A DNA stretch of 64,000 nt, taken from positions 14,510,001 to 14,574,000 of the forward strand of contig CM075990.1 of the NCBI GenBank assembly GCA_038087875.1, given 5' to 3'. How positions within the stretch are numbered: the first letter of the stretch is position 1; each line of letters starts with the position of its first letter. The position numbers and the translations under genes are program-made. Of this stretch, positions 1 through 64,000 are shown one piece after another. The DNA is from Malacoraja senta. Lineage: Eukaryota. Under the pieces are notes generated by a model. The model searched no databases. It worked only from the letters and a program-made list of their open reading frames with translations, and was not told where the DNA came from.

Positions 1-892
1 TCTTAGCAGTATATTCAAGTTAGATTAAAAAACTAATTTGAAAAGATGAATGTATTCCCTTCCTGTTAGCCAGAATCAGATAGAGCCCGACTTGAAGCTG
101 CACAGACTTCTGATTATTGAATTTTTATGGGCTTGTAATTAATTGCAGATTCCCTGTTTTGTTCTATTTCTTTTTCTTTGACATTTTAATTTCAACAAAA
201 AGCAGCAGTCTCCATGCAGCCCTTCTCTGGAGATCCTAATGGCCTATAAAACAAAATGAGTTATAGATATGTGGTGGACTTCAATTGGTTAGTAAGAGTT
301 GAAACCTTGCTGATCATGCTGTATTAAATTTTTTTTGCTCATATTCCTACTTCTTGTCTATTAAATTGTAGCTACATCTAAAGAACGAAAATATATCAAA
401 CCTACACCGAGTGGTAATATATTATACTCGCTCCATATGACATTCTGAAAGATGCTGCACTTCCTATTAAATTCATCTCGCTGGCATTTAGGAAGTTGCC
501 CTTGGTTTTCTCTGTATGTGGATCATAGCACTTCAGTATTCCGTCCTAGACTGAGTGAAAAACAATGTAAATCACACTGACCCTCCACTTAAAGACACGC
601 TTTCTGTCATCATTTTGTTAACATGGTGCTAAATGCACTCTAATCAACTGCTTGGCCTTGACAAATACATTTCATTGCCAATGGTTCTTATAATGCTGGA
701 GCTGCATCCACCCTATTCGCTGCAGTTTTGTGATCCAAGGAAATAAAAAAAATATTTATATATTTTGTTAGACGCAATTTTAAAAGCAATGAAAATGAAA
801 AAGAACTGCGGGTTCTGGGAATGTAAAATAAAAAGAGAAAATGCTGCCAATACTCAGCGGGTCAGTCCACACCTGTGGGAAGAGAAATAGAA

Positions 893-1160
893 TTTTTAGT
901 TTTCAGTTTTAGTTTGCAGCGATCCCCTGCACACTTACACTATCCTATACACACCAGGGAAAATTTACAATTATACCAAGCCAATTAACCTACAAACCTG
1001 TACGTCTTTGGAGTGTGGAAGGAAACCGGAGCTCCAGGAGAAAATCCACACAGGTCACGGGAAAAACATACAAACTCCGTACAGACAGCACCAGTAGTCA
1101 GGATTGAATCAGAGTCTCTGGCGCTCAAAGGCAGCAACTCTACTGCTGCACCAACGTGCC
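893..1160 (-). mobile_element. tRNA-derived V-SINE (HE1-like)
   Basis: Minus strand reads tRNA-like head, V-domain core (ggagtttgtatgtt...ctccggtttcct), then (ctaaa)n-type tail. Flanked by a 7-bp TSD AATAGAA (886-892/1161-1167) and inserted in an older Penelope-derived repeat. Confidence 0.85.
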
Positions 1161-1409
1161 AATAGAAGTTAATGGTTAGGTCGAAGGTCCTTTGTCTTTT
1201 AATTTACTTCACTGCTTTATTCCCCTCCAGGAATGCCTAACCTGATGAAGCCCTACTCCACCCTTCGACAGGATAATCTGCTTGCCTCTCCAGCTTTATA
1301 TTTCACTAGTTCACTCCTCTTCTTTCCTTGTCACTTCCTTAGCCTTTGTCACTATCTCTACCCATCAGCCATTCATCCACCTCTCTCACCAGTATCCACC
1401 TATCACTTA

Positions 1410-1640
1410 AGATAGACCCATAAAGCTGGAGTACCTCAGTGGGACAAGCAGCATCTCTGGAGAGAATTGGGTGACGTTTCGGGTTGAGACCCTTCTTCAG
1501 ACAGTCCCACCCCCCCCAACCTCTTTTATACAGCTGTCTGCACCCAACTGCATCAATCTGAAGAAGGGTCCCGATCCATTCCATCCACAGATGCTGCCTG
1601 AGCTGCTAAACTCCTCCAAAACGTTTTTTTTGTGCTCAAG
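1410..1640. mobile_element. Penelope-like element (PLE) terminal repeat, inverted pair
   Basis: Minus copy 1417-1503 has an intact CTGAAGA-A-GGGT-CTCA-ACCC-GAAA-CGTC motif (1473-1500); a degraded plus copy starts at 1558. Confidence 0.75.
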
Positions 1641-1870
1641 AATGTGCCTTTCGCTCGTGCCTTTCTCATCTTCATTTTTGTTTTCCATGTTGTCTTTGAT
1701 AATGTGTTGTCCAAAACCCTACTTCCATGGCCACCTCCCTTTCCTCAGCTGCTGTCCCTGAATACCAGATCACCTTGTTTTTCAGCTTATTCCCACAAAC
1801 ACCTCCCTTTCACCCTTTCGGAGACCGTTCCCCCCTCTCCCTGTACCTTAACAAGATTCCACTCTCTCCT

Positions 1871-2105
1871 GTATAGGAAAGAACTGCAGATGCTGGTTTA
1901 AATCAAAGGTAGACACAAAATGCTGGAGTAACTCAGCGGGACAAGCAGCATCTCTGGAGAGAAGGAATGGGTGACGTTTCGGGTCAAGACCCTCCTTCCA
2001 GGTTCTGACGAAGGGCCTTTGTCCTGAAACATTAACTCCGTTTTCTCTTTCCACAGAAGCACCCCTCTCTCTACCCGCTGAGTATTTCCAGCTTTTTCTG
2101 GGTTT
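1871..2105. mobile_element. PLE terminal repeats, opposite orientations
   Basis: gaactgcagatgctgg...gtgacgtttcgggtc (minus sense), followed by plus-strand CTGACGA-AGGGC-CTTT-GTCCT-GAAA-CATT at 2005-2033. Confidence 0.75.
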
Positions 2106-5100
2106 ATTTAAATTTTGAATTAAATGCATTAGTTCTTGCTGAATTATGTATGAAGCTGATCTGTGACCACCCATCTGGGCAGATTTGAGGATTAAGGGGC
2201 GTGAGGATAGAGGGTGGTATCAGAAATGGGCAGATTATGAAAGCAGTGTTTGATAATCAAGGATGGCTTGATGTAACTGAGTAAATGTATCAGCAGATGC
2301 ATGTATACAGCAAATACATTCAAAGTAAATTAAGAAAAACATACCCCTGATATAAAATGTTTGCAGACATGCAATAATGCATTTAATAACAAAACACTGA
2401 ATTTACAATTTCAAAGTAATTGCTTTTCCATTCCTACTCACCCCTTTTCTACCATCTAATACAACAAGCAGCATCAAATTACCCTTCAAATGCAGGTGTT
2501 CTGAGATTAGAAGGATAACATTTGAATTCATATCTGATTAGTTTAGCTGTCTAAAACAGATTAATTTATTGTACATATATTTATAATTAGGTGCCCAGAA
2601 ATGATGAATATGAGGAACACATTTTCTATCTGAACACTGCTATTTTGATGGAACTTGAACATTACTTTGAGTTTCAATTTGGGGAAATATTTGCAAACTG
2701 AACATTATCCACTCCCTTCGAACAATTTATCCCACCTTATCCCCCAAAACACTAATTTCGGATTTGGATCTTCTGTATTTTGGTGGCTGGGATCTTAATT
2801 GGACCTGGTAGCTACATTTTGCTCAAAGGATTCAGTACTCAAAAGTTATCATTGCATATTTTTATCTGAAATGACTTCAAACTGAGGTAACAATCCAAAA
2901 TGTTAGCTTTATTCAAAATGAAAGTTTAACCTGAACAAATTAGACGAGTATTGTATTTATGAGGAATACATAGGTTTCTGTGCAAATCCCCAAGGTCTTT
3001 GTAGTTAGAAGAATCATAATTCACTCATACTGCTTAGTGGCAGAAACAATGCTCGCAATGAAAAATTGCTTTAAAGACAATCAGTAGAATAGAGCCCTGC
3101 TGATGACAGGTTCGTGAAGGTCTGAGATTATTGCTTTATTATTATTAAATGCCCTTCACTTCCTCTGGACCTATTCCAAGTGCTATATTTCAGAGAAGCC
3201 TTTTTTCTGACAAACAAAACAATGATTTATATCCAAGCAAACAAGACACCCATGACAAAGCTCCAAAATATTTTGTTTATGCATCCAATTTCTTCAACAA
3301 TTCACCAGAATTAATTCCAGAGAAACCCCTGAAAGGTCAAAACTTCACTTAAGGTAAAAATGTAGTGGGAGTCTGTTCACGATACAACATAGATTTTAAC
3401 ATTTTGTCACTTTTTCAAAATAAAATATTAACCCTCAAGCTCAGTACAATTTATCCACCATGGAAGACAACATAATTGACAGTGAAGTTTAAAGCCATTA
3501 GAAATATACATCATGTCACTATCTGATATAACTTATTGATTTAAGATGTCATGATCAAAGTCATAATGAATTTGAAGTACTTTTTCTAACTCAATCACTT
3601 GTCACATTCCTTATCATTATCTTGAAATTTCAGTCACAGAAATGTGAATGTCTACAAGCTTATACATTTTCCTTTGGTCTTTGTAACTTATTTACCTTGT
3701 TACACAAGATGCGGGACCTACTGTTTGTAAGCTAACATGGATATCTGTTCATCATGCCATCTACTTTCCCGTTATTCCCAATTCACCATTTATTTTCCAT
3801 TTGTTCATTGTTACCTTGTTGCTTAACTGTACTGTTATGCTTATCACTCATTGTTTAAATTATTTAAAGGTTACTGGAACTTTAAATTCTAATTTCATCT
3901 TTTCCACGATAGTTTCAAGACATTCTTAAAACTTTCTAATAAATGTTATAATCGTAAAATTAGATGTTTTTTTTTTCTGTTGTAGTTTTTGCTGAATTAG
4001 TTGAATTTCCTTTACTGAGTTGCAAAGATTTTGAGATATAGTCAAAACATACGGCACAGTAAGATATATAGGATATTTTACTGTAAGATATATAGGATGC
4101 ACTGATACACATTTGGCTGCGAGATAGTTACAACTTACCAATTAGATAAATGCCGAGTTAGATATGGGAAGATTGTGTTATATAGAATTAGATGGTATGT
4201 TTGTGTGAATATTGAAATATCTCCAGATAACGAATCAATGTAACGTTTTTTTTTAATTTGGTAAGTGAACCACATGGTCTTATTCCATTTTTTAAAATTT
4301 ATTTACTTATTTTTTAACTTATTTTTTTCCACTATTTTTTAAATTTTTTATTTTGATTGTTGTTTTTCTTATTTTGTTTTATTTTTGTTATATTTATGGT
4401 GATGGTGTTGCACTGTTTTGTATATATCTCTGAAAAATCAATACAAATTTAAGTGAGAAAAAAACGAAAAAAACCCGTAACTTATTTACTTTTTGGAAGC
4501 ATGAATGTCTGAATAAAAACATTTAACCGAGGGGTCCAATGCTGAACAAAATAATGCAAATAGTTTCTCAATCTGCTGAGTAAATGGAATTTTATTTCCT
4601 TTTCCCTGGTTATTCCTTTAGGTAAAAAATCTTAACCCGATAGGTCTCTCAATCATTAAAATTTATGTAACATTTGAATCATTACTTTTCTCCCAAATCA
4701 TTCATTAAATTTTACAACATCGCATGCCCCAAAGAGAAAGGAAAAGTGCCCATGGCTGTAGGTGCAGATATCACCACCTCCAGTGATTGAAAGGCAATAG
4801 CGACATATTATAAATAACCAGTTAATTTATGTTGCTTTTGTGCAAACATTGATTTAGTGTGGGGGAAATGAGTTAAGGGGTAAACTACGTTTGTGTCTAA
4901 ATCATTAAACTTTAATGATTTTAAATTTTGCAGTTACTGTGACAATAAATTTGTCAGCAAGGAAAGCATTGCCTGCATACATCGTACGCAATTAGTGTAG
5001 CTTGTTGACCATATTTCCAATTCTCATTGACTTTTTACTGTAAGATATATAGGATGCAACGGTACTCATTCCAAACCTTCATTGCCTTATTTAAATTTGT

Positions 5101-5224
5101 TACAGCTTTATTGGATTACACTTTCGAGCATATTTTCCAGACTTAATTATTTGGTTGAATTGGATTATAATACAGAATATCTCATTTACATGAAGGCATA
5201 TGGGACTTTTGGATATGCGCATGG

Positions 5225-5343
5225 ATATGCAGGGAATGGAGGGTTATGGATTATGTACGGGCAGATACAAGTTGGTCTTGGCATTATGTTCAGCACAGAC
5301 ATTGTGGGCCCAAGGGCCTGTTCCTTACCGTTCTTTTCTGTAT
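5225..5343 (+). mobile_element. CR1/HER1 LINE 3' tail fragment
   Basis: atatgcagggaatggaggg...gtgggcccaagggcctgttcc, matching the CR1 tails elsewhere in the window. Confidence 0.6.
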
Positions 5344-5638
5344 TTTGCATTCCATGTTTAATTAAAGGGATACAATGTTTTCAATAAAATCCACACACGA
5401 GGAATCTTAAGCACCTATCACGATGGTATGATGAAATTTTTGATTATGTTATTGCTGCTCCCTGCAACTTCCAATTACACCATAAAATACTTAGTCTGGA
5501 TTTTATTTCCCCCAAACATTCCAAGAGATTTCACACTGGATATTATAGTGCAAAAATAATACCATTTAGATGATATGCAGCTTCGATGAACACAGCAAAC
5601 AATAGTGTGTCCCCATTGCCAAAGCCCAACTTATAGAG

Positions 5639-5734
5639 CCTGAAGAAGGGTTTCGGCCCAAAACGTTGCCTATTTCCTTCGCTCCATAGGTGCTGCTGCA
5701 CCCGCTGAGTTTCTCCAGCACTTTTGTCTACCCT
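5639..5734 (+). mobile_element. Short young PLE-derived insertion with TSD
   Basis: Starts at CTGAAGAAGGGTTTCGGCCC; flanked by 12-bp direct repeat CAACTTATAGAG (5627-5638/5735-5746). Confidence 0.85.
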
Positions 5735-5924
5735 CAACTTATAGAGTATAGTTTCCAAAAACAACTTTAAAGACTGGTGCATCTTGATCAATATGAACAC
5801 TGTTAAGAGCTATGGTATCACAATTAAATTACCAGATTACTAATTCAGAGGGCAATCCAAACTTTTCAAGTTCAAATCATGTCATAGAATGTTACAAACT
5901 TGGAGCAATAATAGCCTTAGTTTA

Positions 5925-6838
5925 AAAAAACACAACAAACTGCTGGTGGAACTCAATGGGTCAAGCAATATTTGTGAAGGCAGTGTGATGGTCAACATTT
6001 TGGGTAGAGACCCTGCATCAGGACTTGGAGTGTAGAGGGAAGGTAGCCAACATGTAGAGGTGGGATGGACAGTGTGGAAGGGTTGACAGGCGATAGGCAG
6101 AACCAGATGAGCAGGGTATGAAGGGCAGATGGACCCAATGGGGAACACCAGTGTTCGTCCGCAACAACATCTTGAGCTTCTGATTGCATGTCATTCCGAC
6201 TCTTTTGCCCATTCCCACATCTACCCTTGGCCTTGGCCTTCAACGCTGCCACAGCCCAATGCTTTGAAAATTAGTTTTCCAGTTTCAGGTAACTCACACT
6301 CCTGGTGTTCCTTTCCTACTCCCTACCTAACCACCTAGGTTCTCTTTCCCTTTGTTCACCTTTTCTATTCCTCAGCCCTAATTGCCATCATTATCTTTTC
6401 CCACCTGGTTCTATCTGTCCATCACCCATGTACCTATCCACCTGGGTTGCTTGTCCCTTGGCCTACCTTCCTATCCCCTTCCCTATTTGGTTCCATCAGC
6501 CCATCATCCCTCCCACTCATCACTTTCCAGCTTCTCAACCTTGCCCCACCTGGCTCCATCTGCCCATTTTGTTTCCTTCTCTGTTTCCACCTACCCACCC
6601 GTTTCTATCTCTAAACATCCCTCTCCCGCCTGGATCCATCTGCTTGTCATCCCCCACCACATCCCGTTACAGCTATCACCAACCAACCCCATCTCCCCTC
6701 TTCATTCTCAGTGCTCATGCATAGTCTCAACTCGAAATGTTGACCATCCCATTGCCTCCCATTGACCATCCACACATGCACCTTGACTTGCTGAGTTCCT
6801 CCAACAGTTTCTTGCTTCAGATTCCAGCATCTGCAGTC
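5925..6838 (+). mobile_element. Old PLE remnant: inverted terminal copy, endonuclease C-terminal relic, pyrimidine-rich 3' region
   Basis: HLELLIACHSDSFAHSH (about 6168-6220) resembles the PLE PVAxHFN...SHS motif; C/T-rich tract 6290-6710; degraded terminal repeat 6710-6838 with an inverted copy at 5925-6140. Confidence 0.6.
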
Positions 6839-7023
6839 TATTGACTGTCCAGCGGCCTTAGTAATGCTAACCACAATATCAACAAGGGTTGTTGTCGGAT
6901 TCCATCTGCCGGATTCATGTCTTTCAGGGGAGAATTCTGCTACCTTCACTTGTCTCGACTATATGCGACTCCATATCCACCTCATGGAGTTTCACATGAC
7001 CCAGCGATCCAACAGTTGTATTT

Positions 7024-7142
7024 GTCTGAAGAAGGGACTCCCATTCCTTCTCTCCAGAGATGCTGCCTATCCCGCTGAGTTACTCCAGCATTTTGTGTCT
7101 GTCTTTGAATGTAAACCAGCATCTGCAGTTCCTTCCTACACA
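7024..7142 (+). mobile_element. PLE terminal repeat (internally deleted)
   Basis: ctgaagaaggg...agatgctgcc...ccagcatctgcagttccttcctacac. Confidence 0.75.
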
Positions 7143-7551
7143 GTTGTATTTGGCTCATGACCATCTACTCAACTGGCAATAAACTGGAATATAGTGAGGG
7201 CCAAAATCCCCACAATATAACAAATAAATAAAACCCAGGGCCAAGAGTTTAAAAAATAACCTAAGTTATATATATTACTCATAAAAAGTCAGTGGTATAT
7301 AATACTAAAACATTAGAGTCGATGTTTTTATAATAAGTCTTGTTATTCCCTGAGGATTAGTTTGTCATCAGTGATCATTCATTTGCAACTTTAATGCCAG
7401 TACTTCATGGGCTTTTAATAGATTTCAAATATTTTGTGTGCAGTGGCAGAGGCCTTAAACTGGAGTCCTTCCCCAAGGAGCCCTTGTTGTGGCCTCTGCA
7501 TCAGAGTCTCCCTTAAAATGTAGTCCTGAAGGCCCAGCATTTCATTGCATT

Positions 7552-7868
7552 TGGCAGCACAGTGGCATAGCTGGTAGAGTTGCTGCCTCACAGCGCCAGA
7601 GACCAAGGGTCAATCCTGACCTCAAATGGTGCCTGTGTGGAGTTTGCATGTTCACACTGTGACCGCTTGGGTTTCTTCCAGAGCTCCAATTTCTTCCCAC
7701 ATCTCAAAGACCTGGGAGTTTGTAGGTTAATTGGTCTCTATAAATTGCCCAGAGTGTGTAGCTGTGTGGATGGGAAAGTGGGATTACATGGAACTAGTGT
7801 GAACAGGTGATGCGGACTCGGTGGATTGGTGGGCCTGTTTCCATGCTGTATCAATGAACTCAACTAAA
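7552..7868 (+). mobile_element. V-SINE (HE1-like)
   Basis: tRNA-like head ggcagcacagtggcatagctggtagag, V-domain core, CR1-type tail. Confidence 0.85.
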
Positions 7869-7974
7869 GACTTACCCCTGGAGCACCAGCGAGATTCAGG
7901 TACAACAGAGTGCTTCTCGAACTCCATTTTCTAGTACCAGCTGATGTTTGTTTCAGACTCATGTTGAAATATGA

Positions 7975-8463
7975 TGTGGGAACAGCTTCATCCAAGACCC
8001 CAGGAAATTGCAGAATGTTGTTGACGTTGTCCAGACCATCACACAAACCATCCTCCTTTCCAATGACTCCATCTACACTTCATGCTGTCTTGGCAAGGCG
8101 ACCAACATAATCAAGGACCAGTCCCACCCTGGTCACTCCCCTTTCTCCCCTCCCCCATCAGGCAAGAGGTACAAAAGTTTGAAAACTCACACCTCCAGGT
8201 TTATAGACCTTCTTCCTAGCTGTCATCAGGCAACTGAACCATCCTCTCATCAGCCAGCGTGCATTCTGACCTCCCATCTACCCCTCATTGGAGACCTTTG
8301 AACTATCTGATTTTATCAGCCTTTAACTTGCACTAAATGCATCTGTGCACTGGATTATATGGCTGGATTGTCCAGTCATTTCATAGACTGGATTGCATGC
8401 AACAAATGCTTGTCACCGCACCTTGGTACATGTGACAATAATAAACGAAACAAAACTAAACTG
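7975..8463 (+). mobile_element. Rex1/Babar-clade LINE 3' fragment
   Basis: LQNVVDVVQTITQT...IIKDQSHPGHSPFSPPPSGKRYKSLKTHTSRF is typical of the Rex1 C-terminus; 3' end gtacatgtgacaataataaa. Confidence 0.8.
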
Positions 8464-10013
8464 AATCTACGTGTTTATTCAGACAACACGTTGGTTTCAA
8501 CTGTATGATGAAGAAATTCAGGTGGAAAGTTTAAGAATCACATCCTTTTCCCACGAGCACTCGAATTTCAAATGAAAGTTAAATGGGGGTACTACATTTA
8601 TCTTTTTTATCTCTGTTTAACACTTTTCTTTAAGAAATGATAAATGATGGTATCATCAAAAGAGCTGCCTTGGAGGATTGATAACATAAAAGAGATGAAT
8701 GGGTATCAATTGCTGCATTCGCTCAATCTTTATTACATCGAGATTACAAGTGAAATTTTCTCAACAGGAAAACAGCAGATCCAACAACAGTTGCAACGAT
8801 ATAGAACCTGTAATCTTTGTGAAATTAGCATTTGGCAAATTTGAGCATCTTACCGTTTATACAGTCTGACCACCATCCATGCTGGTGCCTGGTTGGTGTT
8901 ATCAACAGTCAATTGATTATATGAAATATATGAAACTATTTAATTGTTCCTATATTCTCAACAGCTCACTAACATAAATCAAGTATCAAGGAACTGGGAA
9001 GTATGATTTCTAAGTACATTTCAGTTATATGAACCACAGGCAAGGAACTTTGAAAGGAATAGTTTACTAATTTTATATGGGTCAATGGTGGTGTTGCCAT
9101 TTTCAAGACATCATTCTCCAAGTACAGACTGCCTCTCAGTAATCAAGAGAGAAATTGTCATTATTTCATTACATCGATTCCACAGGTTTGAGTCCATATT
9201 ATTGGTTCCGTACAAATCGAGCCATGTTTTTTCAGTTCATAACTCGGTGACTGGAAAATTGACAATTCTCAACACAGCTCGGCTGATCTGATAATAAATA
9301 CATTTGCTGCTAATGAATAATGATGTTGAAGCTGTGATGTTATAAATTCAAAGCCCAATTCACCTCTCCACCCATATAATAAATGTAATGAAGTCTTTAA
9401 TTAAAGCAACACTTATTTAGCTAATAGCCAACTGAAGTGATGTGTCCACATGGGCTAATTGATGTTAATTACTCTGGATCTCAGAATTAAACTCCACAAC
9501 TGTGTCAGTTCTCTTTCTATCTCTTTTATGAGCTGCAGCAATTCAATATCGAATTTAGTGAGATATAAAGAACAAGCTATAAGTTTAAGAGCATAATTTA
9601 TGCTGGGAGAGATCAAGGAGATTGCCGATTTGAATGGAAACTGAACATCAAGACTAAATGAAGAAGTTAATATGAAATTATTTAAACAAGAAAAAGCACA
9701 TCATGTGAATGGTTGGTAATTATGGCTCATTTAAATTGCTTATAAATTATAGCACATGAAAGTAGAGGACTTTTGAAGAGGGGTTATGCATTGCCAAGTT
9801 TGGAGAATACCTATTATTGTAACACATCAAAACATGTTGTGTAATTGAGAGAAAGAGGGATTAGGCTTGTTTCTCAAGTAAATTGTTCATGCACCATGAT
9901 TTTACCATGGCAGTGAAGTAAGAAAAACTGTAATTACATTAAAACAATTTTATCCTGATCATTGGCTGTAAAGGCCTTGAGCACCTGAATCAGCCTTGCA
10001 AGCTCAAAGAAGG

Positions 10014-10200
10014 GCCTGAAGAAGGGGTTCGACCTGAAACATCACCCATTCCTTCTATGTGGGATGCAGGGTTGTGGATTGGGCTTGTAATTGAATAGAA
10101 GATAGACACAAAAAACTGGAGTAACTGAGCGGGACAGGCAGCATCTCTGGAGTGAAGGAATGGGTGACGTTTCAGGTTGAGACCCTTCTTCAGACTGGAA
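10014..10200. mobile_element. PLE terminal repeats, convergent pair
   Basis: Plus-strand motif at 10016-10043; minus-strand motif at 10166-10193. Confidence 0.75.
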
Positions 10201-10304
10201 TAGTCTGGTGAGAGTGGTCGCTGGTGATTGGTGCTGTGGGAATGGACTGTTCCTTCCAATTTTTCAAGAAGATTATGAATGACTCCCTTGAACCTTGAAG
10301 GTGT

Positions 10305-10812
10305 CTGGTAGAGAGATATTGACCTGTTGCCTCACAGCCTGGTTTGGCAACTCTGCCGTCCGGAATGAAGGAGATTACAAAATGTGGTGGACACTGCTTG
10401 GTCCATCACGGGTACTGACCTCCCCGCCATCAAAGGAATCTAGAAGCAGAGATGCCTCAAAAAGGTGGCCACCATCATCAAAGACCCACACCACCCTGGC
10501 CATGCTCTCAATTCACTCCTTCCATTGGGAAGAAGCTGTAGGAGTCTGCAAACCGTGATCTCCAGGTTCAAGAATAGCTTCTTCCCAGTAACCATCATGC
10601 TCCTGAACTCTACAAAGCACTAAACTATGATCTATCATTTGTTGCATTTAGGACTTTGGGCTTATTTTATATTAGAATTGGGGTTATTAATTTATTGAAT
10701 ATTTTTGTTTATTATATGTTATCGAAGGAGTTTCATATTTGCAGGCCTGTTATGGTACCTCAAGTAAGATTTTAATTGCAATGTTGGTACATGTGGCAAT
10801 ATAACACTCTTG
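10305..10812 (+). mobile_element. Rex1/Babar-clade LINE 3' fragment
   Basis: EILTCCLTAWFGNS, then (frameshifted) IIKDPHHPGHALNSLLPLGRS...SRFKNSFFP; tail gtacatgtggcaat. Confidence 0.8.
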
Positions 10813-11121
10813 ATACCTCAGCAGGGTGGTGGGGTGAGGGAGGGTCATTTGGGATTGGATCCTAGTATCTGATATGGGTGTTGACTGTAGATCAGGTTGG
10901 GAGCTGAGGGAAGAACAGTGGGCTTGTGTTGAAATGGGTTGGAGCAGAGGGAGATCCAAGCAGGCAAGTCATTTTAAGGGGGAACAATCAGAGTTGGGGT
11001 CACTCTGCTAGTCTTTGAGCTGTCCATGGTTGTCCTGGTGTAAGTTTCACAGAAGCAGTATTCACAAGTGGTGCAAGACCTTTGTCCTTGGGAGGATCCT
11101 GCGGGCCAGGCGGGCAGTAAT

Positions 11122-11500
11122 GTAAATCATAGTTACTTTCTTTCAAGCTGAGAAGGGCCCATTTATTCAAAGACTTTGTTTCCAGTGAGATAGGCAGTTT
11201 TTGATCCATTTCTCTGAGACCATGGGCTTTCAATTTATGCACCAACCTCTTATATGGTACTTCTCAAATGCCTTGATAAATGTAAGTACATCGCATCAAC
11301 TGGGTTCCCCTCCATCAATATTCACTATTAATTACATACATTTGTCAGATATGATATACACATAAAACCATGTTTACCAGGTTTCATGATATTTATCTTT
11401 ACAAAATGATTGGATATTTCTTCTTTATCATTGATCAGAACATCTTACAAATACCAGCTATTAAACCAACTGGTCTAGAATTCCCTGTTTTCTGCCAGTC
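11122..11500 (-). mobile_element. Degraded CR1 reverse-transcriptase fragment
   Basis: LVHKLKAHGL motif and upstream RPVGL/VDAMYL-like segments on the minus strand. Confidence 0.6.
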
Positions 11501-12811
11501 TCTTTTTGTTGTGAATAAGGAAGATGAGTTGGATTTATAGGAATGCATTCCCTCCTAACACAAGGGTATTTAAGCTGAGAATAGAAACCAATACTAGGTA
11601 TATCGCATTTCCTGTAAGATCTTGTGTTGATGGTCTGGGGAGTGGTTGGAAACGTATTCTATTCATTTTTCCAATATTGTTTCTTTACTCATTTCTTTGC
11701 TTCCTATAATTTCCTGAATGCTTTTTGTATCTTCTCCCATAAACATAGAACCAACATATTTGTTTAATAAGAGAGAAATGTATTCATGGTTGTGAAATTT
11801 ATTCAAGGAGTGAGCAATGTATTTGTGCGTTTTATTCCACTTTGATATTTGGCTCCCTAACACACTGAATTCAAAGCAGAAAATCTAAGGTAAATCACGA
11901 AATCATGCAGAACATGCAATCAAGCAAATATCTTGCCTCCACTTTTTATAATTTCTTCTGACTCTGCTTGTAAGGGACCTACATTTTCTTTAACTCATAG
12001 CTTCTCTTTCACAGATGAAAGAATATTTTTTTTACAATTTTTAAATTTGGTCTCATGTTGTAGTTACTTTCCTTCAAGACGTGGATAATGCCACAGATTT
12101 ATCTGTCTGATTCATGTGGGTAATCCATTGAGCATTAACTCAAACAGGTGAGGGGGAAATGAAATATGTTGCTATTTCCGTGCCATCTGAGATTGCTTCT
12201 GGAGATTAATGATGGAAATAATGTCGAAAATATAAATGTCATTTGGTTGGTTGTAATTTTATGCTGCATTTTCTCAGGTACAGTGCTGGGCAATGATTGC
12301 TACAAAAATGCCAATTGCTTTCTGAAGTTCAACATTGTCATTGGCCGCCAGATGAGGGATTCACACTGTCTTGAGCAATTCTTATCCCGCAAATCATAAA
12401 CATTTCAATATTTCCTTTGTAATTTAATTTTAGCAGAGTCCCCAACTTCACGGTGGTGTGGTCCCACCCACTACCCTACGAGGGCAGCACTGATAAAAGC
12501 CTGGCGCCCATCCTCAGAGTGGGATGGAGATTAGTGTCATGGTACACAGTGGAGGGGAGGGAGGTGTTTACGTTGCTGCAGATCTGTCATCACTGACAAA
12601 TAAAGGAAATTAATTGCCTAACCTAAATCTCTCAAAGAAAATTCAGTGGGAAGAAATCAACTCCTGGAATGTATGCTTCGTAAGTGTTTCACTGTACGAC
12701 ATGTTTCACTGTGCCATTTAGTATTCTGTCCCTCGTTTAATATTTCTAAATTATCTCATTTACAAGTATGATTCCGAGACCCAGCGTAGGTGAATCAACA
12801 GTCACAGGTGA

Positions 12812-13109
12812 GTTTCAAGGTGAGGGGAAAGATTTAGTAGGAACCTGAGGGGCAACTTTATCACACAGAGGGTAGTGGGTATATGGAATGAACTGCCAGG
12901 GTGGGTATGTAGAATGAGCTGCCAGAGGAGGTAGTTGAGGCTGGGGCTATCCCAATGTTTAAGAAACAGTTAGACAGGTACATGGATAGGACAGGTTTGG
13001 AGGGATACGGACCAAATGCGGGACAGGTAGTCTAGCTGGGACATGTTGGCCGGTGCGGGCAAGTTGGGCCGAAAGGCCTGTTTCCACACTGTATCACTCG
13101 ATGACTGTA
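12812..13109 (+). mobile_element. CR1/HER1 LINE 3' end
   Basis: tttcaaggtgagggg...tggaatgaactgccag...gggccgaaaggcctgtttcc. Confidence 0.8.
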
Positions 13110-13712
13110 ATGTCTGTTTAAAAAAGAAACTTGAAGTTATAAATCACAGCATTTGAAAACTGGGGGCATTGAGTATTTTTTGCACAGAGATTGCCAATTT
13201 TTTTTCTGGTAATGCATTTGATATTTACTGCCTCTGCATATCATTTTTATTCAATTTTAAAATCATGAATAAACTCAACAAATCAACAAACTTAAAGTTG
13301 ATAATTGGAATTTTATAGTGTCTATCTTGTAATACTTCAACCTTTCCCCCCCCTTTTTCAGGCCAGAGTGTTTATGTTAATAAACAGTATTGACTGTGTG
13401 CTCAGATGTATTTGTATTCAAGAGACAGATGATCACCATTCTTCATCTGTGGTTGAGTAAGTGGTTAGCTCAGCTGATTCCAATGAAGACAAGATTATAA
13501 CAAATGTGACAGCAAAAGAACCTTCTGTAAATGTGGCTCACAGAAAGCTGAGTGAAGAATGTGTTCGATTGGATTCCGGCCAAAATGGACCTTCACCAGC
13601 TTGACACTGAAGTCATTTTGGACCAAAATAGTGGCAATTTTTGTTTTACTTTCTGGATAAATGGGATGGGAATAGTGAACTAATCTAAACTTGGTGTCTA
13701 AACTTTGGCATA

Positions 13713-14035
13713 AGAACATAAGGACATGGAACAAGAGGAGCCCACGTAGTCACTGAAGTGGTCATCTTGGGTGTTCTGATCTTTTCCGTTCACTTTCCTG
13801 TCTGTTTCCCAAATCCCTTGGTCCCCTGCAATCCAAAAATCTGTCTATGTCAACTCTGTATTCAGTGACTCAGCCTCCAATGCTTTTTTGGGGGTAAATA
13901 ATTTAAAAGACACATGGGTCTCTGTAAAAAAGAAATCTCTCTTCATCTCTGACCTAAATGGATGACCCCTAATTCTGCAAGTAAACTCCATAGATCTCCA
14001 TTCTCCCACTAGGGGAAGTATTCTTGTTTCAATCA
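13713..14035 (-). mobile_element. CR1 LINE 3' end (degraded)
   Basis: aagaacataag tail; ORF relic PLVGEWRS...RIRGHPFRSEMKRDFF. Confidence 0.7.
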
Positions 14036-14195
14036 CTCTGTTTCACGCAGATCATCACTTCTCAACAGCAAAGAAAACATTTTTTACTTTTCCTCCACAA
14101 GACAAACCCATCAAGAATCTACTTGATGAATCTTCTTGGAACTGCTTTAATACGTGTTAAGATTAAGAAGACCTTAAGCAAGGAAACATTATGAG

Positions 14196-14360
14196 GTATC
14201 GCTGGGTTGTAAGAATTTCGCTTGGGCAGCTCACAACCCAGCGGTATGAATATTGAGTAGGAAGGAACTGCAGATGCTGGTTTAAACCGAAGATAGGCAC
14301 AAAAAGCTGGAGTAACTCAGCGGGACAGGCAGCATCTCTGGAGAGAAGGAATGGGTGAGA
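14196..14360. mobile_element. Rearranged PLE fragment
   Basis: FRLGSSQPSGMNIE coding relic, a local inversion, and a terminal repeat in minus sense at 14257-14358. Confidence 0.7.
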
Positions 14361-14610
14361 ACAGGAGAATGGTATAAGATCGCAATGCAAAATCCAAGTA
14401 GAACAAAATAATATGAAAATAGAATAATTGAATAGTTGAATGAGGTAGAATTAAGGGTAAGTGTATGTGACAGCACCTCCAGGAATGGGATGTGACAGAG
14501 GTGATTGGATCAGAGGTCAGACAGCAGTGGGGAAGAAACTTTTCTTTAAATCAGGACATCTGAATGTTCAAGCTTCTGTATCTTCTCCTGGAAGGTAGAA
14601 GAAAGAAAAG

Positions 14611-14746
14611 TTCATAAGTGATAGGAGCAGAGTTAGGCCATTTGGCCCATCAGGTTTACTCTGCCAATCAATCATGGCTGATCTATCTTTCCCTCAACCC
14701 CATTCTCTAGCCTTCTCCCCCAAAACCCCTGACACCCGTACTAATC
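14611..14746 (-). mobile_element. CR1 LINE 3' tail
   Basis: ataggagcagagttaggccatttggccc...atcatggctgatct...cccctgacacccgtactaatc. Confidence 0.75.
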
Positions 14747-14766
14747 AAAGGGGGTGACTAGCATGA

Positions 14767-14879
14767 AGGGTTTCGGCCCGAAACGTTGCCGAAGGGTTTC
14801 GGCCCGAAACGTTGCCTGTTTCCTTCGCTCCATAGATGCTGCTGCACCCGCTGAGTTTCTCCAGCATTTTTGTGTACCT
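14767..14879 (+). mobile_element. Young PLE-derived insertion with 16-bp TSD and 26-bp tandem duplication
   Basis: Direct repeat GGGGTGACTAGCATGA at 14751-14766 and 14880-14895; gaagggtttcggcccgaaacgttgcc occurs twice in tandem. Confidence 0.85.
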
Positions 14880-15899
14880 GGGGTGACTAGCATGACAGGA
14901 ATCCTTGACCATACTGTGAACCTTCCTGATGCAATGCACCATGTAAATGGACTGGATTGACGACAGTGATCAGCCTGTGATTCTCTGGGCTGTGGTCAAC
15001 AGCAGACTGTCAAGAGCAGAGCAGATACCATACTTTCCGGTGCAGTCATTGGATTGTATTTCAGAGGCGGGGTACTTAGCTGACACTATTATTGATCAAA
15101 GAGGGGAAAGACTGAATATTAAAGGAGGTCCCGGCATGGGGGACCTCCGTGACTGGGGGGGGGGGGGAGAACAAAGGGAGACCTGGAGCGGGATACTTTG
15201 TAACTTGTCGGCGCCCTTTATGTGCCGACTCTTTGCATACTTTGGGTACGCAAAACAAAGAACTTCACTGACACTTGTCACATGTGACAATAAAGTATTA
15301 ATTCATTCAATGTCCATAACTCAACGAGTTGTTTTCATGAAAGAATTTCCTCATCATTAATTATGACTCTGGTTGTAATTAAAATCTTATTCACAATCAA
15401 ATGCAACAAATTATAAATGTTTTGGGGTATTTTACAATAGGAATGACAAATTCCACATTGGATTACTAATTTTCCTTGGTTTGGTTGGAAAATGCTGCAG
15501 AACTGTAAAGTTTGTGCCTGGAACTGCAAGAGCAGCTATGGGATTTCTGCATGTAATAGTAACTCTCCCAGTAGCTCCAACCACTTTCATGGGATAATGA
15601 CAGCGAACATGACAGTTTTATTATAATTTTTGCGGCAAAATCTGGGCCAAAGAGAATATTCACAATCATTTGGTTTCATGCCCTGAAGAATATTTACAAT
15701 TCCTCTCTCTATTATTAAGAGCCATTAATCCATAATGAGATAATGGCTGTATTAAATGACATATCATATAAAACCATGGTCCTTGTGTTATTTTTACTAA
15801 TAGTATTTTCCTGCACTGTAATTTCAAATTAAGGAGATCAGGAGAAGCTCTGTGTAATAACACTGCCCTGGGCTAGTATCCTGAATTCAGTGGTGGGTT

Positions 15900-16124
15900 T
15901 ATCCAGCTTCTTGTTCTCACCCAACATACTGCTAACAATGGCCTGTTTCCTTTATCATCATCACTTTTTTTGCACATCTTTCATTCATTGTTCTTTATCT
16001 CTCTACATCATCGTCTATACCTCTTCTTTCCCTTTTCCCTGACTTGTCTGAAGAACCTCACCCTTCCTTTCTCTCCAGAGATGCTGCCTGTCCCGCTGAG
16101 TTACTCCAGCGTTTTGTGTCTATC
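15900..16124 (+). mobile_element. PLE 3' region and terminal repeat
   Basis: Pyrimidine-rich tract, ctgaagaa, then agatgctgcctgtcccgctgagttactccagc. Confidence 0.7.
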
Positions 16125-16856
16125 GCGGGTTTGACCTTTGATGGGATGCATTTAACTAATTGTGTAGCTCCCTAGTGTAAGAAGTGAGACCTCCCATCTT
16201 CTTTGTCCTTCAATCGACTGTGTTATCTCTGATTATCTCTGATTTAAAACATCATCCATAATTTCCAAGAAAATTTACTGGGCATTTTTACCACAGTGCA
16301 AAGATTTCAGCTTTTATTCATCCATGGGATTGTGTGCACAAATGCTCCATATCTATAGATTAATACGGAGTCACAAATTGGTCCAAAGACCTTAACATGA
16401 ACTTTTTGATGTTTTTCTTTTGATAAATATTTTACAGCAAGAGGGCAAGGTGAAAAGCAAGGTGAACTCTATTATTAGCTCCAAGATCTTGCTCATCTCA
16501 GCTGAAAGATTTTACACAGCTTCATAACATTTGTGCACAGAGGGAGATAGATCATAATTCAGCGCAATTTGATTCACGTTGTTGTTTTGCTCAGTGCGCT
16601 CAGTGTTTCTCAATGGTCATTTCTTCATTGTACGTAAAGGGTGCACTTTTTGTTGCAAGAACTTTCACGACCATTGAGTTGTACAGCTTCACCCAATGAA
16701 ACATCTGCCATATCTGAATGAATGATACGTTGCTGTCACATGTACCAAGGTACAGTGAAATGCTTTGTTTTGCAAACAATACACAAAGTATGCAGAGAGT
16801 CACCACACTCTTTCCTTGTCTGCATTCCTTGTAACAATGATGTCCTTAACTTCCTG

Positions 16857-17385
16857 TAGTTTAGTTGTTAGTTTTAGAGATACAGCATGGAAAAAGACCC
16901 TTCGGCCCACCGTTCACACTCGTTCTATGTTATCTCACTTTCTCGTCCTTTCCCTACGTTAGAGGCAATTTTACAGTGGCCAATCAACCTACAAACGTGC
17001 ACGTCTTTGGAATGTGGGAGGCAACCAGAGCACCTGGAGGAAGCTCACCGTGGTCTTGGAGAGAATGAGTAAACTCCACACAGGTAGCATCCAAGATACA
17101 GCATGGAAACGGGCCCTTTGGCCCACCAGGCCTATGCCGACCTGTTCACACTAGTTCCATGTTATCGCACTTTCTCATCCACTTCTAACACATTTGGGCC
17201 AATTTCAAAGACTAATTAACCTACAAACCCGGTTGACTTTGCGATATGGGAGGATAGCCGGAAGACATTTGTGTGGTCACAGGAAGAATGTGCAAACTCT
17301 ACGCAGCCAGTACCCTCGATCATCATTGAACCCGGATCACTGGCGCCATGAACAACAACTCTACCAGCTGCACCATTGTGCCACC
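16857..17385 (-). mobile_element. Two tandem V-SINE copies
   Basis: Two successive agatacagcatggaaa...aacctacaaac...aaactc units (about 16857-17095 and 17096-17385). Confidence 0.8.
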
Positions 17386-17992
17386 CAGAGATGGATTTGC
17401 CAAACACACAGTACGTGGAAAGTAAGAGCTTCCATCAGGGGAATCTGCCCACTGAACTCTCAGCAGATCAGATCCGGAGATCAAGTCTATTCATCTCAAT
17501 GAAGAAGAATGGTTGAAGATTCTAAAGAAGACTCCCAATGTCCATACGCTCCGCAAATGCTGCTTAACCCACTGTATTACTCCTGGACTTTGTATTTTGT
17601 GCAGAAGACCGGTTATCTGTTGCCATACTAAGAATGAAAAAACATTCATTTACTTTTCATTTAATTCAGTTTGCTAAAAAATTATCTAAAGACATTAAAA
17701 AATATATATATTTTAAACTTTTTATGATTTGATTAATGTTTTATTTATTTTTATTTTCCAGAAGGTCGATGTTCACAAAGGGGGACCTGGGGTGGGGTGG
17801 GGTGGGTCGCTGGGAACAATGGTGGACCCGATGGGGGGGGGGGGGGGGACGTAGAAGGGATGAGTACATTTTGTAACTTTATCGGGCACTTTTGTGGCGA
17901 ATCTTTTTTTGTACTCCGTATGCAAAAACACAGAGTGTCACTGCACCTAGCTAGGTGCAAGTGACAATAATCATCATCAGTATCATCACCAT

Positions 17993-18436
17993 GTGTAGGA
18001 AGGAACTGCAGAAGCTGGTTTACATCAAAGATAAACACAAAATGCTGGAGTAACTCAGCGGGACAGGCAGCAATGCAAATTGGAGGAACAGCACCTCATA
18101 TTGCCCTTGAGCAGCTTCAAACCCAGCGGTATGAATATTGATTTCTCTAACTTGCAGTAACCCTTGCTTTCCCTCTCCCTCCGTCCCTTCCCCACCCTAG
18201 TTTCACTGTCCTTCTGATTAATTTTACTGATTCTCGCTTTCCCCTCAGCTCACAATGAACCAATCTACATTTCCTTGAACATCGTCTGTCATTTTCACAC
18301 CTTACCCTTCCATACCTCTAGTCTCCCTCTCTCCTGACTCTGAAGAAGTGTGTCGACCCAAAACTTCACCCATTCCTTTTCTCCATAGATGCTGCCTGTC
18401 CCGCTGAGTTACTCCAGCATTTTGTGTCTTATCTTC
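17993..18436 (+). mobile_element. 5'-truncated PLE with inverted terminal repeat
   Basis: Inverted terminal copy 17993-18071; KLEEQHLILPLSSFKPSGMNIDFSNLQ* (end of the PLE ORF); pyrimidine-rich UTR; degraded hammerhead motif at about 18340-18367. Confidence 0.85.
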
Positions 18437-18981
18437 ATCATCATCATATTCAAAGTTTTGCTGCTTGGTAACTCAAGAGGTCATGACTGTCAAAAGGTTT
18501 CTTTATTGTTTATGAGGCGGGCCTGTCCTCTCCCCATCACATGAGTGGATTTCTGTCTGTCTGTGTGTGTGCACATCCTTGCCAGTCGGGATGTGGCCTG
18601 CCTCAGTAAGGATGTTGTAAATTGTGATTGTTAGGTCTTTGATCAGTGATACATTAAATAAATTCATTGCCTCACCATCTAGAACAAATAGTTGCCTTCC
18701 TTATTACCAACCCTAAGAGACTGTGCATGCTCGGAACAATAGCTGTAGAGAGGATATACAAACCATGTTCTTTGAAAGGAAATGAATCAACATGACAGTA
18801 ACAATAAAAGCACGTTATCTCATCCCCCCCCCCCCCCCCCCCCCCCGTCTCTTCCAAGAGTAAATGGAATTTAAAGTTCTTGTTTCCATGATTTCCCGTC
18901 ACCACGAGCTGTATGGACGATGTTCATTAATACTCACATAAATCTCTCTCCTGCACCATTGGCTTGGTGTGATCTTGCGGC

Positions 18982-19071
18982 ATTTCAGTGCACCAAACAT
19001 TGCCATGACAACCTCAACCTTTGGAAATTTCAGTGCACCAAACATTGCCATGACAACCTCAACCTTTGGAA
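18982..19071. repeat. Perfect 45-bp tandem duplication
   Basis: atttcagtgcaccaaacattgccatgacaacctcaacctttggaa twice. Confidence 0.95.
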
Positions 19072-19416
19072 GGATGGCGTTTTATGGAAGATAGAATTGA
19101 CTTGTGTGATATTCACCCATTGTCAAAATACACATCGACCGGGCTGGCATCGACGTTAACACTTTGTTCTGCGGTTCACTCTGACATTTCTAACACTTCT
19201 TGTGGTTATTGGACATGTTAGATGTCAGTAAATTTGGTGTTAAACCATACGATCTATTCCTGGGAACTATACCTTTCTTTGCTTTTGCTTTGCTCTCTCC
19301 ATCTATGGTCTTCGTAAACAATGATAATAATTCATACTATTTCCCACTTGAAAGTGACAATGTGCTGAGCACAGGATCTTGAGCAGATGCAGTAGTAAAT
19401 TCATTTGCACAAACCT

Positions 19417-19450
19417 TGCAGATTAGGTTTAATGTCACTAGAGGGTGCAC
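19417..19450 (+). promoter_or_regulatory. Candidate CTCF site (core plus upstream motif)
   Basis: Core GTCACTAGAGGGTGC, preceded by TGCAG at roughly the known upstream-motif spacing. Motif match only. Confidence 0.4.
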
Positions 19451-20264
19451 TTTCTGTGACCTGTGTCTATTTTTGAGACTGAATTGCTGTCACCCTCTGG
19501 GAAGGAACAACACTGTGCTTCATTGAAGCTTTAAGTTCACACCCATTGATTTGGGCATCGCACTCATGTTTGTGCACCAAATGCTGTTCTGCGATCTTTT
19601 TTTGTCACAACTTCAGGGACTGCACATGTGATCTCCACAATGTGAGCAGCTGATAGTGTGTCAAAACTCGTATCACAGTCACCTGAGATTACATAGAACA
19701 TCATGTGAACAGTCTTGGATTTGAATGTCATTTGCAATGAAAATGTTCCCAGAACTGTCAAAGATGTAGTGCGATTGTAAGGAGATATCCTGGCATTTCC
19801 TCACTGAGTTACATTAAGGTGACAGTGAAGATTGTTGAGGTTTGTTCAGGCATCAGTTAGACAGATCTGCCTATGTGAACCAATACATTGATTTGTAAGT
19901 TGCAAACATTCACTTTTAGTTTCGAGTTGAGTGTTCTGATGGGTGTGGCAAATAAGAAATAATTATTCAGGATCGTTGTTGGTCTCTCAGTTGACTTCAA
20001 AGTAGTTTGATGAGTTCTGACACGGTTCCTTTTTTAAAATGATAATCCCCTATGAAATCATTGAGTTTTTTTACCTGACTGCGATTGCTTTCTCCCAGAT
20101 AGACTTTCTATTTTGTAAAGATTGCTGCCATCACAATGGTTCTATACAAGGGCAGTATTTTATCTTTACTGATCCCATTTGGAATAACATTTTGTCTTTC
20201 TCAACCAACCATTCTATTCTCTGAACGTGGCAATGAAGTCTCATGTAGATCTAACAGCTTTATA

Positions 20265-20460
20265 TGTGTAGGAAGGAACTGCAGATGCTGGTTTAAACTG
20301 AAGATAGACACAGAAAGCTGGAGTAACTCAAAAGGAATAGGTGACATTTCGGGTCGAGACCTGAAGAAAGTTCTGAAGAAGGATCTCGACCCGAAATGTC
20401 ACATATTTCTTTTCTCCAGAGATGCTGTCTAACCTGCTACTCCAGCTTTTTGTGTCTATC
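20265..20460. mobile_element. PLE fold-back terminal repeat
   Basis: Inverted arms around ctgaagaaagtt; plus-strand motif at 20373-20400. Confidence 0.8.
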
Positions 20461-20639
20461 TAATAGTTTGATATCCTCCATATCTCCAACAAGGTTGCTT
20501 TAATATACAACCTTCATTTGGTTTTGGCCTCTCCTCATGATCAGAACATTCACATTTTGCCTCAGTTTCTCTCAGACCTGTGCAACATTGACCTATTGTT
20601 TTGTTTGGTTCTTGCTTTGTGCAATGGAGCATAATTATC

Positions 20640-20740
20640 TTGAAGATTGACACAGAATGCTGGAGTAACTCAGCGGGACATGCAGCATCTCTGGAGAGAA
20701 GGAATGGGTGACGTTTTGGCTCGAGACCCCTCTTTTGACT
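20640..20740 (-). mobile_element. PLE terminal repeat
   Basis: tgctggagtaactcagcggg...gtgacgttttggctcgagaccc. Confidence 0.75.
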
Positions 20741-21721
20741 GTTCATTAGTTAGGCTAAGACGAGCAGCTTTCTCAGAACTTTCTCAAATTTAATCAGATA
20801 ACACAAAAAAAATGCTTCTACCACCTCAGGGTAAAAATGGCAGAAATAGAAATTCTTGCTTTGGATGTTACTTGTTATCTTGATCTGTGATCACATACTG
20901 AGAGGGAGAGCAGGTGGATTTGGTAAATGTGGTCTTTCAGTCCCTTCAGTTCCGTGACCGATAATTATGTATCTGTTTTGCAACATCTGTTGAGCAACCA
21001 TCCATAAACGAAAGCCCTTTAATCCTTTCACTATATTGCTGAATCTGTGCTTTTTCATTCCCTTTCCCACATAAAAATGTGGAACTAATTACTTCAGAGT
21101 GGATTCTGGCATTTCCTGCTTGCTGTTTTGGTTTTAGCAAAATGCATTTCAGATATGTACCTGATATATTTACATAGCTTTGCACATTCATATTTTTTTT
21201 AAAGAAAGTAGTTTAAATTCTATTGATTCAGTGAACATTAGGTCCAGACAATTCTTAGTCCTTTAGTTGTACCTTCTTCTATCCACTTTAACATCCTCAA
21301 AAGAAGTTGAACCTTTCTTTTCAGAAAAAGCCTAAGACACAGAGTCTCTGTTGCTACAACAGAGTGCTTTAGATTAGCTTCCAGGTTGGCACTAATCCTT
21401 CCAAAATGGCGTTGAAATGAATTCTTAATAAAAACGATGATTTATCTTGCTTGTCTCATCACCTAGGTTGTCATTTCAATTGATTTAGGAGTTTATCTGG
21501 AAAAAAATATGCACTAAATGAATCACCTTTAACAAGCAGCCAATAAATTACATGAAAAAAATTCCACTTAGAACTAGGGGTGGGGAGATATTTGACAGCT
21601 GAGTGCTGAGGTAATGTAACCCTTTGTCTTGCACGCCCAAATTTTACTTGCCTCCTTTCTTTTCACTCTTTGCTCGTGGTCTGCCATTGTGTAACATTCC
21701 CCGATCTTGAGACTTGAATCT

Positions 21722-21760
21722 TGAGTCTGAAGAAGGGCCTCGACCCCGAAACGTCACTCA
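21722..21760 (+). ncRNA. Minimal hammerhead ribozyme motif (best-formed copy) in a PLE terminal repeat
   Basis: TGAGT-CTGAAGA-A-GGG-cctcgac-CCC-GAAA-CG-TC-ACTCA: 5-bp stem I, complete core, stem II, and palindromic ACGT stem III. Activity untested. Confidence 0.55.
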
Positions 21761-22220
21761 TTCCTTCTCTCCAGAGATGCTGTCTGACCCGCTGAGTTAC
21801 TCCAGCTTTTTTATGTCCAAATTTGGTTTAAACCAACATCTGCAGTTTCTTCCTACACAATCCCCAATCTTACTTGGGTAGATTACAACCCAACCATATG
21901 AACACTGTATGCCTGAATTTCAAGTAATATCACTCGAACCTCCCCCTTCCCCCAGCTCTTGCCTGTGTCTTTTCTCCACCCAGGTGCACATACATTTTTC
22001 CCACCCCTTCCCCCACCACTCTGTTCATTTCCCCTCCTCTGCATGCTCATCCTCAAATCCCCCATTTCCATTTTCATCCCTCCCTCTTTCCCCCATCTGC
22101 CCTTTACACTCCCGCTAGCTTAACATTACTCCTCCCTCCTCTTCTTGCCTTATCTGCCATTCTTTTGCCTCCTTTTCACCTCTAGGCTTAGTACTTACTT
22201 CATGCTTCACCCATATCTGC
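21722..22220 (+). mobile_element. PLE terminal repeat followed by an older PLE 3' fragment
   Basis: Terminal repeat 21722-21859; LGRLQPNHMNTVCLNFK* relic at about 21876-21928; then a pyrimidine tract. Confidence 0.7.
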
Positions 22221-23489
22221 AATATCCCAATTCCCTGGCTCAATTCTCATATCTAAAGGCTGGTCAATTATGGCCACATCTTTTCTAGTTTCAACTTCCC
22301 ACAGAAATCTAGGAAGCAATTGTAAAACTCCTGCAGTTACTGAACGTCTAAACTAGATGGAAATACTCAGTGTGTTCAATGGTGGTACAATGGCACTTTA
22401 TTGTCATGTGCACCTAAGTACAGTTTCATTTAGTTCTGTGACAATCCTACTAGACATTAGACACAATCATACTAAGTATAATGGTGTAACATTGTAGACC
22501 ACACTGAGTGACTACACAGGAGTCAACATGTTTTTGGTGCCATCTTCTGCCATTCAAGTCTGAAATTAAAAATAAATGTTAGTCTTAACTTGGTCATAAA
22601 GGCCCACTGTCTGGTGGCTGCACAGGGTCAGTGTTGCAGGAGATGACCTGGCCAGGCGATGTGTCGATGTTCTCGACCGCCGCTGTAGGCCACGTTCATT
22701 CCATGCGCACATTCACTTGGACTGGTGCCCGATCTAATGGAGCCCCAACTGCTTCAGGGCCTCCAGCGGTTCACTCCGGCGGCTCGACCACTCCACCACC
22801 TCCTCGCCTTCAGCCGGTGAACACGCTGCCCCCTTGCCCCCTTGCCATCGCTCAGCCCCTCCGTGCACTGAGCCACCTCCAGAAACCCACTAACTGGCAT
22901 CGATCAGGCAGCATCTGCGGAGAGGGAAACAAAATGATTGTTTCGGGTCCACGAGGACACATCATTTCCAACTTTTACTGTTTTAACCCAGGAGGCACCC
23001 CCTTCCCGACTAGGTGAATTTTCTACCTTGCAATTGCAGCTTATTTTTAGCATATCACACAATGGTTTAATATGTTTGAATCAAATTTTCACATCTCTAT
23101 TTATCTTTGGTCTTTTGTTATCATTCCATTCTGCTAGTTTGTCAGCAACAGGCAGTTTATAACAGATCTCAGAGCCACAACCATTTTATTCTTGATTGCT
23201 GCAAACTAAGTGTTACTTTACAAGTGATTTTCTTCACGATCCTGTTTTTCAGAAGGAGATTTGCATTTTTACTTTGTGACTTTTGCATTCAGTTGGATTC
23301 ACTTCTCACTGACTCATTTGCAGAGCTCTCAACTGTTCCAGCTTGCAGATCATTAAACTAATACCCCTCCAGTTTCTCAAATCTCTCTCTGTACTTTTAA
23401 AGTTTATCATTCACATACTCCTTCTGATATCAAAAAATAATTGCTCCTGCAGGCCATTTTTGTCAGCCAAACATTTTAAAATCATACAG

Positions 23490-23835
23490 CATTTGCTACA
23501 GGCCCTTCAGCTCAACTTGTTCATGCTGACCAAGATGCCCTAAGCTAAGCTAAGGTAGACAAAAGCTAAGCTAAGGTACCTAAGGTCCCTACCTAAGCTA
23601 AGGTGGAGCTTAGGAGCGAAGGATCTATGGAGCGAAGGAAATAGGCAACATTTCGGGCCGAAACCCTTCTTCAGACTGGAGATCTGACACTACCTAAGCT
23701 AGTTTGCCTGAGTTTGGCCCACATCCCTCCAAGCCTCCCATATCCATGTACCTGTTCAAGTGTCTGTTAAATATTGTGATAACACTTGCCTTAACTACCT
23801 CCCCTGGCAGCTCATTCCATATACTCACCACCCTT
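23490..23835 (-). mobile_element. CR1 tail interrupted by a PLE fragment with scrambled junction
   Basis: CR1 tail on both sides; PLE piece 23610-23680 with a hammerhead motif at 23647-23674 (minus); repeated ctaag units at 23560-23605. Confidence 0.75.
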
Positions 23836-25166
23836 ATGTATCCACCTCTGTATCGTTATGATACATAATACCCTATGTGGCAACTCTTTCCAATAAACAA
23901 CTGATGAATTATTTTACCCATTGTGATGTTGTCATTTATGAGTTGCGCAGCATTTCTACACTCTATTGAATGATATCGTGAACCACCTTATCTCAACCCA
24001 TTACAAATGATTCCCATTACGATAAAGAAATGGAAAAAAAACCCATTTGATTGGTCAATTGTCATCCTTCCATTGATGAGTTACGTTTTGGGATTTTTCC
24101 GTCGAAGGTAAAAAGAGACATCATTAACCTCCTCTCCGTTCTTCATTCTCAGTGTGACATTCCAAGTATTAATTCCCTTATCTCAAAGGATGAGTTCCTC
24201 TGTCTTGAATCCATATGGATGGGTCCATCAAGATTATCACAAATCTTGCAGCTGTTTCTTGACTCTGTAATCTGACATTGTTGATATTTTCAGACCCATG
24301 CCCATCAATCAATGACATATTTTCTTGGTTAAGTGAAGATATATGTGGTTTTCTTTTTCCTTATTAACCTTTCTTGGTTACAAGAGCAGTGCTGAGATTT
24401 TCTGTCCTTATCTTGGGCAGCCCTTTGATTTGCACAGAATGATATGTAGCATCCATTACACTCTCCTCTTGCAGAATAATTTCCTTTTTTTTTTGTTATA
24501 CAGATCTTCTTCACCCAATTCAAAATTGCACATGACTTACTGTCATTGATTTATAATGAATCCTTCACTTACCTCAAAGTAATAGGAAGAATGAACACCT
24601 AGACTCCTCTGTAAATGAATGCTTGATGTATCAATGTGAGCTGCAGAGATAAAAATACAAAATTTGATCAAAGGAAAATTATATCGGCGGGTTTCTCGAG
24701 GGCTTTAAGTTACATCAAATAGTACAGCACAGGAGCAGCCCTATGGCCAATAATGTTCATGCCGAACATGATGCCAAGTTAAACTAATCTCCTCTGCCTG
24801 TATGTGATCCATATCCCTCCATTCCATGCACATCCATCTGCCTATCTAAAAGCCACTTAAATACCGCTATCTGTTTACTTCTGGGGGTACTACCTTCACC
24901 CTTCTGGTTAACTTGCTTTTTCAAAATGTTCAAATTTGACTTCTTCCTATTTACCATGAACGACCCCCAAATTCCTTTGTCCACATTGGATTTCTTTTGG
25001 GAAATGACGGGACAATGTAAGTTACTCCTCCCCCCCCCCCTGCAACACACAATATCACGCGGGTTATCACCCTTCATGGTTCTATACACCTCAACGTGAT
25101 GACTTAACATGGCCAAATATTCAACCAGAAAAAGGGTGATAATACTTGAAAGAGGATGGGGAAGAA

Positions 25167-25660
25167 TTTAGAGTTTAAAGCCCTTCTGCCCACCGATTCC
25201 ACGCCGAACAGTGATCACCCGTTCACATTAGTTTTATGCTTTCCCACTTTCACATCTGCTCGCTACACATTAGGGGGAATTTACAGAGACCAATTAACCT
25301 ATGATCACTCTATGACCGTGTGGGTTTCCCCCGAGATCTTCGGTTTCCTCCCACACTCCTGAGACGTACAGGTTTGTATGTTAATAGGCTTTGGTATAAG
25401 TGTAACTTGGCCCTAGTCTGTGTAGGATAGTGTTAGTGTGCGGGGATCACTGGTTGGTGTGGAATTGGTGGGCCGTAGGGCCTCTAAATTAAACTAAACT
25501 AAACTAAACTAAAAAACAATCATGTCTTTGGAAGGAGGGCGGAATCTGGAGCATACATAGGAAACCCAGGCGGGGTCACAGGGACAATGTGCAAACTCCA
25601 CACAGACATCGCCCAAGGTCAGGATCGAACATGGGTCTCCAGTGCAGTGAGGCAGCACAT
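25167..25660. mobile_element. Cluster of partial V-SINEs in both orientations
   Basis: Minus partial about 25167-25305, plus partial about 25312-25512 with (ctaaa)n tail, minus partial about 25525-25660. Confidence 0.75.
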
Positions 25661-25837
25661 CCAGGTTTAAGTTTATTATTGTCATATGTGCAGAGGTACA
25701 GCGATAAACTGTTTTGCATGCTATCAAAACAGTTAAGATATACCATACATGTATATAATCAAGACAATCTCAAGTACAATAGGTAGAGCAAATGAGAAAT
25801 ACAGTGCAGAGTATAGCTCTCAGCATTGTAGTACATT

Positions 25838-26134
25838 GGGCGGCACAGTGGCACAGCAGTAGAGTTGCTGCCTTACAGAGCCAGAGATCCGGATTCGATC
25901 CTGAGTACGGGTGCTGTCTGTATGGAGTTTGTACATTCTCCCCGTGACCTGCGTGGGTTTTCTCTGGGAGCTCCGGTTTCCTCCCACTCTCCATATATGT
26001 ACAGATTTGTAGGTTAATTGGCTTGGTAAAATTGTAAATGGTCCCTAGTGTGTGAAGGATAGTATTAATGTGCGGCGTGGATTCGGTGGGCAAAAGACTT
26101 ATTTCTGCGCTGTATCTCTAAACTAAATTAAACA
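25838..26134 (+). mobile_element. Full-length V-SINE (HE1-like)
   Basis: gggcggcacagtggcacagcagtagag head with B-box-like ggattcgatcc, V-domain, tail gtatctctaaactaaa. Confidence 0.9.
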
Positions 26135-26230
26135 TCAGTTTAGACAAAGTCCAATATCCTCAATGGGGAGAGGTGCTACCAGCGGCATCACTATTGGTGT
26201 TGCCCTTCACTTGATTAAATCATCTCTCCT

Positions 26231-26643
26231 TGTGACCACGCCCACTCCCTCAGGTGCCGGTCGGATCCCAATCACCGGCCAGGAGAGGCCAGACCTCAGC
26301 ATCATTGAGCTCCATGAGTAGCACCTGTGTCCAATTAGTTAACAATGGATTGGCCCACCTGAACCTCATCACCCTGCCCCTTATAAACCCAGGTGTTCCA
26401 GCCAGATGAGAGGTGTGCAGAAGTGAACAAGGAGGAGAAAAATTGCTGAGTTACCTCCTTTGAGGCCAAGACTGAGCTCACCAGTGTTCCTCACAAGCGC
26501 ACTGATGATCAGGGATGTGGACCTAGACCTTCTTGTCACCATAAATAAACCATCTCACGTGAGTTCACCCCACTGCCAGTGTCGGTGTAGGCATTGTCGG
26601 CCTGGCATCATCTCTGATGCCACCTCCTTTATTATGTGTGACA
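26231..26643 (+). mobile_element. Probable solo LTR
   Basis: TGTG...GACA termini, TATA-like ttataaa at about 26381, AATAAA at about 26544. TSD imperfect. Confidence 0.5.
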
Positions 26644-27036
26644 CCTTCTTGTCTTTGCTTGTCCACTGAGAAATGTCCTTACTTGTTCCTTTCCATGGGC
26701 TAGTTCTGAGCATTGGGCAGCAGGAGGGAATCCATGAATGATGTCAACATCTCTGCAGTCAATCCGATAGCGAATGTCCTTTGAACATAATCAGGCTCCT
26801 AATCATACCCAAAAAAAACCAATCTTCAAATATTCAGCAGATCTGGCAACATCTGTGGAGGGAGAAACTGAGTTGATATTTATAATACCACCATGGCTCT
26901 AACCTTGATTTGTGTTGGACCATGTTAAAGGCATTGCTGAAGTCCATACACAACAACCCTTCTACATTTACTTGGTATATCTTCCATTCACTGCAGGCCA
27001 TTTTCTTCTATGAATCCATATGAATAAATCTCTGAA

Positions 27037-27343
27037 TAGAAAACGGGTGCAGGAGTAGGCCATTCAGCCCTTTGAGCCAGCACCGCCATTCAATGTGATC
27101 ATGGCTGATCATCCCCAATCAGTACCCCGTTCCTGCCTTCTCCCCATATCCCCTGACTCTGCTATTTTTAAGAGCTCTATCTAGCTCTCTCTTGAAAGTA
27201 TCCAGAGAACTGGCCTCCACCACCCTCTGAGGCAGAGAATTCCACAAACTCACAACTCAGTGAGGAAAAAGTGTTTCCTCGTCTGTTCTAAATGGCTTAC
27301 CCCTTATTCTTAAACTGTGGCCCCTTGTTCTGGACTCCCCCAA
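27037..27343 (-). mobile_element. CR1/HER1 LINE 3' end
   Basis: Closely similar to 33437-33770. Confidence 0.85.
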
Positions 27344-27387
27344 AGTCCCTTTAAGACTTCTAAAGCTCCTTTTTAATGATCTTCTTC

Positions 27388-27570
27388 AAGACAAAAAGCT
27401 GGAGTAACAGCGGGACAGGCAGCATCTCTGGAGAGAAGGAATGGGTGACATTTCGGGTCGAGACCCTTTTTCAGAAGGGTTAGGGATAAGGGAAACGAGA
27501 GATATCGATGATAATGTGGAGAAATAAAGAACAATAAATAAATGTTATGCAAAATAGTAATAATACCTCC
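27388..27570 (-). mobile_element. PLE terminal repeat and 3' region
   Basis: agctggagtaacagcgggacaggcagc...tcgagaccctttttcag, then a purine-rich tract. Confidence 0.75.
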
Positions 27571-27963
27571 AATAACTTCAACCATACACCCTCCTGAAAT
27601 CCCTCTATTATGGTCTGGATACCGAACATTACTGATTATTGGTTGGTGTATATTTATTTGTTGCTTTATGATGCATTAATGGGCTCTTAAAGCTGCAACA
27701 AGAAAGAATTTTGATGATCGATTCCTGGTTCACTTGACAATGAAATACTCTTGTGTCTCTTGTTCCATACCTTTACAACAAAATCACCATTCCACAAACT
27801 TTCCTCATCACTAGTATCTGTATGCCTCCATGTTATGTCCTCTGGATATTTTCAAAGTGGATCTCCTGTGATGAGGGGCAGAGAGAAAAGAATATCCTGG
27901 ATCCCTGGTCAACTCTGGTCCCATCTGGCTGTCTCTCCTGTGAATGTCCCATTATCATGTTAA

Positions 27964-28601
27964 TCCCCTGTCCCACTTGCGTGTCCTTGGCACGCTAATG
28001 AGGCTCGATGGTCCCGCAAAGGTCACGCGCGATTTCATGCGTACGCACAGCCGTCTGGTGCGCATGATGTCATTTGAAGATGGACACAAAATGCAGGAGT
28101 AACTCGGCGGGACCGGCAGCATCTCTGGAGAGAAGCAATGGGTGATGTTTCGTGTCGAGACTCTTCTTCAGTCTGAAAAATGGTCTTGACCCGAAACGTC
28201 ATCCATTCCTTCTCTCCAGAGATGCTGCCGGACCCGCTGAGTTACTCCTGCATTTTGTGTCTATCTTCAATTTTCTTGGCCCTGCTCTCGGAGTAGAAGT
28301 GGGGGCGGATCTGGACCGCAACTGCCTGCTTCTGCTGCTGTTGGAGGTGAGATGTTGCGTCGCGCCAGGGTCTTGGGCCTGTCCCACTTTGGCCGTCAGT
28401 TACGCGACAGGCCGTTGGCGCGCGAAGATTTCGTTCGCTACAAAAATTTCGGAGCCCCGCGCAATGTCGCGCACAACTCCATACCCCTCCGCGTTTCTCA
28501 GTGGGACCGGCCCCGCGCGGCTACACGATGCCCGTGCGCCTCAATGCGACGACGAGGTCGCGTAATTTGCGTGCCAAGGACACGTAAGTGGGACAGGCCA
28601 T
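27964..28601. mobile_element. Non-autonomous DNA transposon (MITE) containing a PLE palindrome
   Basis: About 30-bp terminal inverted repeats (TIRs) cctgtcccacttgcgtgtccttggcacgc / gcgtgccaaggacacgtaagtgggacagg; TAA/TTA flanks; CpG-rich interior; ~195-bp fold-back PLE at 28074-28270. Confidence 0.8.
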
Positions 28602-29621
28602 TTACTTACAAATCTAATTCCAACACTTGTAGGCTTTGTGTCTCTGTTCATTGCCTTCCAGTCTCTGGCTTCACCTTGAACTGGAAGAGAGGTGGAGGCA
28701 GGACAAAGCCAGGTTTTGATAGGTAGATGGTTGGACTGTATCACCTGGATCCATCTATCGCTATCCAGACTTTGACTTAGCACTCTTCCAGCTTTCTCAA
28801 ACACGCCCCATCCACAATTGGGCTGAAGAAGGCTACAGACATATCACCTATCCATGTTTTCCAGAGATGCTGCCTGACCCACTGAGTTACGCCAGCACTT
28901 TGTATTTTGAATCTATACCTTCATCTGCAATTCCCTGCATCTCTGAGTTCACCTTCACCCTCCACTCCCCTACCTGGCTGCATCTGCCTATTATCCCTCA
29001 CCCCTATCACCTGTCTCCCCCCCTTCCCCTCTCTCTATACCGACTACTTACCTTCTCGGCTCTCAGTCCTGATGCAGGATCTTGATCTTGACCTGAAATG
29101 TTGACAATTCCATTGCCTCAACAGATGCTGTTCGACTCTTTGAAGTCCTTCAGCAGTTTGTTTTTCTTTTGCTCCAAAGCTTACATGTGATGGAATTTGA
29201 TATGCAAGGAAGGTGATAATGTGAGCCATTCATGGGAAGGATGGGCCGATGGAACAAGAAGGGGAAAGGAATCCAGGTACTAAATAGTATTTTCCCTTTT
29301 TCATCACTGACCTCCACACTTGCTCTTGAAGCATCATTGAACCATTTTTTATCTTTCCTCATGATTGTTAATACACTTGAAATATTTTCATAAATGGGCA
29401 GTGCTATGAAAATGGACGTTGCTCTCACAATGTATGATATGCACAGCTGTGGAAATTGTAGGTTGAAGAATGCCGTACTGTTGCTTTGTGTACAAGTATT
29501 CTGCCAATTGGAAAGCCATAAGTCTTCTTCAAGAAATGCCAATTAACTAAAATACCTGGATGCCAGGAACTACAGATGCTGCAATATTGTGCAAAAAAAC
29601 AAAGTGCTGGGAGACGAGTCA

Positions 29622-30033
29622 ACATTCACTGGAATTTAAAAGGATGAAAGGGGATCTAATGGAAACATATAAAATTAATAAGGGATTGGGCAGGCAGGAA
29701 AAATGTTCCCAATGTTGGGGAAGTCCAGAACCAGGGGCCACAGTTTAAGATAAGGGGAAGACCATTTCGGACTGATATGAAGAAAAACCTTTTCACCCAG
29801 AGAGTTGTAAATCTGTGGAATTCTCTGCCACAGACGGCAGTCAAAGCCAATTCACTGGATGTATTCAAGAGAGAGTTGGATATTGCTCTTAGGGCTAACT
29901 GAATGAACGGATATGGGGAGAAAGCAGGAACGGGGTACTGATCCTGGATGATCAGCCATGATCATATTGAATGGCTGTGCTGGTTCGAATGTCCGAATGG
30001 CCTACTTCTCTACCTATGTTCTATGTTTCTATG
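29622..30033 (+). mobile_element. CR1/HER1 LINE 3' end
   Basis: HSLEFKRMKGDLMETYKI relic; tail ctatgttctatgtttctatg. Confidence 0.9.
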
Positions 30034-30626
30034 ACTCAATGTTACCTATCCATGTTATCCAGAGATGCTGCCTGATTATTTTTAACTAAAATATCTTTCC
30101 GATGGAAAAACTTTATACCGATGTTTGCACAAAGCTGTTGATGCATGCAGTGGGATCCTCAGATGTGTAATAAAGCATTCCGCTCTGTCTACGATAACAA
30201 GAAATCGGTCATAGTTGCAAGTGATTAGGGAAATTTTGGCACTATGTCTCCAATAACTGTTCTAAATAAAGCAATGATATTGGCCTTAGTTATATATGGC
30301 AATTGCATTGAAATATCTTTCTTGTGAGTGATAATTTTACTTTTTGTTGAGTGAGATATAAATAGTAGATCCTTAAGGAAGTGCAGGCAGACATTTCTTA
30401 TCGGGAATGCAGTTTTTATGCTAACTGTGCCCATTACTACACATGCTTTTATCGCTATTTTGCAGAGATGTGATGTATATTCAGCACTTAGTTAGCAGTG
30501 AATGCAACCTTTCCAAACACCATTCACCACTGGAGCTTCACTTTTAAAATATTCAGATCATATTGTGGGGGGATTTCTATAACTGTGCTCTGCAAATGTA
30601 TGTCTTTGCAATGTTAGATTGCTGCA

Positions 30627-30915
30627 ACATGGAAACGGGACCTTCACCCCAACTCATCCATGCTGACTAAGATGCCCCATCTAAGCTAGTCCCATTTGGC
30701 CCAAATCCCTCTAAACCTTTCCTATCTGTGTACTTGTCCAAGTGTCTCTTAAATGCTGTTATTTTACCTGCCTCCTCTACCTCCTCTGGCAGCTCGCTCT
30801 ATCTACCCACCACCCTCCGAAAAATTGCCCCTTGGGCTCCTATTAAATCTTTCTCCTCTCACTTTAAACCTATATCCTATAGTTTTTGATTCCCCTACCT
30901 TGGGTAAAAGACTCT
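30627..30915 (-). mobile_element. CR1 LINE 3' end (older)
   Basis: catggaaacggg...cctcctctggcagctcg...tcccctaccttgggtaaaagact. Confidence 0.7.
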
Positions 30916-31117
30916 ATTTTAATGTAGAAAATTGCACATCATTGAATTGATTTAGTTTAATGTCTTGTGGTATCGAGCTACGGTGAAAAGCTTTTGTTTG
31001 CGTGCTTTTCGGTCAAAGAAGCAGCAATGTGATAATATCAGACCTTATTTGTTGCGGAATGAATATTACACAAGACTCTGTGGAGAAAGAACATCCTTGC
31101 AATTCTTCAAAGTAATA

Positions 31118-31565
31118 TCATAGAATTATGCAGCATGGAAACGGGTAAGGTAGTCCCAGTTGCCCCCATTTTATCCATGTTCCATGTGAATCTTTCCTAT
31201 CCAAGTACCTACCAAGTGCCTCTTAAATGTTGTTATTGTAATGGCCTCAACTACCTCTTCCAGTAACTTATTCCATAAACCCTCTGTGTGGAAAATGCTG
31301 CCCCTCCTGTTTCCATTGAATTTTCCCCCTCTTACCTTAAACCTATGTTGTCGGGTTATTTTTCCCCTACCATTGGTAAAAGACACTTTGCATTGACCCT
31401 ATCTATTCCCCTCATGATTTTATACATCTCTACTATAAGATCACCTTTTAGTCTCCTGTGCTCCAAGGAATCGAGTCCTAGCCTGTCCAACCTCTCCCTA
31501 TAGCTCAACCTCTCAAGTCTTGGCAACATCCTCGTGTGAATCTTCTCTGTATTCTATCCAGCTTA
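31118..31565 (-). mobile_element. CR1 LINE 3' end (older)
   Basis: TRQHRFKVRGGKFNGN...LWNKLLEEVVEAITITTFKRHL relic. Confidence 0.75.
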
Positions 31566-31619
31566 GTTATATTAATTCTCTCAATCAATAAATTATTTTT
31601 TTGAGGTGCGTTCAAAGGT

Positions 31620-32150
31620 TCTTTATTATGACAGGCATACAAAGACATTATTTTTTGCATCCTATTCTGTAAAGTGTAGCCATACCTAAATGCAATGTAT
31701 AGAAGTAGTCCATTGAGATGGCATGCAAGTCTCCAGGTTTAGGCACCATTTTCAAAGTCCAGTCTGGTCCGTGCACTTGGTCTTCTGGAATGGCACCCGA
31801 TCCAGGCGAGCCCCAGGCTGCAGCAGGGCCTCCAGCTGTTGCATCAGTCCGAATCGGCCAGCGAACTGTCGTACCTTTCCTTGCCTGGCCACCTTCAGCC
31901 TTTGTGCCCCCGCGGGGGGTGGAGGGGGCTCTCGCAATGGACCTTGAGGGCGCGGAAGCTAAGATCCAGGTTCATTCTCTTACCAGCCCTTGGTCTTGCA
32001 TCTGCTTTCACCGATTCCATGCATTCCCTTCACAGTTCTCGTCCTTGGGGGTTGGTGGGGAGAGAGACGAGCAGGGGTTGTCTGCAGGCCACGGCCTGCT
32101 GCTCCTACCTTCTGATCACGCGACCCTCCGCCCCTGCAGCGAATTGAATG
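31620..32150 (-). mobile_element. GC-rich non-autonomous retroelement with Rex-type tail
   Basis: Tail (plus strand ctttattatgaca) shared with other elements in the window; GC-rich body without coding signal. Confidence 0.45.
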
Positions 32151-32954
32151 GCATGTTGAAAAAAAGGAGGTTCCTGACCTGAAATGTCACCCATCCCTTT
32201 TCCCCAGAGATGCTGCCTCACCCAGTTAGTTATTCCAGCACTTTGAGTCTATCTTGGGCAATATCGATGCATCTTCTCACTGGAGTATCGACAGGCATCC
32301 ATATGCCAGTTGGTTGATCAGCTGAGTCAATACAACTAATGGCCCACAACAAATGGTCAGGGGTGACATTGCTGCCCTTTCCACTGGCTTGTTCTGCCCT
32401 CTAGCCTACATGCACTACTGAAATTTTATGAAACAAATTGTCTCCGTCTTTTTCCAGTGAACTCCCGGGAGTTTGGTTTGTCTTTATAAACTGCTAAAAC
32501 CAAAATACTTGGCAATAAACCTGAAAATACAGCTTCAAAATATGCTCTAAAACAATCTGCTGGTGCTATGATTTCACATTAATGTCGTCTTGAAGCTGTT
32601 CCATTTAGTTTTTACATGTAATTGTTTCCAACTTTGTGCTTGTGCCTGTGATGCAACCTATTAGGCAAGAATAGATGCAATAAACACATCAGCAGGTGGT
32701 GGGAAGTAATGAGTTATGCAACACATACGTTGCATGAACATGTACTGTGGCTCGGGTGCCAGCTGCTTCCTATTGCAATGGCTGGAAACCATCGATTGAA
32801 AGATGGAGATGGATTTGCACCTTGGGACATGCATTGCACTGAGTATAGTTGAGATCAAAATAATAATGCCATCAAGCAGGGACTTCTGTAAATAGTTTTG
32901 GGGGAAAAAGGGAAACTGAGGTCTGGAAACGTGCTTGTGCACTTGGGGGTTTAG

Positions 32955-33438
32955 TGACGTGATAATGTAATTATGCTCCTAGAGCTAACCCTCTTAGTCT
33001 AGTTCAATAAAACACAGACTCAAGCACTGGACCATTAAATCTTTTATTTTATGAAACGATGACGAATTCCATATACGATACCTAGCGGGATCGATTCTTG
33101 TCTCTGCTTGTCCAATCCCTTCAGCCTCGTGCAAGAAGATACTTCCAAAAGGTTACGCAGTCCCAAGCGCTGCTCCAGAAGATCAACAACGAACCTCGTG
33201 GGGGTTACCTTTTATAGGTCATCGAACCCTGTGGGGCAGATCTACATGGGGGTGGTACCCCCACAAACCAATCACAGATATCGTATACATTAAAGTGTTA
33301 TTGACAGTTCCCCAACCCAATTACAAAGCACCCCATTACAATGTTTCTCCAGAAGCTTCTGGAAAGAAGTCAGTTGACCCAAATAATGCAACATTCTCCT
33401 GGGGAGTCTAAACAATTCAAACAAGGCTTCACACGTCA
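32955..33438 (-). mobile_element. Probable solo LTR (ERV or Gypsy-like)
   Basis: Terminal inverted 7-mer TGACGTG...CACGTCA; on the minus strand a TATA box ctataaaagg (about 33208-33217) precedes AATAAA (about 33043-33048). Confidence 0.5.
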
Positions 33439-34050
33439 TAGAAACATAGACATAGAAACATGGAAAATAGGTGCAGGAGGAGGCCATTCGGCCCTTCGAG
33501 CCAGCACCGCCATTCATTGCGATCATGGCTGATCGTCCCCAATCAATAACCCGTGCCTGCCATCTCCCCATATCCCTTGATTCCACTAGCCCCTAGAACT
33601 CTATCTAACTCTCTCTTAAATCCATCCCGTGATTTGGCCTCCACTGCCCTCTGTGGCAGGGAATTCCACTAATTCACAACTCTCTGGGTGAAAAAGTTTT
33701 TTCTCACCTCGGTCTTAAATGGCCTCCCCTTTATTCTAAGACTGTGGCCCCTGGTTCTGGACTCGCCCAACACTGGGAACATTTTTCCTGCATCTAGCTT
33801 GTCCAGTCCTTTTATAAGTTTCTGTAAGATTCCCCTCATCCTTCTAAACTCCTGTGAATACAAGCCTAGTCTTTTCAATCTTTCCTCATATGACAGTCCC
33901 ACCATCCCAGGGAACAATCTCGTGAACCTATGCTCCACTGCCGCAATCACAAGGATGTCCTTCCTCAAATTAGGAGACCAAAACTGTACACAATACTCCA
34001 GATGTGGTCTCACCAGAGCCCTATACAACTGCATAAGAACCTCTGTACTC
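33437..34050 (-). mobile_element. CR1/HER1 LINE, 5'-truncated, ORF2 C-terminal relic
   Basis: LYRALVRPHLEYCVQFWSP...LSYEERLKRLGLYS...RTRGHSLRIKGRPFKTEVRKNFFTQRVVN; (ctatgttt)n tail. Confidence 0.95.
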
Positions 34051-34774
34051 CAGCCAATCATCAAACAGTAACACAAACATCTTGCAACATTATGAACAGT
34101 ATTTACAATCCTTCTGCAGCCAGCCTATCATGCTTAAGCACTTGCAACACCTTTGGGTTTCTCTGTAAAGTACTCATACATTTTAACAATAGAGAGGACA
34201 TCTGGACCTCACCTTATCTGATAGTCCAATCTAGAACCCAGACTAGCTGGTGCCAATTTGCAGCTTTCAGCTTTGCACAGAAATTGACCAAACAGGGTTT
34301 GCAGATGCAATGGTCCTCCATTTTATATATCTATATTTTGGTCAATATTAACAATAATCGGTCAAAAGCGACCAGAGTTAAGGTTGATTAGAAATTCCCA
34401 GCTAAAGGATAAGCTCATTCCGTCAATTGCCGTGCCAGTGCAGAGAGCACAATGGGGAAATGGGCACATCTGGGACGTGATCTAAGTCAATGGCACTGGT
34501 TGAGAAGCATGGATTAGATTGGAAAGAGGTGGAGTGATGTTCAATTGGCAGTATTCATTAAGTACCTGTTGTATTGGGAATCGATGATTAGTGGCAGCTA
34601 ATGAATTAGGAGCCTGTGTGACAGGTGCGTTATTTGTAGATCGGTATATAATTGAGGTGTGTGGGGTCAGGATTTAAGTGGGAGGAGGTAAATGCGTGAG
34701 CTGAGTGGTGGTATGCAGGTAAGTAAATGTTACAGGGACATACACAAGGTGGGTTCTGGTAGCAAGTTAGATAG

Positions 34775-35172
34775 ACGGATCCAAGATGGCGTCGCGTGCA
34801 CAACGCGAGGCTCTGCGTCTCCGTAGTTTTTGTAATTTAGTTATTTTTCTGTTAATAATTACCTTAGTTTTCGCCCGGAGCACCCGAGCGAAGACTCTAT
34901 ACGGCCGTCAGGAGCTATTAGAGCTCGGCCGTCTCTGCGTAACGAGCCCCAGAAGCGACTTTCAACTACCGTCGCATTGCTGAACTCGGAGTCCCGCCGA
35001 TAGATTCCTCCGGTCCCTCCGTCCCCATTGTTAATTATTCTGTATTTTTGATTATTCTGTATCCTCTTTTAAAAAACAATTCTATATTGCACTACTACTA
35101 CGGACTGACGCAAAACTGCTTTTCGTTGTACCCATACTCAGTATTTGTGCAATGACATTAAAGTTGAATTGA
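34775..35172 (+). mobile_element. Internally deleted Rex1-like non-autonomous element
   Basis: 5' YY1-type CAAGATGGCG (34782-34791), ORF start relic YGRQELLELG, joined to the 3' tail caatgacattaaagttgaattgaa. Confidence 0.6.
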
Positions 35173-36597
35173 AAAAAAAAATTTGAAATACCTGGTCAGC
35201 CTTTGCATTATACACAGCACAGCCAGTAGTGTTGTGAATATTTGGTTGAGCTGAGAATGTCAATGACAGGTGGGAACTAATTGGTCTCACTTTGGATGGT
35301 GTGGTGTTGACTGACATGTAGTTCTGGTGCATGGACAGAGGAATCCACTGAACACCCAGCTGTAATCCAGGAGTGTGGTGCTCATTGGGTTGACCTTCTG
35401 CTCTAGATAATATACATTTTCATTCAATTTCTGCATGAAGATCTTTTCTTCAACAACAGTTAACAAATGATATGAAAACTTATGTCAATTATCAAAAACC
35501 CCATCAAATCATAACTCTTAACCAATAATAGGAAGTAAAATACTCCGTGTGGTCATTCATTCATCATAGTTTGATTTTATCTTTAATAAAAAAAAAAAAA
35601 ATGTTGAATGGTTGATAGTGCAAAGATCAATTGCTTGTCCATTAGGATTATGACCCAAACAATTGTGTTGATTTCTACATTCAAATTTAAATTGGTCCTT
35701 TTAATTCACCGGCTATGATTTGTGTAACATCACGTGTTCTATCAATAGAATGTAAACAAACTTCATCGAAATCAGAAGTTTTCAGATTTTATTCACTGAA
35801 GTTCAGAATGAGGATTTGGTGTTGGTTTATAATCGTCATATTATACTGCGATTATAGTGAAAAGCGTTGTCTTTTACACAAGTACAATTGATGTATTTTT
35901 GGATCTTCTAACCTGAAGTGAAAGCCAATACCAGTATTTACCTGCGCATCCCAGTGGGATTATTAGTTTTCAGTGTATTCCCTGACCAAAACCCAGTGAT
36001 TGCAGCAGTCTCTCTTCTGGGAATTCCCTCCTCATGAATTGCACCAAGGAGTCGATGACTTTGAAATGCTTCCCAGTCGTGGGAGCAAAGTGTTGACCAG
36101 CAATGGAGAATGGAAGAATACCACCATAGATGACACAATTATGATGGCCGAGTCCCCTATACTAAGATGTAATATAAAGTTTCCTAAGTTTAATCACTCC
36201 AAGGTGCTTTCCAATGAAACGCCCAATACACTTGTGTCTTGGAAGATATTAACTGCCTTGTTAATATGTTTGTAACTTGTATCCCTATAAGAGCTTCAAC
36301 AACTTTAAGAAACAATCTTGGCACAACAAGGCATTGAATAGAGTCTGTGCTTCCTCGTACACATTGAGATTTTAAAGAAGTTTTTTTGCAAGTGTTGGCT
36401 GCCAATGTTGTAACAAAGGAGTTGTGTATCTAAGATCCAAATGAAGTAGGTAAGCAATTGGCTACTTTGCATTGCCTTTCAGTCTTGTGATTGGCCAAAG
36501 AGTGCTAAGAGGAAAGGAATCAGTTGTTGATCATAGAAGGAAGATTAAAGTTGCAGAGCTGCAGATGATAAGGGAAGGAGAACAAGTTCATGAGATT

Positions 36598-36796
36598 TGT
36601 TTAAGAAGGAACTGCAGATGCTGGAAAATGGAATGTAGACAAAAATGCTGGAGAAACTCAGCGGGTGAGGCAGCATCTAATGAGCGAAGGAAATAGGCAA
36701 CGTTTCGGGTCGAAACCCTTCGGCCCGAAACGTTGCCTATTTCCTTCGCTCCATAGATGCTGCCTCACCCGCTGAGTTTCTCCAGCATTTTTGTCT
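36598..36796. mobile_element. Young fold-back PLE insertion with 14-bp TSD
   Basis: TSD AAGTTCATGAGATT at 36584-36597 and 36797-36810; ~79-bp inverted arms with 3 mismatches around a 4-nt loop. Confidence 0.9.
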
Positions 36797-38709
36797 AAGT
36801 TCATGAGATTGCTTGGCTGAGAATTGGCATCGATTTCATGGGCAGAATAGTCTCCCGTGACGTAAAAACGAAGTAAAAGAGACTGAAGTTAGTGAAATCC
36901 TGTATCAATCCACCCAGTAAAAACTGTGTTGACCGATGAAACATCACTTGAGCAAAGCTAACTTGGAGAGTGACTTCTTGATCATTGTATTTAATTATGG
37001 CTCTGTTTCTTGTCTCAAATTGCTGTGTCTGCATCATTAGTCTCACTTACTTTGAGAGCAAAATCTGAGTTTTATGATCTGTAGACCCTGAAAAAGGAAC
37101 TTTGTTTATATTTTTGCAGGGATTTTTTTTGCTCGAGGGAAATGACAGAATCCTGAATAGTGCAGGATACGTTTTAAAGGATTATTTTTCACTTGGGAAG
37201 AAAGTAGACTCCTGAGACTGTTGTAAATTTTAAAGGTTGTATTTATTATGTAAATATGTTGTATCTGGTGTTCTTTGTAATAATTTTTAGAAGGAGATTT
37301 TTTATTTTCTGGAGACATTGTTCTCATTATTATTATGTTGTTATTGGTACCCTACATCTTCACAAACAATTTACTGATTTCCCCCATTATTAATGTAAAT
37401 AGAAACCGTTGCTCTTTGATTGTCAGGTTGTGGTTTTGTTCTTTCTTCCACTCACTTCCTATTGTGGCCTGGTCTCCTTTTGTGCTATGAATTAATTTCA
37501 GGAGCCCAGCCAGTTTTGTGTTGCAGACCTCAAGCATTCTGCAGATTTTGTTTCACCGCTTCCCCATATATCATTTAATAAGCACTATACCATAGATGTA
37601 ACGCTGAATGACTTAGTGATATTAATGTTGGTAATAGCATTCCAATTCATTACATACTATATAATTCTGACCTAAACATATACATAAAACTTCGAGAAGC
37701 CTTGATTTATGGAGGTACTGTAAATTAACTCCAGCTAATTAGCTTTTGTTAACATGCGTCTTCTAACATCAATTACAGGTAATGCGATCATCAATAGAAA
37801 GAGGTGACAATTAAGGTGCATCTGACACTATCATTTTTAAAATGGCTATTCAGGTGTCATTGAAGATGCTGCTGGAATCAGTACAGGGATTTATATCCCA
37901 CTGGGGGACTATGTGGTGCTCTGCATCCACTGAAATGCTAGTTGCTGTAAATTAAAGTGAATATGTTGTGTATCTTGCTCAATAGTGAATGTCTCAAGGT
38001 AAAACTGTTGAGAACAGCTATTGGGATAGTATCTTTGGGCACTTATTCTCATTGATGGAGTTTCCCTGAGAATGCAAGCCCTGTGTTTTGTAGCCATGGC
38101 TAGCATGGAAGGAGATTATTAGACTTTGGCAATGCTGCTCGTGAATCCCTGCGGTACTGACTTACGATTGAGATTTCATTTACTGCAACGTACTAAGTGG
38201 TTGGAGGGAAAATAACATTTCATAGTTCCTTTGTAGATACTTTTGATGTCAACGGCATTTAGCAGCAGGGAGAAACGTAGCCACCTCCAAGTGAAGACAA
38301 ATCAAATCCTTTTACAGTTGACATAAGCCAATATGAAGAAGCTTTGAGCTGCTATCTTCACTCTGTGTTTTTGTTATGTTACAATTGAATGTTAAATTAA
38401 AACTGACGGTCTACATTTACAGAAGCAGCAGCATCAGAAGCAGTAAACACTGGAAATACTCAGCAGGTCAGGTGGGAAGAGAAACCGAGTTAATGTTTCA
38501 GGTTGTAGACTGTTCACCAATGTTAGAACTAGGAACAGTACAAAAAAGTAACAGGCCATTCAACCCACAATGTTTGTGCTGAACATGATGCCAAGATAAA
38601 CTAATCTCATCTGCCTGCATGTGGTCCTTATCCCTCTTTCCATTTATCTAAAAGCCTCTTAAACACCACTATTTGTATCTTCTTCAACCTCTAATGTGAA
38701 CTCTGTCGC

Positions 38710-39079
38710 CAGTGTTGGATCTCCGCCCAGCTCGGCCGCGGGCTCCGGTAGGAGGTGGCCGATTTGGAAACTCCAAGCCACTGAGTGTGTTCTTCTGTTC
38801 TGTTGCCGGTGCTTCGATCATCCCGGCGAGATGACCTGATCATCGGGCCATCTGTAGCGGCCACTGCGGAGGGCTCAAAGGCCCCGACCACTGGTGAACA
38901 TAGAGGAAGATGACTGGACTTTATTGGCTTCCCTCACAGTGGGAAATGTTGATTCCGCTGTGTGGGGATGTTCATGTTAAATTCTATCGTGTATCGTGTT
39001 TTTATTCGTGTGCCTGCATGGTAACTCAAATCTCATTGTACTAAAAGGTACATGTGACAATAAATGGAACTTGAACTTG
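38710..39079 (+). mobile_element. Non-autonomous retroelement with Rex-type tail
   Basis: Shares ttccctcacagtgg...ggatgttcatgtt with about 56780-56830; ends gtacatgtgacaataaatggaacttgaacttg. Confidence 0.55.
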
Positions 39080-39674
39080 TTTCTCCTCCCACAGGTGCTG
39101 GCTGACTTGCTGAGTATTTCCAGCATTTTATCATTTTTCATTTTAGATTTCCATCATCTGCAAGTCTACCCCCCCCCCCCCCCCCCTGTATTTTCACTAT
39201 CAGAAACTGTGTGGCTGACTGTGGACCAGCCTTGATTCTAGTGCCAATGTCATTTCCCCCACCACTCCTGCCACCTTAACTCTCTCAGCATGAATTATTG
39301 AGCTTGCAAGCGCAAGGGACTGTGTAGAGTACTGTCCCTTGCGTGTTGTTGTAAAACCTTTCATTACACATTTCAACAAGTCCTGTCCTTCAATGAAATC
39401 TTCAATGTTTGTGGTCGGGAAATTTCAACACCATTACAGAGTTTGGCAGTCATTAATGGGGCGTTTTTGCAGCGGGGGATTTCCATTTTGAAGCAGAGGA
39501 AAAGTCATTCAGTCCATCAGAGGGCAATGCCACCCGCCAGGAACCACAAGACCAGGTGCTGAATAATCTCCTGGATCAATTACATTCCCATTCCATCTTG
39601 GTCAGTTCCCCCATCAGAAACAAATGCACGGGCGAATTGTTCCCTGGTGGCCTGGCCTGGCAAATGCATGGGCA

Positions 39675-40065
39675 AATGGTTTCACAAGTATGTAAGTTAT
39701 AGAATTCGGCCATTCGGCCCATCGAATCTACTCCGCCATTCAATCATGGCTGATCTCTGCCTCCTAATCCAATTTTCTTGCCTTCTCCCCATATCAATTG
39801 ACACCCATTCTAATCAGGAATTTGTCTATCTCTCGCTAAAAAATATCCACTGACTTGGCATCCACAGCCCTCTGTGACAATGAGTTGCACAGATTAACTC
39901 CCCTCTAACTAAATAAGTTCCTCCTCACCTCCTTTCTAAAAGAGCGCCCTTTAATTCTGAGGCTATGACCTCTGGTCCTAGACTCTCCTGCCAGTGGAAA
40001 TGCCCTTTCCACATTCACTCTATCTGTGCCTTTCATTGTTCTGCAAGTTTCAGTGAGGTCCCCCC
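39675..40065 (-). mobile_element. CR1 LINE 3' end
   Basis: RGDLTETCRTMKGTDRVNVERAFPLAGESRTRGHSLRIKGRSFRKEVRRNLFS. Confidence 0.9.
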
Positions 40066-40212
40066 TTTTCTGGTCCTTGCTGAGATTCTGTGTTGAGTGG
40101 TTTCTACAATAGTTGCATGTTGCTGAAGTCCACAAGAAGGGTGTTACAGGAGCCGAAGAACTAATCTTAAATTTAGGAAAATCCAGTTTTGCTTTCAGAC
40201 AAGGGTGTGTTG

Positions 40213-40630
40213 TTTTTTTTTTTTTTTTAATTTTTTTATTTTTTTATTTTATTTTTTATTTTTTTTTAATTTTTTTTTATTTATTAGAAGTACATTACAT
40301 TACAACCACATACATTAATACTCGTCATTTGTATCTTCTTACAATTAATGTACTCCCTTTATTTATTTTTTTACACTAGAAAAAGAAAAGATTGAAAGAA
40401 AGAAGAAAGTGAAGGAAAAAGTGAAAGTGTAGAAAAGTGTAGAAAATGTAACAACCCTATAAGAGCGAAATTAAAAACAAAAGAAAAAGAGTTAAGAAAT
40501 AGGCCCTAGGAAAAAAAGAGAAAGAGAGAGAGGAAAAAAAAAAGAAAAACAAATATTTTTTTGAGCATTACGTAAATAGGACATACCAACTCTTCAACTA
40601 TCATCCCCCCTTACCCGACCTCAATTTTTT
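40213..40630 (-). mobile_element. Probable L1/Tx1-type 3' UTR with poly(A) tail
   Basis: Long interrupted poly-T on the plus strand (40213-40280) followed by an A-rich tract; no ORF seen. Confidence 0.45.
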
Positions 40631-43600
40631 ATTGTTGAATGTTGTTGGGTGTGCTCTTGAAATACTCTGTACCAGGGAGTTGCCGCCAGATGGGATGGGT
40701 GTGGGTGCAGGTGTGGAGAGGAAGAGCTCTCAGAATAGGCTGCTTTCAACCATGGTGTACAGGAAGCAAGTTAAGGAGAGCAAGTTCTGTGGTACCAGTG
40801 GCTGTCAAGGTTAAGTGGATACCACTCTCTTCCAACTTTCTGCCCCCCCAACTCCTTCTGTCTGAAGACAGATCCTGACCTGTAACTACCTCTGTCCATT
40901 CTCTGCACAAATGCTGCCTGGCCCACTGAGTTTCTCCCACACTTTGTGCTTTTCCCAAGCTTCCAGCATCTGCAGTGCTTTGTGCCTCCATTTGTGCCTG
41001 ACTCCATCTGGGTCGGAGATGGGATATTGACTGTATTTTATAATTTGATCTCCATAGATGTTCTTTAGTTGGAGCTGACAAGACTATTTTCTCTCAATAA
41101 AGAGAGCACACAGCTGGCCTTTATGCTCTTGGTGCCAGTGCTTTGAATCCTACAAGCCAACCCTACCCTTTATTGGAATCATTGCACGCAATGTCTGATG
41201 AAATAAATCATACAAGACAGTACTCAATACCCTGGCTACTATTAAGATGTCTTTGTTCTATGGAAATCCAATAAGTCAACTGAATTTGAGCCATACAATA
41301 AAGCAAGAGTGACTACAGAACCATCTACATGGTAACATATCTGATCATTCTGTTCAACTTGTGTAAGCAATAAACGTCATCTGTTTGGCATCTGAGGAGG
41401 AGGACACAGAGGAGTAAATAGTATTCATTAACATTCTTCAGCTATACTCCATCTTGGATCTTGACTTCCTTTTGACTCGCTGACACAATCTGTCCAGGAT
41501 TACAAGTCTTCAAATATTTCAAAAAGATAAATGTAAAACCATTTGGAAAATGAAGTAAATTATTTTGTTTTAAGTTACTGGAAGAAAGTTAAAAAAAAAA
41601 AAAGAGGAAACTAAAAACGCTGTAATTTAACAAGTTAATCTTAACAAAATAATAAAAACAAATGCTACATACGTTCCCATTTGTATCTGGATTTGAATCT
41701 TCAAAGAGATCTTGATATCATGTGCAAGCCATGGGAATCCGAGCCACACTGGGCTCCAAGGCAGGTCTCCAACATCAGTCCATGAGCTTCAGAACCTCGA
41801 AGGTGCATGCATAGAAGCCCGATACGTGCAGATTCACGAGCTGAAAGCCGGTGTTTTTCAATCGGAACCATTGTCATTTGACATAATCAAGATGGGTCAA
41901 TTTGGATGACTTACTGGTGATGAAGTCCTTTCTGAATCGGAGAATCACTGAAGGCAGCCAATCACCCCATTGTTCCTGTGCTAGTTCTTTTAAGGTCTTA
42001 CACTTTTCTCATAGCTCATAACAAATCACATTGTCCAGTCCCGAAGAATGAATACTGTGAGTCTCTATTTAGTAATGTTGTCGTTGCTATAACCACTGTA
42101 CATGGAATCTATGTGAATGATGAAAAGGCTGACGATGATGCAAATTCCCCCCCAAAGTTTTAATTGATTTAGTTACAAGGAACATTTATGCAGTTGAATA
42201 TTTTTTTATCTTGGAAGGGAATATGTGAAAGTCAGGTTTAAGGTGTACACTTCAATGCCAAGTGGATAATGTCTTCATCGAAAAGCAAACAAGAAGATTT
42301 CAAAGGGTTCACCATGAGGATGCCTCTAAGTCTGTCCACTGCTCTGATCTTCATGCCTATGTATATCATTACATAGAGGCAGCCCAGAGCCTGATCCTTG
42401 GCTGATTGTACAACATCTGTTGAGGTATTTACAAAGTTGGTAGATTAGCTGTAAGTCAAGCAGGTGTTTTATTGAGTGGAGCCAAAATATACGTCTAAAA
42501 TAGATTTTGTCTCTGATCTCTCAAGTACCAGTAAGCAAGTTGCAACAAAGACCTTTGGAAAGCTAACAAATAATAAAATCCAAGCCACAGTTTCTCATAA
42601 TTACATGTGGTCAGTGTTTGGCACATTATGTGCCTTACTGAGCAAGAATACAAACTTAATTTATATAGAAAGACATAATGAAATACAGATGGGAGGATGT
42701 GAATTTAAGAATTTACCAAATATCTCAGTGGAATACACTAATGGAAACGAGACAGAATAGGAAATTAAAAATTATTTGAAGCAGATGGACGTTTCTTTGA
42801 GTTTTTTTAATTTATTAGCTGCATGAAAATTGTATCTGTTTATTTTACATAGCCATCAAATTAATGATCTACTGGTCTGCACTTGTGTTGTTTTATGATC
42901 ACTAAATCATTAATTGTATCATGTGCTATTTGATGATAATATGCAAACTAAAATCCTTATCAAATTGATTTATTCTTCTGTAAAATGAACCCACTTGTTG
43001 GCAACAGCCCGTAAGCCATGGTGAAATATCTCGCTTTTACGTAAACATGCACCTTATTACACGGTTAGATGTAAGTTACTTCATTTAAGCAGCAAACTTG
43101 GTTTTGTTATAGTTTAATCACCACACTTAAAATTACATTATCTGCTATCTCACATTGATCATCAATGTACGATATCCGTCGGTATAATTTAAATGGACAT
43201 TGACCAATGCCAAATTGTAATCCAGATGTGATATTTTGCCTCCACAGCCAGGTTTGGGAATTAGCTTTGCTCCCCTTTTTTTAGATACCACAATGATATT
43301 TAAACTTGTTCTATTCTATGAGAATGTAAAATTAAATGGTGCGTATCAACTTTGCCTTTGAGACATTGTCTGTTGAAGATGGTTCAACTAGGGACTGACT
43401 AGAGTTTCCTGGCATGGAACTGTCTTAGTTACATCAAGATGTCAAGCCTTGCATGATGGCTCGGCTTGGGATTCAAGGTGAAGGGAAGGTGAATCGACAA
43501 GTTGTATGGCACATTTGCAGGAACAAGATGCTTTACACTCGAGCCTTTCAAATGATAAAACTTTCCATCTTCAATAAATAAATAGCTCATTTCCTCATCA

Positions 43601-43947
43601 GCTGTATCTAATATAAAGTTAGCCCTCTGTGCATTCAGTTGAAAAGCAGATTTGCTCAACCCATATATGACATGCTAATATATCTTCAGTTGTTTCTTTG
43701 ATACTGAATCAGCTCTTTGAAATACTTCTAAGGACACATTCATTAATGGACGATCATAGGTTGGAAAAACATTTTCTTTTTAAAGCCCATTAAGAAAATC
43801 ATTGACTTGTAGAATATTTGCAAGAATGACACAAATTAACATGGTCTTTGAGAAAGAGTCGCAGGATAATATGATAAGTTTCATGAAACAGACTTTGATT
43901 TCCTGATCAGCTATTCCTTTTGTCTGTTTTGCATGGATTACAGGGTT

Positions 43948-44168
43948 GTTAATCAGTGGAACTCATTGCAACGGAGCTCTGTGGAGGACAAGTCAGTGGA
44001 TATTCTTTACGGCAGAGATAGACAAATTCTTGATTAGAACGGCTGTCAAGGGTTATGGGGAGAAGGCGGGAAAATGGGATGAGGGGGCAGAGATCAGCCA
44101 TGATTGAATGGTGGAGTAGACTCGATGGGCCGAATGGCCTAACTCTACTCCTGTAACTTGTGAACTTG
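43948..44168 (+). mobile_element. CR1 LINE 3' end
   Basis: gtggaactcattgc...gatcagccatgattgaatgg...gggccgaatggcct. Confidence 0.85.
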
Positions 44169-44390
44169 TTATTAACATAAATATAGTTGAATTGCATGTA
44201 TTACAATTGGCAACACCTTCCTCAGGCAGTTAAAGCTAAACACCTTAACAATTTTCCATCGTGTTGAAGTAGGATCTGTGTTGAATCTCAGCGCTGCCAC
44301 TTTATGGTTAGAAAGGAGGATGCTAGAAATAATTTAGGTCATGCAGCATCTATGGAGAGATGAGAGCCTGACCTGTTGAACATTTCTTAC

Positions 44391-44644
44391 ATTAGTTTGG
44401 TTTAGTTTAGAGATACAGCATGGAAACAGGCCATTTGGCCCATTGAGTCCACGCTGACCATTGATCACCCATTCACACTGGTTCTATGTTATTCCGCATT
44501 CTCATCCACTCTCTACACACCAGGGGCAATTTACTTAATTGGTTCTAGCCAATTAAACCAGCAACCCATGTGTCTTTGGGATGTGGGAGGGAAAAGGAGC
44601 ACCCAGAGGTCAGGATTGAACCCGGGGCTCTGGCACTGAGAGGC
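44391..44644 (-). mobile_element. V-SINE (partial)
   Basis: tttagtttagagatacagcatggaaacagg...ggtcaggattgaacccggg. Confidence 0.8.
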
Positions 44645-44872
44645 AAAAGCTGGAGTAACTCAGCAGGTCAGGCAGCATTTCCGGAAAACAAAGGTGTTTT
44701 GGTGACGTTTTGCGTTGGGACCCTTTAGATCTACCAGCTGCTCCACTGTGCCGTCCATAATGTTCAAGAAAAATGTGTAACTTGGAACAGTTCCTTGTGG
44801 GCACTTGACTAGTACAGGCACAATGGGCCAAACAGCTTTTTTTCCGTATTGGATTCCTCTTTAGTCCCAAAC

Positions 44873-44958
44873 AAGAAGGGTCTCGATCTGAAACGTCACC
44901 TATTCCTTCGCTCCATAGATGCTGCCTCAACCGCTGAGTTTCTCCAGCATTTTTGCGT
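44873..44958 (+). mobile_element. PLE terminal repeat
   Basis: aagaagggtctcgatctgaaacgtcacc...gagtttctccagcatttttg. Confidence 0.75.
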
Positions 44959-45010
44959 GCCCAGTGACAAGATTGGTACTCCTCTGAGAGGAAGTACAAA
45001 TATTCAGAAT

Positions 45011-45309
45011 AGTTTAGTTTTTTTTAGTTTAGAGCTACTGCATGGAAGCAGGCCCTTTGGCACACCGACCAGTGATCCCCACACACTAACACTATCCTAC
45101 ACACACTAGGGGGCAATTTACATTCATACCAAGTCAATTAACCTGCAAACCTGTACGTCTTTGGTGTGGGAGAAAACCGAAGATCGCGGAGCAAAAGCAC
45201 GCAGGGGAGAACGTACAAACTCCATACCGATAATCACCCGACATCAGGATCAAACTCTAGTCTCTAGCGCGGTAAGGCAGTAGAACTACCTCTACGCCAC
45301 CATACTGCC
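45011..45309 (-). mobile_element. V-SINE
   Basis: Tail, V-domain and tRNA head on the minus strand. Confidence 0.8.
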
Positions 45310-45786
45310 TGGTCCTAGACTAGAATACTAGGACAAAATTCCTGCAAATCTCAGTCCTAATTGGCAACTGATCCTAAAACTAACTCCCCCACATGAGAGA
45401 AGATCTTTTTTATCTTTTACCTTTTATTCTTCAAAACTCGAGAGAAAGAGAGAGAATGAACCCATTCTGTGTATATTTCCTCTCGGGACACTTCTTTCAT
45501 CCCAGGAATGGATTTCGTGAAACTTCTTCGAGCTACCTCCAAGGCACATAAATTGTTAAATAAGCAGTTGAGAATATCCTTCCATTTTGCCTCTGTCACT
45601 CTTCTCACTTCAAAATAACACAGACTGGTGAAGGAAACGTGAAATTCACCCCACAAACAGAAGCAGAACTGTCTTGTCGAGCTCCCACGTACTCCTGCAT
45701 ATAACTCGGTCCCAACTTAACGATGAATAAACTTGGCTGGAAAACCAATCATTTTTGGTAAAAACATGGATCCTAGAATGGTTCCA

Positions 45787-46097
45787 GGCAGTGGCACAAC
45801 TGGTAGAGCTGCTGCCTCACAGCGCCAGAAACTCTGGTTCAATAAGGAACTCCTGTGCTGTCTGTTTGGAGTTTGCATGTTCTCCCAGCGACCGTGGGTT
45901 TCCTCCTGGTGTTCCGGCTTCCTCTCGCATCCCAAAGACGTGTGGGTTTGCAGGTTAATTGCCCCCAGTGTGTAAGGAGAGGATGAGAAAGTGGGATAAC
46001 AGATCCAGTGTGAATGGGTGATCAATGGTCAGTGTGGACTTGATGGGCTGAAGGGCCTGTTTCCATGCTCCATCTCTAAACTGAAACTCAACTAAAA
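45787..46097 (+). mobile_element. V-SINE
   Basis: gtggcacaactggtagagctgctgcc head, V-domain, tail. Confidence 0.85.
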
Positions 46098-46948
46098 TTT
46101 AAATGCTGGACAAGATTTCTAGACTTAATATGGAATTCCCCAATTTTCGTAGCCTGCGCTTTATTTCCACCTGTCGCAGAACTGTCCATCGCTGCCTGGT
46201 ATCACTTTAGCTCAGCTTTCCTCATTCCATTCATATAAGCTGTCCTGCTGGGCATGTCCCATAGACTCACCATTAATAACACATTGCACAGACAAAAAAG
46301 CTTGATGTACTTTTAACTGCACTCATTAGCCCATTTGGTCTCACCCCAGCATAGATATTGACTTGGTCTACCCATCCTGTTTCCACTATCCGTACTGAGT
46401 AAAACACAAACTGCTGGAGTAACTCTGCGGGTCAGGCAACATGGATAGGTGACAGTTCAGCTCGGGACCCTTCTTCAAACTCTGACATTAGGTCCTGCCT
46501 GACCTGCTGAGTTACTCCAGCACTTTGTCTTTTACTTAAGATTCCAGCATCTTCAGTTCCCCTGCCTGTTTGTTTGCTATTGAAACTAGCTTGTTTTTCA
46601 TGCTTTCCTGGTTCTGATGAAGAGTCTCGGAGCTGAAATGTTAAACTTTCCCTTTCAAACAGATGCTGTCTGACCTACTGATTGTATTCTGTTTTTATTT
46701 CTGACTTCCAGTATCAGTTTTCTGTCCACTGGCAGGCAGATGAGAGTGTGTGGATGTTAAGTGTGAGGAATCTAACCTCAGAAGAGTTAATGACTATTTT
46801 GCTGATTAACCCACCAATATTCACTATTCAAGCCCATACAATGTTTGTTGCAGTGTGGAAATAATACATTTCTTTGCAACTGTATCCCAGTATTAACCTT
46901 TGCTTTCAGGAGGAGTTGAAATTGGAATGGAAATTTATAGAGTGAAAC

Positions 46949-47281
46949 TTAAGGGGCTGTCCCACTGTATGAGCTAATTCAAGAGCTCTCCCAAGTAAAA
47001 AAAACCCCATAAAACTCGTGGTAAGCACGTAGAATGTACGTAGCGGATTCGTTGGGGCTCGGGACATCTCTTAGCGGCTCGTAACGCTAACAGCAGGTAC
47101 TCGTGGAAACGCGGTAAGCTCGTGAAGACTCGTGAAGATTTGAACATGTTGAACATGTTGAGAAATGTCCACGAGAGCCCCGAGTACCTACGAGCGGCTA
47201 TTACCGTAATTCTCCGAGTTTGAATCGGGGGAAACTTGGGAGAACTCTTGAATTAGCTCGTACAGTGGGACAGCTGCTTAA
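46949..47281. mobile_element. MITE with about 45-bp TIRs
   Basis: gctgtcccactgtatgagctaattcaagagctctcccaagt ... acttgggagaactcttgaattagctcgtacagtgggacagc; TTAA on both flanks. Confidence 0.85.
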
Positions 47282-47874
47282 AAAAGTAAATAGATAGGAA
47301 AGGATTGAAGGGATATGAACCAAATGCAGGTAAATAGGAATAGCTATGATGGGGGCAACTTGGTCAGCATGGACGAGTTGGGCCGAAGGGCCTGTTTCCG
47401 TGCCATATGATTATGATTATAAGACACAAAAAATGCTTTCGATTTGACTGTTAATGTTTTAATTATTATTGGTCAAGGTGAACGAATATAAAAATTACTG
47501 ACTGATATTTTTAATCCAATGAATAACGTTAGTGGAACTCCATGTAAGCAGTTCCTTTACCCAGGTGGAGGGGTTCCTTCAAATCTTCACTTTTACAATT
47601 CTGACATTTTCATTTTTTTAAGAGCTATTTATTCTCGTTAAAGATCTGCTGTCCATAAAGTTGATACATAGTTACCACTGCAAAGCTGAGCAAAGATTTA
47701 CAAAGCTGACATTAATGCCATTTTGAAATGACATTTGGAAGAGTTACTCTAGCTGTAAATGGGCCAAAGGTCATTCAAGTTAAATCACTCGCTTTCCACC
47801 ACTCCAGCTGTTGTGTACTGAATTCAACAGATTTTTGTAAAATTATTAATTCCCTGACTGCTGGTACCACACAC

Positions 47875-48181
47875 TAGGGTGGTGCAGCGGTACAGCCACT
47901 GCCTTATAGCGCCAGAGACCCAGGTTCGATCCTGACTATGGGTGCTGTCTGTACAGAGTTTGTACGTTCTCCCTGTGACCCGCATGGGTTTTCTCCAAGA
48001 ACTTCGGTTCCCTCCCACGCTCCAAAGATGTACAGGTTTGGAAGTTAATTGGCTTGGTGTAAATGTAAAATTGTCCTTAGTGCATGTAGAGTAGTGATAA
48101 TGTGTGGAGATTGTTGGTTGGCACAGACTTGGTGGGTCGAAAGGCCTTGTTTCCATTCTGTGTCTCTAAGCTGAACTAAAC
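47875..48181 (+). mobile_element. V-SINE
   Basis: B-box ggttcgatcc, V-domain, tail. Confidence 0.85.
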
Positions 48182-49306
48182 ATCATTCCAATTTGTTTTC
48201 TGCAAGAGTGTGAATATTTTAAAGCGTTTATGAATGATCTGGTCATTGGATTAGCAATCTCAAAAACAGAAAGAAAGGGATGGGCTATTGGGAAAGAGAA
48301 TCTTTCATTGTTTTAGTTACCCTTAGACTGTTACTTGACGCAGAAATCAAAATATGGAAGTCCATAATATATTTGATGAAAATATATCTTTGTCGAAAAA
48401 CCATCCAGTGGGTAGTTGGTAGATGTTGATGAATCAGCAACAGAGTACAGCAGATCATTAGACCTGGAACTGAGATTTGGTGGAAACTTGCCACCTTCAA
48501 AATGGAATATGACTCATTCCTAGACAAGGGATTTTCCAGGACATTCTTCCCTGGAATAACAATATTACAGAGATGAGTAATGCTAACTTGACCAATACAA
48601 TGTGTTGTAAGTCCATGCTCACAAAAATGATGTGTTCTATCAATGGCAGGTGTTTTTAACGTGAAAAAATGACGCTGATCATGAATGTTCTTAGAAAATG
48701 TCATTAAAGATGCAAAGAAAAAAAAATTGCACCTATTCCACAAGTAGAGCTGTCTTCAAGGATGGGATTAAGCATTGACAAACCTGAGTTAATCATCAAA
48801 GCCGACGAGTGATATTGGATGGGACTTCTGATCAAGTTGAAAATAGGACTCTGGTATGCATTGGATTGGGGAAATGTATTTTTTTCTTTCTCTGGTTTCT
48901 GCATGGGTTCAGAGAGGATCCATTTAATTGCAAGCAACAGACTGATAAGTGTAGAAATCCACTGGGCAATTGCTGAAAATTAAGTGTGGTTTTGAAGTGA
49001 AGTGTTAGAGTGTGAAGAGAGGAGAACCAGGACAGACCAATGTAAATTGGCTCCATCTGGCTTTGCTGTTCTTACTTTAAGTGCGTTACAGAATGTACTG
49101 TAGAGCTTAAGAATTTTGCAATTCCTACATATCTGTGATATTAAGTGCCAGTTGTGAAGAGCAAGGACACAATGTAATCTGGATGGAGCCATCAAAATCT
49201 ATCAACAAGTTAGCACCACTGGTGACTGAACTGTTCAAGTCCTGGATTCCACTTATCAGGCACTGAGAGAGCGTGCAGGTTGATGAATACTGAGCAACCA
49301 CACAGA

Positions 49307-49593
49307 GTTTAGTTTGGAGATACAGCATGGAAACAGGCACTTCGGCCCGACGAGTCCATGCCGACCAGCGATTCTCCCCCCTATATTACACACACTAGGT
49401 TCGGTTTACAATTTTACCAAGCCAATTAACCTACAAACCTGTACGTCTTTGGAGTGTGGGAGGAAACTGGAGCTCCCGGAGATGTCATGGGGAGAATGTA
49501 CAAACTCCGTGCAGACAGTATCTGCAGTCAGGATCGAACCCGGGTCTCTTGTGTTGTAAGGCAGCATCTCTACTGCCGAGCCACCATGCTGCC
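49307..49593 (-). mobile_element. V-SINE
   Basis: Tail, V-domain and head on the minus strand. Confidence 0.85.
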
Positions 49594-50071
49594 ACGCTAG
49601 TTACAGGAAACTAAGTGTGCACTGTCAACCTCTCACTCTGGCGCTGAAGCCATTATCCAAGAGTATCTGCGCCTCGAGCCTTTGTTTCCAAGAAATATTT
49701 ACAACACTGACGTTACCCAGCAGTGCGGAATTGACCAATAGTCGATGAGAGTGTGGAGGACCGCCGTGAGGGAGGGGGCAGAACAGTGGAGGACCCAAAG
49801 AATTTCATTGTGCCTTGTCACATGTGACAATAAAGTATTCCTATTCCTATTACCCAGACTTTTAATTCAATTACTATATTGCATTCACACCATGCTTCCC
49901 AGGAAATAAATCCAAATTAGCCAGTGGAAACGTATTCAATGGTCAATGAAAATAAAATGGTGGAAGTTGTTGACATTGCCGCTTTCGTCCCAATAATTTG
50001 ATAGTTTGGCCGCCACCAGGAACATTCAGGGCAAGGAATTATTTCAGCTTTGGTTAAAACATGAATATCAA

Positions 50072-50790
50072 TAGGAACTGGAGATGCTGGTTTACAAAGA
50101 AGAACAATGTCTGTGGGTCAGGCAGCATCTCAAGAGACCATGAATAGGTGACATTTTGGATTGGGACCCTTCTTCAGACATTGTAGGGGAGAAAGCTGGA
50201 AGAGAGGAGGGGAAGGATGAGGCATGCCAGGGAATACATTGATGTAAGTGTGGAGGGTTTTTTGATAGGCAGATAGTTGGACAAAGGCCAAAGATAAAAA
50301 CACAGGTGCGAGACAAAAGGATTGAAGAATTGCAATTGTGAAGCTTGAGGAAGGAATGTAGGTGAAAGGGGAGAAATAAATGGGTCCAGGTGGTGCACAT
50401 GGGAAGGGGATGGAAGAAGGGGAGAGGGTTATTTAGCGGAAGAAAAGGGGAGGGTGATGTTGTCACCTAAAATTGGAGGATTCAATGTTCATACTGCTGG
50501 GTTGTAAGCTACCCAAGTGGGACATGAGATGTTGTTCCTCCAGTTTGCGTGTGGTCTCACTCTGGCAAAGGTGGAGGCCCAGGGGGGAAAGATCAGTATG
50601 GGAAGAAGTGCTATAATGGTTAGCAACCGGCAGATCCTGCAGTCCCTGGCGGGTCGAGTGCAAGTGTTCGGTGACATTATCACGGAGTCTATGCTTGGTC
50701 TTGCTGATGTACAGGAGGCCACATCGTGTAGGCCAGGAGGGCAGTAGATGAGGTTAGATGAGGTGCAAGTGAACCTCTGTCTCTGAGGAC
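50072..50790 (-). mobile_element. Penelope-like element 3' part: GIY-YIG endonuclease pseudogene, UTR and terminal repeat
   Basis: QRFTCTSSNLIYC... then (frameshift) QGLQDLPVANHY...TRKLEEQHLMSHLGSLQPSSMNIESSNFR* (stop at 50463); pyrimidine-rich UTR; degraded hammerhead motif at 50150-50177. Confidence 0.9.
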
Positions 50791-51232
50791 TGATGGGATC
50801 CCTCGATGGAGGAGATTTTGGTGAATTCCACAAATACCAAAAGACGGATTCCAGAGATGAGAGGAGTAAAGGCAGTATTAGATTAAGAGTGGCATAAGGT
50901 CAGTGGGGATCAGGATAAAATTTCCACAGTGGGCAGCGGCATACTTTAGGGCAGCACCTGTGGAAGCAAAGGGTTCATCAACATTACAGGTCGAGATCCT
51001 TGCCCGGATGCAGGGCGTTGACCTGAAATGTCACGATGCCTTTGCCTCCACAGATGCTGCCTGACCTGCCCAAGTGATCGAACAGTTTATTTTTTGGTCC
51101 TTTATTGTCACTCTAACATACCTTCACCACTATGACTGCAGCGACTGAAGGTTGTTGACCATTACCTTGTCAAGGCCAAATTTGGATAGGGGAAACATTG
51201 TGGCTTTGTCAGTGGACACAAGATGCTGGAGT

Positions 51233-51368
51233 ATAGGGCCTGTCCCATTTGGGCGTCATTTGCACATCACGCAGGTTGCGCGCGAAGATGTTGTGAATCC
51301 CAAAATCCTGGGGTGCCACGCACGACCGCGCGTCGTGACGCGTAAATGACACCCAAGTGGGACAGGCA
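51233..51368. mobile_element. Short MITE inside a PLE terminal repeat
   Basis: TIRs gcctgtcccatttgggcgtcattt / aaatgacacccaagtgggacaggc; PLE sequence at about 51213-51232 and 51359-51418. Confidence 0.75.
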
Positions 51369-52151
51369 GCATCTCTGGAGAGAAGGAGTTTGTGATGTTT
51401 CGGGTCGAGACTCTTCTTGGCTTTGTCATTGATGGCAACATCCTGCAAATAATACAGTATCTCCGTCGTGCTTGCATATTGCTATTATTTAATTCAATAC
51501 TTATTATAATACACACAATAGATTTATGGCTGACTTTATACAGCACCAACAGAAGACCTGTTGGGCGGCAGTACAAGATGATCTCCAGAAGGAGGCACCA
51601 GTGTTAGTTTCTCTTGACTAATTCCTTTATTCTTTGGGGGGTTTCCGGGAGAATCAAAATGTCCTCTTTGAAACAGCAGTGTCTTTAATGACACTAGAAG
51701 TTAGGAAAAGTGCTATCTGCAATATGCTTTTCATTTAGTATCAGTCTCTGCTAAATGTTGTTTAGCTTTTTTTAATTAAAAAAAAGGCAAGCCTTTAATT
51801 TATTTTCCCCATATTGATCTGATAATCAAATATTTGTAATCTCCTTGATAATCAGCCATCCAAAGCGTTTAATAGAAATTAAAAGTTCAGAAAAGAGAGA
51901 ACAAGGAATACTATGGCACAGATACTTCAGCTGTGCAAAACATAATGCTAAGATAAACTAATCTCCTCCATCTGCATGTGATCCACATCCCTTCTTTCCC
52001 TGCACGTTCATGTTCCAATCTAAAACCCTGTTAAACACCACCGTATCTGCCTCCACCACCATCCCTGGCAACACATTCCAGGCACCCACCATATTCTGAG
52101 TAAAATTAAATTTCCAGCATATCTCCTTTAAACTTTGCCACTCTCACCATT

Positions 52152-52572
52152 CATCATTGGCAGACACTCGAAACGAGTATGACTGCCCTCTCTTCTCCAT
52201 AGGGTCGTAGGACGCCTGTGCGTGACTTTTTTTTAACGTGGGGAGATGGTGCACAGGCAGACATCACGCGGTCCTTGACAGATCTGGGTCAGGATCCAGT
52301 GGCATGGAGTCCAAGACGACCGGGGACCTTTTTCTGCTGCAGCCTTCATCCACCTTCCAGCCGTTGTGACACTCCACTAAAGTCAGCCATCATCCTCCGC
52401 TTGTTCCACCGTTGAAGTCTTGGTTGGATTGCTCTTTGTCAGGGACCTCCCCCTCGACCTTACCACCATGGGTGGCCCTATCAGGAGCATAGCTCCATAC
52501 GGCATCGTTCTCAGGATCTCAGGACCATACAAGCTTCTCCAACACGACAAGGTGACAATCCACGGAGAAGAT
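52152..52572 (-). mobile_element. Non-autonomous (bipartite) RTE-clade retroelement
   Basis: 10-bp TSD TCTCACCATT (52142-52151/52573-52582); RTE-like 5' end (gtcaccttgtcgtg...agggccacccatgg...ctgacaaaga); 3' tail ...tgccaatgatga; no ORF; inserted in a CR1 relic. Confidence 0.8.
52425..52570 (-). ncRNA. HDV-like self-cleaving ribozyme motif
   Basis: P1 CUUCUCC/GGAGAAG; P2 UGGAUUG-UC/GA-g-CAAUCCA; P3 ACC/GUU (one mismatch); L3 UUGUCGU; 1-bp P1.1 G-C; P4 base AGGG/CCCU; J4/2 GA-C-AAA with a candidate catalytic C at 52438. Confidence 0.7.
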
Positions 52573-53640
52573 TCTCACCATTAAAGCTATGCTCTCTCTC
52601 TATCTTTAAACATTCCCCTTAAAGTCGGAATTTTCACAGGAGTTGGCAGATCTGTAGGTTGTTTTGCAGCAGGTTGTAAGTGTAGCAATTAACGGATTGT
52701 AGACAAGGTTAATTTGATAGTGCCCTTGGAGTTACATCCAAGATATTCAGTGTTACTGGAACTCCTTTGAGTTTGTGAATTTCTGCCTGTCTGCTCAGAA
52801 CCTAAATCTCCTAAGGCACGGTTGGAAAAAAGCAGAGGCTGATAGAAAAATGCAATATAAAAACACGTGGGTTTAGTAAATGGAACAATTTATTATGCAA
52901 CAAAACTGTAATGGCCATGAGGGGAAATAGAACCAGTCAAGAAAAGGAACGGTAACAAATTATATCAATTGCATAATAGAAGTCATGTACATTTGCACTG
53001 GAGAGCAAGCATTGCCAAAAACAAAGCAACATTATAAGATCTTTCCCTTACTTTAGCAGACCTGGTGAGATCATTGAACCTAAAACAACACAGTAGATTT
53101 GTCTCCTACAAGGATATTGTCATTTATTGTTATCTTCTTCCTGGGATTGTCATCTATGAAATGTTAGTTTGGTAAGCAGAACAGGAACTTTGGCTTCTTG
53201 AGATAATTGTGACTTTCAGTGACCACAACAACCCAATGAAGCAATCTCGGTAACTGGTGCATCCGATTTGCCACCAGAAAGCACAATAGCTTACCAATGT
53301 AGTGATCTTCCAGTGATAGTCATGGGGTTGACTAGGTTCGATGGAAGTGTTGTGCAGACATTGTCCAGTATCTGCAGTTTCTTGTATCTTCTGCCTACCA
53401 TGCGAAAGTTCCTGCCAAAATGAAAATGGGCTTTTATTAACAAAAAAAAAAATATTTCCAGTAATTGAGACCAGATTTATTTTGCCAGAGACACAAGGAA
53501 CTGCAGATGCTGGAATCTTGAACAAAACACAACATGCTGGAGGAACAACAGGTCAGGCAGCATCTGTGGAGGCAATGGACAGGCAATTGAAGAACTGATA
53601 AAAACTGCAACAACAAAAAAATGGGGGGGGGGGGGGGGGG

Positions 53641-53965
53641 GGCAACACAGTTGGGTGGCTGGAAGGGATGATGCCTCACAGTGCCAGAGACCCGGGTTCA
53701 ATCCTGACCTTGGTTACTGTCTGTGTGGAGTGCGCATGTTCTCCCTATGACCATGTGGGTTTTCTCCAGTTGTTCTGGCAGCTTCCTAACCCAAAGACGT
53801 GCAGGTTTGTAGGTTATTTGGCCTCTGTAAATTGTTGTTATTGCATTGGGCAGTGGATTGAAAGGTGGGATAAAGTGGGAACTAGTGCAAATGGGAGATG
53901 GATAGTTGGTGTGGACTTGGTGGGCCGAAGAGCCTGTTTCCACGCTGTATCTCCAAACACTAAAC
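53641..53965 (+). mobile_element. V-SINE
   Basis: ccagagacccgggttcaatcctgacc, V-domain, tail. Confidence 0.8.
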
Positions 53966-56299
53966 CCTGCCACTGATGCAATAAATGTTGACAGATCCAC
54001 TCGTCTTTTTTCTTCCATATGGTTCGTGGAAGACCTTGTCCATTATGTTTTGTTTAGTGCTGGCTGGAATCTGTACGTTGGAAGAATCCCATACCCTGAT
54101 GCAACTGTGTTCTCAAACCCAAACGTAAAATGTGTAAATTAAATTAAAAAATGAAAACTGCTGCTTCAGAGTTTCCAGAATGCAAAGAGCGCTCACATAA
54201 ATAAGGCAGAACTGTCAATTATTGTTACATCAGAGGCTTGGTTCTTGCAGTGTTTACCAGTTCATAAGAAAACATGCTCCAGGGGACACGAGCAGTGGGT
54301 TTGATACCACCTTGAGTGACGGGCACCTTTATATTTAATTGGAGACTTCATCTTCAGCTCCAAAACGTCCCTGCACTATTTCATCTTCAAATATCTTTAA
54401 TTTAGTTTATATTTTCAAATGTTTGGGGAGAGCAAGATGTGCCTTCCAAGTATTTTGGAAAGATTTAAGGTTTGCATTTCAAAACTGTTGCCTGGTTCAA
54501 GAATGTATAATCAGAAGTCTTTACCTTGCTGAATCTAATATGCCCTCATACAGGAATGCATGTTGGCACAAGTGGGGAACATATTGCTATTTTTAAATCG
54601 GTCTTCCAGTCATCTGTCTGGTAATATCTTTATTAGCTATTTTCCTCAGTTATACTGACAGCAGTTAAATAAAGCATTACTTCCAAGAGAAAAAGTTTTG
54701 CCCACTCGATGCCATCTTTCCTCTCAGGCCTGTTCTCATCTGCACAGTGTTAGATGAACAGGGGGAAGAAACATTTCACTGGACTGTGTGTCATTTGTCC
54801 AGTCCTTGCTGGAGGTTGAAACTTACTTGGATTTGTGCTGCTTGTGTCACGGTGAAAGCAATGCAGGATTAATCAGCTATAGGGTTTTATCCTCTCACAA
54901 GTCAGTTCAAGGTAGCTGATAATAGTTTAACTTAAAAGCAAATAATCCTTTATCAAGGACACAGCAATGGAATTTCTGTTTGGGTCTAGGCTCGGGCTCA
55001 TTATCTTGTGTGCCGAGGTACAGTGGAAAGCTTTGTTTTGCGTGCTAGCCAAGTAAATCGGGTAATACTATACATAAATACCATCAAGTCAAACTTGGGT
55101 ACAATAGTTAGAGAGAGACTTTGAAGAGCAGAGTGATTGTATTGGATGATACTCGATCCTCCTCTGGGACTAGCATGCAAAGAGTTGCCACGTTCCTGCA
55201 CCATCTTGAAGGAGCCCTTTTGAAATTAGATTGACGAGTCGGTGGGTCAGTATTGCCTTCTGACTGTAATTAATGATTCTCTGCTTGGTGTTTAAGATCT
55301 GAGAATTTAATCTGGGTCGGCCTTGTAACGGCAATACATAGTGAAGCAGATGTTTAGTAATTAAGGGGCCAACAGGTGATGAAAAGTGCTGCACTTTTAC
55401 ATTTTACCTGCTGTTCGAAAGCTGCATGCTTTGAATGTCGCTGGCATGGCTATTTCTCAGTCAGGTCTAAAGTTCACAGGGATGATTGACTGTGGGAGAG
55501 TTAGCTAATGTTGTGTTAAATCCAGCCACCCTCTGACCATAATGAGAGAGTTTGGAGTGATATATTGGGTCATCGTGACATAAACAGGACGGTGCAAAGA
55601 ACATCTTGTAAGTCAATGAAATGGAACCTTAAAATGAACGAGTCTGCGACAGAGGAGGGGGAGCAGATGGAGCCATCATTTACCGTTTCTTTAGGTTATG
55701 TTATTGTCCAGTAATTTAGTCTAAAGATGGCATGAAAAGAAAAGGTAAATTTCCACCACAGCGTGTTTCCACATTTTCAACACTCATTCAGCCAATAAAT
55801 CATACAACATTAGTTTATTAATATTATTAATGTTAATAACAATAAAGTGATTGTTACAATTAACATTGATAATGTTTAAGAATCTTAGAGTATATTTGTT
55901 TTTGTTTGCTTGATAAGGTGCACGGTCTGGTCCAAAAGTCTTCTATAGTTTCTGTCTTTCACCACTATGGGACACTATCTACTGCCCAAATCCGACTCTC
56001 CTGCCTGACTTTTCCACTGCAAAGTCGTCCCAGAGCCATGATGTGATGGCACCACCTCCTCTACCATTCCCACTCATTGTAGCTCACATTTGGTATTGAG
56101 TAGGGAAAAATATCAAAAGGCTTTGTGCATTCCTGCACAGTATTAATGCTCCAATAGTCAGTGGCATTGTGCCAATGTGAATACTGGTCCGTACTGCAAG
56201 ATTTACAAGCTGATTCTCTACGTATAATCAAGTCAATGTTCAATAAGAAACTGGACACATAATACCCCAGCAGTAACCTTCCTTAATATTGAAGGCTGC

Positions 56300-56880
56300 A
56301 TCGCTCTCCCCATGCGGCCTTCCATCAGGCTGGAGCAGCGTTCCTGCCGGGACCACAGCTTCGGCGGCACAGCGCTGGGACACCAACACGGAGCAGGCGA
56401 TGCCTTGTCGGGTCGCCGCTCCAGAGTGCTGTGACCGCCGACCACCAGCATTGAGTCTGCGGTTTGTGGTCTGCGGTCTGCGGTCTGACGGCGTCCCGCC
56501 GCGGGCGGGCGGCGTTGGATCGAAAACACCGTGGAGTCAGAGTCGGAGCTCCAACCGGCGCGGCCTGAAGACTACGGGCGTCGCAGTCTCCGGGGAGGGA
56601 GCGGCCGCTCCGGACACTTCCAAGCCGCTGAGGACTTTCCACCCGATGCCGGTGTTCCAGCTTCCCGGCGGGTAGGGGCCTATAATCATCGGGCTGCCGT
56701 TGCAGCGACTGGCTGCGGAGCCCTCAAACTGGCCCCGACCTCGGGTGGACTAGGAGGAGGACTGGACATTTTGGTGCCTTTCCCTCACAGTGGAGAGTGT
56801 CGACTCTGCTGTGGGGGGATGTTCATGTTGAATCTCTAATAGTGTGTCGTGTCTTTTTTATTCTACCTTTTTTACTTTTT
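56300..56880 (+). mobile_element. CpG-rich non-autonomous retroelement body
   Basis: GC-rich; 3' part homologous to 38930-39000; the overlapping ORFs here have no recognisable homology. Confidence 0.5.
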
Positions 56881-56881
56881 T

Positions 56882-57296
56882 ATTTGAAGCTCAGAGGGGA
56901 CCGTGCCTTTGCTGTGTCGGCACCCAAATTATGGAACGATCTGCTTCTCCACATTAAACAGGCCTCTTCTCTGTCTGTTTTTAAATCACTTCTTAAAACC
57001 CATCTCTTCTCCGTGGCCTTTGATACCCAGTAAGATGTCGACTTTATTTACCTGATTTGATTTCTAATTTCTTATTTTGATTGCTTTTATTGCATGGCTA
57101 TTATTTTTACTCATATTTTATGTCTTTTAATTTATTGTTGTATTTCATATGTAATTTTTGCGCCTCATGTGAGCTGTTATGTTATGTTCTGTTATGTTGT
57201 CTGTCTATGATGTCTTGTTTATTCTTCTGTACAGCACTTTGGCCAACATTGGTTGTTTTAAAGTGCTTAACAAACAAAGTTGGATTGGATTGGATT
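56882..57296 (+). mobile_element. L2-clade LINE 3' end
   Basis: LKLRGDRAFAVSAPKLWNDLLLHIKQASSLSVFKSLLKTHLFSVAF; 3' stem-loop gtacagcacttt...aaagtgct and (ttgga)n tail. Confidence 0.85.
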
Positions 57297-57589
57297 CCTT
57301 ACAGATATGAGAAATGTTATGGTTGAATTTCACGTGATTTTACAGAGAAACTGCAGCGGGCAAAGAGAAGTCGGATAAACAGTTAACGCACAGCTCTTAT
57401 GGAAAATAACACAATCCTGCTTTCTGCCAATTTTGGATTGGGCTATGAAATTCCTCGTTCATTTATTTGGTGGGTTCCAGATATGGTATTCACCACCGCA
57501 CATAATTAAATGTCAGTGGTTTTTCAAGATGTTTTGCATTAATATCAGAAGAGCATTTTTTTAAAAAAGAGAATCACATCGGGCAAACC

Positions 57590-57865
57590 TCTCAGAACAA
57601 GAGAAGCCAGCACCAGGAGTTGGTGATGATGATGTCACTTGAAACTCATGAAAATATGTTTTTGTGCAGATTTGTTCCAGTGGACTTATCTGAAGTAGCA
57701 CTGTGTACAACAACCTGTGACTGTGGCACACAGACCCAGACAATGCAACACTTGCTGTATAATCCATGTACGACTGCAGACCTTGCATATAACACTCCAA
57801 TAGCGCAATGATGTGTACAGCAGTGGCGAGCCACTATATAGCATAAGGGCACGAATGAAGAAGAC
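57590..57865 (+). mobile_element. Ingi/Vingi-type LINE 3' relic
   Basis: TCDCGTQTQTMQHLL zinc-knuckle-like motif, PCTTADLA...W..TI*, very short UTR ending gcacgaatgaagaaga. Confidence 0.55.
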
Positions 57866-58042
57866 TGTGTATTCTTTTTCTCCCAGGTATGAAACAAAAA
57901 ACCTCATATTCCCAGTTGTAATATTAAAGCCGCCAACATGAATTGCTGTTAGTGGAACCTTTTCAATCCCAAGGTACGGTACAAGCAGAAAGGAAGACCT
58001 CTACCCACCCCGCCCATCCCATGTTGGAAAGGCATTGTCTCT

Positions 58043-58323
58043 GAGTTTAGTTTGGAGATGGAGTGCTGCCCTTTAGGCCCACCGAGGTTTACCAGCAATC
58101 CCAACACACTAACACTATCCTACACACATTAGGGATAATTTACAATTTCACCAAGCCAATTAGCCCTCAAACCTGTACGTCTTTGGAGGGTGGGAGTAAA
58201 TCTGGGTTCTCTGCGAAAACCCACGCAAGTCATGGGGAGAACACACAAACTCTGTACAGACAGCGCCCGTAGTCAGGATCGAACCTGGGTCTCGCAGCAA
58301 CTCTACCCCTGCGTCACCGTGCC
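58043..58323 (-). mobile_element. V-SINE
   Basis: Tail, V-domain and head on the minus strand. Confidence 0.85.
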
Positions 58324-59799
58324 GATTCTTGGGAAATGCTTGTGCTGTGTTTCTGACTGTAAATCCTCTTTCGTAGAAGTTACACTTTACAGTTGGACAA
58401 CTACAACATTTTGTTTCCGTTGCATTTTGGAATTAAAGTTTTGTATTTTCTGTTTCAGTCTCGTGGGCATTATCTTCATTGCATGGCGGCATGCTTGATA
58501 TTTGTGTTTTCTTTCCAGAGGCATTGTCAGGCCCCATAATAGACAAAACTGTGAAATGCCGCAAACTCTTGAATAGGCGGATGTGACTGGGTTACACTTC
58601 CCTTTGATGTAGGTGGGAATGGTCATTAAGTTTCACAGACTTCATAAAGAACGACCATGTATTTTGAAACTGCTTCCAACATGATTAAAAAAACAATTTC
58701 TTTGTTAACGTGGACAGGAAATTTGCCTGGGAAACATTCCTGAGAAAGCTAATCTGAGTTTTATTGCCCCTGAATGAAATGGAAATGAGAAAATTCCACT
58801 AACCATGTGAACAAGTTAACTGATTTTGAACCAATTTCAAACTGTTGTAGACTCAGGATATTACCCATAAGTATTGGTGAATGGAAAGCTCAGATGTGAC
58901 TGAACGTGAAAGCCAAAACCAATTTGATTTTAAAATGATTTCCAACTGATTTTTGTTAAGCAATGTTGTGTGGAGGTTAACAGGCCTCAAACCGATTCGT
59001 GTGGGACCCATCCGCTAAGTTAATCCCAGAATTGACTGTCATGTGAACGAGAATTTTGTTTCGTCGGAGTGAATTCTGGACGGTCTGTGTTTAATTTTCT
59101 GTTAATGCATGCTGTGTTTTTTGAAAAAAAAAAAACGATGCTTGAAGTTCTAACACAGACAGGATGGGATCTGTCACTCAGCTTATTGCATGTTGATGAG
59201 TCAGTGCCGTTTCAGCTGTAAGCAGTGTGTGATTTATGGACATCAAGTGAACTCCTACGGCAAGGCAGCAATGAGATCACAGCGGCAACAGGGCCTTTTT
59301 TGGCTGGAGACAGTGCCTGCATTTTTCTGATTCATGCCAAACTGCTTTGCACGGCAATTAGCTCTGTCCTCATTTAGTCTCCAGTCCCAAAGGGTAATGA
59401 AAGTCATATATCATCTTCAAAGCTGCTAATTATCCAGCTCAGTTACAGGTAGGCTTTGTAACTCTGAGAAGGCCTGTCTGCATGATATTTATTGCTCTTC
59501 CAATAAGCAAGCAAAAATACTTTCTTGAAAGGTTGCCCATACCCCTGCAATACATCCTTGACATACCTTTTGCAAATGTGTTAGTCAAAGGGGAAATGTC
59601 TTCATTCCAGAGAACTCATTTTTCATTCTATAACTAAACATACAGCTAGAAGAGAGCAAATGCATGAAACCCGAGAGCTCGTACATTTTGGGGGTCATTG
59701 TGTCTCTGATGATTAACGTGAGCAATTTTAAGGCCTCGTCCACAAAGGGAAAAGGCTGTGCTGGCAACTCGCTGGCAGGGGACGACCCTAAAATGTCCC

Positions 59800-60680
59800 A
59801 CCTGTTGTTTTTCAGGTTTCGAGCAAGGCTACCGCGATAGGGAAAGAGAGACAGACGGAGAAAGAGAGAGAGAGAGAGAGAGCACGAGCCTTGAAATAAT
59901 TTGTCACTGCTCATTTCTGCAGGATGCACTAAAAACAAGATCATGCAGGATGAGGGAAAAAAACTGAGAAAGAGGCTACTTTAAGTATCAGAAAGGGGCT
60001 AATTGTCAAGGTTACATCTCAGAAAATGATTGATGTTCGACTGGTTTTCCTGTCAGCCTGTCACAAGGCAGGAATGTTTAATGTTCTCATTATTGGTTAC
60101 GCTGTTGTGTATATTTCCCTGTCAGCGAGGCAGACCCATCTGAACTGGAAAGCACTTCAAAGCCCTGCAGGTCATTTATCATCCTCCTGACTCTCAGAAT
60201 GTTCAACCTTAGCTGAGTGCTAGTGATTTGTTATGACTTGAGACCCATCTGACAGACAGGTCTTCTGTAAAAATAATTCATTTTTGTCACACTGTGAAAA
60301 CATCAATGTTCCCATAATGGCCTACAACTGTCAGAGGAGACCACCACCTGACAGTTGTGTGGTCTCACTAATTTGCAGCCCAGTGACTGTTTCCTTGAGT
60401 TTAGTTTCAGTTACCGTGCCAAGTCGCCATCTGTTATTTGCTGCCTTGGGCACGGTATGCAAGAAAAATGGATATGCTAATTGGAGTCACATATTAGTTT
60501 CATATTTAACACCCCTGGTTAAACCTCGTTTTTTGAAGTAACGCTTTAAAAAAAAAAAAGAGCAAAAGAAAAGGGACGAGTGTGTGTGTGCGCGCGTGTG
60601 TGTGTGTGTGTGGAAGAAAGAGAGAGAGAGAGAGAGAAGCGAGACTGAGTGAGCAGTTGTGACAAAATACAAGGGCTTTG
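59800..60680. promoter_or_regulatory. Candidate promoter/enhancer region of an unidentified host gene
   Basis: Lies within about 3.9 kb lacking recognisable TEs; GA and GT microsatellites; Inr-like CTCAGTC on the minus strand (60643-60649); cluster of TGACAG and TGATTGAT motifs. Confidence 0.35.
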
Positions 60681-62204
60681 TTTCCCTTCCCGACCACTGA
60701 CATGATTAATCGTTTTCTTCAGATCTAATTTTGGAACATAAAAAACACCACATTTATCTTGAAGAGGAATGATGTGTTGTACGCACAGATGGAAATTTCG
60801 AGCAGTGAAAAGATTAAAGTGAAATTCCACTCCTCAGACCTAATCATGGGTTGTAGATTATAATGTCGCTGTTACCAGATGGTAGGCTTGATTCCACAGC
60901 CCCTTCTTATATTAATGAATATTATACTGTTACATTTGACTTTGGTAAGTGAAATGTCTATCAAGTCTAATGGACTGCCAGCTAGCATAACACATGTTGT
61001 ACCACTCACATCTCCGATGCATTTTTCATGTATTATACTAATGTAGAGCATTTTATTTCCCACTGTTTTCCATCATTGTCAGTGTTTCCTAAATCTTTTC
61101 TTCACACAGAGGAAAAGTAAAACTTGCATTCCGCTTCAATTTTCCCACGTAGGTCATGGCTATAACTCTGCAACTAAAACGGTCACCTCAGGCCATCGGT
61201 ACAAGAACACAGTAGTAACTTGATTAACTTCCCAGTCAACATGACTGGGTATAAGCCAGCACTGTAACAAATGTTAATTCTATTGATTTGCGTGGACCCT
61301 GAAGTCTCTGTACAGAAAAGTGCACAAAAGTATAAAGCAACCTTTTTTTTTTTTATGAGCATTTCCTTGCTACTCATTATTCCCTTCAATGAGTGCTTTG
61401 AAAGCTGCCTGTCTTAAAGAGAGTCCCACCCTTGTTAAAAGTGTTGTAAAACTTGCGGGCCCACATCTCACGTCATTCCCCCTCGTTGCACTCCTTGATG
61501 CAGCTGTGGCCGCTTATAGCTCGGTCATAAACATGCACAAGACCCACCCGCCTCCCTCTGAGGCATCGAGGGAACCCAGCAAGATTAAGACACTTTATTA
61601 GACACTTAGTACTCCCCCCCCCCCCCCTAATGTACTGGGCACTGAAAAGGAAATGGCCTCCATGATAATGGTAATGTGGATGACAGGACATTTTGTTTGC
61701 TCATAGTTTTAGTGAATCAAAACACAGAATTTTCAGGATGTGTTGTTCATTGAGTATTTTAAAACAGTAACGTGGTCGAACAGTAAAGGTATTAAGATAA
61801 AACCTATAAAATTGCATCCTCTGTACATTTTTTAAAATTAAATGTGAATTGCAGTAGTTAGGATTGATTATAGAAAATTTGTTTCTGATGAAGATAAAAG
61901 AAACACTTTTAAGTTTATGGACATTTAAGTAAAATACGCTGGAGGGTTGAATAAGTGTAATTTTGTTTTTAATAGTGTCCTTCTGCATCCTGGATCGAGG
62001 TTCAAATGGAAAGTATAGTAAAGGGATTACATTTACTTCCTCTGCTGGCTGTAAGCATTTTCTGTTCTTGAGTGTTGGCAACATGGAGCCCGATGTTAAA
62101 TTTAGTTGATCTTCAGAGCAAAATGGCCATTGCTGTTGGCAGTAAGCTGGTTGATTCCTGGTAGAGGTGCAAGATCTCTTGTGTCACAAATTGGAATGAT
62201 TCAC

Positions 62205-62522
62205 GGGTGTCAGAGGCGTGGCGGGTGGAGCTGCTGCCTCAGGGTGCCATTGGCCCTAGTTTGATTCTGACCTTGGATGCTGCATGTGTGGAGTTTACAC
62301 ATTCTCCCCGAGACCAAGTGAGCAGGTGCTCTGGTTTCCTCCCACATCCCCGAAACGTGTGGATTTGTTGGCTCATTGGCCTCTGTAAAATATCCTCCAG
62401 CATATAGAGAACGGATGAGAACGTGAGATAACATAGAACTATTATGGAAAATGTCCATGGTAGGCATGGACTCAGTCAGCTGAAGGGTCTGTTTCCATGC
62501 TGTATTTCTAAACTAAGCTAAA
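62205..62522 (+). mobile_element. V-SINE (diverged)
   Basis: gagctgctgcctca...ggagtttacacattctcccc...gtttccatgctgtatttctaaactaa. Confidence 0.8.
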
Positions 62523-63124
62523 TCTGGTAGAGAAACATCCTGCAGTAGATGGACATTGTTAGATTGGAGATATTGAAGTTTTACACTCTATTTTCCCCAA
62601 ATCACCTTTTTATCTGTGGGTGCTTGAAGCTAATGTAAAATACTGAAAGCCACAAAGAATTATACCCCCACCCTTGAAATATAGGGTTTAAAATACACAT
62701 TTGATGTTCTTCCAATGTTTTTTTTGTTGCAATTTCTGTTTATATTATTTGCTGCTAATATATTTTGTATATTGTCAAACTGAGGGAAGGATATGCGATT
62801 AGGATCCAATCTGGTTACACCCTTGCATCCTGTAACTACAGTGCCAGTGGAGATGCAGCAGAACCAAAGGCAGTTCAGTACAGACCCCCACCTATCCTAT
62901 GCAGGAGAGTGCGTTTTCACATCTTCACCTGAAATCAATGAGAAATCCATTGACTTCAAAGGAGTGGATTTAAGAGGCAGAGTACATTGTGCTCCCATGT
63001 CACTTACTTACTGCAACTGACAGGCAATAATTTTCCTGGCAAATATACTTAACTACAACCGAACTGCATTGTCTCTCATGTCCCCTCTATTCCAATCAAT
63101 CCAATGGTTGATTTGAGAAATTTC

Positions 63125-63205
63125 TTGTCTCTGAGTCAGAAGGTTTGTGGTTAAATCCCATTTAAGGCACAGGGAAATCTAATCCTAGTTCAGTATTGAG
63201 AGAAT
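63125..63205 (+). mobile_element. Possible DeuSINE (SacSINE1-like) relic
   Basis: tctgagtcagaaggtttgtggttaaatccca...cagtattgag resembles, from memory, the shark Deu-domain SINE head. Confidence 0.35.
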
Positions 63206-63209
63206 ACTT

Positions 63210-63545
63210 AAGGTAGACATAAAATGCTGGAGGAACACAACTGGTCAGGCAGCATCTCTGGAGAAAAGTAATAGGTGACGTTTTGGGTCAGAACCCTTCT
63301 CCAGTCTGAAAGATGGAGAAGGCAAGAACAAACCAGGGCTGGCAACAGATGACCTCAGGAAGGGTGGAGTCCATAATGGCTCATTGTTGGCTGGGGAAGA
63401 TGTGCTAATGACAGGGATATGAGGATGTGAACAGTGGAACTAGAAGAGTGACTAGGGGGTGGGGGGTGGTGGTGGGGGAAGAGATGCAGGAGCTACTTGG
63501 AATTCGAGAAATCGATATTCCCAGATAGTGTTACAGCTACAGAGA
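63210..63545 (-). mobile_element. PLE 3' end and terminal repeat
   Basis: NIDFSNSK* relic at about 63494-63520 (minus), UTR, terminal repeat 63210-63305. Confidence 0.7.
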
Positions 63546-63729
63546 AAGTACAGATTAAAAAAAAAAAAAGTGCTGAGCTGTAACAATGTAGATTGTAAGA
63601 TGGCAGATACATTCTTAGCACGTGAGAGGTTCTTTCATCAGCATGGTAACCAATAGGGTTTTTATGTTTTTGTAATCCTAGGTCAATGTAACATAGACCC
63701 TAAAGATGGGGGGGGGGGGGGGGGGGGGG

Positions 63730-63850
63730 TTGATCCTGGAGGTCATGGCTCCCGGGCTCTTGCACCTTCTTCCCAATGGTCTCAGCAAGATGGAAGCGTG
63801 GCTTGGGTGGTGTGTGTCTTTAATATTAGCTGCCTTCTTGAGACAGTGCA
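63730..63850 (-). mobile_element. Rex1/Babar fragment
   Basis: HCLKKAANIKDTHHPSHASILLRPLGRRCKS...TSR. Confidence 0.7.
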
Positions 63851-63975
63851 GCTTACAACCCACCTTCTAACCCAGTTTACAAGAGCAGCTTACAACCCAG
63901 CGGTATGAATATTGATTTCTCTAACTTCAAGTAATCCTTGCATTGCCCTCTCTCCATCCTCCCCCACCCGTCTTC
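63849..63975 (+). mobile_element. PLE ORF end fragment
   Basis: SSLQPSGMNIDFSNFK*; the gcagcttacaaccca segment is locally duplicated. Confidence 0.75.
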
Positions 63976-64000
63976 CTGGCTACAAAGTCATCTTGTTGAG

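Follow-up and report, generated by a model that had tools for sequence, protein, structure and literature searches.

Results

The window analysed, 64,000 nt of the Malacoraja senta genome, is scattered with copies of one repeat of about 95-130 nt that contains a hammerhead motif, together with remnants of GIY-YIG endonuclease genes (Table 1). A profile HMM recovers 49 fragments of the repeat (25 on the plus and 24 on the minus strand), covering 3,642 bases or 5.7% of the window, and none in the reversed window used as a control. Since 22 sites lie within 7 edits of copy 1473-1500, the "about 20 motifs" of the original prediction is a fair count, and all 11 sites cited there carry the motif on the strand given (28143-28200 counted once per strand). 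The exact pattern CTGANGA-N8-24-GAAA occurs 12 times against 4.24 +/- 2.37 in 100 shuffles, none of which reached 12; the full descriptor (both boxes, the 2-nt spacer, UH and a stem II of at least 3 bp) matches 6 times, with no match in any of 10 shuffles. Allowing one core mismatch gives 10 matches against 1-6 in shuffles, so that relaxed matches alone are weak, and an Rfam search listed no hammerhead up to E 10.

Table 1. Repeat copies, hammerheads and endonuclease remnants in the 64-kb window (TSD, target duplication)
Feature	Position	Strand	Remarks
Hammerhead	1473..1500	-	All core bases kept; 4-bp stem II, 2-bp stem I; lies in repeat copy 1410-1500
Head-to-head pair	1410-1500 / 1558-1632	-/+	57-nt spacer between
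Head-to-head pair	1876..2104	-/+	1909-1998(-) tailed; 2005-2104(+) older subfamily
Hammerhead	2005..2033	+	Complete core; stem II 5 bp, stem I 4 bp; 15.2/16.2 CpG-decayed
Solo insertion, 96 nt	5639..5734	+	Starts 1 nt before C3; 12-bp TSD (5627/5735); G12>A
Old-subfamily copy	5930..6021	-	C9, G12>A; pyrimidine-rich upstream
Old-subfamily copy	6715..6816	+	Decayed core; pyrimidine-rich upstream
Solo insertion, 115 nt	7025..7139	+	Starts 1 nt before C3; tail; 13-bp TSD (7012/7140); 3' box removed by internal deletion
Hammerhead	10016..10043	+	All core bases kept; 3-bp stem II, stem I absent; 15.2/16.2 reads CA; 3'-short fragment 10016-10058
Hammerhead	10166..10193	-	All core bases kept; 4-bp stem II, 2-bp stem I; lies in repeat copy 10101-10193
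GIY-YIG fragment abutting copy	14214..14358	+/-	C-terminal fragment 14214-14258(+); tailed copy 14292-14358(-) starts about at cleavage site
Insertion without 5' box	14767..14879	+	26-bp tandem duplication of hammerhead 3' half; 16-bp TSD (14751/14880)
Typical truncated PLE insertion	17980..18436		In order: 17998-18072(-), inverted tailed fragment; 18075-18160(+), end of GIY-YIG; pyrimidine-rich spacer of 180 nt; 18340-18367(+), decayed hammerhead; repeat ending at 18430; 38 nt of the arms 100% complementary; low-complexity 10-bp flanking repeat
Head-to-head pair	20266..20460	-/+	20303-20361(-) is tailed; 20373-20460(+) keeps the whole core but has a stem II of just 2 bp; flanked by a decayed 17-bp duplication, 3 mismatches
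Copy	20644..20737	-	Decayed 5' box; G12>A
Tailed insertion	21709..21856	+	Complete core 21727-21755; 15-bp flanking duplication, 2 mismatches
Older GIY-YIG end	21858-21928		Follows insertion 21709..21856
Insertion	23601..23689	-	Complete core 23647-23674; TG at 15.2/16.2; 12-bp TSD
Copy	27387..27474	-	G8>A; upstream spacer common to copy 16054-16123(+)
Head-to-head pair	28074..28270	-/+	Arms of 98 nt, 89% complementary, meeting 1 nt upstream of both C3; minus copy complete core, broken stem II; plus copy G8>A
Two old copies	28823..29165	+	28823-28908 core deletion; 29069-29165 C9; pyrimidine-rich spacer before each
Head-to-head pair	36598..36796	-/+	Junction within stem II, neither 5' box left; only the minus arm tailed; whole unit bounded by one perfect 14-bp TSD
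Head-to-head pair and old copy	46399..46695		Pair 46399-46477(-) / 46490-46533(+, tail); old copy 46614-46642(+), complete core, 2-bp stem II
PLE GIY-YIG endonuclease end	50463..50782	-	Frameshifted; 286 nt upstream of hammerhead at 50177
Repeat with hammerhead 50150-50177	50070..50177	-	G12>A; tail
Old head-to-head pair	50949..51095	-/+	50949-51001(-) / 51005-51095(+)
Repeat with decayed hammerhead 63277-63304	63213..63520	-	Pyrimidine-rich spacer; marginal GIY-YIG end 63494-63520 (E 0.034)

The whole catalytic core is kept in 9 of the 49 fragments, 6 of which have a stem II of at least 3 bp; the catalytic boxes (C3-A9, G12-A15.1, U16.1 and H17) are complete in nine copies and in the majority sequence of the commonest subfamilies. 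Of the cited copies, three lack one core base: 5640 and 50150 carry G12>A, and 28173 carries G8>A. Where copy 18340 has lost both G12 and G16.2, RNA reads from a poly(A) library of a relative retain the former in about 70% and the latter in 66-73%. In 20 core-spanning copies hand-picked from the 49 fragments, the columns that are invariant or at least 90% conserved are C3, U4, G5, A6, G8, two G and one C of stem II, the bulged A, A13-A15.1 and U16.1. The motif is, on this predicted structure, the already known minimal type I hammerhead motif of Penelope-like element (PLE) terminal repeats.

Stem II cells are paired in 85% of cases in the same 20 copies, with a bulged base after A9, and the 10.1-11.1 pair is G-C in 12 and G-U in 6. 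Stem I measures 2 bp in the common subfamilies, as had been predicted for the commonest one (its third pair is open in 15 of the 20), and 3-4 bp in two old ones. Its inner two pairs show 4 and 2 two-sided changes, a covariation score reached by 1 of 500 shuffles, in a control that uses the hand-picked rows and ignores the relatedness of the copies. The copies fall into five subfamilies, one of them old and carrying C9 (5930, 6715, 29069, 51005), outside the motif as originally defined. The proposed stem variation between subfamilies stands for stem I, which covaries, but some of it comes from single copies or from host flank. The AGGGC/GTCCT stem II belongs to a single copy (2005), as does the 5-bp TGAGT/ACTCA stem I (21727), which is probably accidental because its 5' arm is junction sequence immediately behind the target duplication, part of which it repeats. 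In the TSD-bounded copies 5640 and 7026, host DNA supplies the 5' arm of stem I except for one base. Between subfamily consensuses 2 of 11 core positions vary as against 22 of 53 in the downstream flank, which is the expected direction but falls short of significance in the window data (Fisher p = 0.19; p = 0.08 without the CpG-prone G12).

The 3' box is readable by regular expression in 28 of the 49 fragments. CG is kept at 11.1/G12 in 13 of these 28, at 15.2/16.2 likewise in 13, and at both in 8, which bears out the CpG decay reported for most copies. The palindromic 15.2/16.2 dinucleotide, which replaces helix III, is otherwise a decay product (TG or CA, 14/28) or CT (1/28). Most copies are predicted to be unable to form the ribozyme, and many are probably inactive, as proposed. 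Folding prediction for the monomer also disfavours the hammerhead: in five complete-core copies the predicted pairing of stem I is at most 0.08 in all five and that of stem II at most 0.10 in four, since the 5' box, rich in purines, pairs instead with the pyrimidine-rich 3' flank.

In the parent element the endonuclease stop is followed by 180-290 nt of pyrimidine-rich spacer with CAG at its end, then by the hammerhead, a further ~65 nt and an optional tail of ~30 nt, and two or three copies are still joined to a GIY-YIG ORF end by that spacer. The GIY-YIG ends predicted at 18.1 and 50.5 kb are real (18075-18160(+) and 50463-50782(-)), each followed by a same-strand repeat. Remnant 50466-50726 matches 9 of 35 candidate proteins, including three named stingray or devil-ray proteins (54-57% identity), the two closest of which show an RT YIDD/IDK region, a CX4CxxC linker and a GIY-YIG end. 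Pfam GIY-YIG is matched by 6 of the 9 relatives, all under the curated cut-off; a Pfam search of the window's own remnants gave no match. CX2-5CxxC lies between RT and endonuclease in 52 of 72 full-length relatives, which are only 38% identical over the remnant; the remnant itself breaks off just downstream of the linker position, and about 100 last codons of the ORF survive. The window holds no RT-coding remnant and no full element, and an intact autonomous parent presumably lies outside it. Because this zinc-finger linker is described as a mark of the Neptune and Nematis clades (10.1101/2021.04.23.441226), the repeat is probably the pLTR of a Neptune/Nematis-type PLE of a batoid genome, an element carrying a zinc-finger linker besides its C-terminal GIY-YIG.

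Each of the 10 tail matches lies immediately behind a repeat copy of its own strand. Six pairs of copies are tightly head-to-head; a tail was detected on one arm in four of them and on both arms in none, and there is no tight tail-to-tail pair in the window. Exact target duplications of 12-16 bp (12-17 bp with decayed ones) closely flank five insertions, whereas a repeat of at least 10 bp occurs in this narrow geometry at 17 of 2,307 random sites; in a wide geometry such repeats accompany 11 of the 49 fragments, with a chance rate of 7.7%. Tails, inverted copies and target duplications are published PLE anatomy. The 5' ends are clustered: TSD-bounded copies start at -1, -1, about +5 to +7, -15 and -18 from C3, and in tight head-to-head pairs 11 of the 12 arms have their ends at about -12 to +12. 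Pyrimidine-rich sequence lies upstream of 13 of 39 copies and is absent from 26, a step not accounted for by 5' truncation that is uniform or falls off smoothly. About two thirds of the hammerhead-reaching copies end at the hammerhead 5' edge instead of the cleavage site; for 3 of the 49 hits the start falls about 2 nt or less from that site. The 5' edge may mark the 5' end of an RNA.

Discussion

The closest described system is the minimal hammerhead in the pLTR of metazoan PLEs (Cervera & de la Pena 2014, PMC4209133), for which a type I core, one bulged base before G10.1, G10.1-C11.1, a palindromic 15.2/16.2 without loop 3 and many sequence families are likewise reported, along with mostly single dispersed motifs ascribed to truncated PLEs and some close opposite-strand pairs. 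The batoid repeat differs in its shorter stem II (4-5 bp, against 7-8 bp in the Schistosoma families) and stem I (2-4 against 4-5 bp) and in its C9 subfamily; a 2-bp helix I is listed there for D. virilis. The 6-9 descriptor-grade motifs in 64 kb would extrapolate to about 100-140 per Mb if the window is typical, a density exceeding the ~4,000 (coelacanth) and ~9,000 (Xenopus) motifs per genome given in that paper, one supplement file of which has no shark, skate or chimaera row. The Neptune/Nematis PLEs described by Craig et al. (10.1101/2021.04.23.441226) share the C-terminal GIY-YIG, the pLTR hammerhead, heavy 5' truncation, an inverted 5'-truncated copy at the 5' end and a 30-40 bp one-end tail, and the CX2-5CxxC linker is found here in the relatives; of the ORF, the window keeps the last ~100 codons only. 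Poseidon of Anolis carolinensis (Frangieh et al. 2024, PMC11167929) belongs to another clade, and its ORF starts at stem II, whereas the batoid ORF start was not located; as reported there, it shares two tail-separated 3' end classes about 90-130 nt downstream of the hammerhead, the lack of an RNA-read pile-up at the cleavage site and the need for an uncleaved RNA template.

The element order is seen in the window, and published PLE work suggests how such copies probably arise. The endonuclease would nick both strands 12-17 bp apart, and the RT would initiate within a transcript that has not been cleaved, using either of two start sites that lie about +90 and +115 to +130 from C3 and yield the tail-less and the tailed ends. 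It would then copy back through the ribozyme, most cDNAs stopping early, usually at the hammerhead 5' edge, and priming from both nicks would yield a head-to-head pair with one target duplication. Internal initiation, a tail between two start sites and extension of both strands are reported for the anole PLE, whose insertion does not require ribozyme cleavage (PMC11167929). Inserted copies would be dead on arrival or decaying by CpG loss, and selection on the ribozyme would act in master elements only, in which the ribozyme presumably cleaves when dimeric or when aided by the ORF protein. Tentatively, and with considerable doubt, the short copies could be run-off cDNAs of a defined RNA end at the first hammerhead bases, two of them being joined by twin priming at the near-palindrome just upstream of C3; the RT would start at the tail site, either in the 5' pLTR of the transcript or in a discrete, trans-mobilised RNA of ~100-130 nt, and the RNA 5' end would be a transcription start or the product of a pyrimidine-tract/CAG acceptor.

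The very abundant non-autonomous family that was originally proposed holds as to abundance; a separate family is not needed because 5'-truncated products of autonomous PLEs suffice, as the spacer and ORF-end copies, tails, inverted copies and TSDs indicate. An unlikely variant is a SINE-like derivative, in which a discrete RNA of ~95-130 nt starting at the hammerhead 5' edge, made by host read-through or from its own promoter, is mobilised in trans by the PLE protein. The clustered starts and pair arms, the six-copy TTCG-loop subfamily in which no copy has a linked ORF end, and an RNA-read depth over the core about 7 times that over the endonuclease end would all fit; upstream depth is, however, confounded by spacer divergence, the starts spread over ~30 nt, no tRNA head is present (0 tRNA genes found), and within subfamily A some copies have spacer and endonuclease end (18340, 63304) and others lack them. 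Moreover, a short copy forms stem I only if the host flank happens to pair, so that selection could not maintain its ribozyme; between subfamilies, however, stem I does covary.

That covariation, with both stems staying paired through subfamily changes, also speaks against a hammerhead that is vestigial even in the masters, the PLE end being kept for a splice acceptor, protein binding or the ORF start and never cleaving. The 2-bp stem I, the low predicted pairing, the C9 subfamily and the poor cleavage described for published minimal PLE hammerheads even as dimers (PMC4209133) argue for it, but the catalytic columns are the best-kept ones in the 20 chosen copies, spacer 15.1-16.1 is palindromic as the dimer model requires, and the anole PLE hammerhead is reported to cleave once protein is added (PMC11167929); we consider it quite improbable. 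Least probable are monomers shed by non-LTR retrozymes, which are tandem repeats with hammerheads whose self-cleavage gives circular RNAs that insert again. Such retrozymes, as characterised in PMC7229834 and a 2026 preprint (10.64898/2026.07.22.740005), are likewise non-coding and PLE-related, have a type I hammerhead and occur also as dispersed monomers; the preprint reports PLE-derived ones in its one chondrichthyan genome and many solo monomers in some families, and the 26-bp tandem duplication (14765-14816) and the three hits beginning near the cleavage site would agree. They are, however, tandem 150-450 bp repeats, in contrast to the ~100-nt solo or head-to-head batoid copies with TSDs and tails; the window has no tandem array of the unit (12 TRF rows), its nearest two complete same-strand cores lie 1,354 nt apart, the copies show no permutation at the cleavage site, and their motif is of the minimal and not the canonical kind (as defined in PMC7229834).

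The association of minimal hammerheads with PLE terminal repeats is known; what is added is its extension to a batoid family, of which our literature search found no earlier description, at unusually high density. The five subfamilies offer natural stem I and A9/C9 variants for cleavage assays, and the copies that stop at the hammerhead 5' edge are worth following up. The PLE transposition cycle is still poorly known, and these copies record both priming sites, the nick stagger and the cDNA stop point, so a genome-wide junction count could test internal initiation and twin priming in vivo. If the run-off reading were true, batoid genomes would hold 10^5 or more fossils that map the PLE transcript 5' end and both priming sites to the base, in what is possibly the most abundant hammerhead-motif repeat in a vertebrate.

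Hammerhead repeats in the window

At each site of the original prediction the hammerhead motif lies on the strand proposed. In this window (G+C 41.6%, CpG at 0.39 of expectation) a loose two-box pattern gave 12 matches versus 4.2 by chance, an approximately threefold excess, and the full descriptor gave 6 versus 0 in 10 shuffles; with the stems disregarded, nine copies possess a complete catalytic core. A profile HMM built on 16 seed copies converged immediately and recovered 49 fragments (3,642 bases) of the terminal repeat (pLTR) of Penelope-like elements (PLEs), with 0 matches in the reversed window; counting each of the six tight pairs, the one or two wider pairs and the one duplication as a single event leaves about 40 insertions. 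The family is abundant outside the window too, since contigs matching part of 17960-18460 at 82% likeness number 110,141 of 18.6 million in sequencing run X1 and 168,966 of 17.1 million in run X13, figures that are contig counts and not copy numbers of the repeat. The repeat pattern occurred at 0 loci each in viral contigs, metagenome contigs and prokaryote genomes. Rfam listed no hammerhead family for the window up to E 10; its top matches, to models of miRNA hairpins, lie on the 36.7-kb inverted pair with scores far under the gathering level and were set aside as artefacts.

The motifs are a real feature and a further case of the known association of hammerheads with PLEs; minimal hammerheads in metazoan PLEs, as single dispersed motifs and as opposite-strand pairs, have been published (PMC4209133). 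Non-LTR retrozymes, in contrast, form tandem repeats (PMC7229834), and this identity was dropped for the window because the repeat unit has no tandems here. A 2026 preprint covers one chondrichthyan (10.64898/2026.07.22.740005). No publication describing hammerheads in PLEs of skates or rays was found, a result of little weight as subscription literature, Repbase and supplements were thinly covered.

Structure and decay of the hammerheads

By eye, 46 of the 49 fragments were assigned to five subfamilies, with differences between them in N7, H17, the loop and both stems. Stem I has 2 bp in the common subfamilies and 3-4 bp in two old subfamilies, and position 9 is C in one old subfamily. Across 20 copies that span the core, chosen by hand, conservation is highest at the catalytic columns, and two-sided changes affect 4 and 2 cells of the inner stem I pairs; the stem I covariation score was equalled in 1 of 500 shuffles, a control that disregards relatedness. 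The stem variation described earlier holds in that stem I covaries between subfamilies, but two of the variants are each known from one copy, and the stem I of 5 bp at 21727 draws on junction sequence and is probably accidental. The core had been expected to vary less than its flank between subfamilies; the proportions (2/11 versus 22/53) lie in that direction and do not differ significantly (p = 0.19). The within-subfamily core mismatch rate (18/331 versus 213/2,025 downstream) was discarded as evidence because copies were counted only where the HMM match spans the core. CpG decay was correctly predicted: both CG sites are affected, and the two survive together in only 8 of the 28 readable copies.

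In the predicted monomer folding of five complete-core copies, stem I hardly forms (<= 0.08), nor does stem II in four of the five, the 5' box being paired with the 3' flank instead. The motifs of head-to-head pairs, in which two inverted copies face each other with their hammerhead edges, lie on opposite strands, making dimerisation in cis impossible, and the nearest complete cores on one strand are 1,354 nt apart. Poor predicted folding, this distance and the lack of cis dimers indicate that the genomic copies are very probably inactive, as had been supposed for many of them.

Poly(A) reads of a relative (run X23, about 6% read) fall on the core in equal numbers on either strand (about 2,290 each), and on the ORF end in a strand ratio of about 2:1; copies are scattered in host transcripts, so that coverage is a poor guide to the element's own promoter. 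The 2:1 bias was seen at the ORF end 18079-18197, the hammerhead part being without bias; it would be an antisense excess if the library is stranded, but a small number of host transcripts might produce it. No site in X23, the cleavage site included, is rich in molecule starts or ends, which a poly(A) library cannot show reliably, so these counts are no evidence either way on cleavage.

The probable parent element

The minus strand of 50463-50782 contains a frameshifted GIY-YIG end, the C-terminal endonuclease remnant of a PLE ORF, the longer open piece of which matched 9 of 35 candidate proteins. Those with names come from Hypanus sabinus and Mobula hypostoma (54-57% identity), and from these nearest named relatives we infer a skate or ray host. 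Two of these named relatives have both RT and the endonuclease, with a CX4CxxC linker between them; six of the nine matched proteins reach Pfam GIY-YIG, all below its cut-off. A second protein search gave 72 relatives of 746-1,657 aa, most with RT and 52 with the linker motif; a CX2-5CxxC linker is the mark of Neptune and Nematis (Craig et al., 10.1101/2021.04.23.441226). Within the window there is no RT remnant, and a Pfam search with three of its ORF remnants returned no match.

A hammerhead lies 3' of three of the six ORF ends on the same strand, at 50.5 kb, 18.1 kb and the marginal 63520(-), across a pyrimidine-rich spacer of 180-290 nt, bearing out the arrangement proposed for 18.1 and 50.5 kb; the other three have none within 450 nt on the same strand. 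As a test of whether the 3' part of the repeat codes for the N-terminus of the ORF, an HMM built from the N-termini of 32 relatives placed one tailed copy second among 2,924 six-frame segments, though only at E 0.79 and with similar scores for other reading frames of the repeat. About 20 nt 3' of position 17, the cleavage site, all five subfamily majority sequences contain another pyrimidine tract with AG and ATG after it, a possible acceptor or start codon. Tailed copies at 14214-14358 and 21709-21928 adjoin, or lie within, the final codons of a GIY-YIG end older than the copy, a hint that they inserted into the ORF-pLTR junction of the element itself.

Other sequence in the window

The longest stretch without a PLE repeat is 53587-63212 (9.6 kb; the next longest is 4.4 kb). 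About half of the sampled words from 59.5-62.1 kb are present in runs of eight other organisms, so this segment is probably conserved; queried with the segment rather than the repeat, no RNA runs sharing it were listed. The GC-rich element at 51.2 kb interrupts the repeat copy 51355-51418(-), and its left end runs into a similar 9-nt sequence of the repeat, a pattern suggestive of insertion at TA and then a microhomology deletion; the ends of the MITE-like element are related to it. Both groups of dispersed repeats of about 300 bp resemble elasmobranch SINEs of the HE1 type, and the translation of the related 300-450 bp repeats resembles the RT C-terminus of CR1-type LINEs. A perfect 45-bp tandem duplication occupies 18982-19071.

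Positions of ORF ends, target duplications and other elements in the window
Feature	Position	Details
Shorter ORF end (GIY-YIG)	14214	
Shorter ORF end (GIY-YIG)	18075	
Shorter ORF end (GIY-YIG)	21858	
Shorter ORF end (GIY-YIG)	63879	
Shorter ORF end (GIY-YIG), marginal	63520	minus strand
Exact target duplication	insertion 5639	12 bp
Exact target duplication	insertion 7025	13 bp
Exact target duplication	insertion 14767	16 bp
Exact target duplication	insertion 23601	12 bp
Exact target duplication	36598	14 bp, encloses whole inverted pair
Decayed duplication	21709	15 bp, 2 mismatches
Decayed duplication	20266	17 bp, 3 mismatches
GC-rich element with terminal inverted repeats	51225-51367	arms 51238-51271 / 51334-51367
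MITE-like element	46949-47281	48-nt terminal inverted repeats, 92% complementary
Dispersed repeats, ~300 bp, first group	7535-7868, 16857-17381, 45789-46096, 53641-53989, 62211-62522	
Dispersed repeats, ~300 bp, second group	917-1163, 25821-26137, 45014-45313, 47866-48185, 49303-49594, 58068-58326	
Related repeats, ~300-450 bp	27036-27343, 29624-30075, 33443-34124, 39700-39988	

Insertion anatomy and the 5' edge

The tail of about 30 nt directly follows a same-strand repeat copy in 10 of 10 matches. Six head-to-head pairs lie <=15 nt apart, four with the tail on one arm and none with it on both, and no tail-to-tail pair lies that close. Most of the 49 fragments have no recognisable target duplication; the score level of the decayed ones at 21709 and 20266 is reached by about 9% of control sites, and an 8-bp repeat flanking copy 5930 was dropped as being at chance level. 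Unit 17980-18436 comprises an inverted tailed fragment, the ORF end, spacer and hammerhead, its arms 100% complementary over 38 nt, the layout described for PLE insertions, including in 10.1101/2021.04.23.441226. That the short copies form a non-autonomous family, as originally proposed, is conceivable but rather unlikely, and is not needed. Of 14 short copies, 6 have a micro-palindrome at the 5' junction, versus 17% in a control (p = 0.02); without both arms of one pair the count is 4 of 12 (p = 0.13), and the excess is suggestive only.

Stem II or the 5' box is reached by 39 of the 49 matches, 13 of which have pyrimidine-rich sequence upstream (background 12%), and about 26 of the 39 stop at the 5' edge of the hammerhead. 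The HMM itself begins at this edge, so only independent borders count: starts defined by target duplication lie at -1, -1, about +5 to +7, -15 and -18 relative to C3, the first core position, and 11 of 12 tight-pair arms end between about -12 and +12. With these edge borders, and only 3 of 49 matches starting near the cleavage site, the insertion template was thus uncleaved RNA, as likewise in an Anolis PLE, for which an internal RT start, a tail between two start sites, extension of both strands and dispensability of ribozyme cleavage for insertion are described (PMC11167929).

Three processes would each account for the clustering of 5' ends, and the window favours none of them over the others: run-off at an RNA 5' end, a pause of RT at the hairpin, or microhomology at the near-palindrome that precedes C3. 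Of the relative's reads, 1,422 diverge from the reference at 18339; their majority sequence (agreement 0.4) is rich in pyrimidines, finishes with CAG and looks like a splice acceptor. In the D. virilis Penelope the 5' end of helix I is where an intron stops (PMC4209133), and this intron lies 46 nt from the transcription start (PMC2377424). Palindromes at head-to-head junctions are already known and were interpreted as antisense self-priming (PMC3846280). It is the clustering of 5' ends at the hammerhead edge that could inform on PLE transposition.

Follow-up and report, generated by a model that had tools for sequence, protein, structure and literature searches.

Sequence comparison and predicted folding indicate that the 419-bp repeat described here is a decayed copy of a non-autonomous RTE family (family A), and that the first 146 nt form an HDV-like double pseudoknot, likely self-cleaving before its first base in intact members. 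The repeat lies on the minus strand of the window, the whole 64-kb stretch of DNA analysed, and as a single copy it is itself ordinary. Its features, in 5' to 3' order along the minus strand after the entry for the whole element, are:

52152..52570, minus strand: whole non-autonomous bipartite RTE element, family A, 419 bp; compared with parent LINE L203 and 29 other copies
52573..52582, minus strand: target-site duplication, 5' copy, 10 bp; exact repeat at 52151–52142
52571..52572, minus strand: two additional bases, likely untemplated, separating the duplication from +1; other copies commonly have 0–4 of them
52564..52570, minus strand: P1 5' strand, 7/7 Watson-Crick with 52540–52534; predicted cleavage immediately 5' of C52570
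52554..52563, minus strand: J1/2 (1 nt, G52563) and P2 5' strand (52562–52554), pairing with 52434–52425
52541..52553, minus strand: P3/L3 core (ACC, 7-nt loop U-U-G-U-C-G-U, 3' strand), with a mismatch at 52542 peculiar to this copy
52533..52540, minus strand: P1 3' strand and the P1.1 C; C52533 pairs with G52548 of L3
52439..52532, minus strand: 94-nt branched P4 domain, with an interrupted long stem, a three-way junction and two hairpins
52435..52438, minus strand: J4/2 with predicted catalytic C52438; C-A-A-A here, C-U-A-A and C-G-A-A in sister families
52425..52434, minus strand: P2 3' strand
52209..52424, minus strand: remainder of the RTE 5' UTR piece; 52571–52209 matches L203 566–926 at 88.8%
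52159..52208, minus strand: RTE 3' UTR piece with terminal hairpin 52178–52166; 52208–52151 matches L203 4431–4488 at 89.7%
52152..52158, minus strand: short (GAT)n/(ATG)n microsatellite tail
52142..52151, minus strand: target-site duplication, 3' copy; exact repeat of the 5' copy

The element and its parent LINE

A DNA search of the same genome returned 3226 first-look candidates; of the 40 that were scored, 39 cover almost the entire element, and 29 other copies align to it nearly end to end at 88–90% identity. A 23-mer from the head occurs exactly 1037 times in the genome, marking a high-copy family. Exact duplications of variable length (8–13 bp) are found in 18 of the 52 family A copies having both ends, and the copies are dispersed.

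The window copy is inserted into the 3' portion of a second high-copy repeat (51922–52150 and 52573–52600), which the target duplication rejoins, with the two flanks clearly in register as a single repeat in only about three of eight copies. We take this repeat to be of CR1 type, and the flanking sequence to point to a cartilaginous fish as host. A 151-aa open frame elsewhere in the window (33672–34124, minus strand), with no Pfam hit, presumably resembles the C-terminal part of a CR1-type RT protein. In a contig from another organism (run X11, record 8) the element's 5' end is continuous with the same flanking sequence (52543–52900), with 22 differences, so the insertion appears to be shared and to predate the split of the two organisms; no empty-site joint was found among the contig matches listed for four sequencing runs.

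RTE derivation, as proposed in the first-pass annotation, is borne out by L203, a LINE of the same genome that carries the matches to both ends of the element about 3.9 kb apart. The tail match sits directly behind the stop codon, in a short 3' UTR followed by a microsatellite tail. L203 has an APE-type endonuclease domain (PF03372, E 3.4e-9) in a reading frame broken by stops and shifts; an RT domain (PF00078, E 2.4e-32) was found in a sister copy 90.7% identical to it over 2.36 kb. Homologues of the endonuclease are annotated “craniofacial development protein 2-like,” the best of them a pipefish protein at 79% identity; we take the name to be typical of RTE endonucleases. Over L203 1319–2005, against this 79%, identity to the top-scoring named sawshark protein is only 57%, which hints at horizontal transfer. 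Assignment of the parent to RTE is argued from architecture, names, and 5' UTR likeness rather than from an RT tree.

Because both its ends match L203, the window element reads as a plain internal deletion of a 3.9-kb RTE LINE in which some 360 bases of the 5' end and 58 of the 3' end were kept. The parent has the same head, and a ribozyme would therefore have been inherited from the RTE 5' UTR. Of the “ribozyme-headed SINE-like family” first proposed, the ribozyme-like head and the RTE link stand, but a special SINE head does not, the element being the LINE's own internal deletion. A tRNA-, 5S- or 7SL-headed SINE is likewise ruled out, since the head is the LINE's own 5' end and Rfam gave no tRNA, 5S, or 7SL match; the 10-bp duplication, the microsatellite tail, and the LINE parent rule out a solo LTR.

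Searching with the element's 3' 91 bases yielded short elements only and no parent LINE. A pattern for the longer tail variant gave 51 matches, with the short element upstream in nine and something else in 42, most of the latter reading as an ORF end with a zinc-finger-like motif; among 20 such ORF-end loci retrieved, one (L203) was full length. Families C and D, RTE families from a DUF6451 search, have 3' ends that do not match the element. The first parent candidate proved to be a non-autonomous family of ~970 bp with the same head, a longer UTR, and a different RTE 3' end (18 of the 20 loci retrieved); two of the 20 (L189 and L190) carry a third tail. The same head on three tails amounts to tail exchange. 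Loci L172–L188 of the ~970-bp family (e.g., G000:C1:205245000-205250000) end in a zinc-finger-coding remnant of another RTE and a (CAA)n tail. Family B (L111–L140) has many independent internal deletions with differing junctions, some with an ORF-end remnant; in one copy (L115) a stretch immediately upstream of +1 duplicates a segment of the head, which may reflect a template jump.

The fold in the window copy and in four RTE families

The landmarks named in the first-pass annotation (P1, P2, P3/L3, P1.1, the J4/2 C, a GGAGC-UAU-GCUCC hairpin, and the 10-bp target-site duplication) were all recovered at the minus-strand positions listed. P2 consists of 7+2 bp flanking a bulged G, its strands ~130 nt apart; P3 (52553–52551 with 52543–52541) has a C-U mismatch at 52542 and closes L3 (52550–52544), a plain 7-nt loop; and the GGAGC-UAU-GCUCC hairpin (52496–52484) is one of the two in the P4 domain. 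The order of a nested double pseudoknot, P1-P2-P3-L3-P3'-P1'-P1.1'-P4-J4/2-P2', is present. A descriptor for HDV-like folds, which tolerated one P3 mismatch and was written with the fold already known, and hence is generous to it, has its sole match at 52570 across both strands of the window and matched none of 3000 dinucleotide shuffles of the element. An Rfam scan of the element gave no ribozyme match up to E = 10; HDV-type models may miss it on account of the long P4 and C+1.

Homologous heads of three sister families in the same genome (B, C, and D) were found by relaxed patterns and the DUF6451 search; one narrower pattern recovered only five family A variants. The family C and D heads lie 2–3 kb upstream of RT-coding remnants. 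Heads without the J4/2 anchor were dropped, leaving 80 of the 86 for family A, 18 of the 20 for B, 28 of the 31 for C, and all 25 for D; P1 and P2 pairing was counted by script from the anchors, which did not include P1.

The majority P1 sequences pair Watson-Crick at 28/28 positions over the four families, and both sides are changed at five of the seven positions. P2 has 7–9 bp in every family, closing onto J4/2, with paired changes at three core positions. The P1.1 G-C pair is found in 76/80 (A), 14/18 (B), 25/28 (C), and 25/25 (D) heads. The J4/2 majority begins with C in all four families, in one of the three forms listed above, and the conserved U and C-G of L3 are kept in all four, conservation that is partly circular because the P3/L3 and J4/2 motifs served as anchors; C52438 is also kept in 28/28 other copies aligned without a motif filter, an alignment that supports L3 as well. 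The 3-bp P3 is intact in the majorities of A, B, and C, and broken in the window copy; family D (L256–L280) has an A-A outer pair in 24/25 heads. A natural core variant is seen in family D, where the J1/2 U could instead lengthen P1 to 8 bp.

P4 was counted, along with P3 and P1.1, in a MAFFT alignment (A1) in which 1–2 nt indels put P1 and the family D P2 out of register. For 22 copies from the four families, 21 of them chosen for an intact core, the consensus P4 fold, derived from the same sequences on which it was scored, is paired in 94.5% of cells, with a covariation score of 0.387 as against 0.204 when shuffled and 0.05–0.14 when slid; pairs with double changes (11 of 23–24) are not above shuffles (98/500). 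The base of P4 adjoining P1.1 is weak, with 2–3 pairs and a mismatch in families A and C.

P1 is predicted with a probability of 0.89–0.99 within the first 45 nt in 9/9 copies (L203 left out). Every core pair together with the C is kept in 26/80 (A), 6/18 (B), 4/28 (C), and 10/25 (D) heads, low proportions as expected of neutrally decaying copies. The covariation is carried by only four families, and so by few independent events. At the level of family majorities, P1/P2 complementarity and the J4/2 C are thus retained, and the HDV-like 5' fold claimed from the single copy is upheld. The predicted catalytic C lies in a CpG context in families C (L221–L250) and D, its loss following the course that methylation would lead one to expect: 13/28 family C heads have C-to-T or G-to-A at that CpG.

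5' ends, alternative readings, and the window copy

Conservation begins at the first P1 base in all four families, rising between positions -1 and +1 from 39 to 68%, 40 to 90%, 51 to 87%, and 32 to 92% (A–D respectively), in agreement with the proposal that elements start at the predicted cleavage site. In 15 of the 18 copies with an exact duplication of at least 8 bp (from the 52 having both ends), the duplication ends within -4 to +2 of +1; 5' ends pile up at the first P1 base. At the 52570 boundary, depth drops 115–153-fold in four sequencing runs from four organisms, as calculated from contigs, which cannot show RNA ends.

By analogy with R2 and L1Tc, a cycle can be proposed in which a source copy would be transcribed by read-through from a host promoter, or from an internal promoter; the ribozyme, with C52438 and Mg2+, would cleave the transcript at +1; the parent LINE protein would bind the 3' hairpin (52178–52166, the predicted recognition site of the RTE protein) and tail in trans; and target-primed reverse transcription would insert a copy starting at +1. 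Full-length copies, because they begin at the ribozyme, would be able to process themselves again. The same DNA may also act as a promoter, as Pr77 does. With P2 fully paired, J1/2 is left with 0–1 nt, so that activity would need distal P2 pairs to fray.

A different reading, in our estimate a rather unlikely one, is that the pseudoknot is mainly structural, serving 5' end protection, RTE protein binding, or the parent's translation start, with slow or no cleavage, and that an internal Pol II promoter sets +1. Linkers of 0–1 nt gave little or no cleavage in drz-Agam-2-1 (PMC4908430). The weak P4 base, the A-A mismatch in the family D P3, and the retention by the non-autonomous element of ~215 nt of UTR past the fold would also fit; the L1Tc head combines promoter and ribozyme functions (PMC3185411), and R2 ribozyme folds protect 5' ends (PMC13708176). 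However, it is the nucleotides that catalysis, not shape, requires (the J4/2 C, C-N-A-A, and the L3 U and C-G) that are kept in four families while the stems change, and the 5' end tracks the first P1 base even where P1 letters and P1-to-P3 spacing differ between families, both of which argue against this reading.

The window copy itself, suspected of inactivity from the outset, is likely dead, judging from its sequence and modelled fold. The P3 mismatch is private to it: the pairing G is present at 52542 in 27/28 other copies, and the base restoring P3 makes up 98–99% of contig depth there in the four runs. It differs from the family A majority by 8.8%, in scattered changes, compared with 1.0–6.5% for the 29 others, a set biased to best hits. 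In a nested fold including 40 nt of flank, upstream bases pair with the P2 and P3 5' strands, and neither P1 nor P2 is formed; flank interference of a similar kind is described for L1TcRz (PMC3185411). There is very little chance that this copy remains active or has been exapted as a host ribozyme, even though its P1, P2, P1.1, and J4/2 C are intact, the insertion is shared with the organism of run X11, and a mismatched P3 has been recorded in an active R2 ribozyme (PMC3774820); against this stand the defects just listed, and a Pfam search covering 107 of the 109 open frames of at least 84 aa in the window found no host exon.

That a conserved RTE 5' UTR shows this fold by accident, with uniform 5' ends just marking full-length copies, is scarcely credible: the Rfam scan and the nested minimum-energy fold would allow it, but pseudoknots are invisible to nested folding, no shuffle and no other site in 128 kb fitted the descriptor, and the paired changes in P1, P2, and P4 largely refute it.

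Relation to known ribozymes and bipartite elements

A natural series for studying how RTE 5' ends are formed is available here: the LINE L203, the miniature derived from it, and families B, C, and D with their paired changes. PMC5786205 leaves open the question of why bipartite elements arise solely from RTE, Ingi, Vingi, and R2; a self-processing head would be a partial answer. Gene-insertion templates use RTE-1 UTRs (PMC13708176), so that identification of the 5' UTR as a ribozyme would inform their design.

Ribozyme-headed bipartite RTE derivatives are a class already described. HDV-like ribozymes of RTE elements are attributed to Ruminski et al. (2011), as cited in PMC5786205, PMC3774820, and PMC6765202, and non-autonomous bipartite RTEs include RTE1-N1_LA, RTE-N1/N2_Lch, RTESINE1/2, WALLSI3, and Bov-A (Kojima, 2018; PMC5786205). 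According to the latter paper, bipartite elements usually retain the LINE's 5' end, a feature connected there to the predicted RTE ribozymes. Family A resembles them in joining the ends of an RTE LINE's 5' and 3' UTRs, in having no ORF, and in its microsatellite tail and tail exchange, and differs in that it and its parent come from another lineage; as far as PMC5786205 is covered here, no ribozyme fold is drawn for this head. Nor does the literature covered describe family A, the parent LINE, or the fold of the head, although the RTE ribozymes listed by Ruminski et al. may already include this vertebrate head.

Among the sequences printed in the supplement to PMC5786205, the heads of RTE-3_Crp, RTE-7_PM, RTE-14_Lch, AviRTE, BovB, and RTE1-N1_LA appear homologous by eye, the hosts of the homologous printed heads including crocodile, lamprey, coelacanth, bird, platypus, aardvark, and elephant. 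Similarity to the crocodile head is some 85–90% by eye, and in the elephant RTE1-N1_LA P1, P2, L3, P1.1, and C-U-A-A are legible by eye, with P3 changed on both sides. We would advance only tentatively, as a possibility that falls some way short of an even chance, that the vertebrate RTE head is an uncharacterised subfamily of active HDV-like ribozymes of the trypanosome type, shared by the RTE, BovB, and AviRTE lineages from lamprey to elephant. Such a subfamily would cut before C+1, have a G-C P1.1, almost no J1/2, and a 94-nt branched P4, and be portable between RTE tails; with thousands of copies per genome, it would have been missed by Rfam and by G+1 descriptors. If so, few self-cleaving RNAs of vertebrates would be more abundant than this head.

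The closest points of comparison in layout are with the trypanosome ribozymes L1TcRz, NARTc, and L1Tco (PMC3185411, PMC4035085), which share with the family head cleavage before C+1, a 7-bp P1, a single-pair P1.1, an ACC/GGU P3, a 7-nt L3 ending in C-G-U, and a C-N-A-A J4/2; there, too, the ribozyme is common to a LINE and its internally deleted partner. The L1Tc-like layout recognised in the first-pass annotation is matched by the active L1Tco ribozyme (PMC4035085 supplement), with C+1, 10 nt from P1 to P3, the ACC/GGU P3, a 7-nt L3, a one-pair P1.1, and C-U-A-A; the P1-to-P3 spacing is 9–10 nt in the families here, equal to that of L1Tco. The trypanosome ribozymes belong to the Ingi/L1Tc clade rather than RTE, have A-U instead of G-C as P1.1, and have a short hairpin as P4 where the head here has its 94-nt branched domain. 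They are proven active, whereas the family head is known from its sequence and predicted fold.

Like the family head, drz-Agam-2-1 and other RTE ribozymes are of the RTE clade and lie at the exact 5' end of the element (PMC4908430), but drz-Agam-2-1 has its large insert in J1/2, which here has 0–1 nt, the insert being in P4. R2 ribozymes and R2 SIDEs provide another example of an HDV-like 5' ribozyme retained by internally deleted non-autonomous elements (PMC3774820, PMC3414825). R2 resembles the family here in its variable P4 and in having variable 5' junctions when the cut coincides with the element end; it is rDNA-specific and uses a restriction-like endonuclease, whereas the family here is dispersed and its parent has an APE endonuclease.
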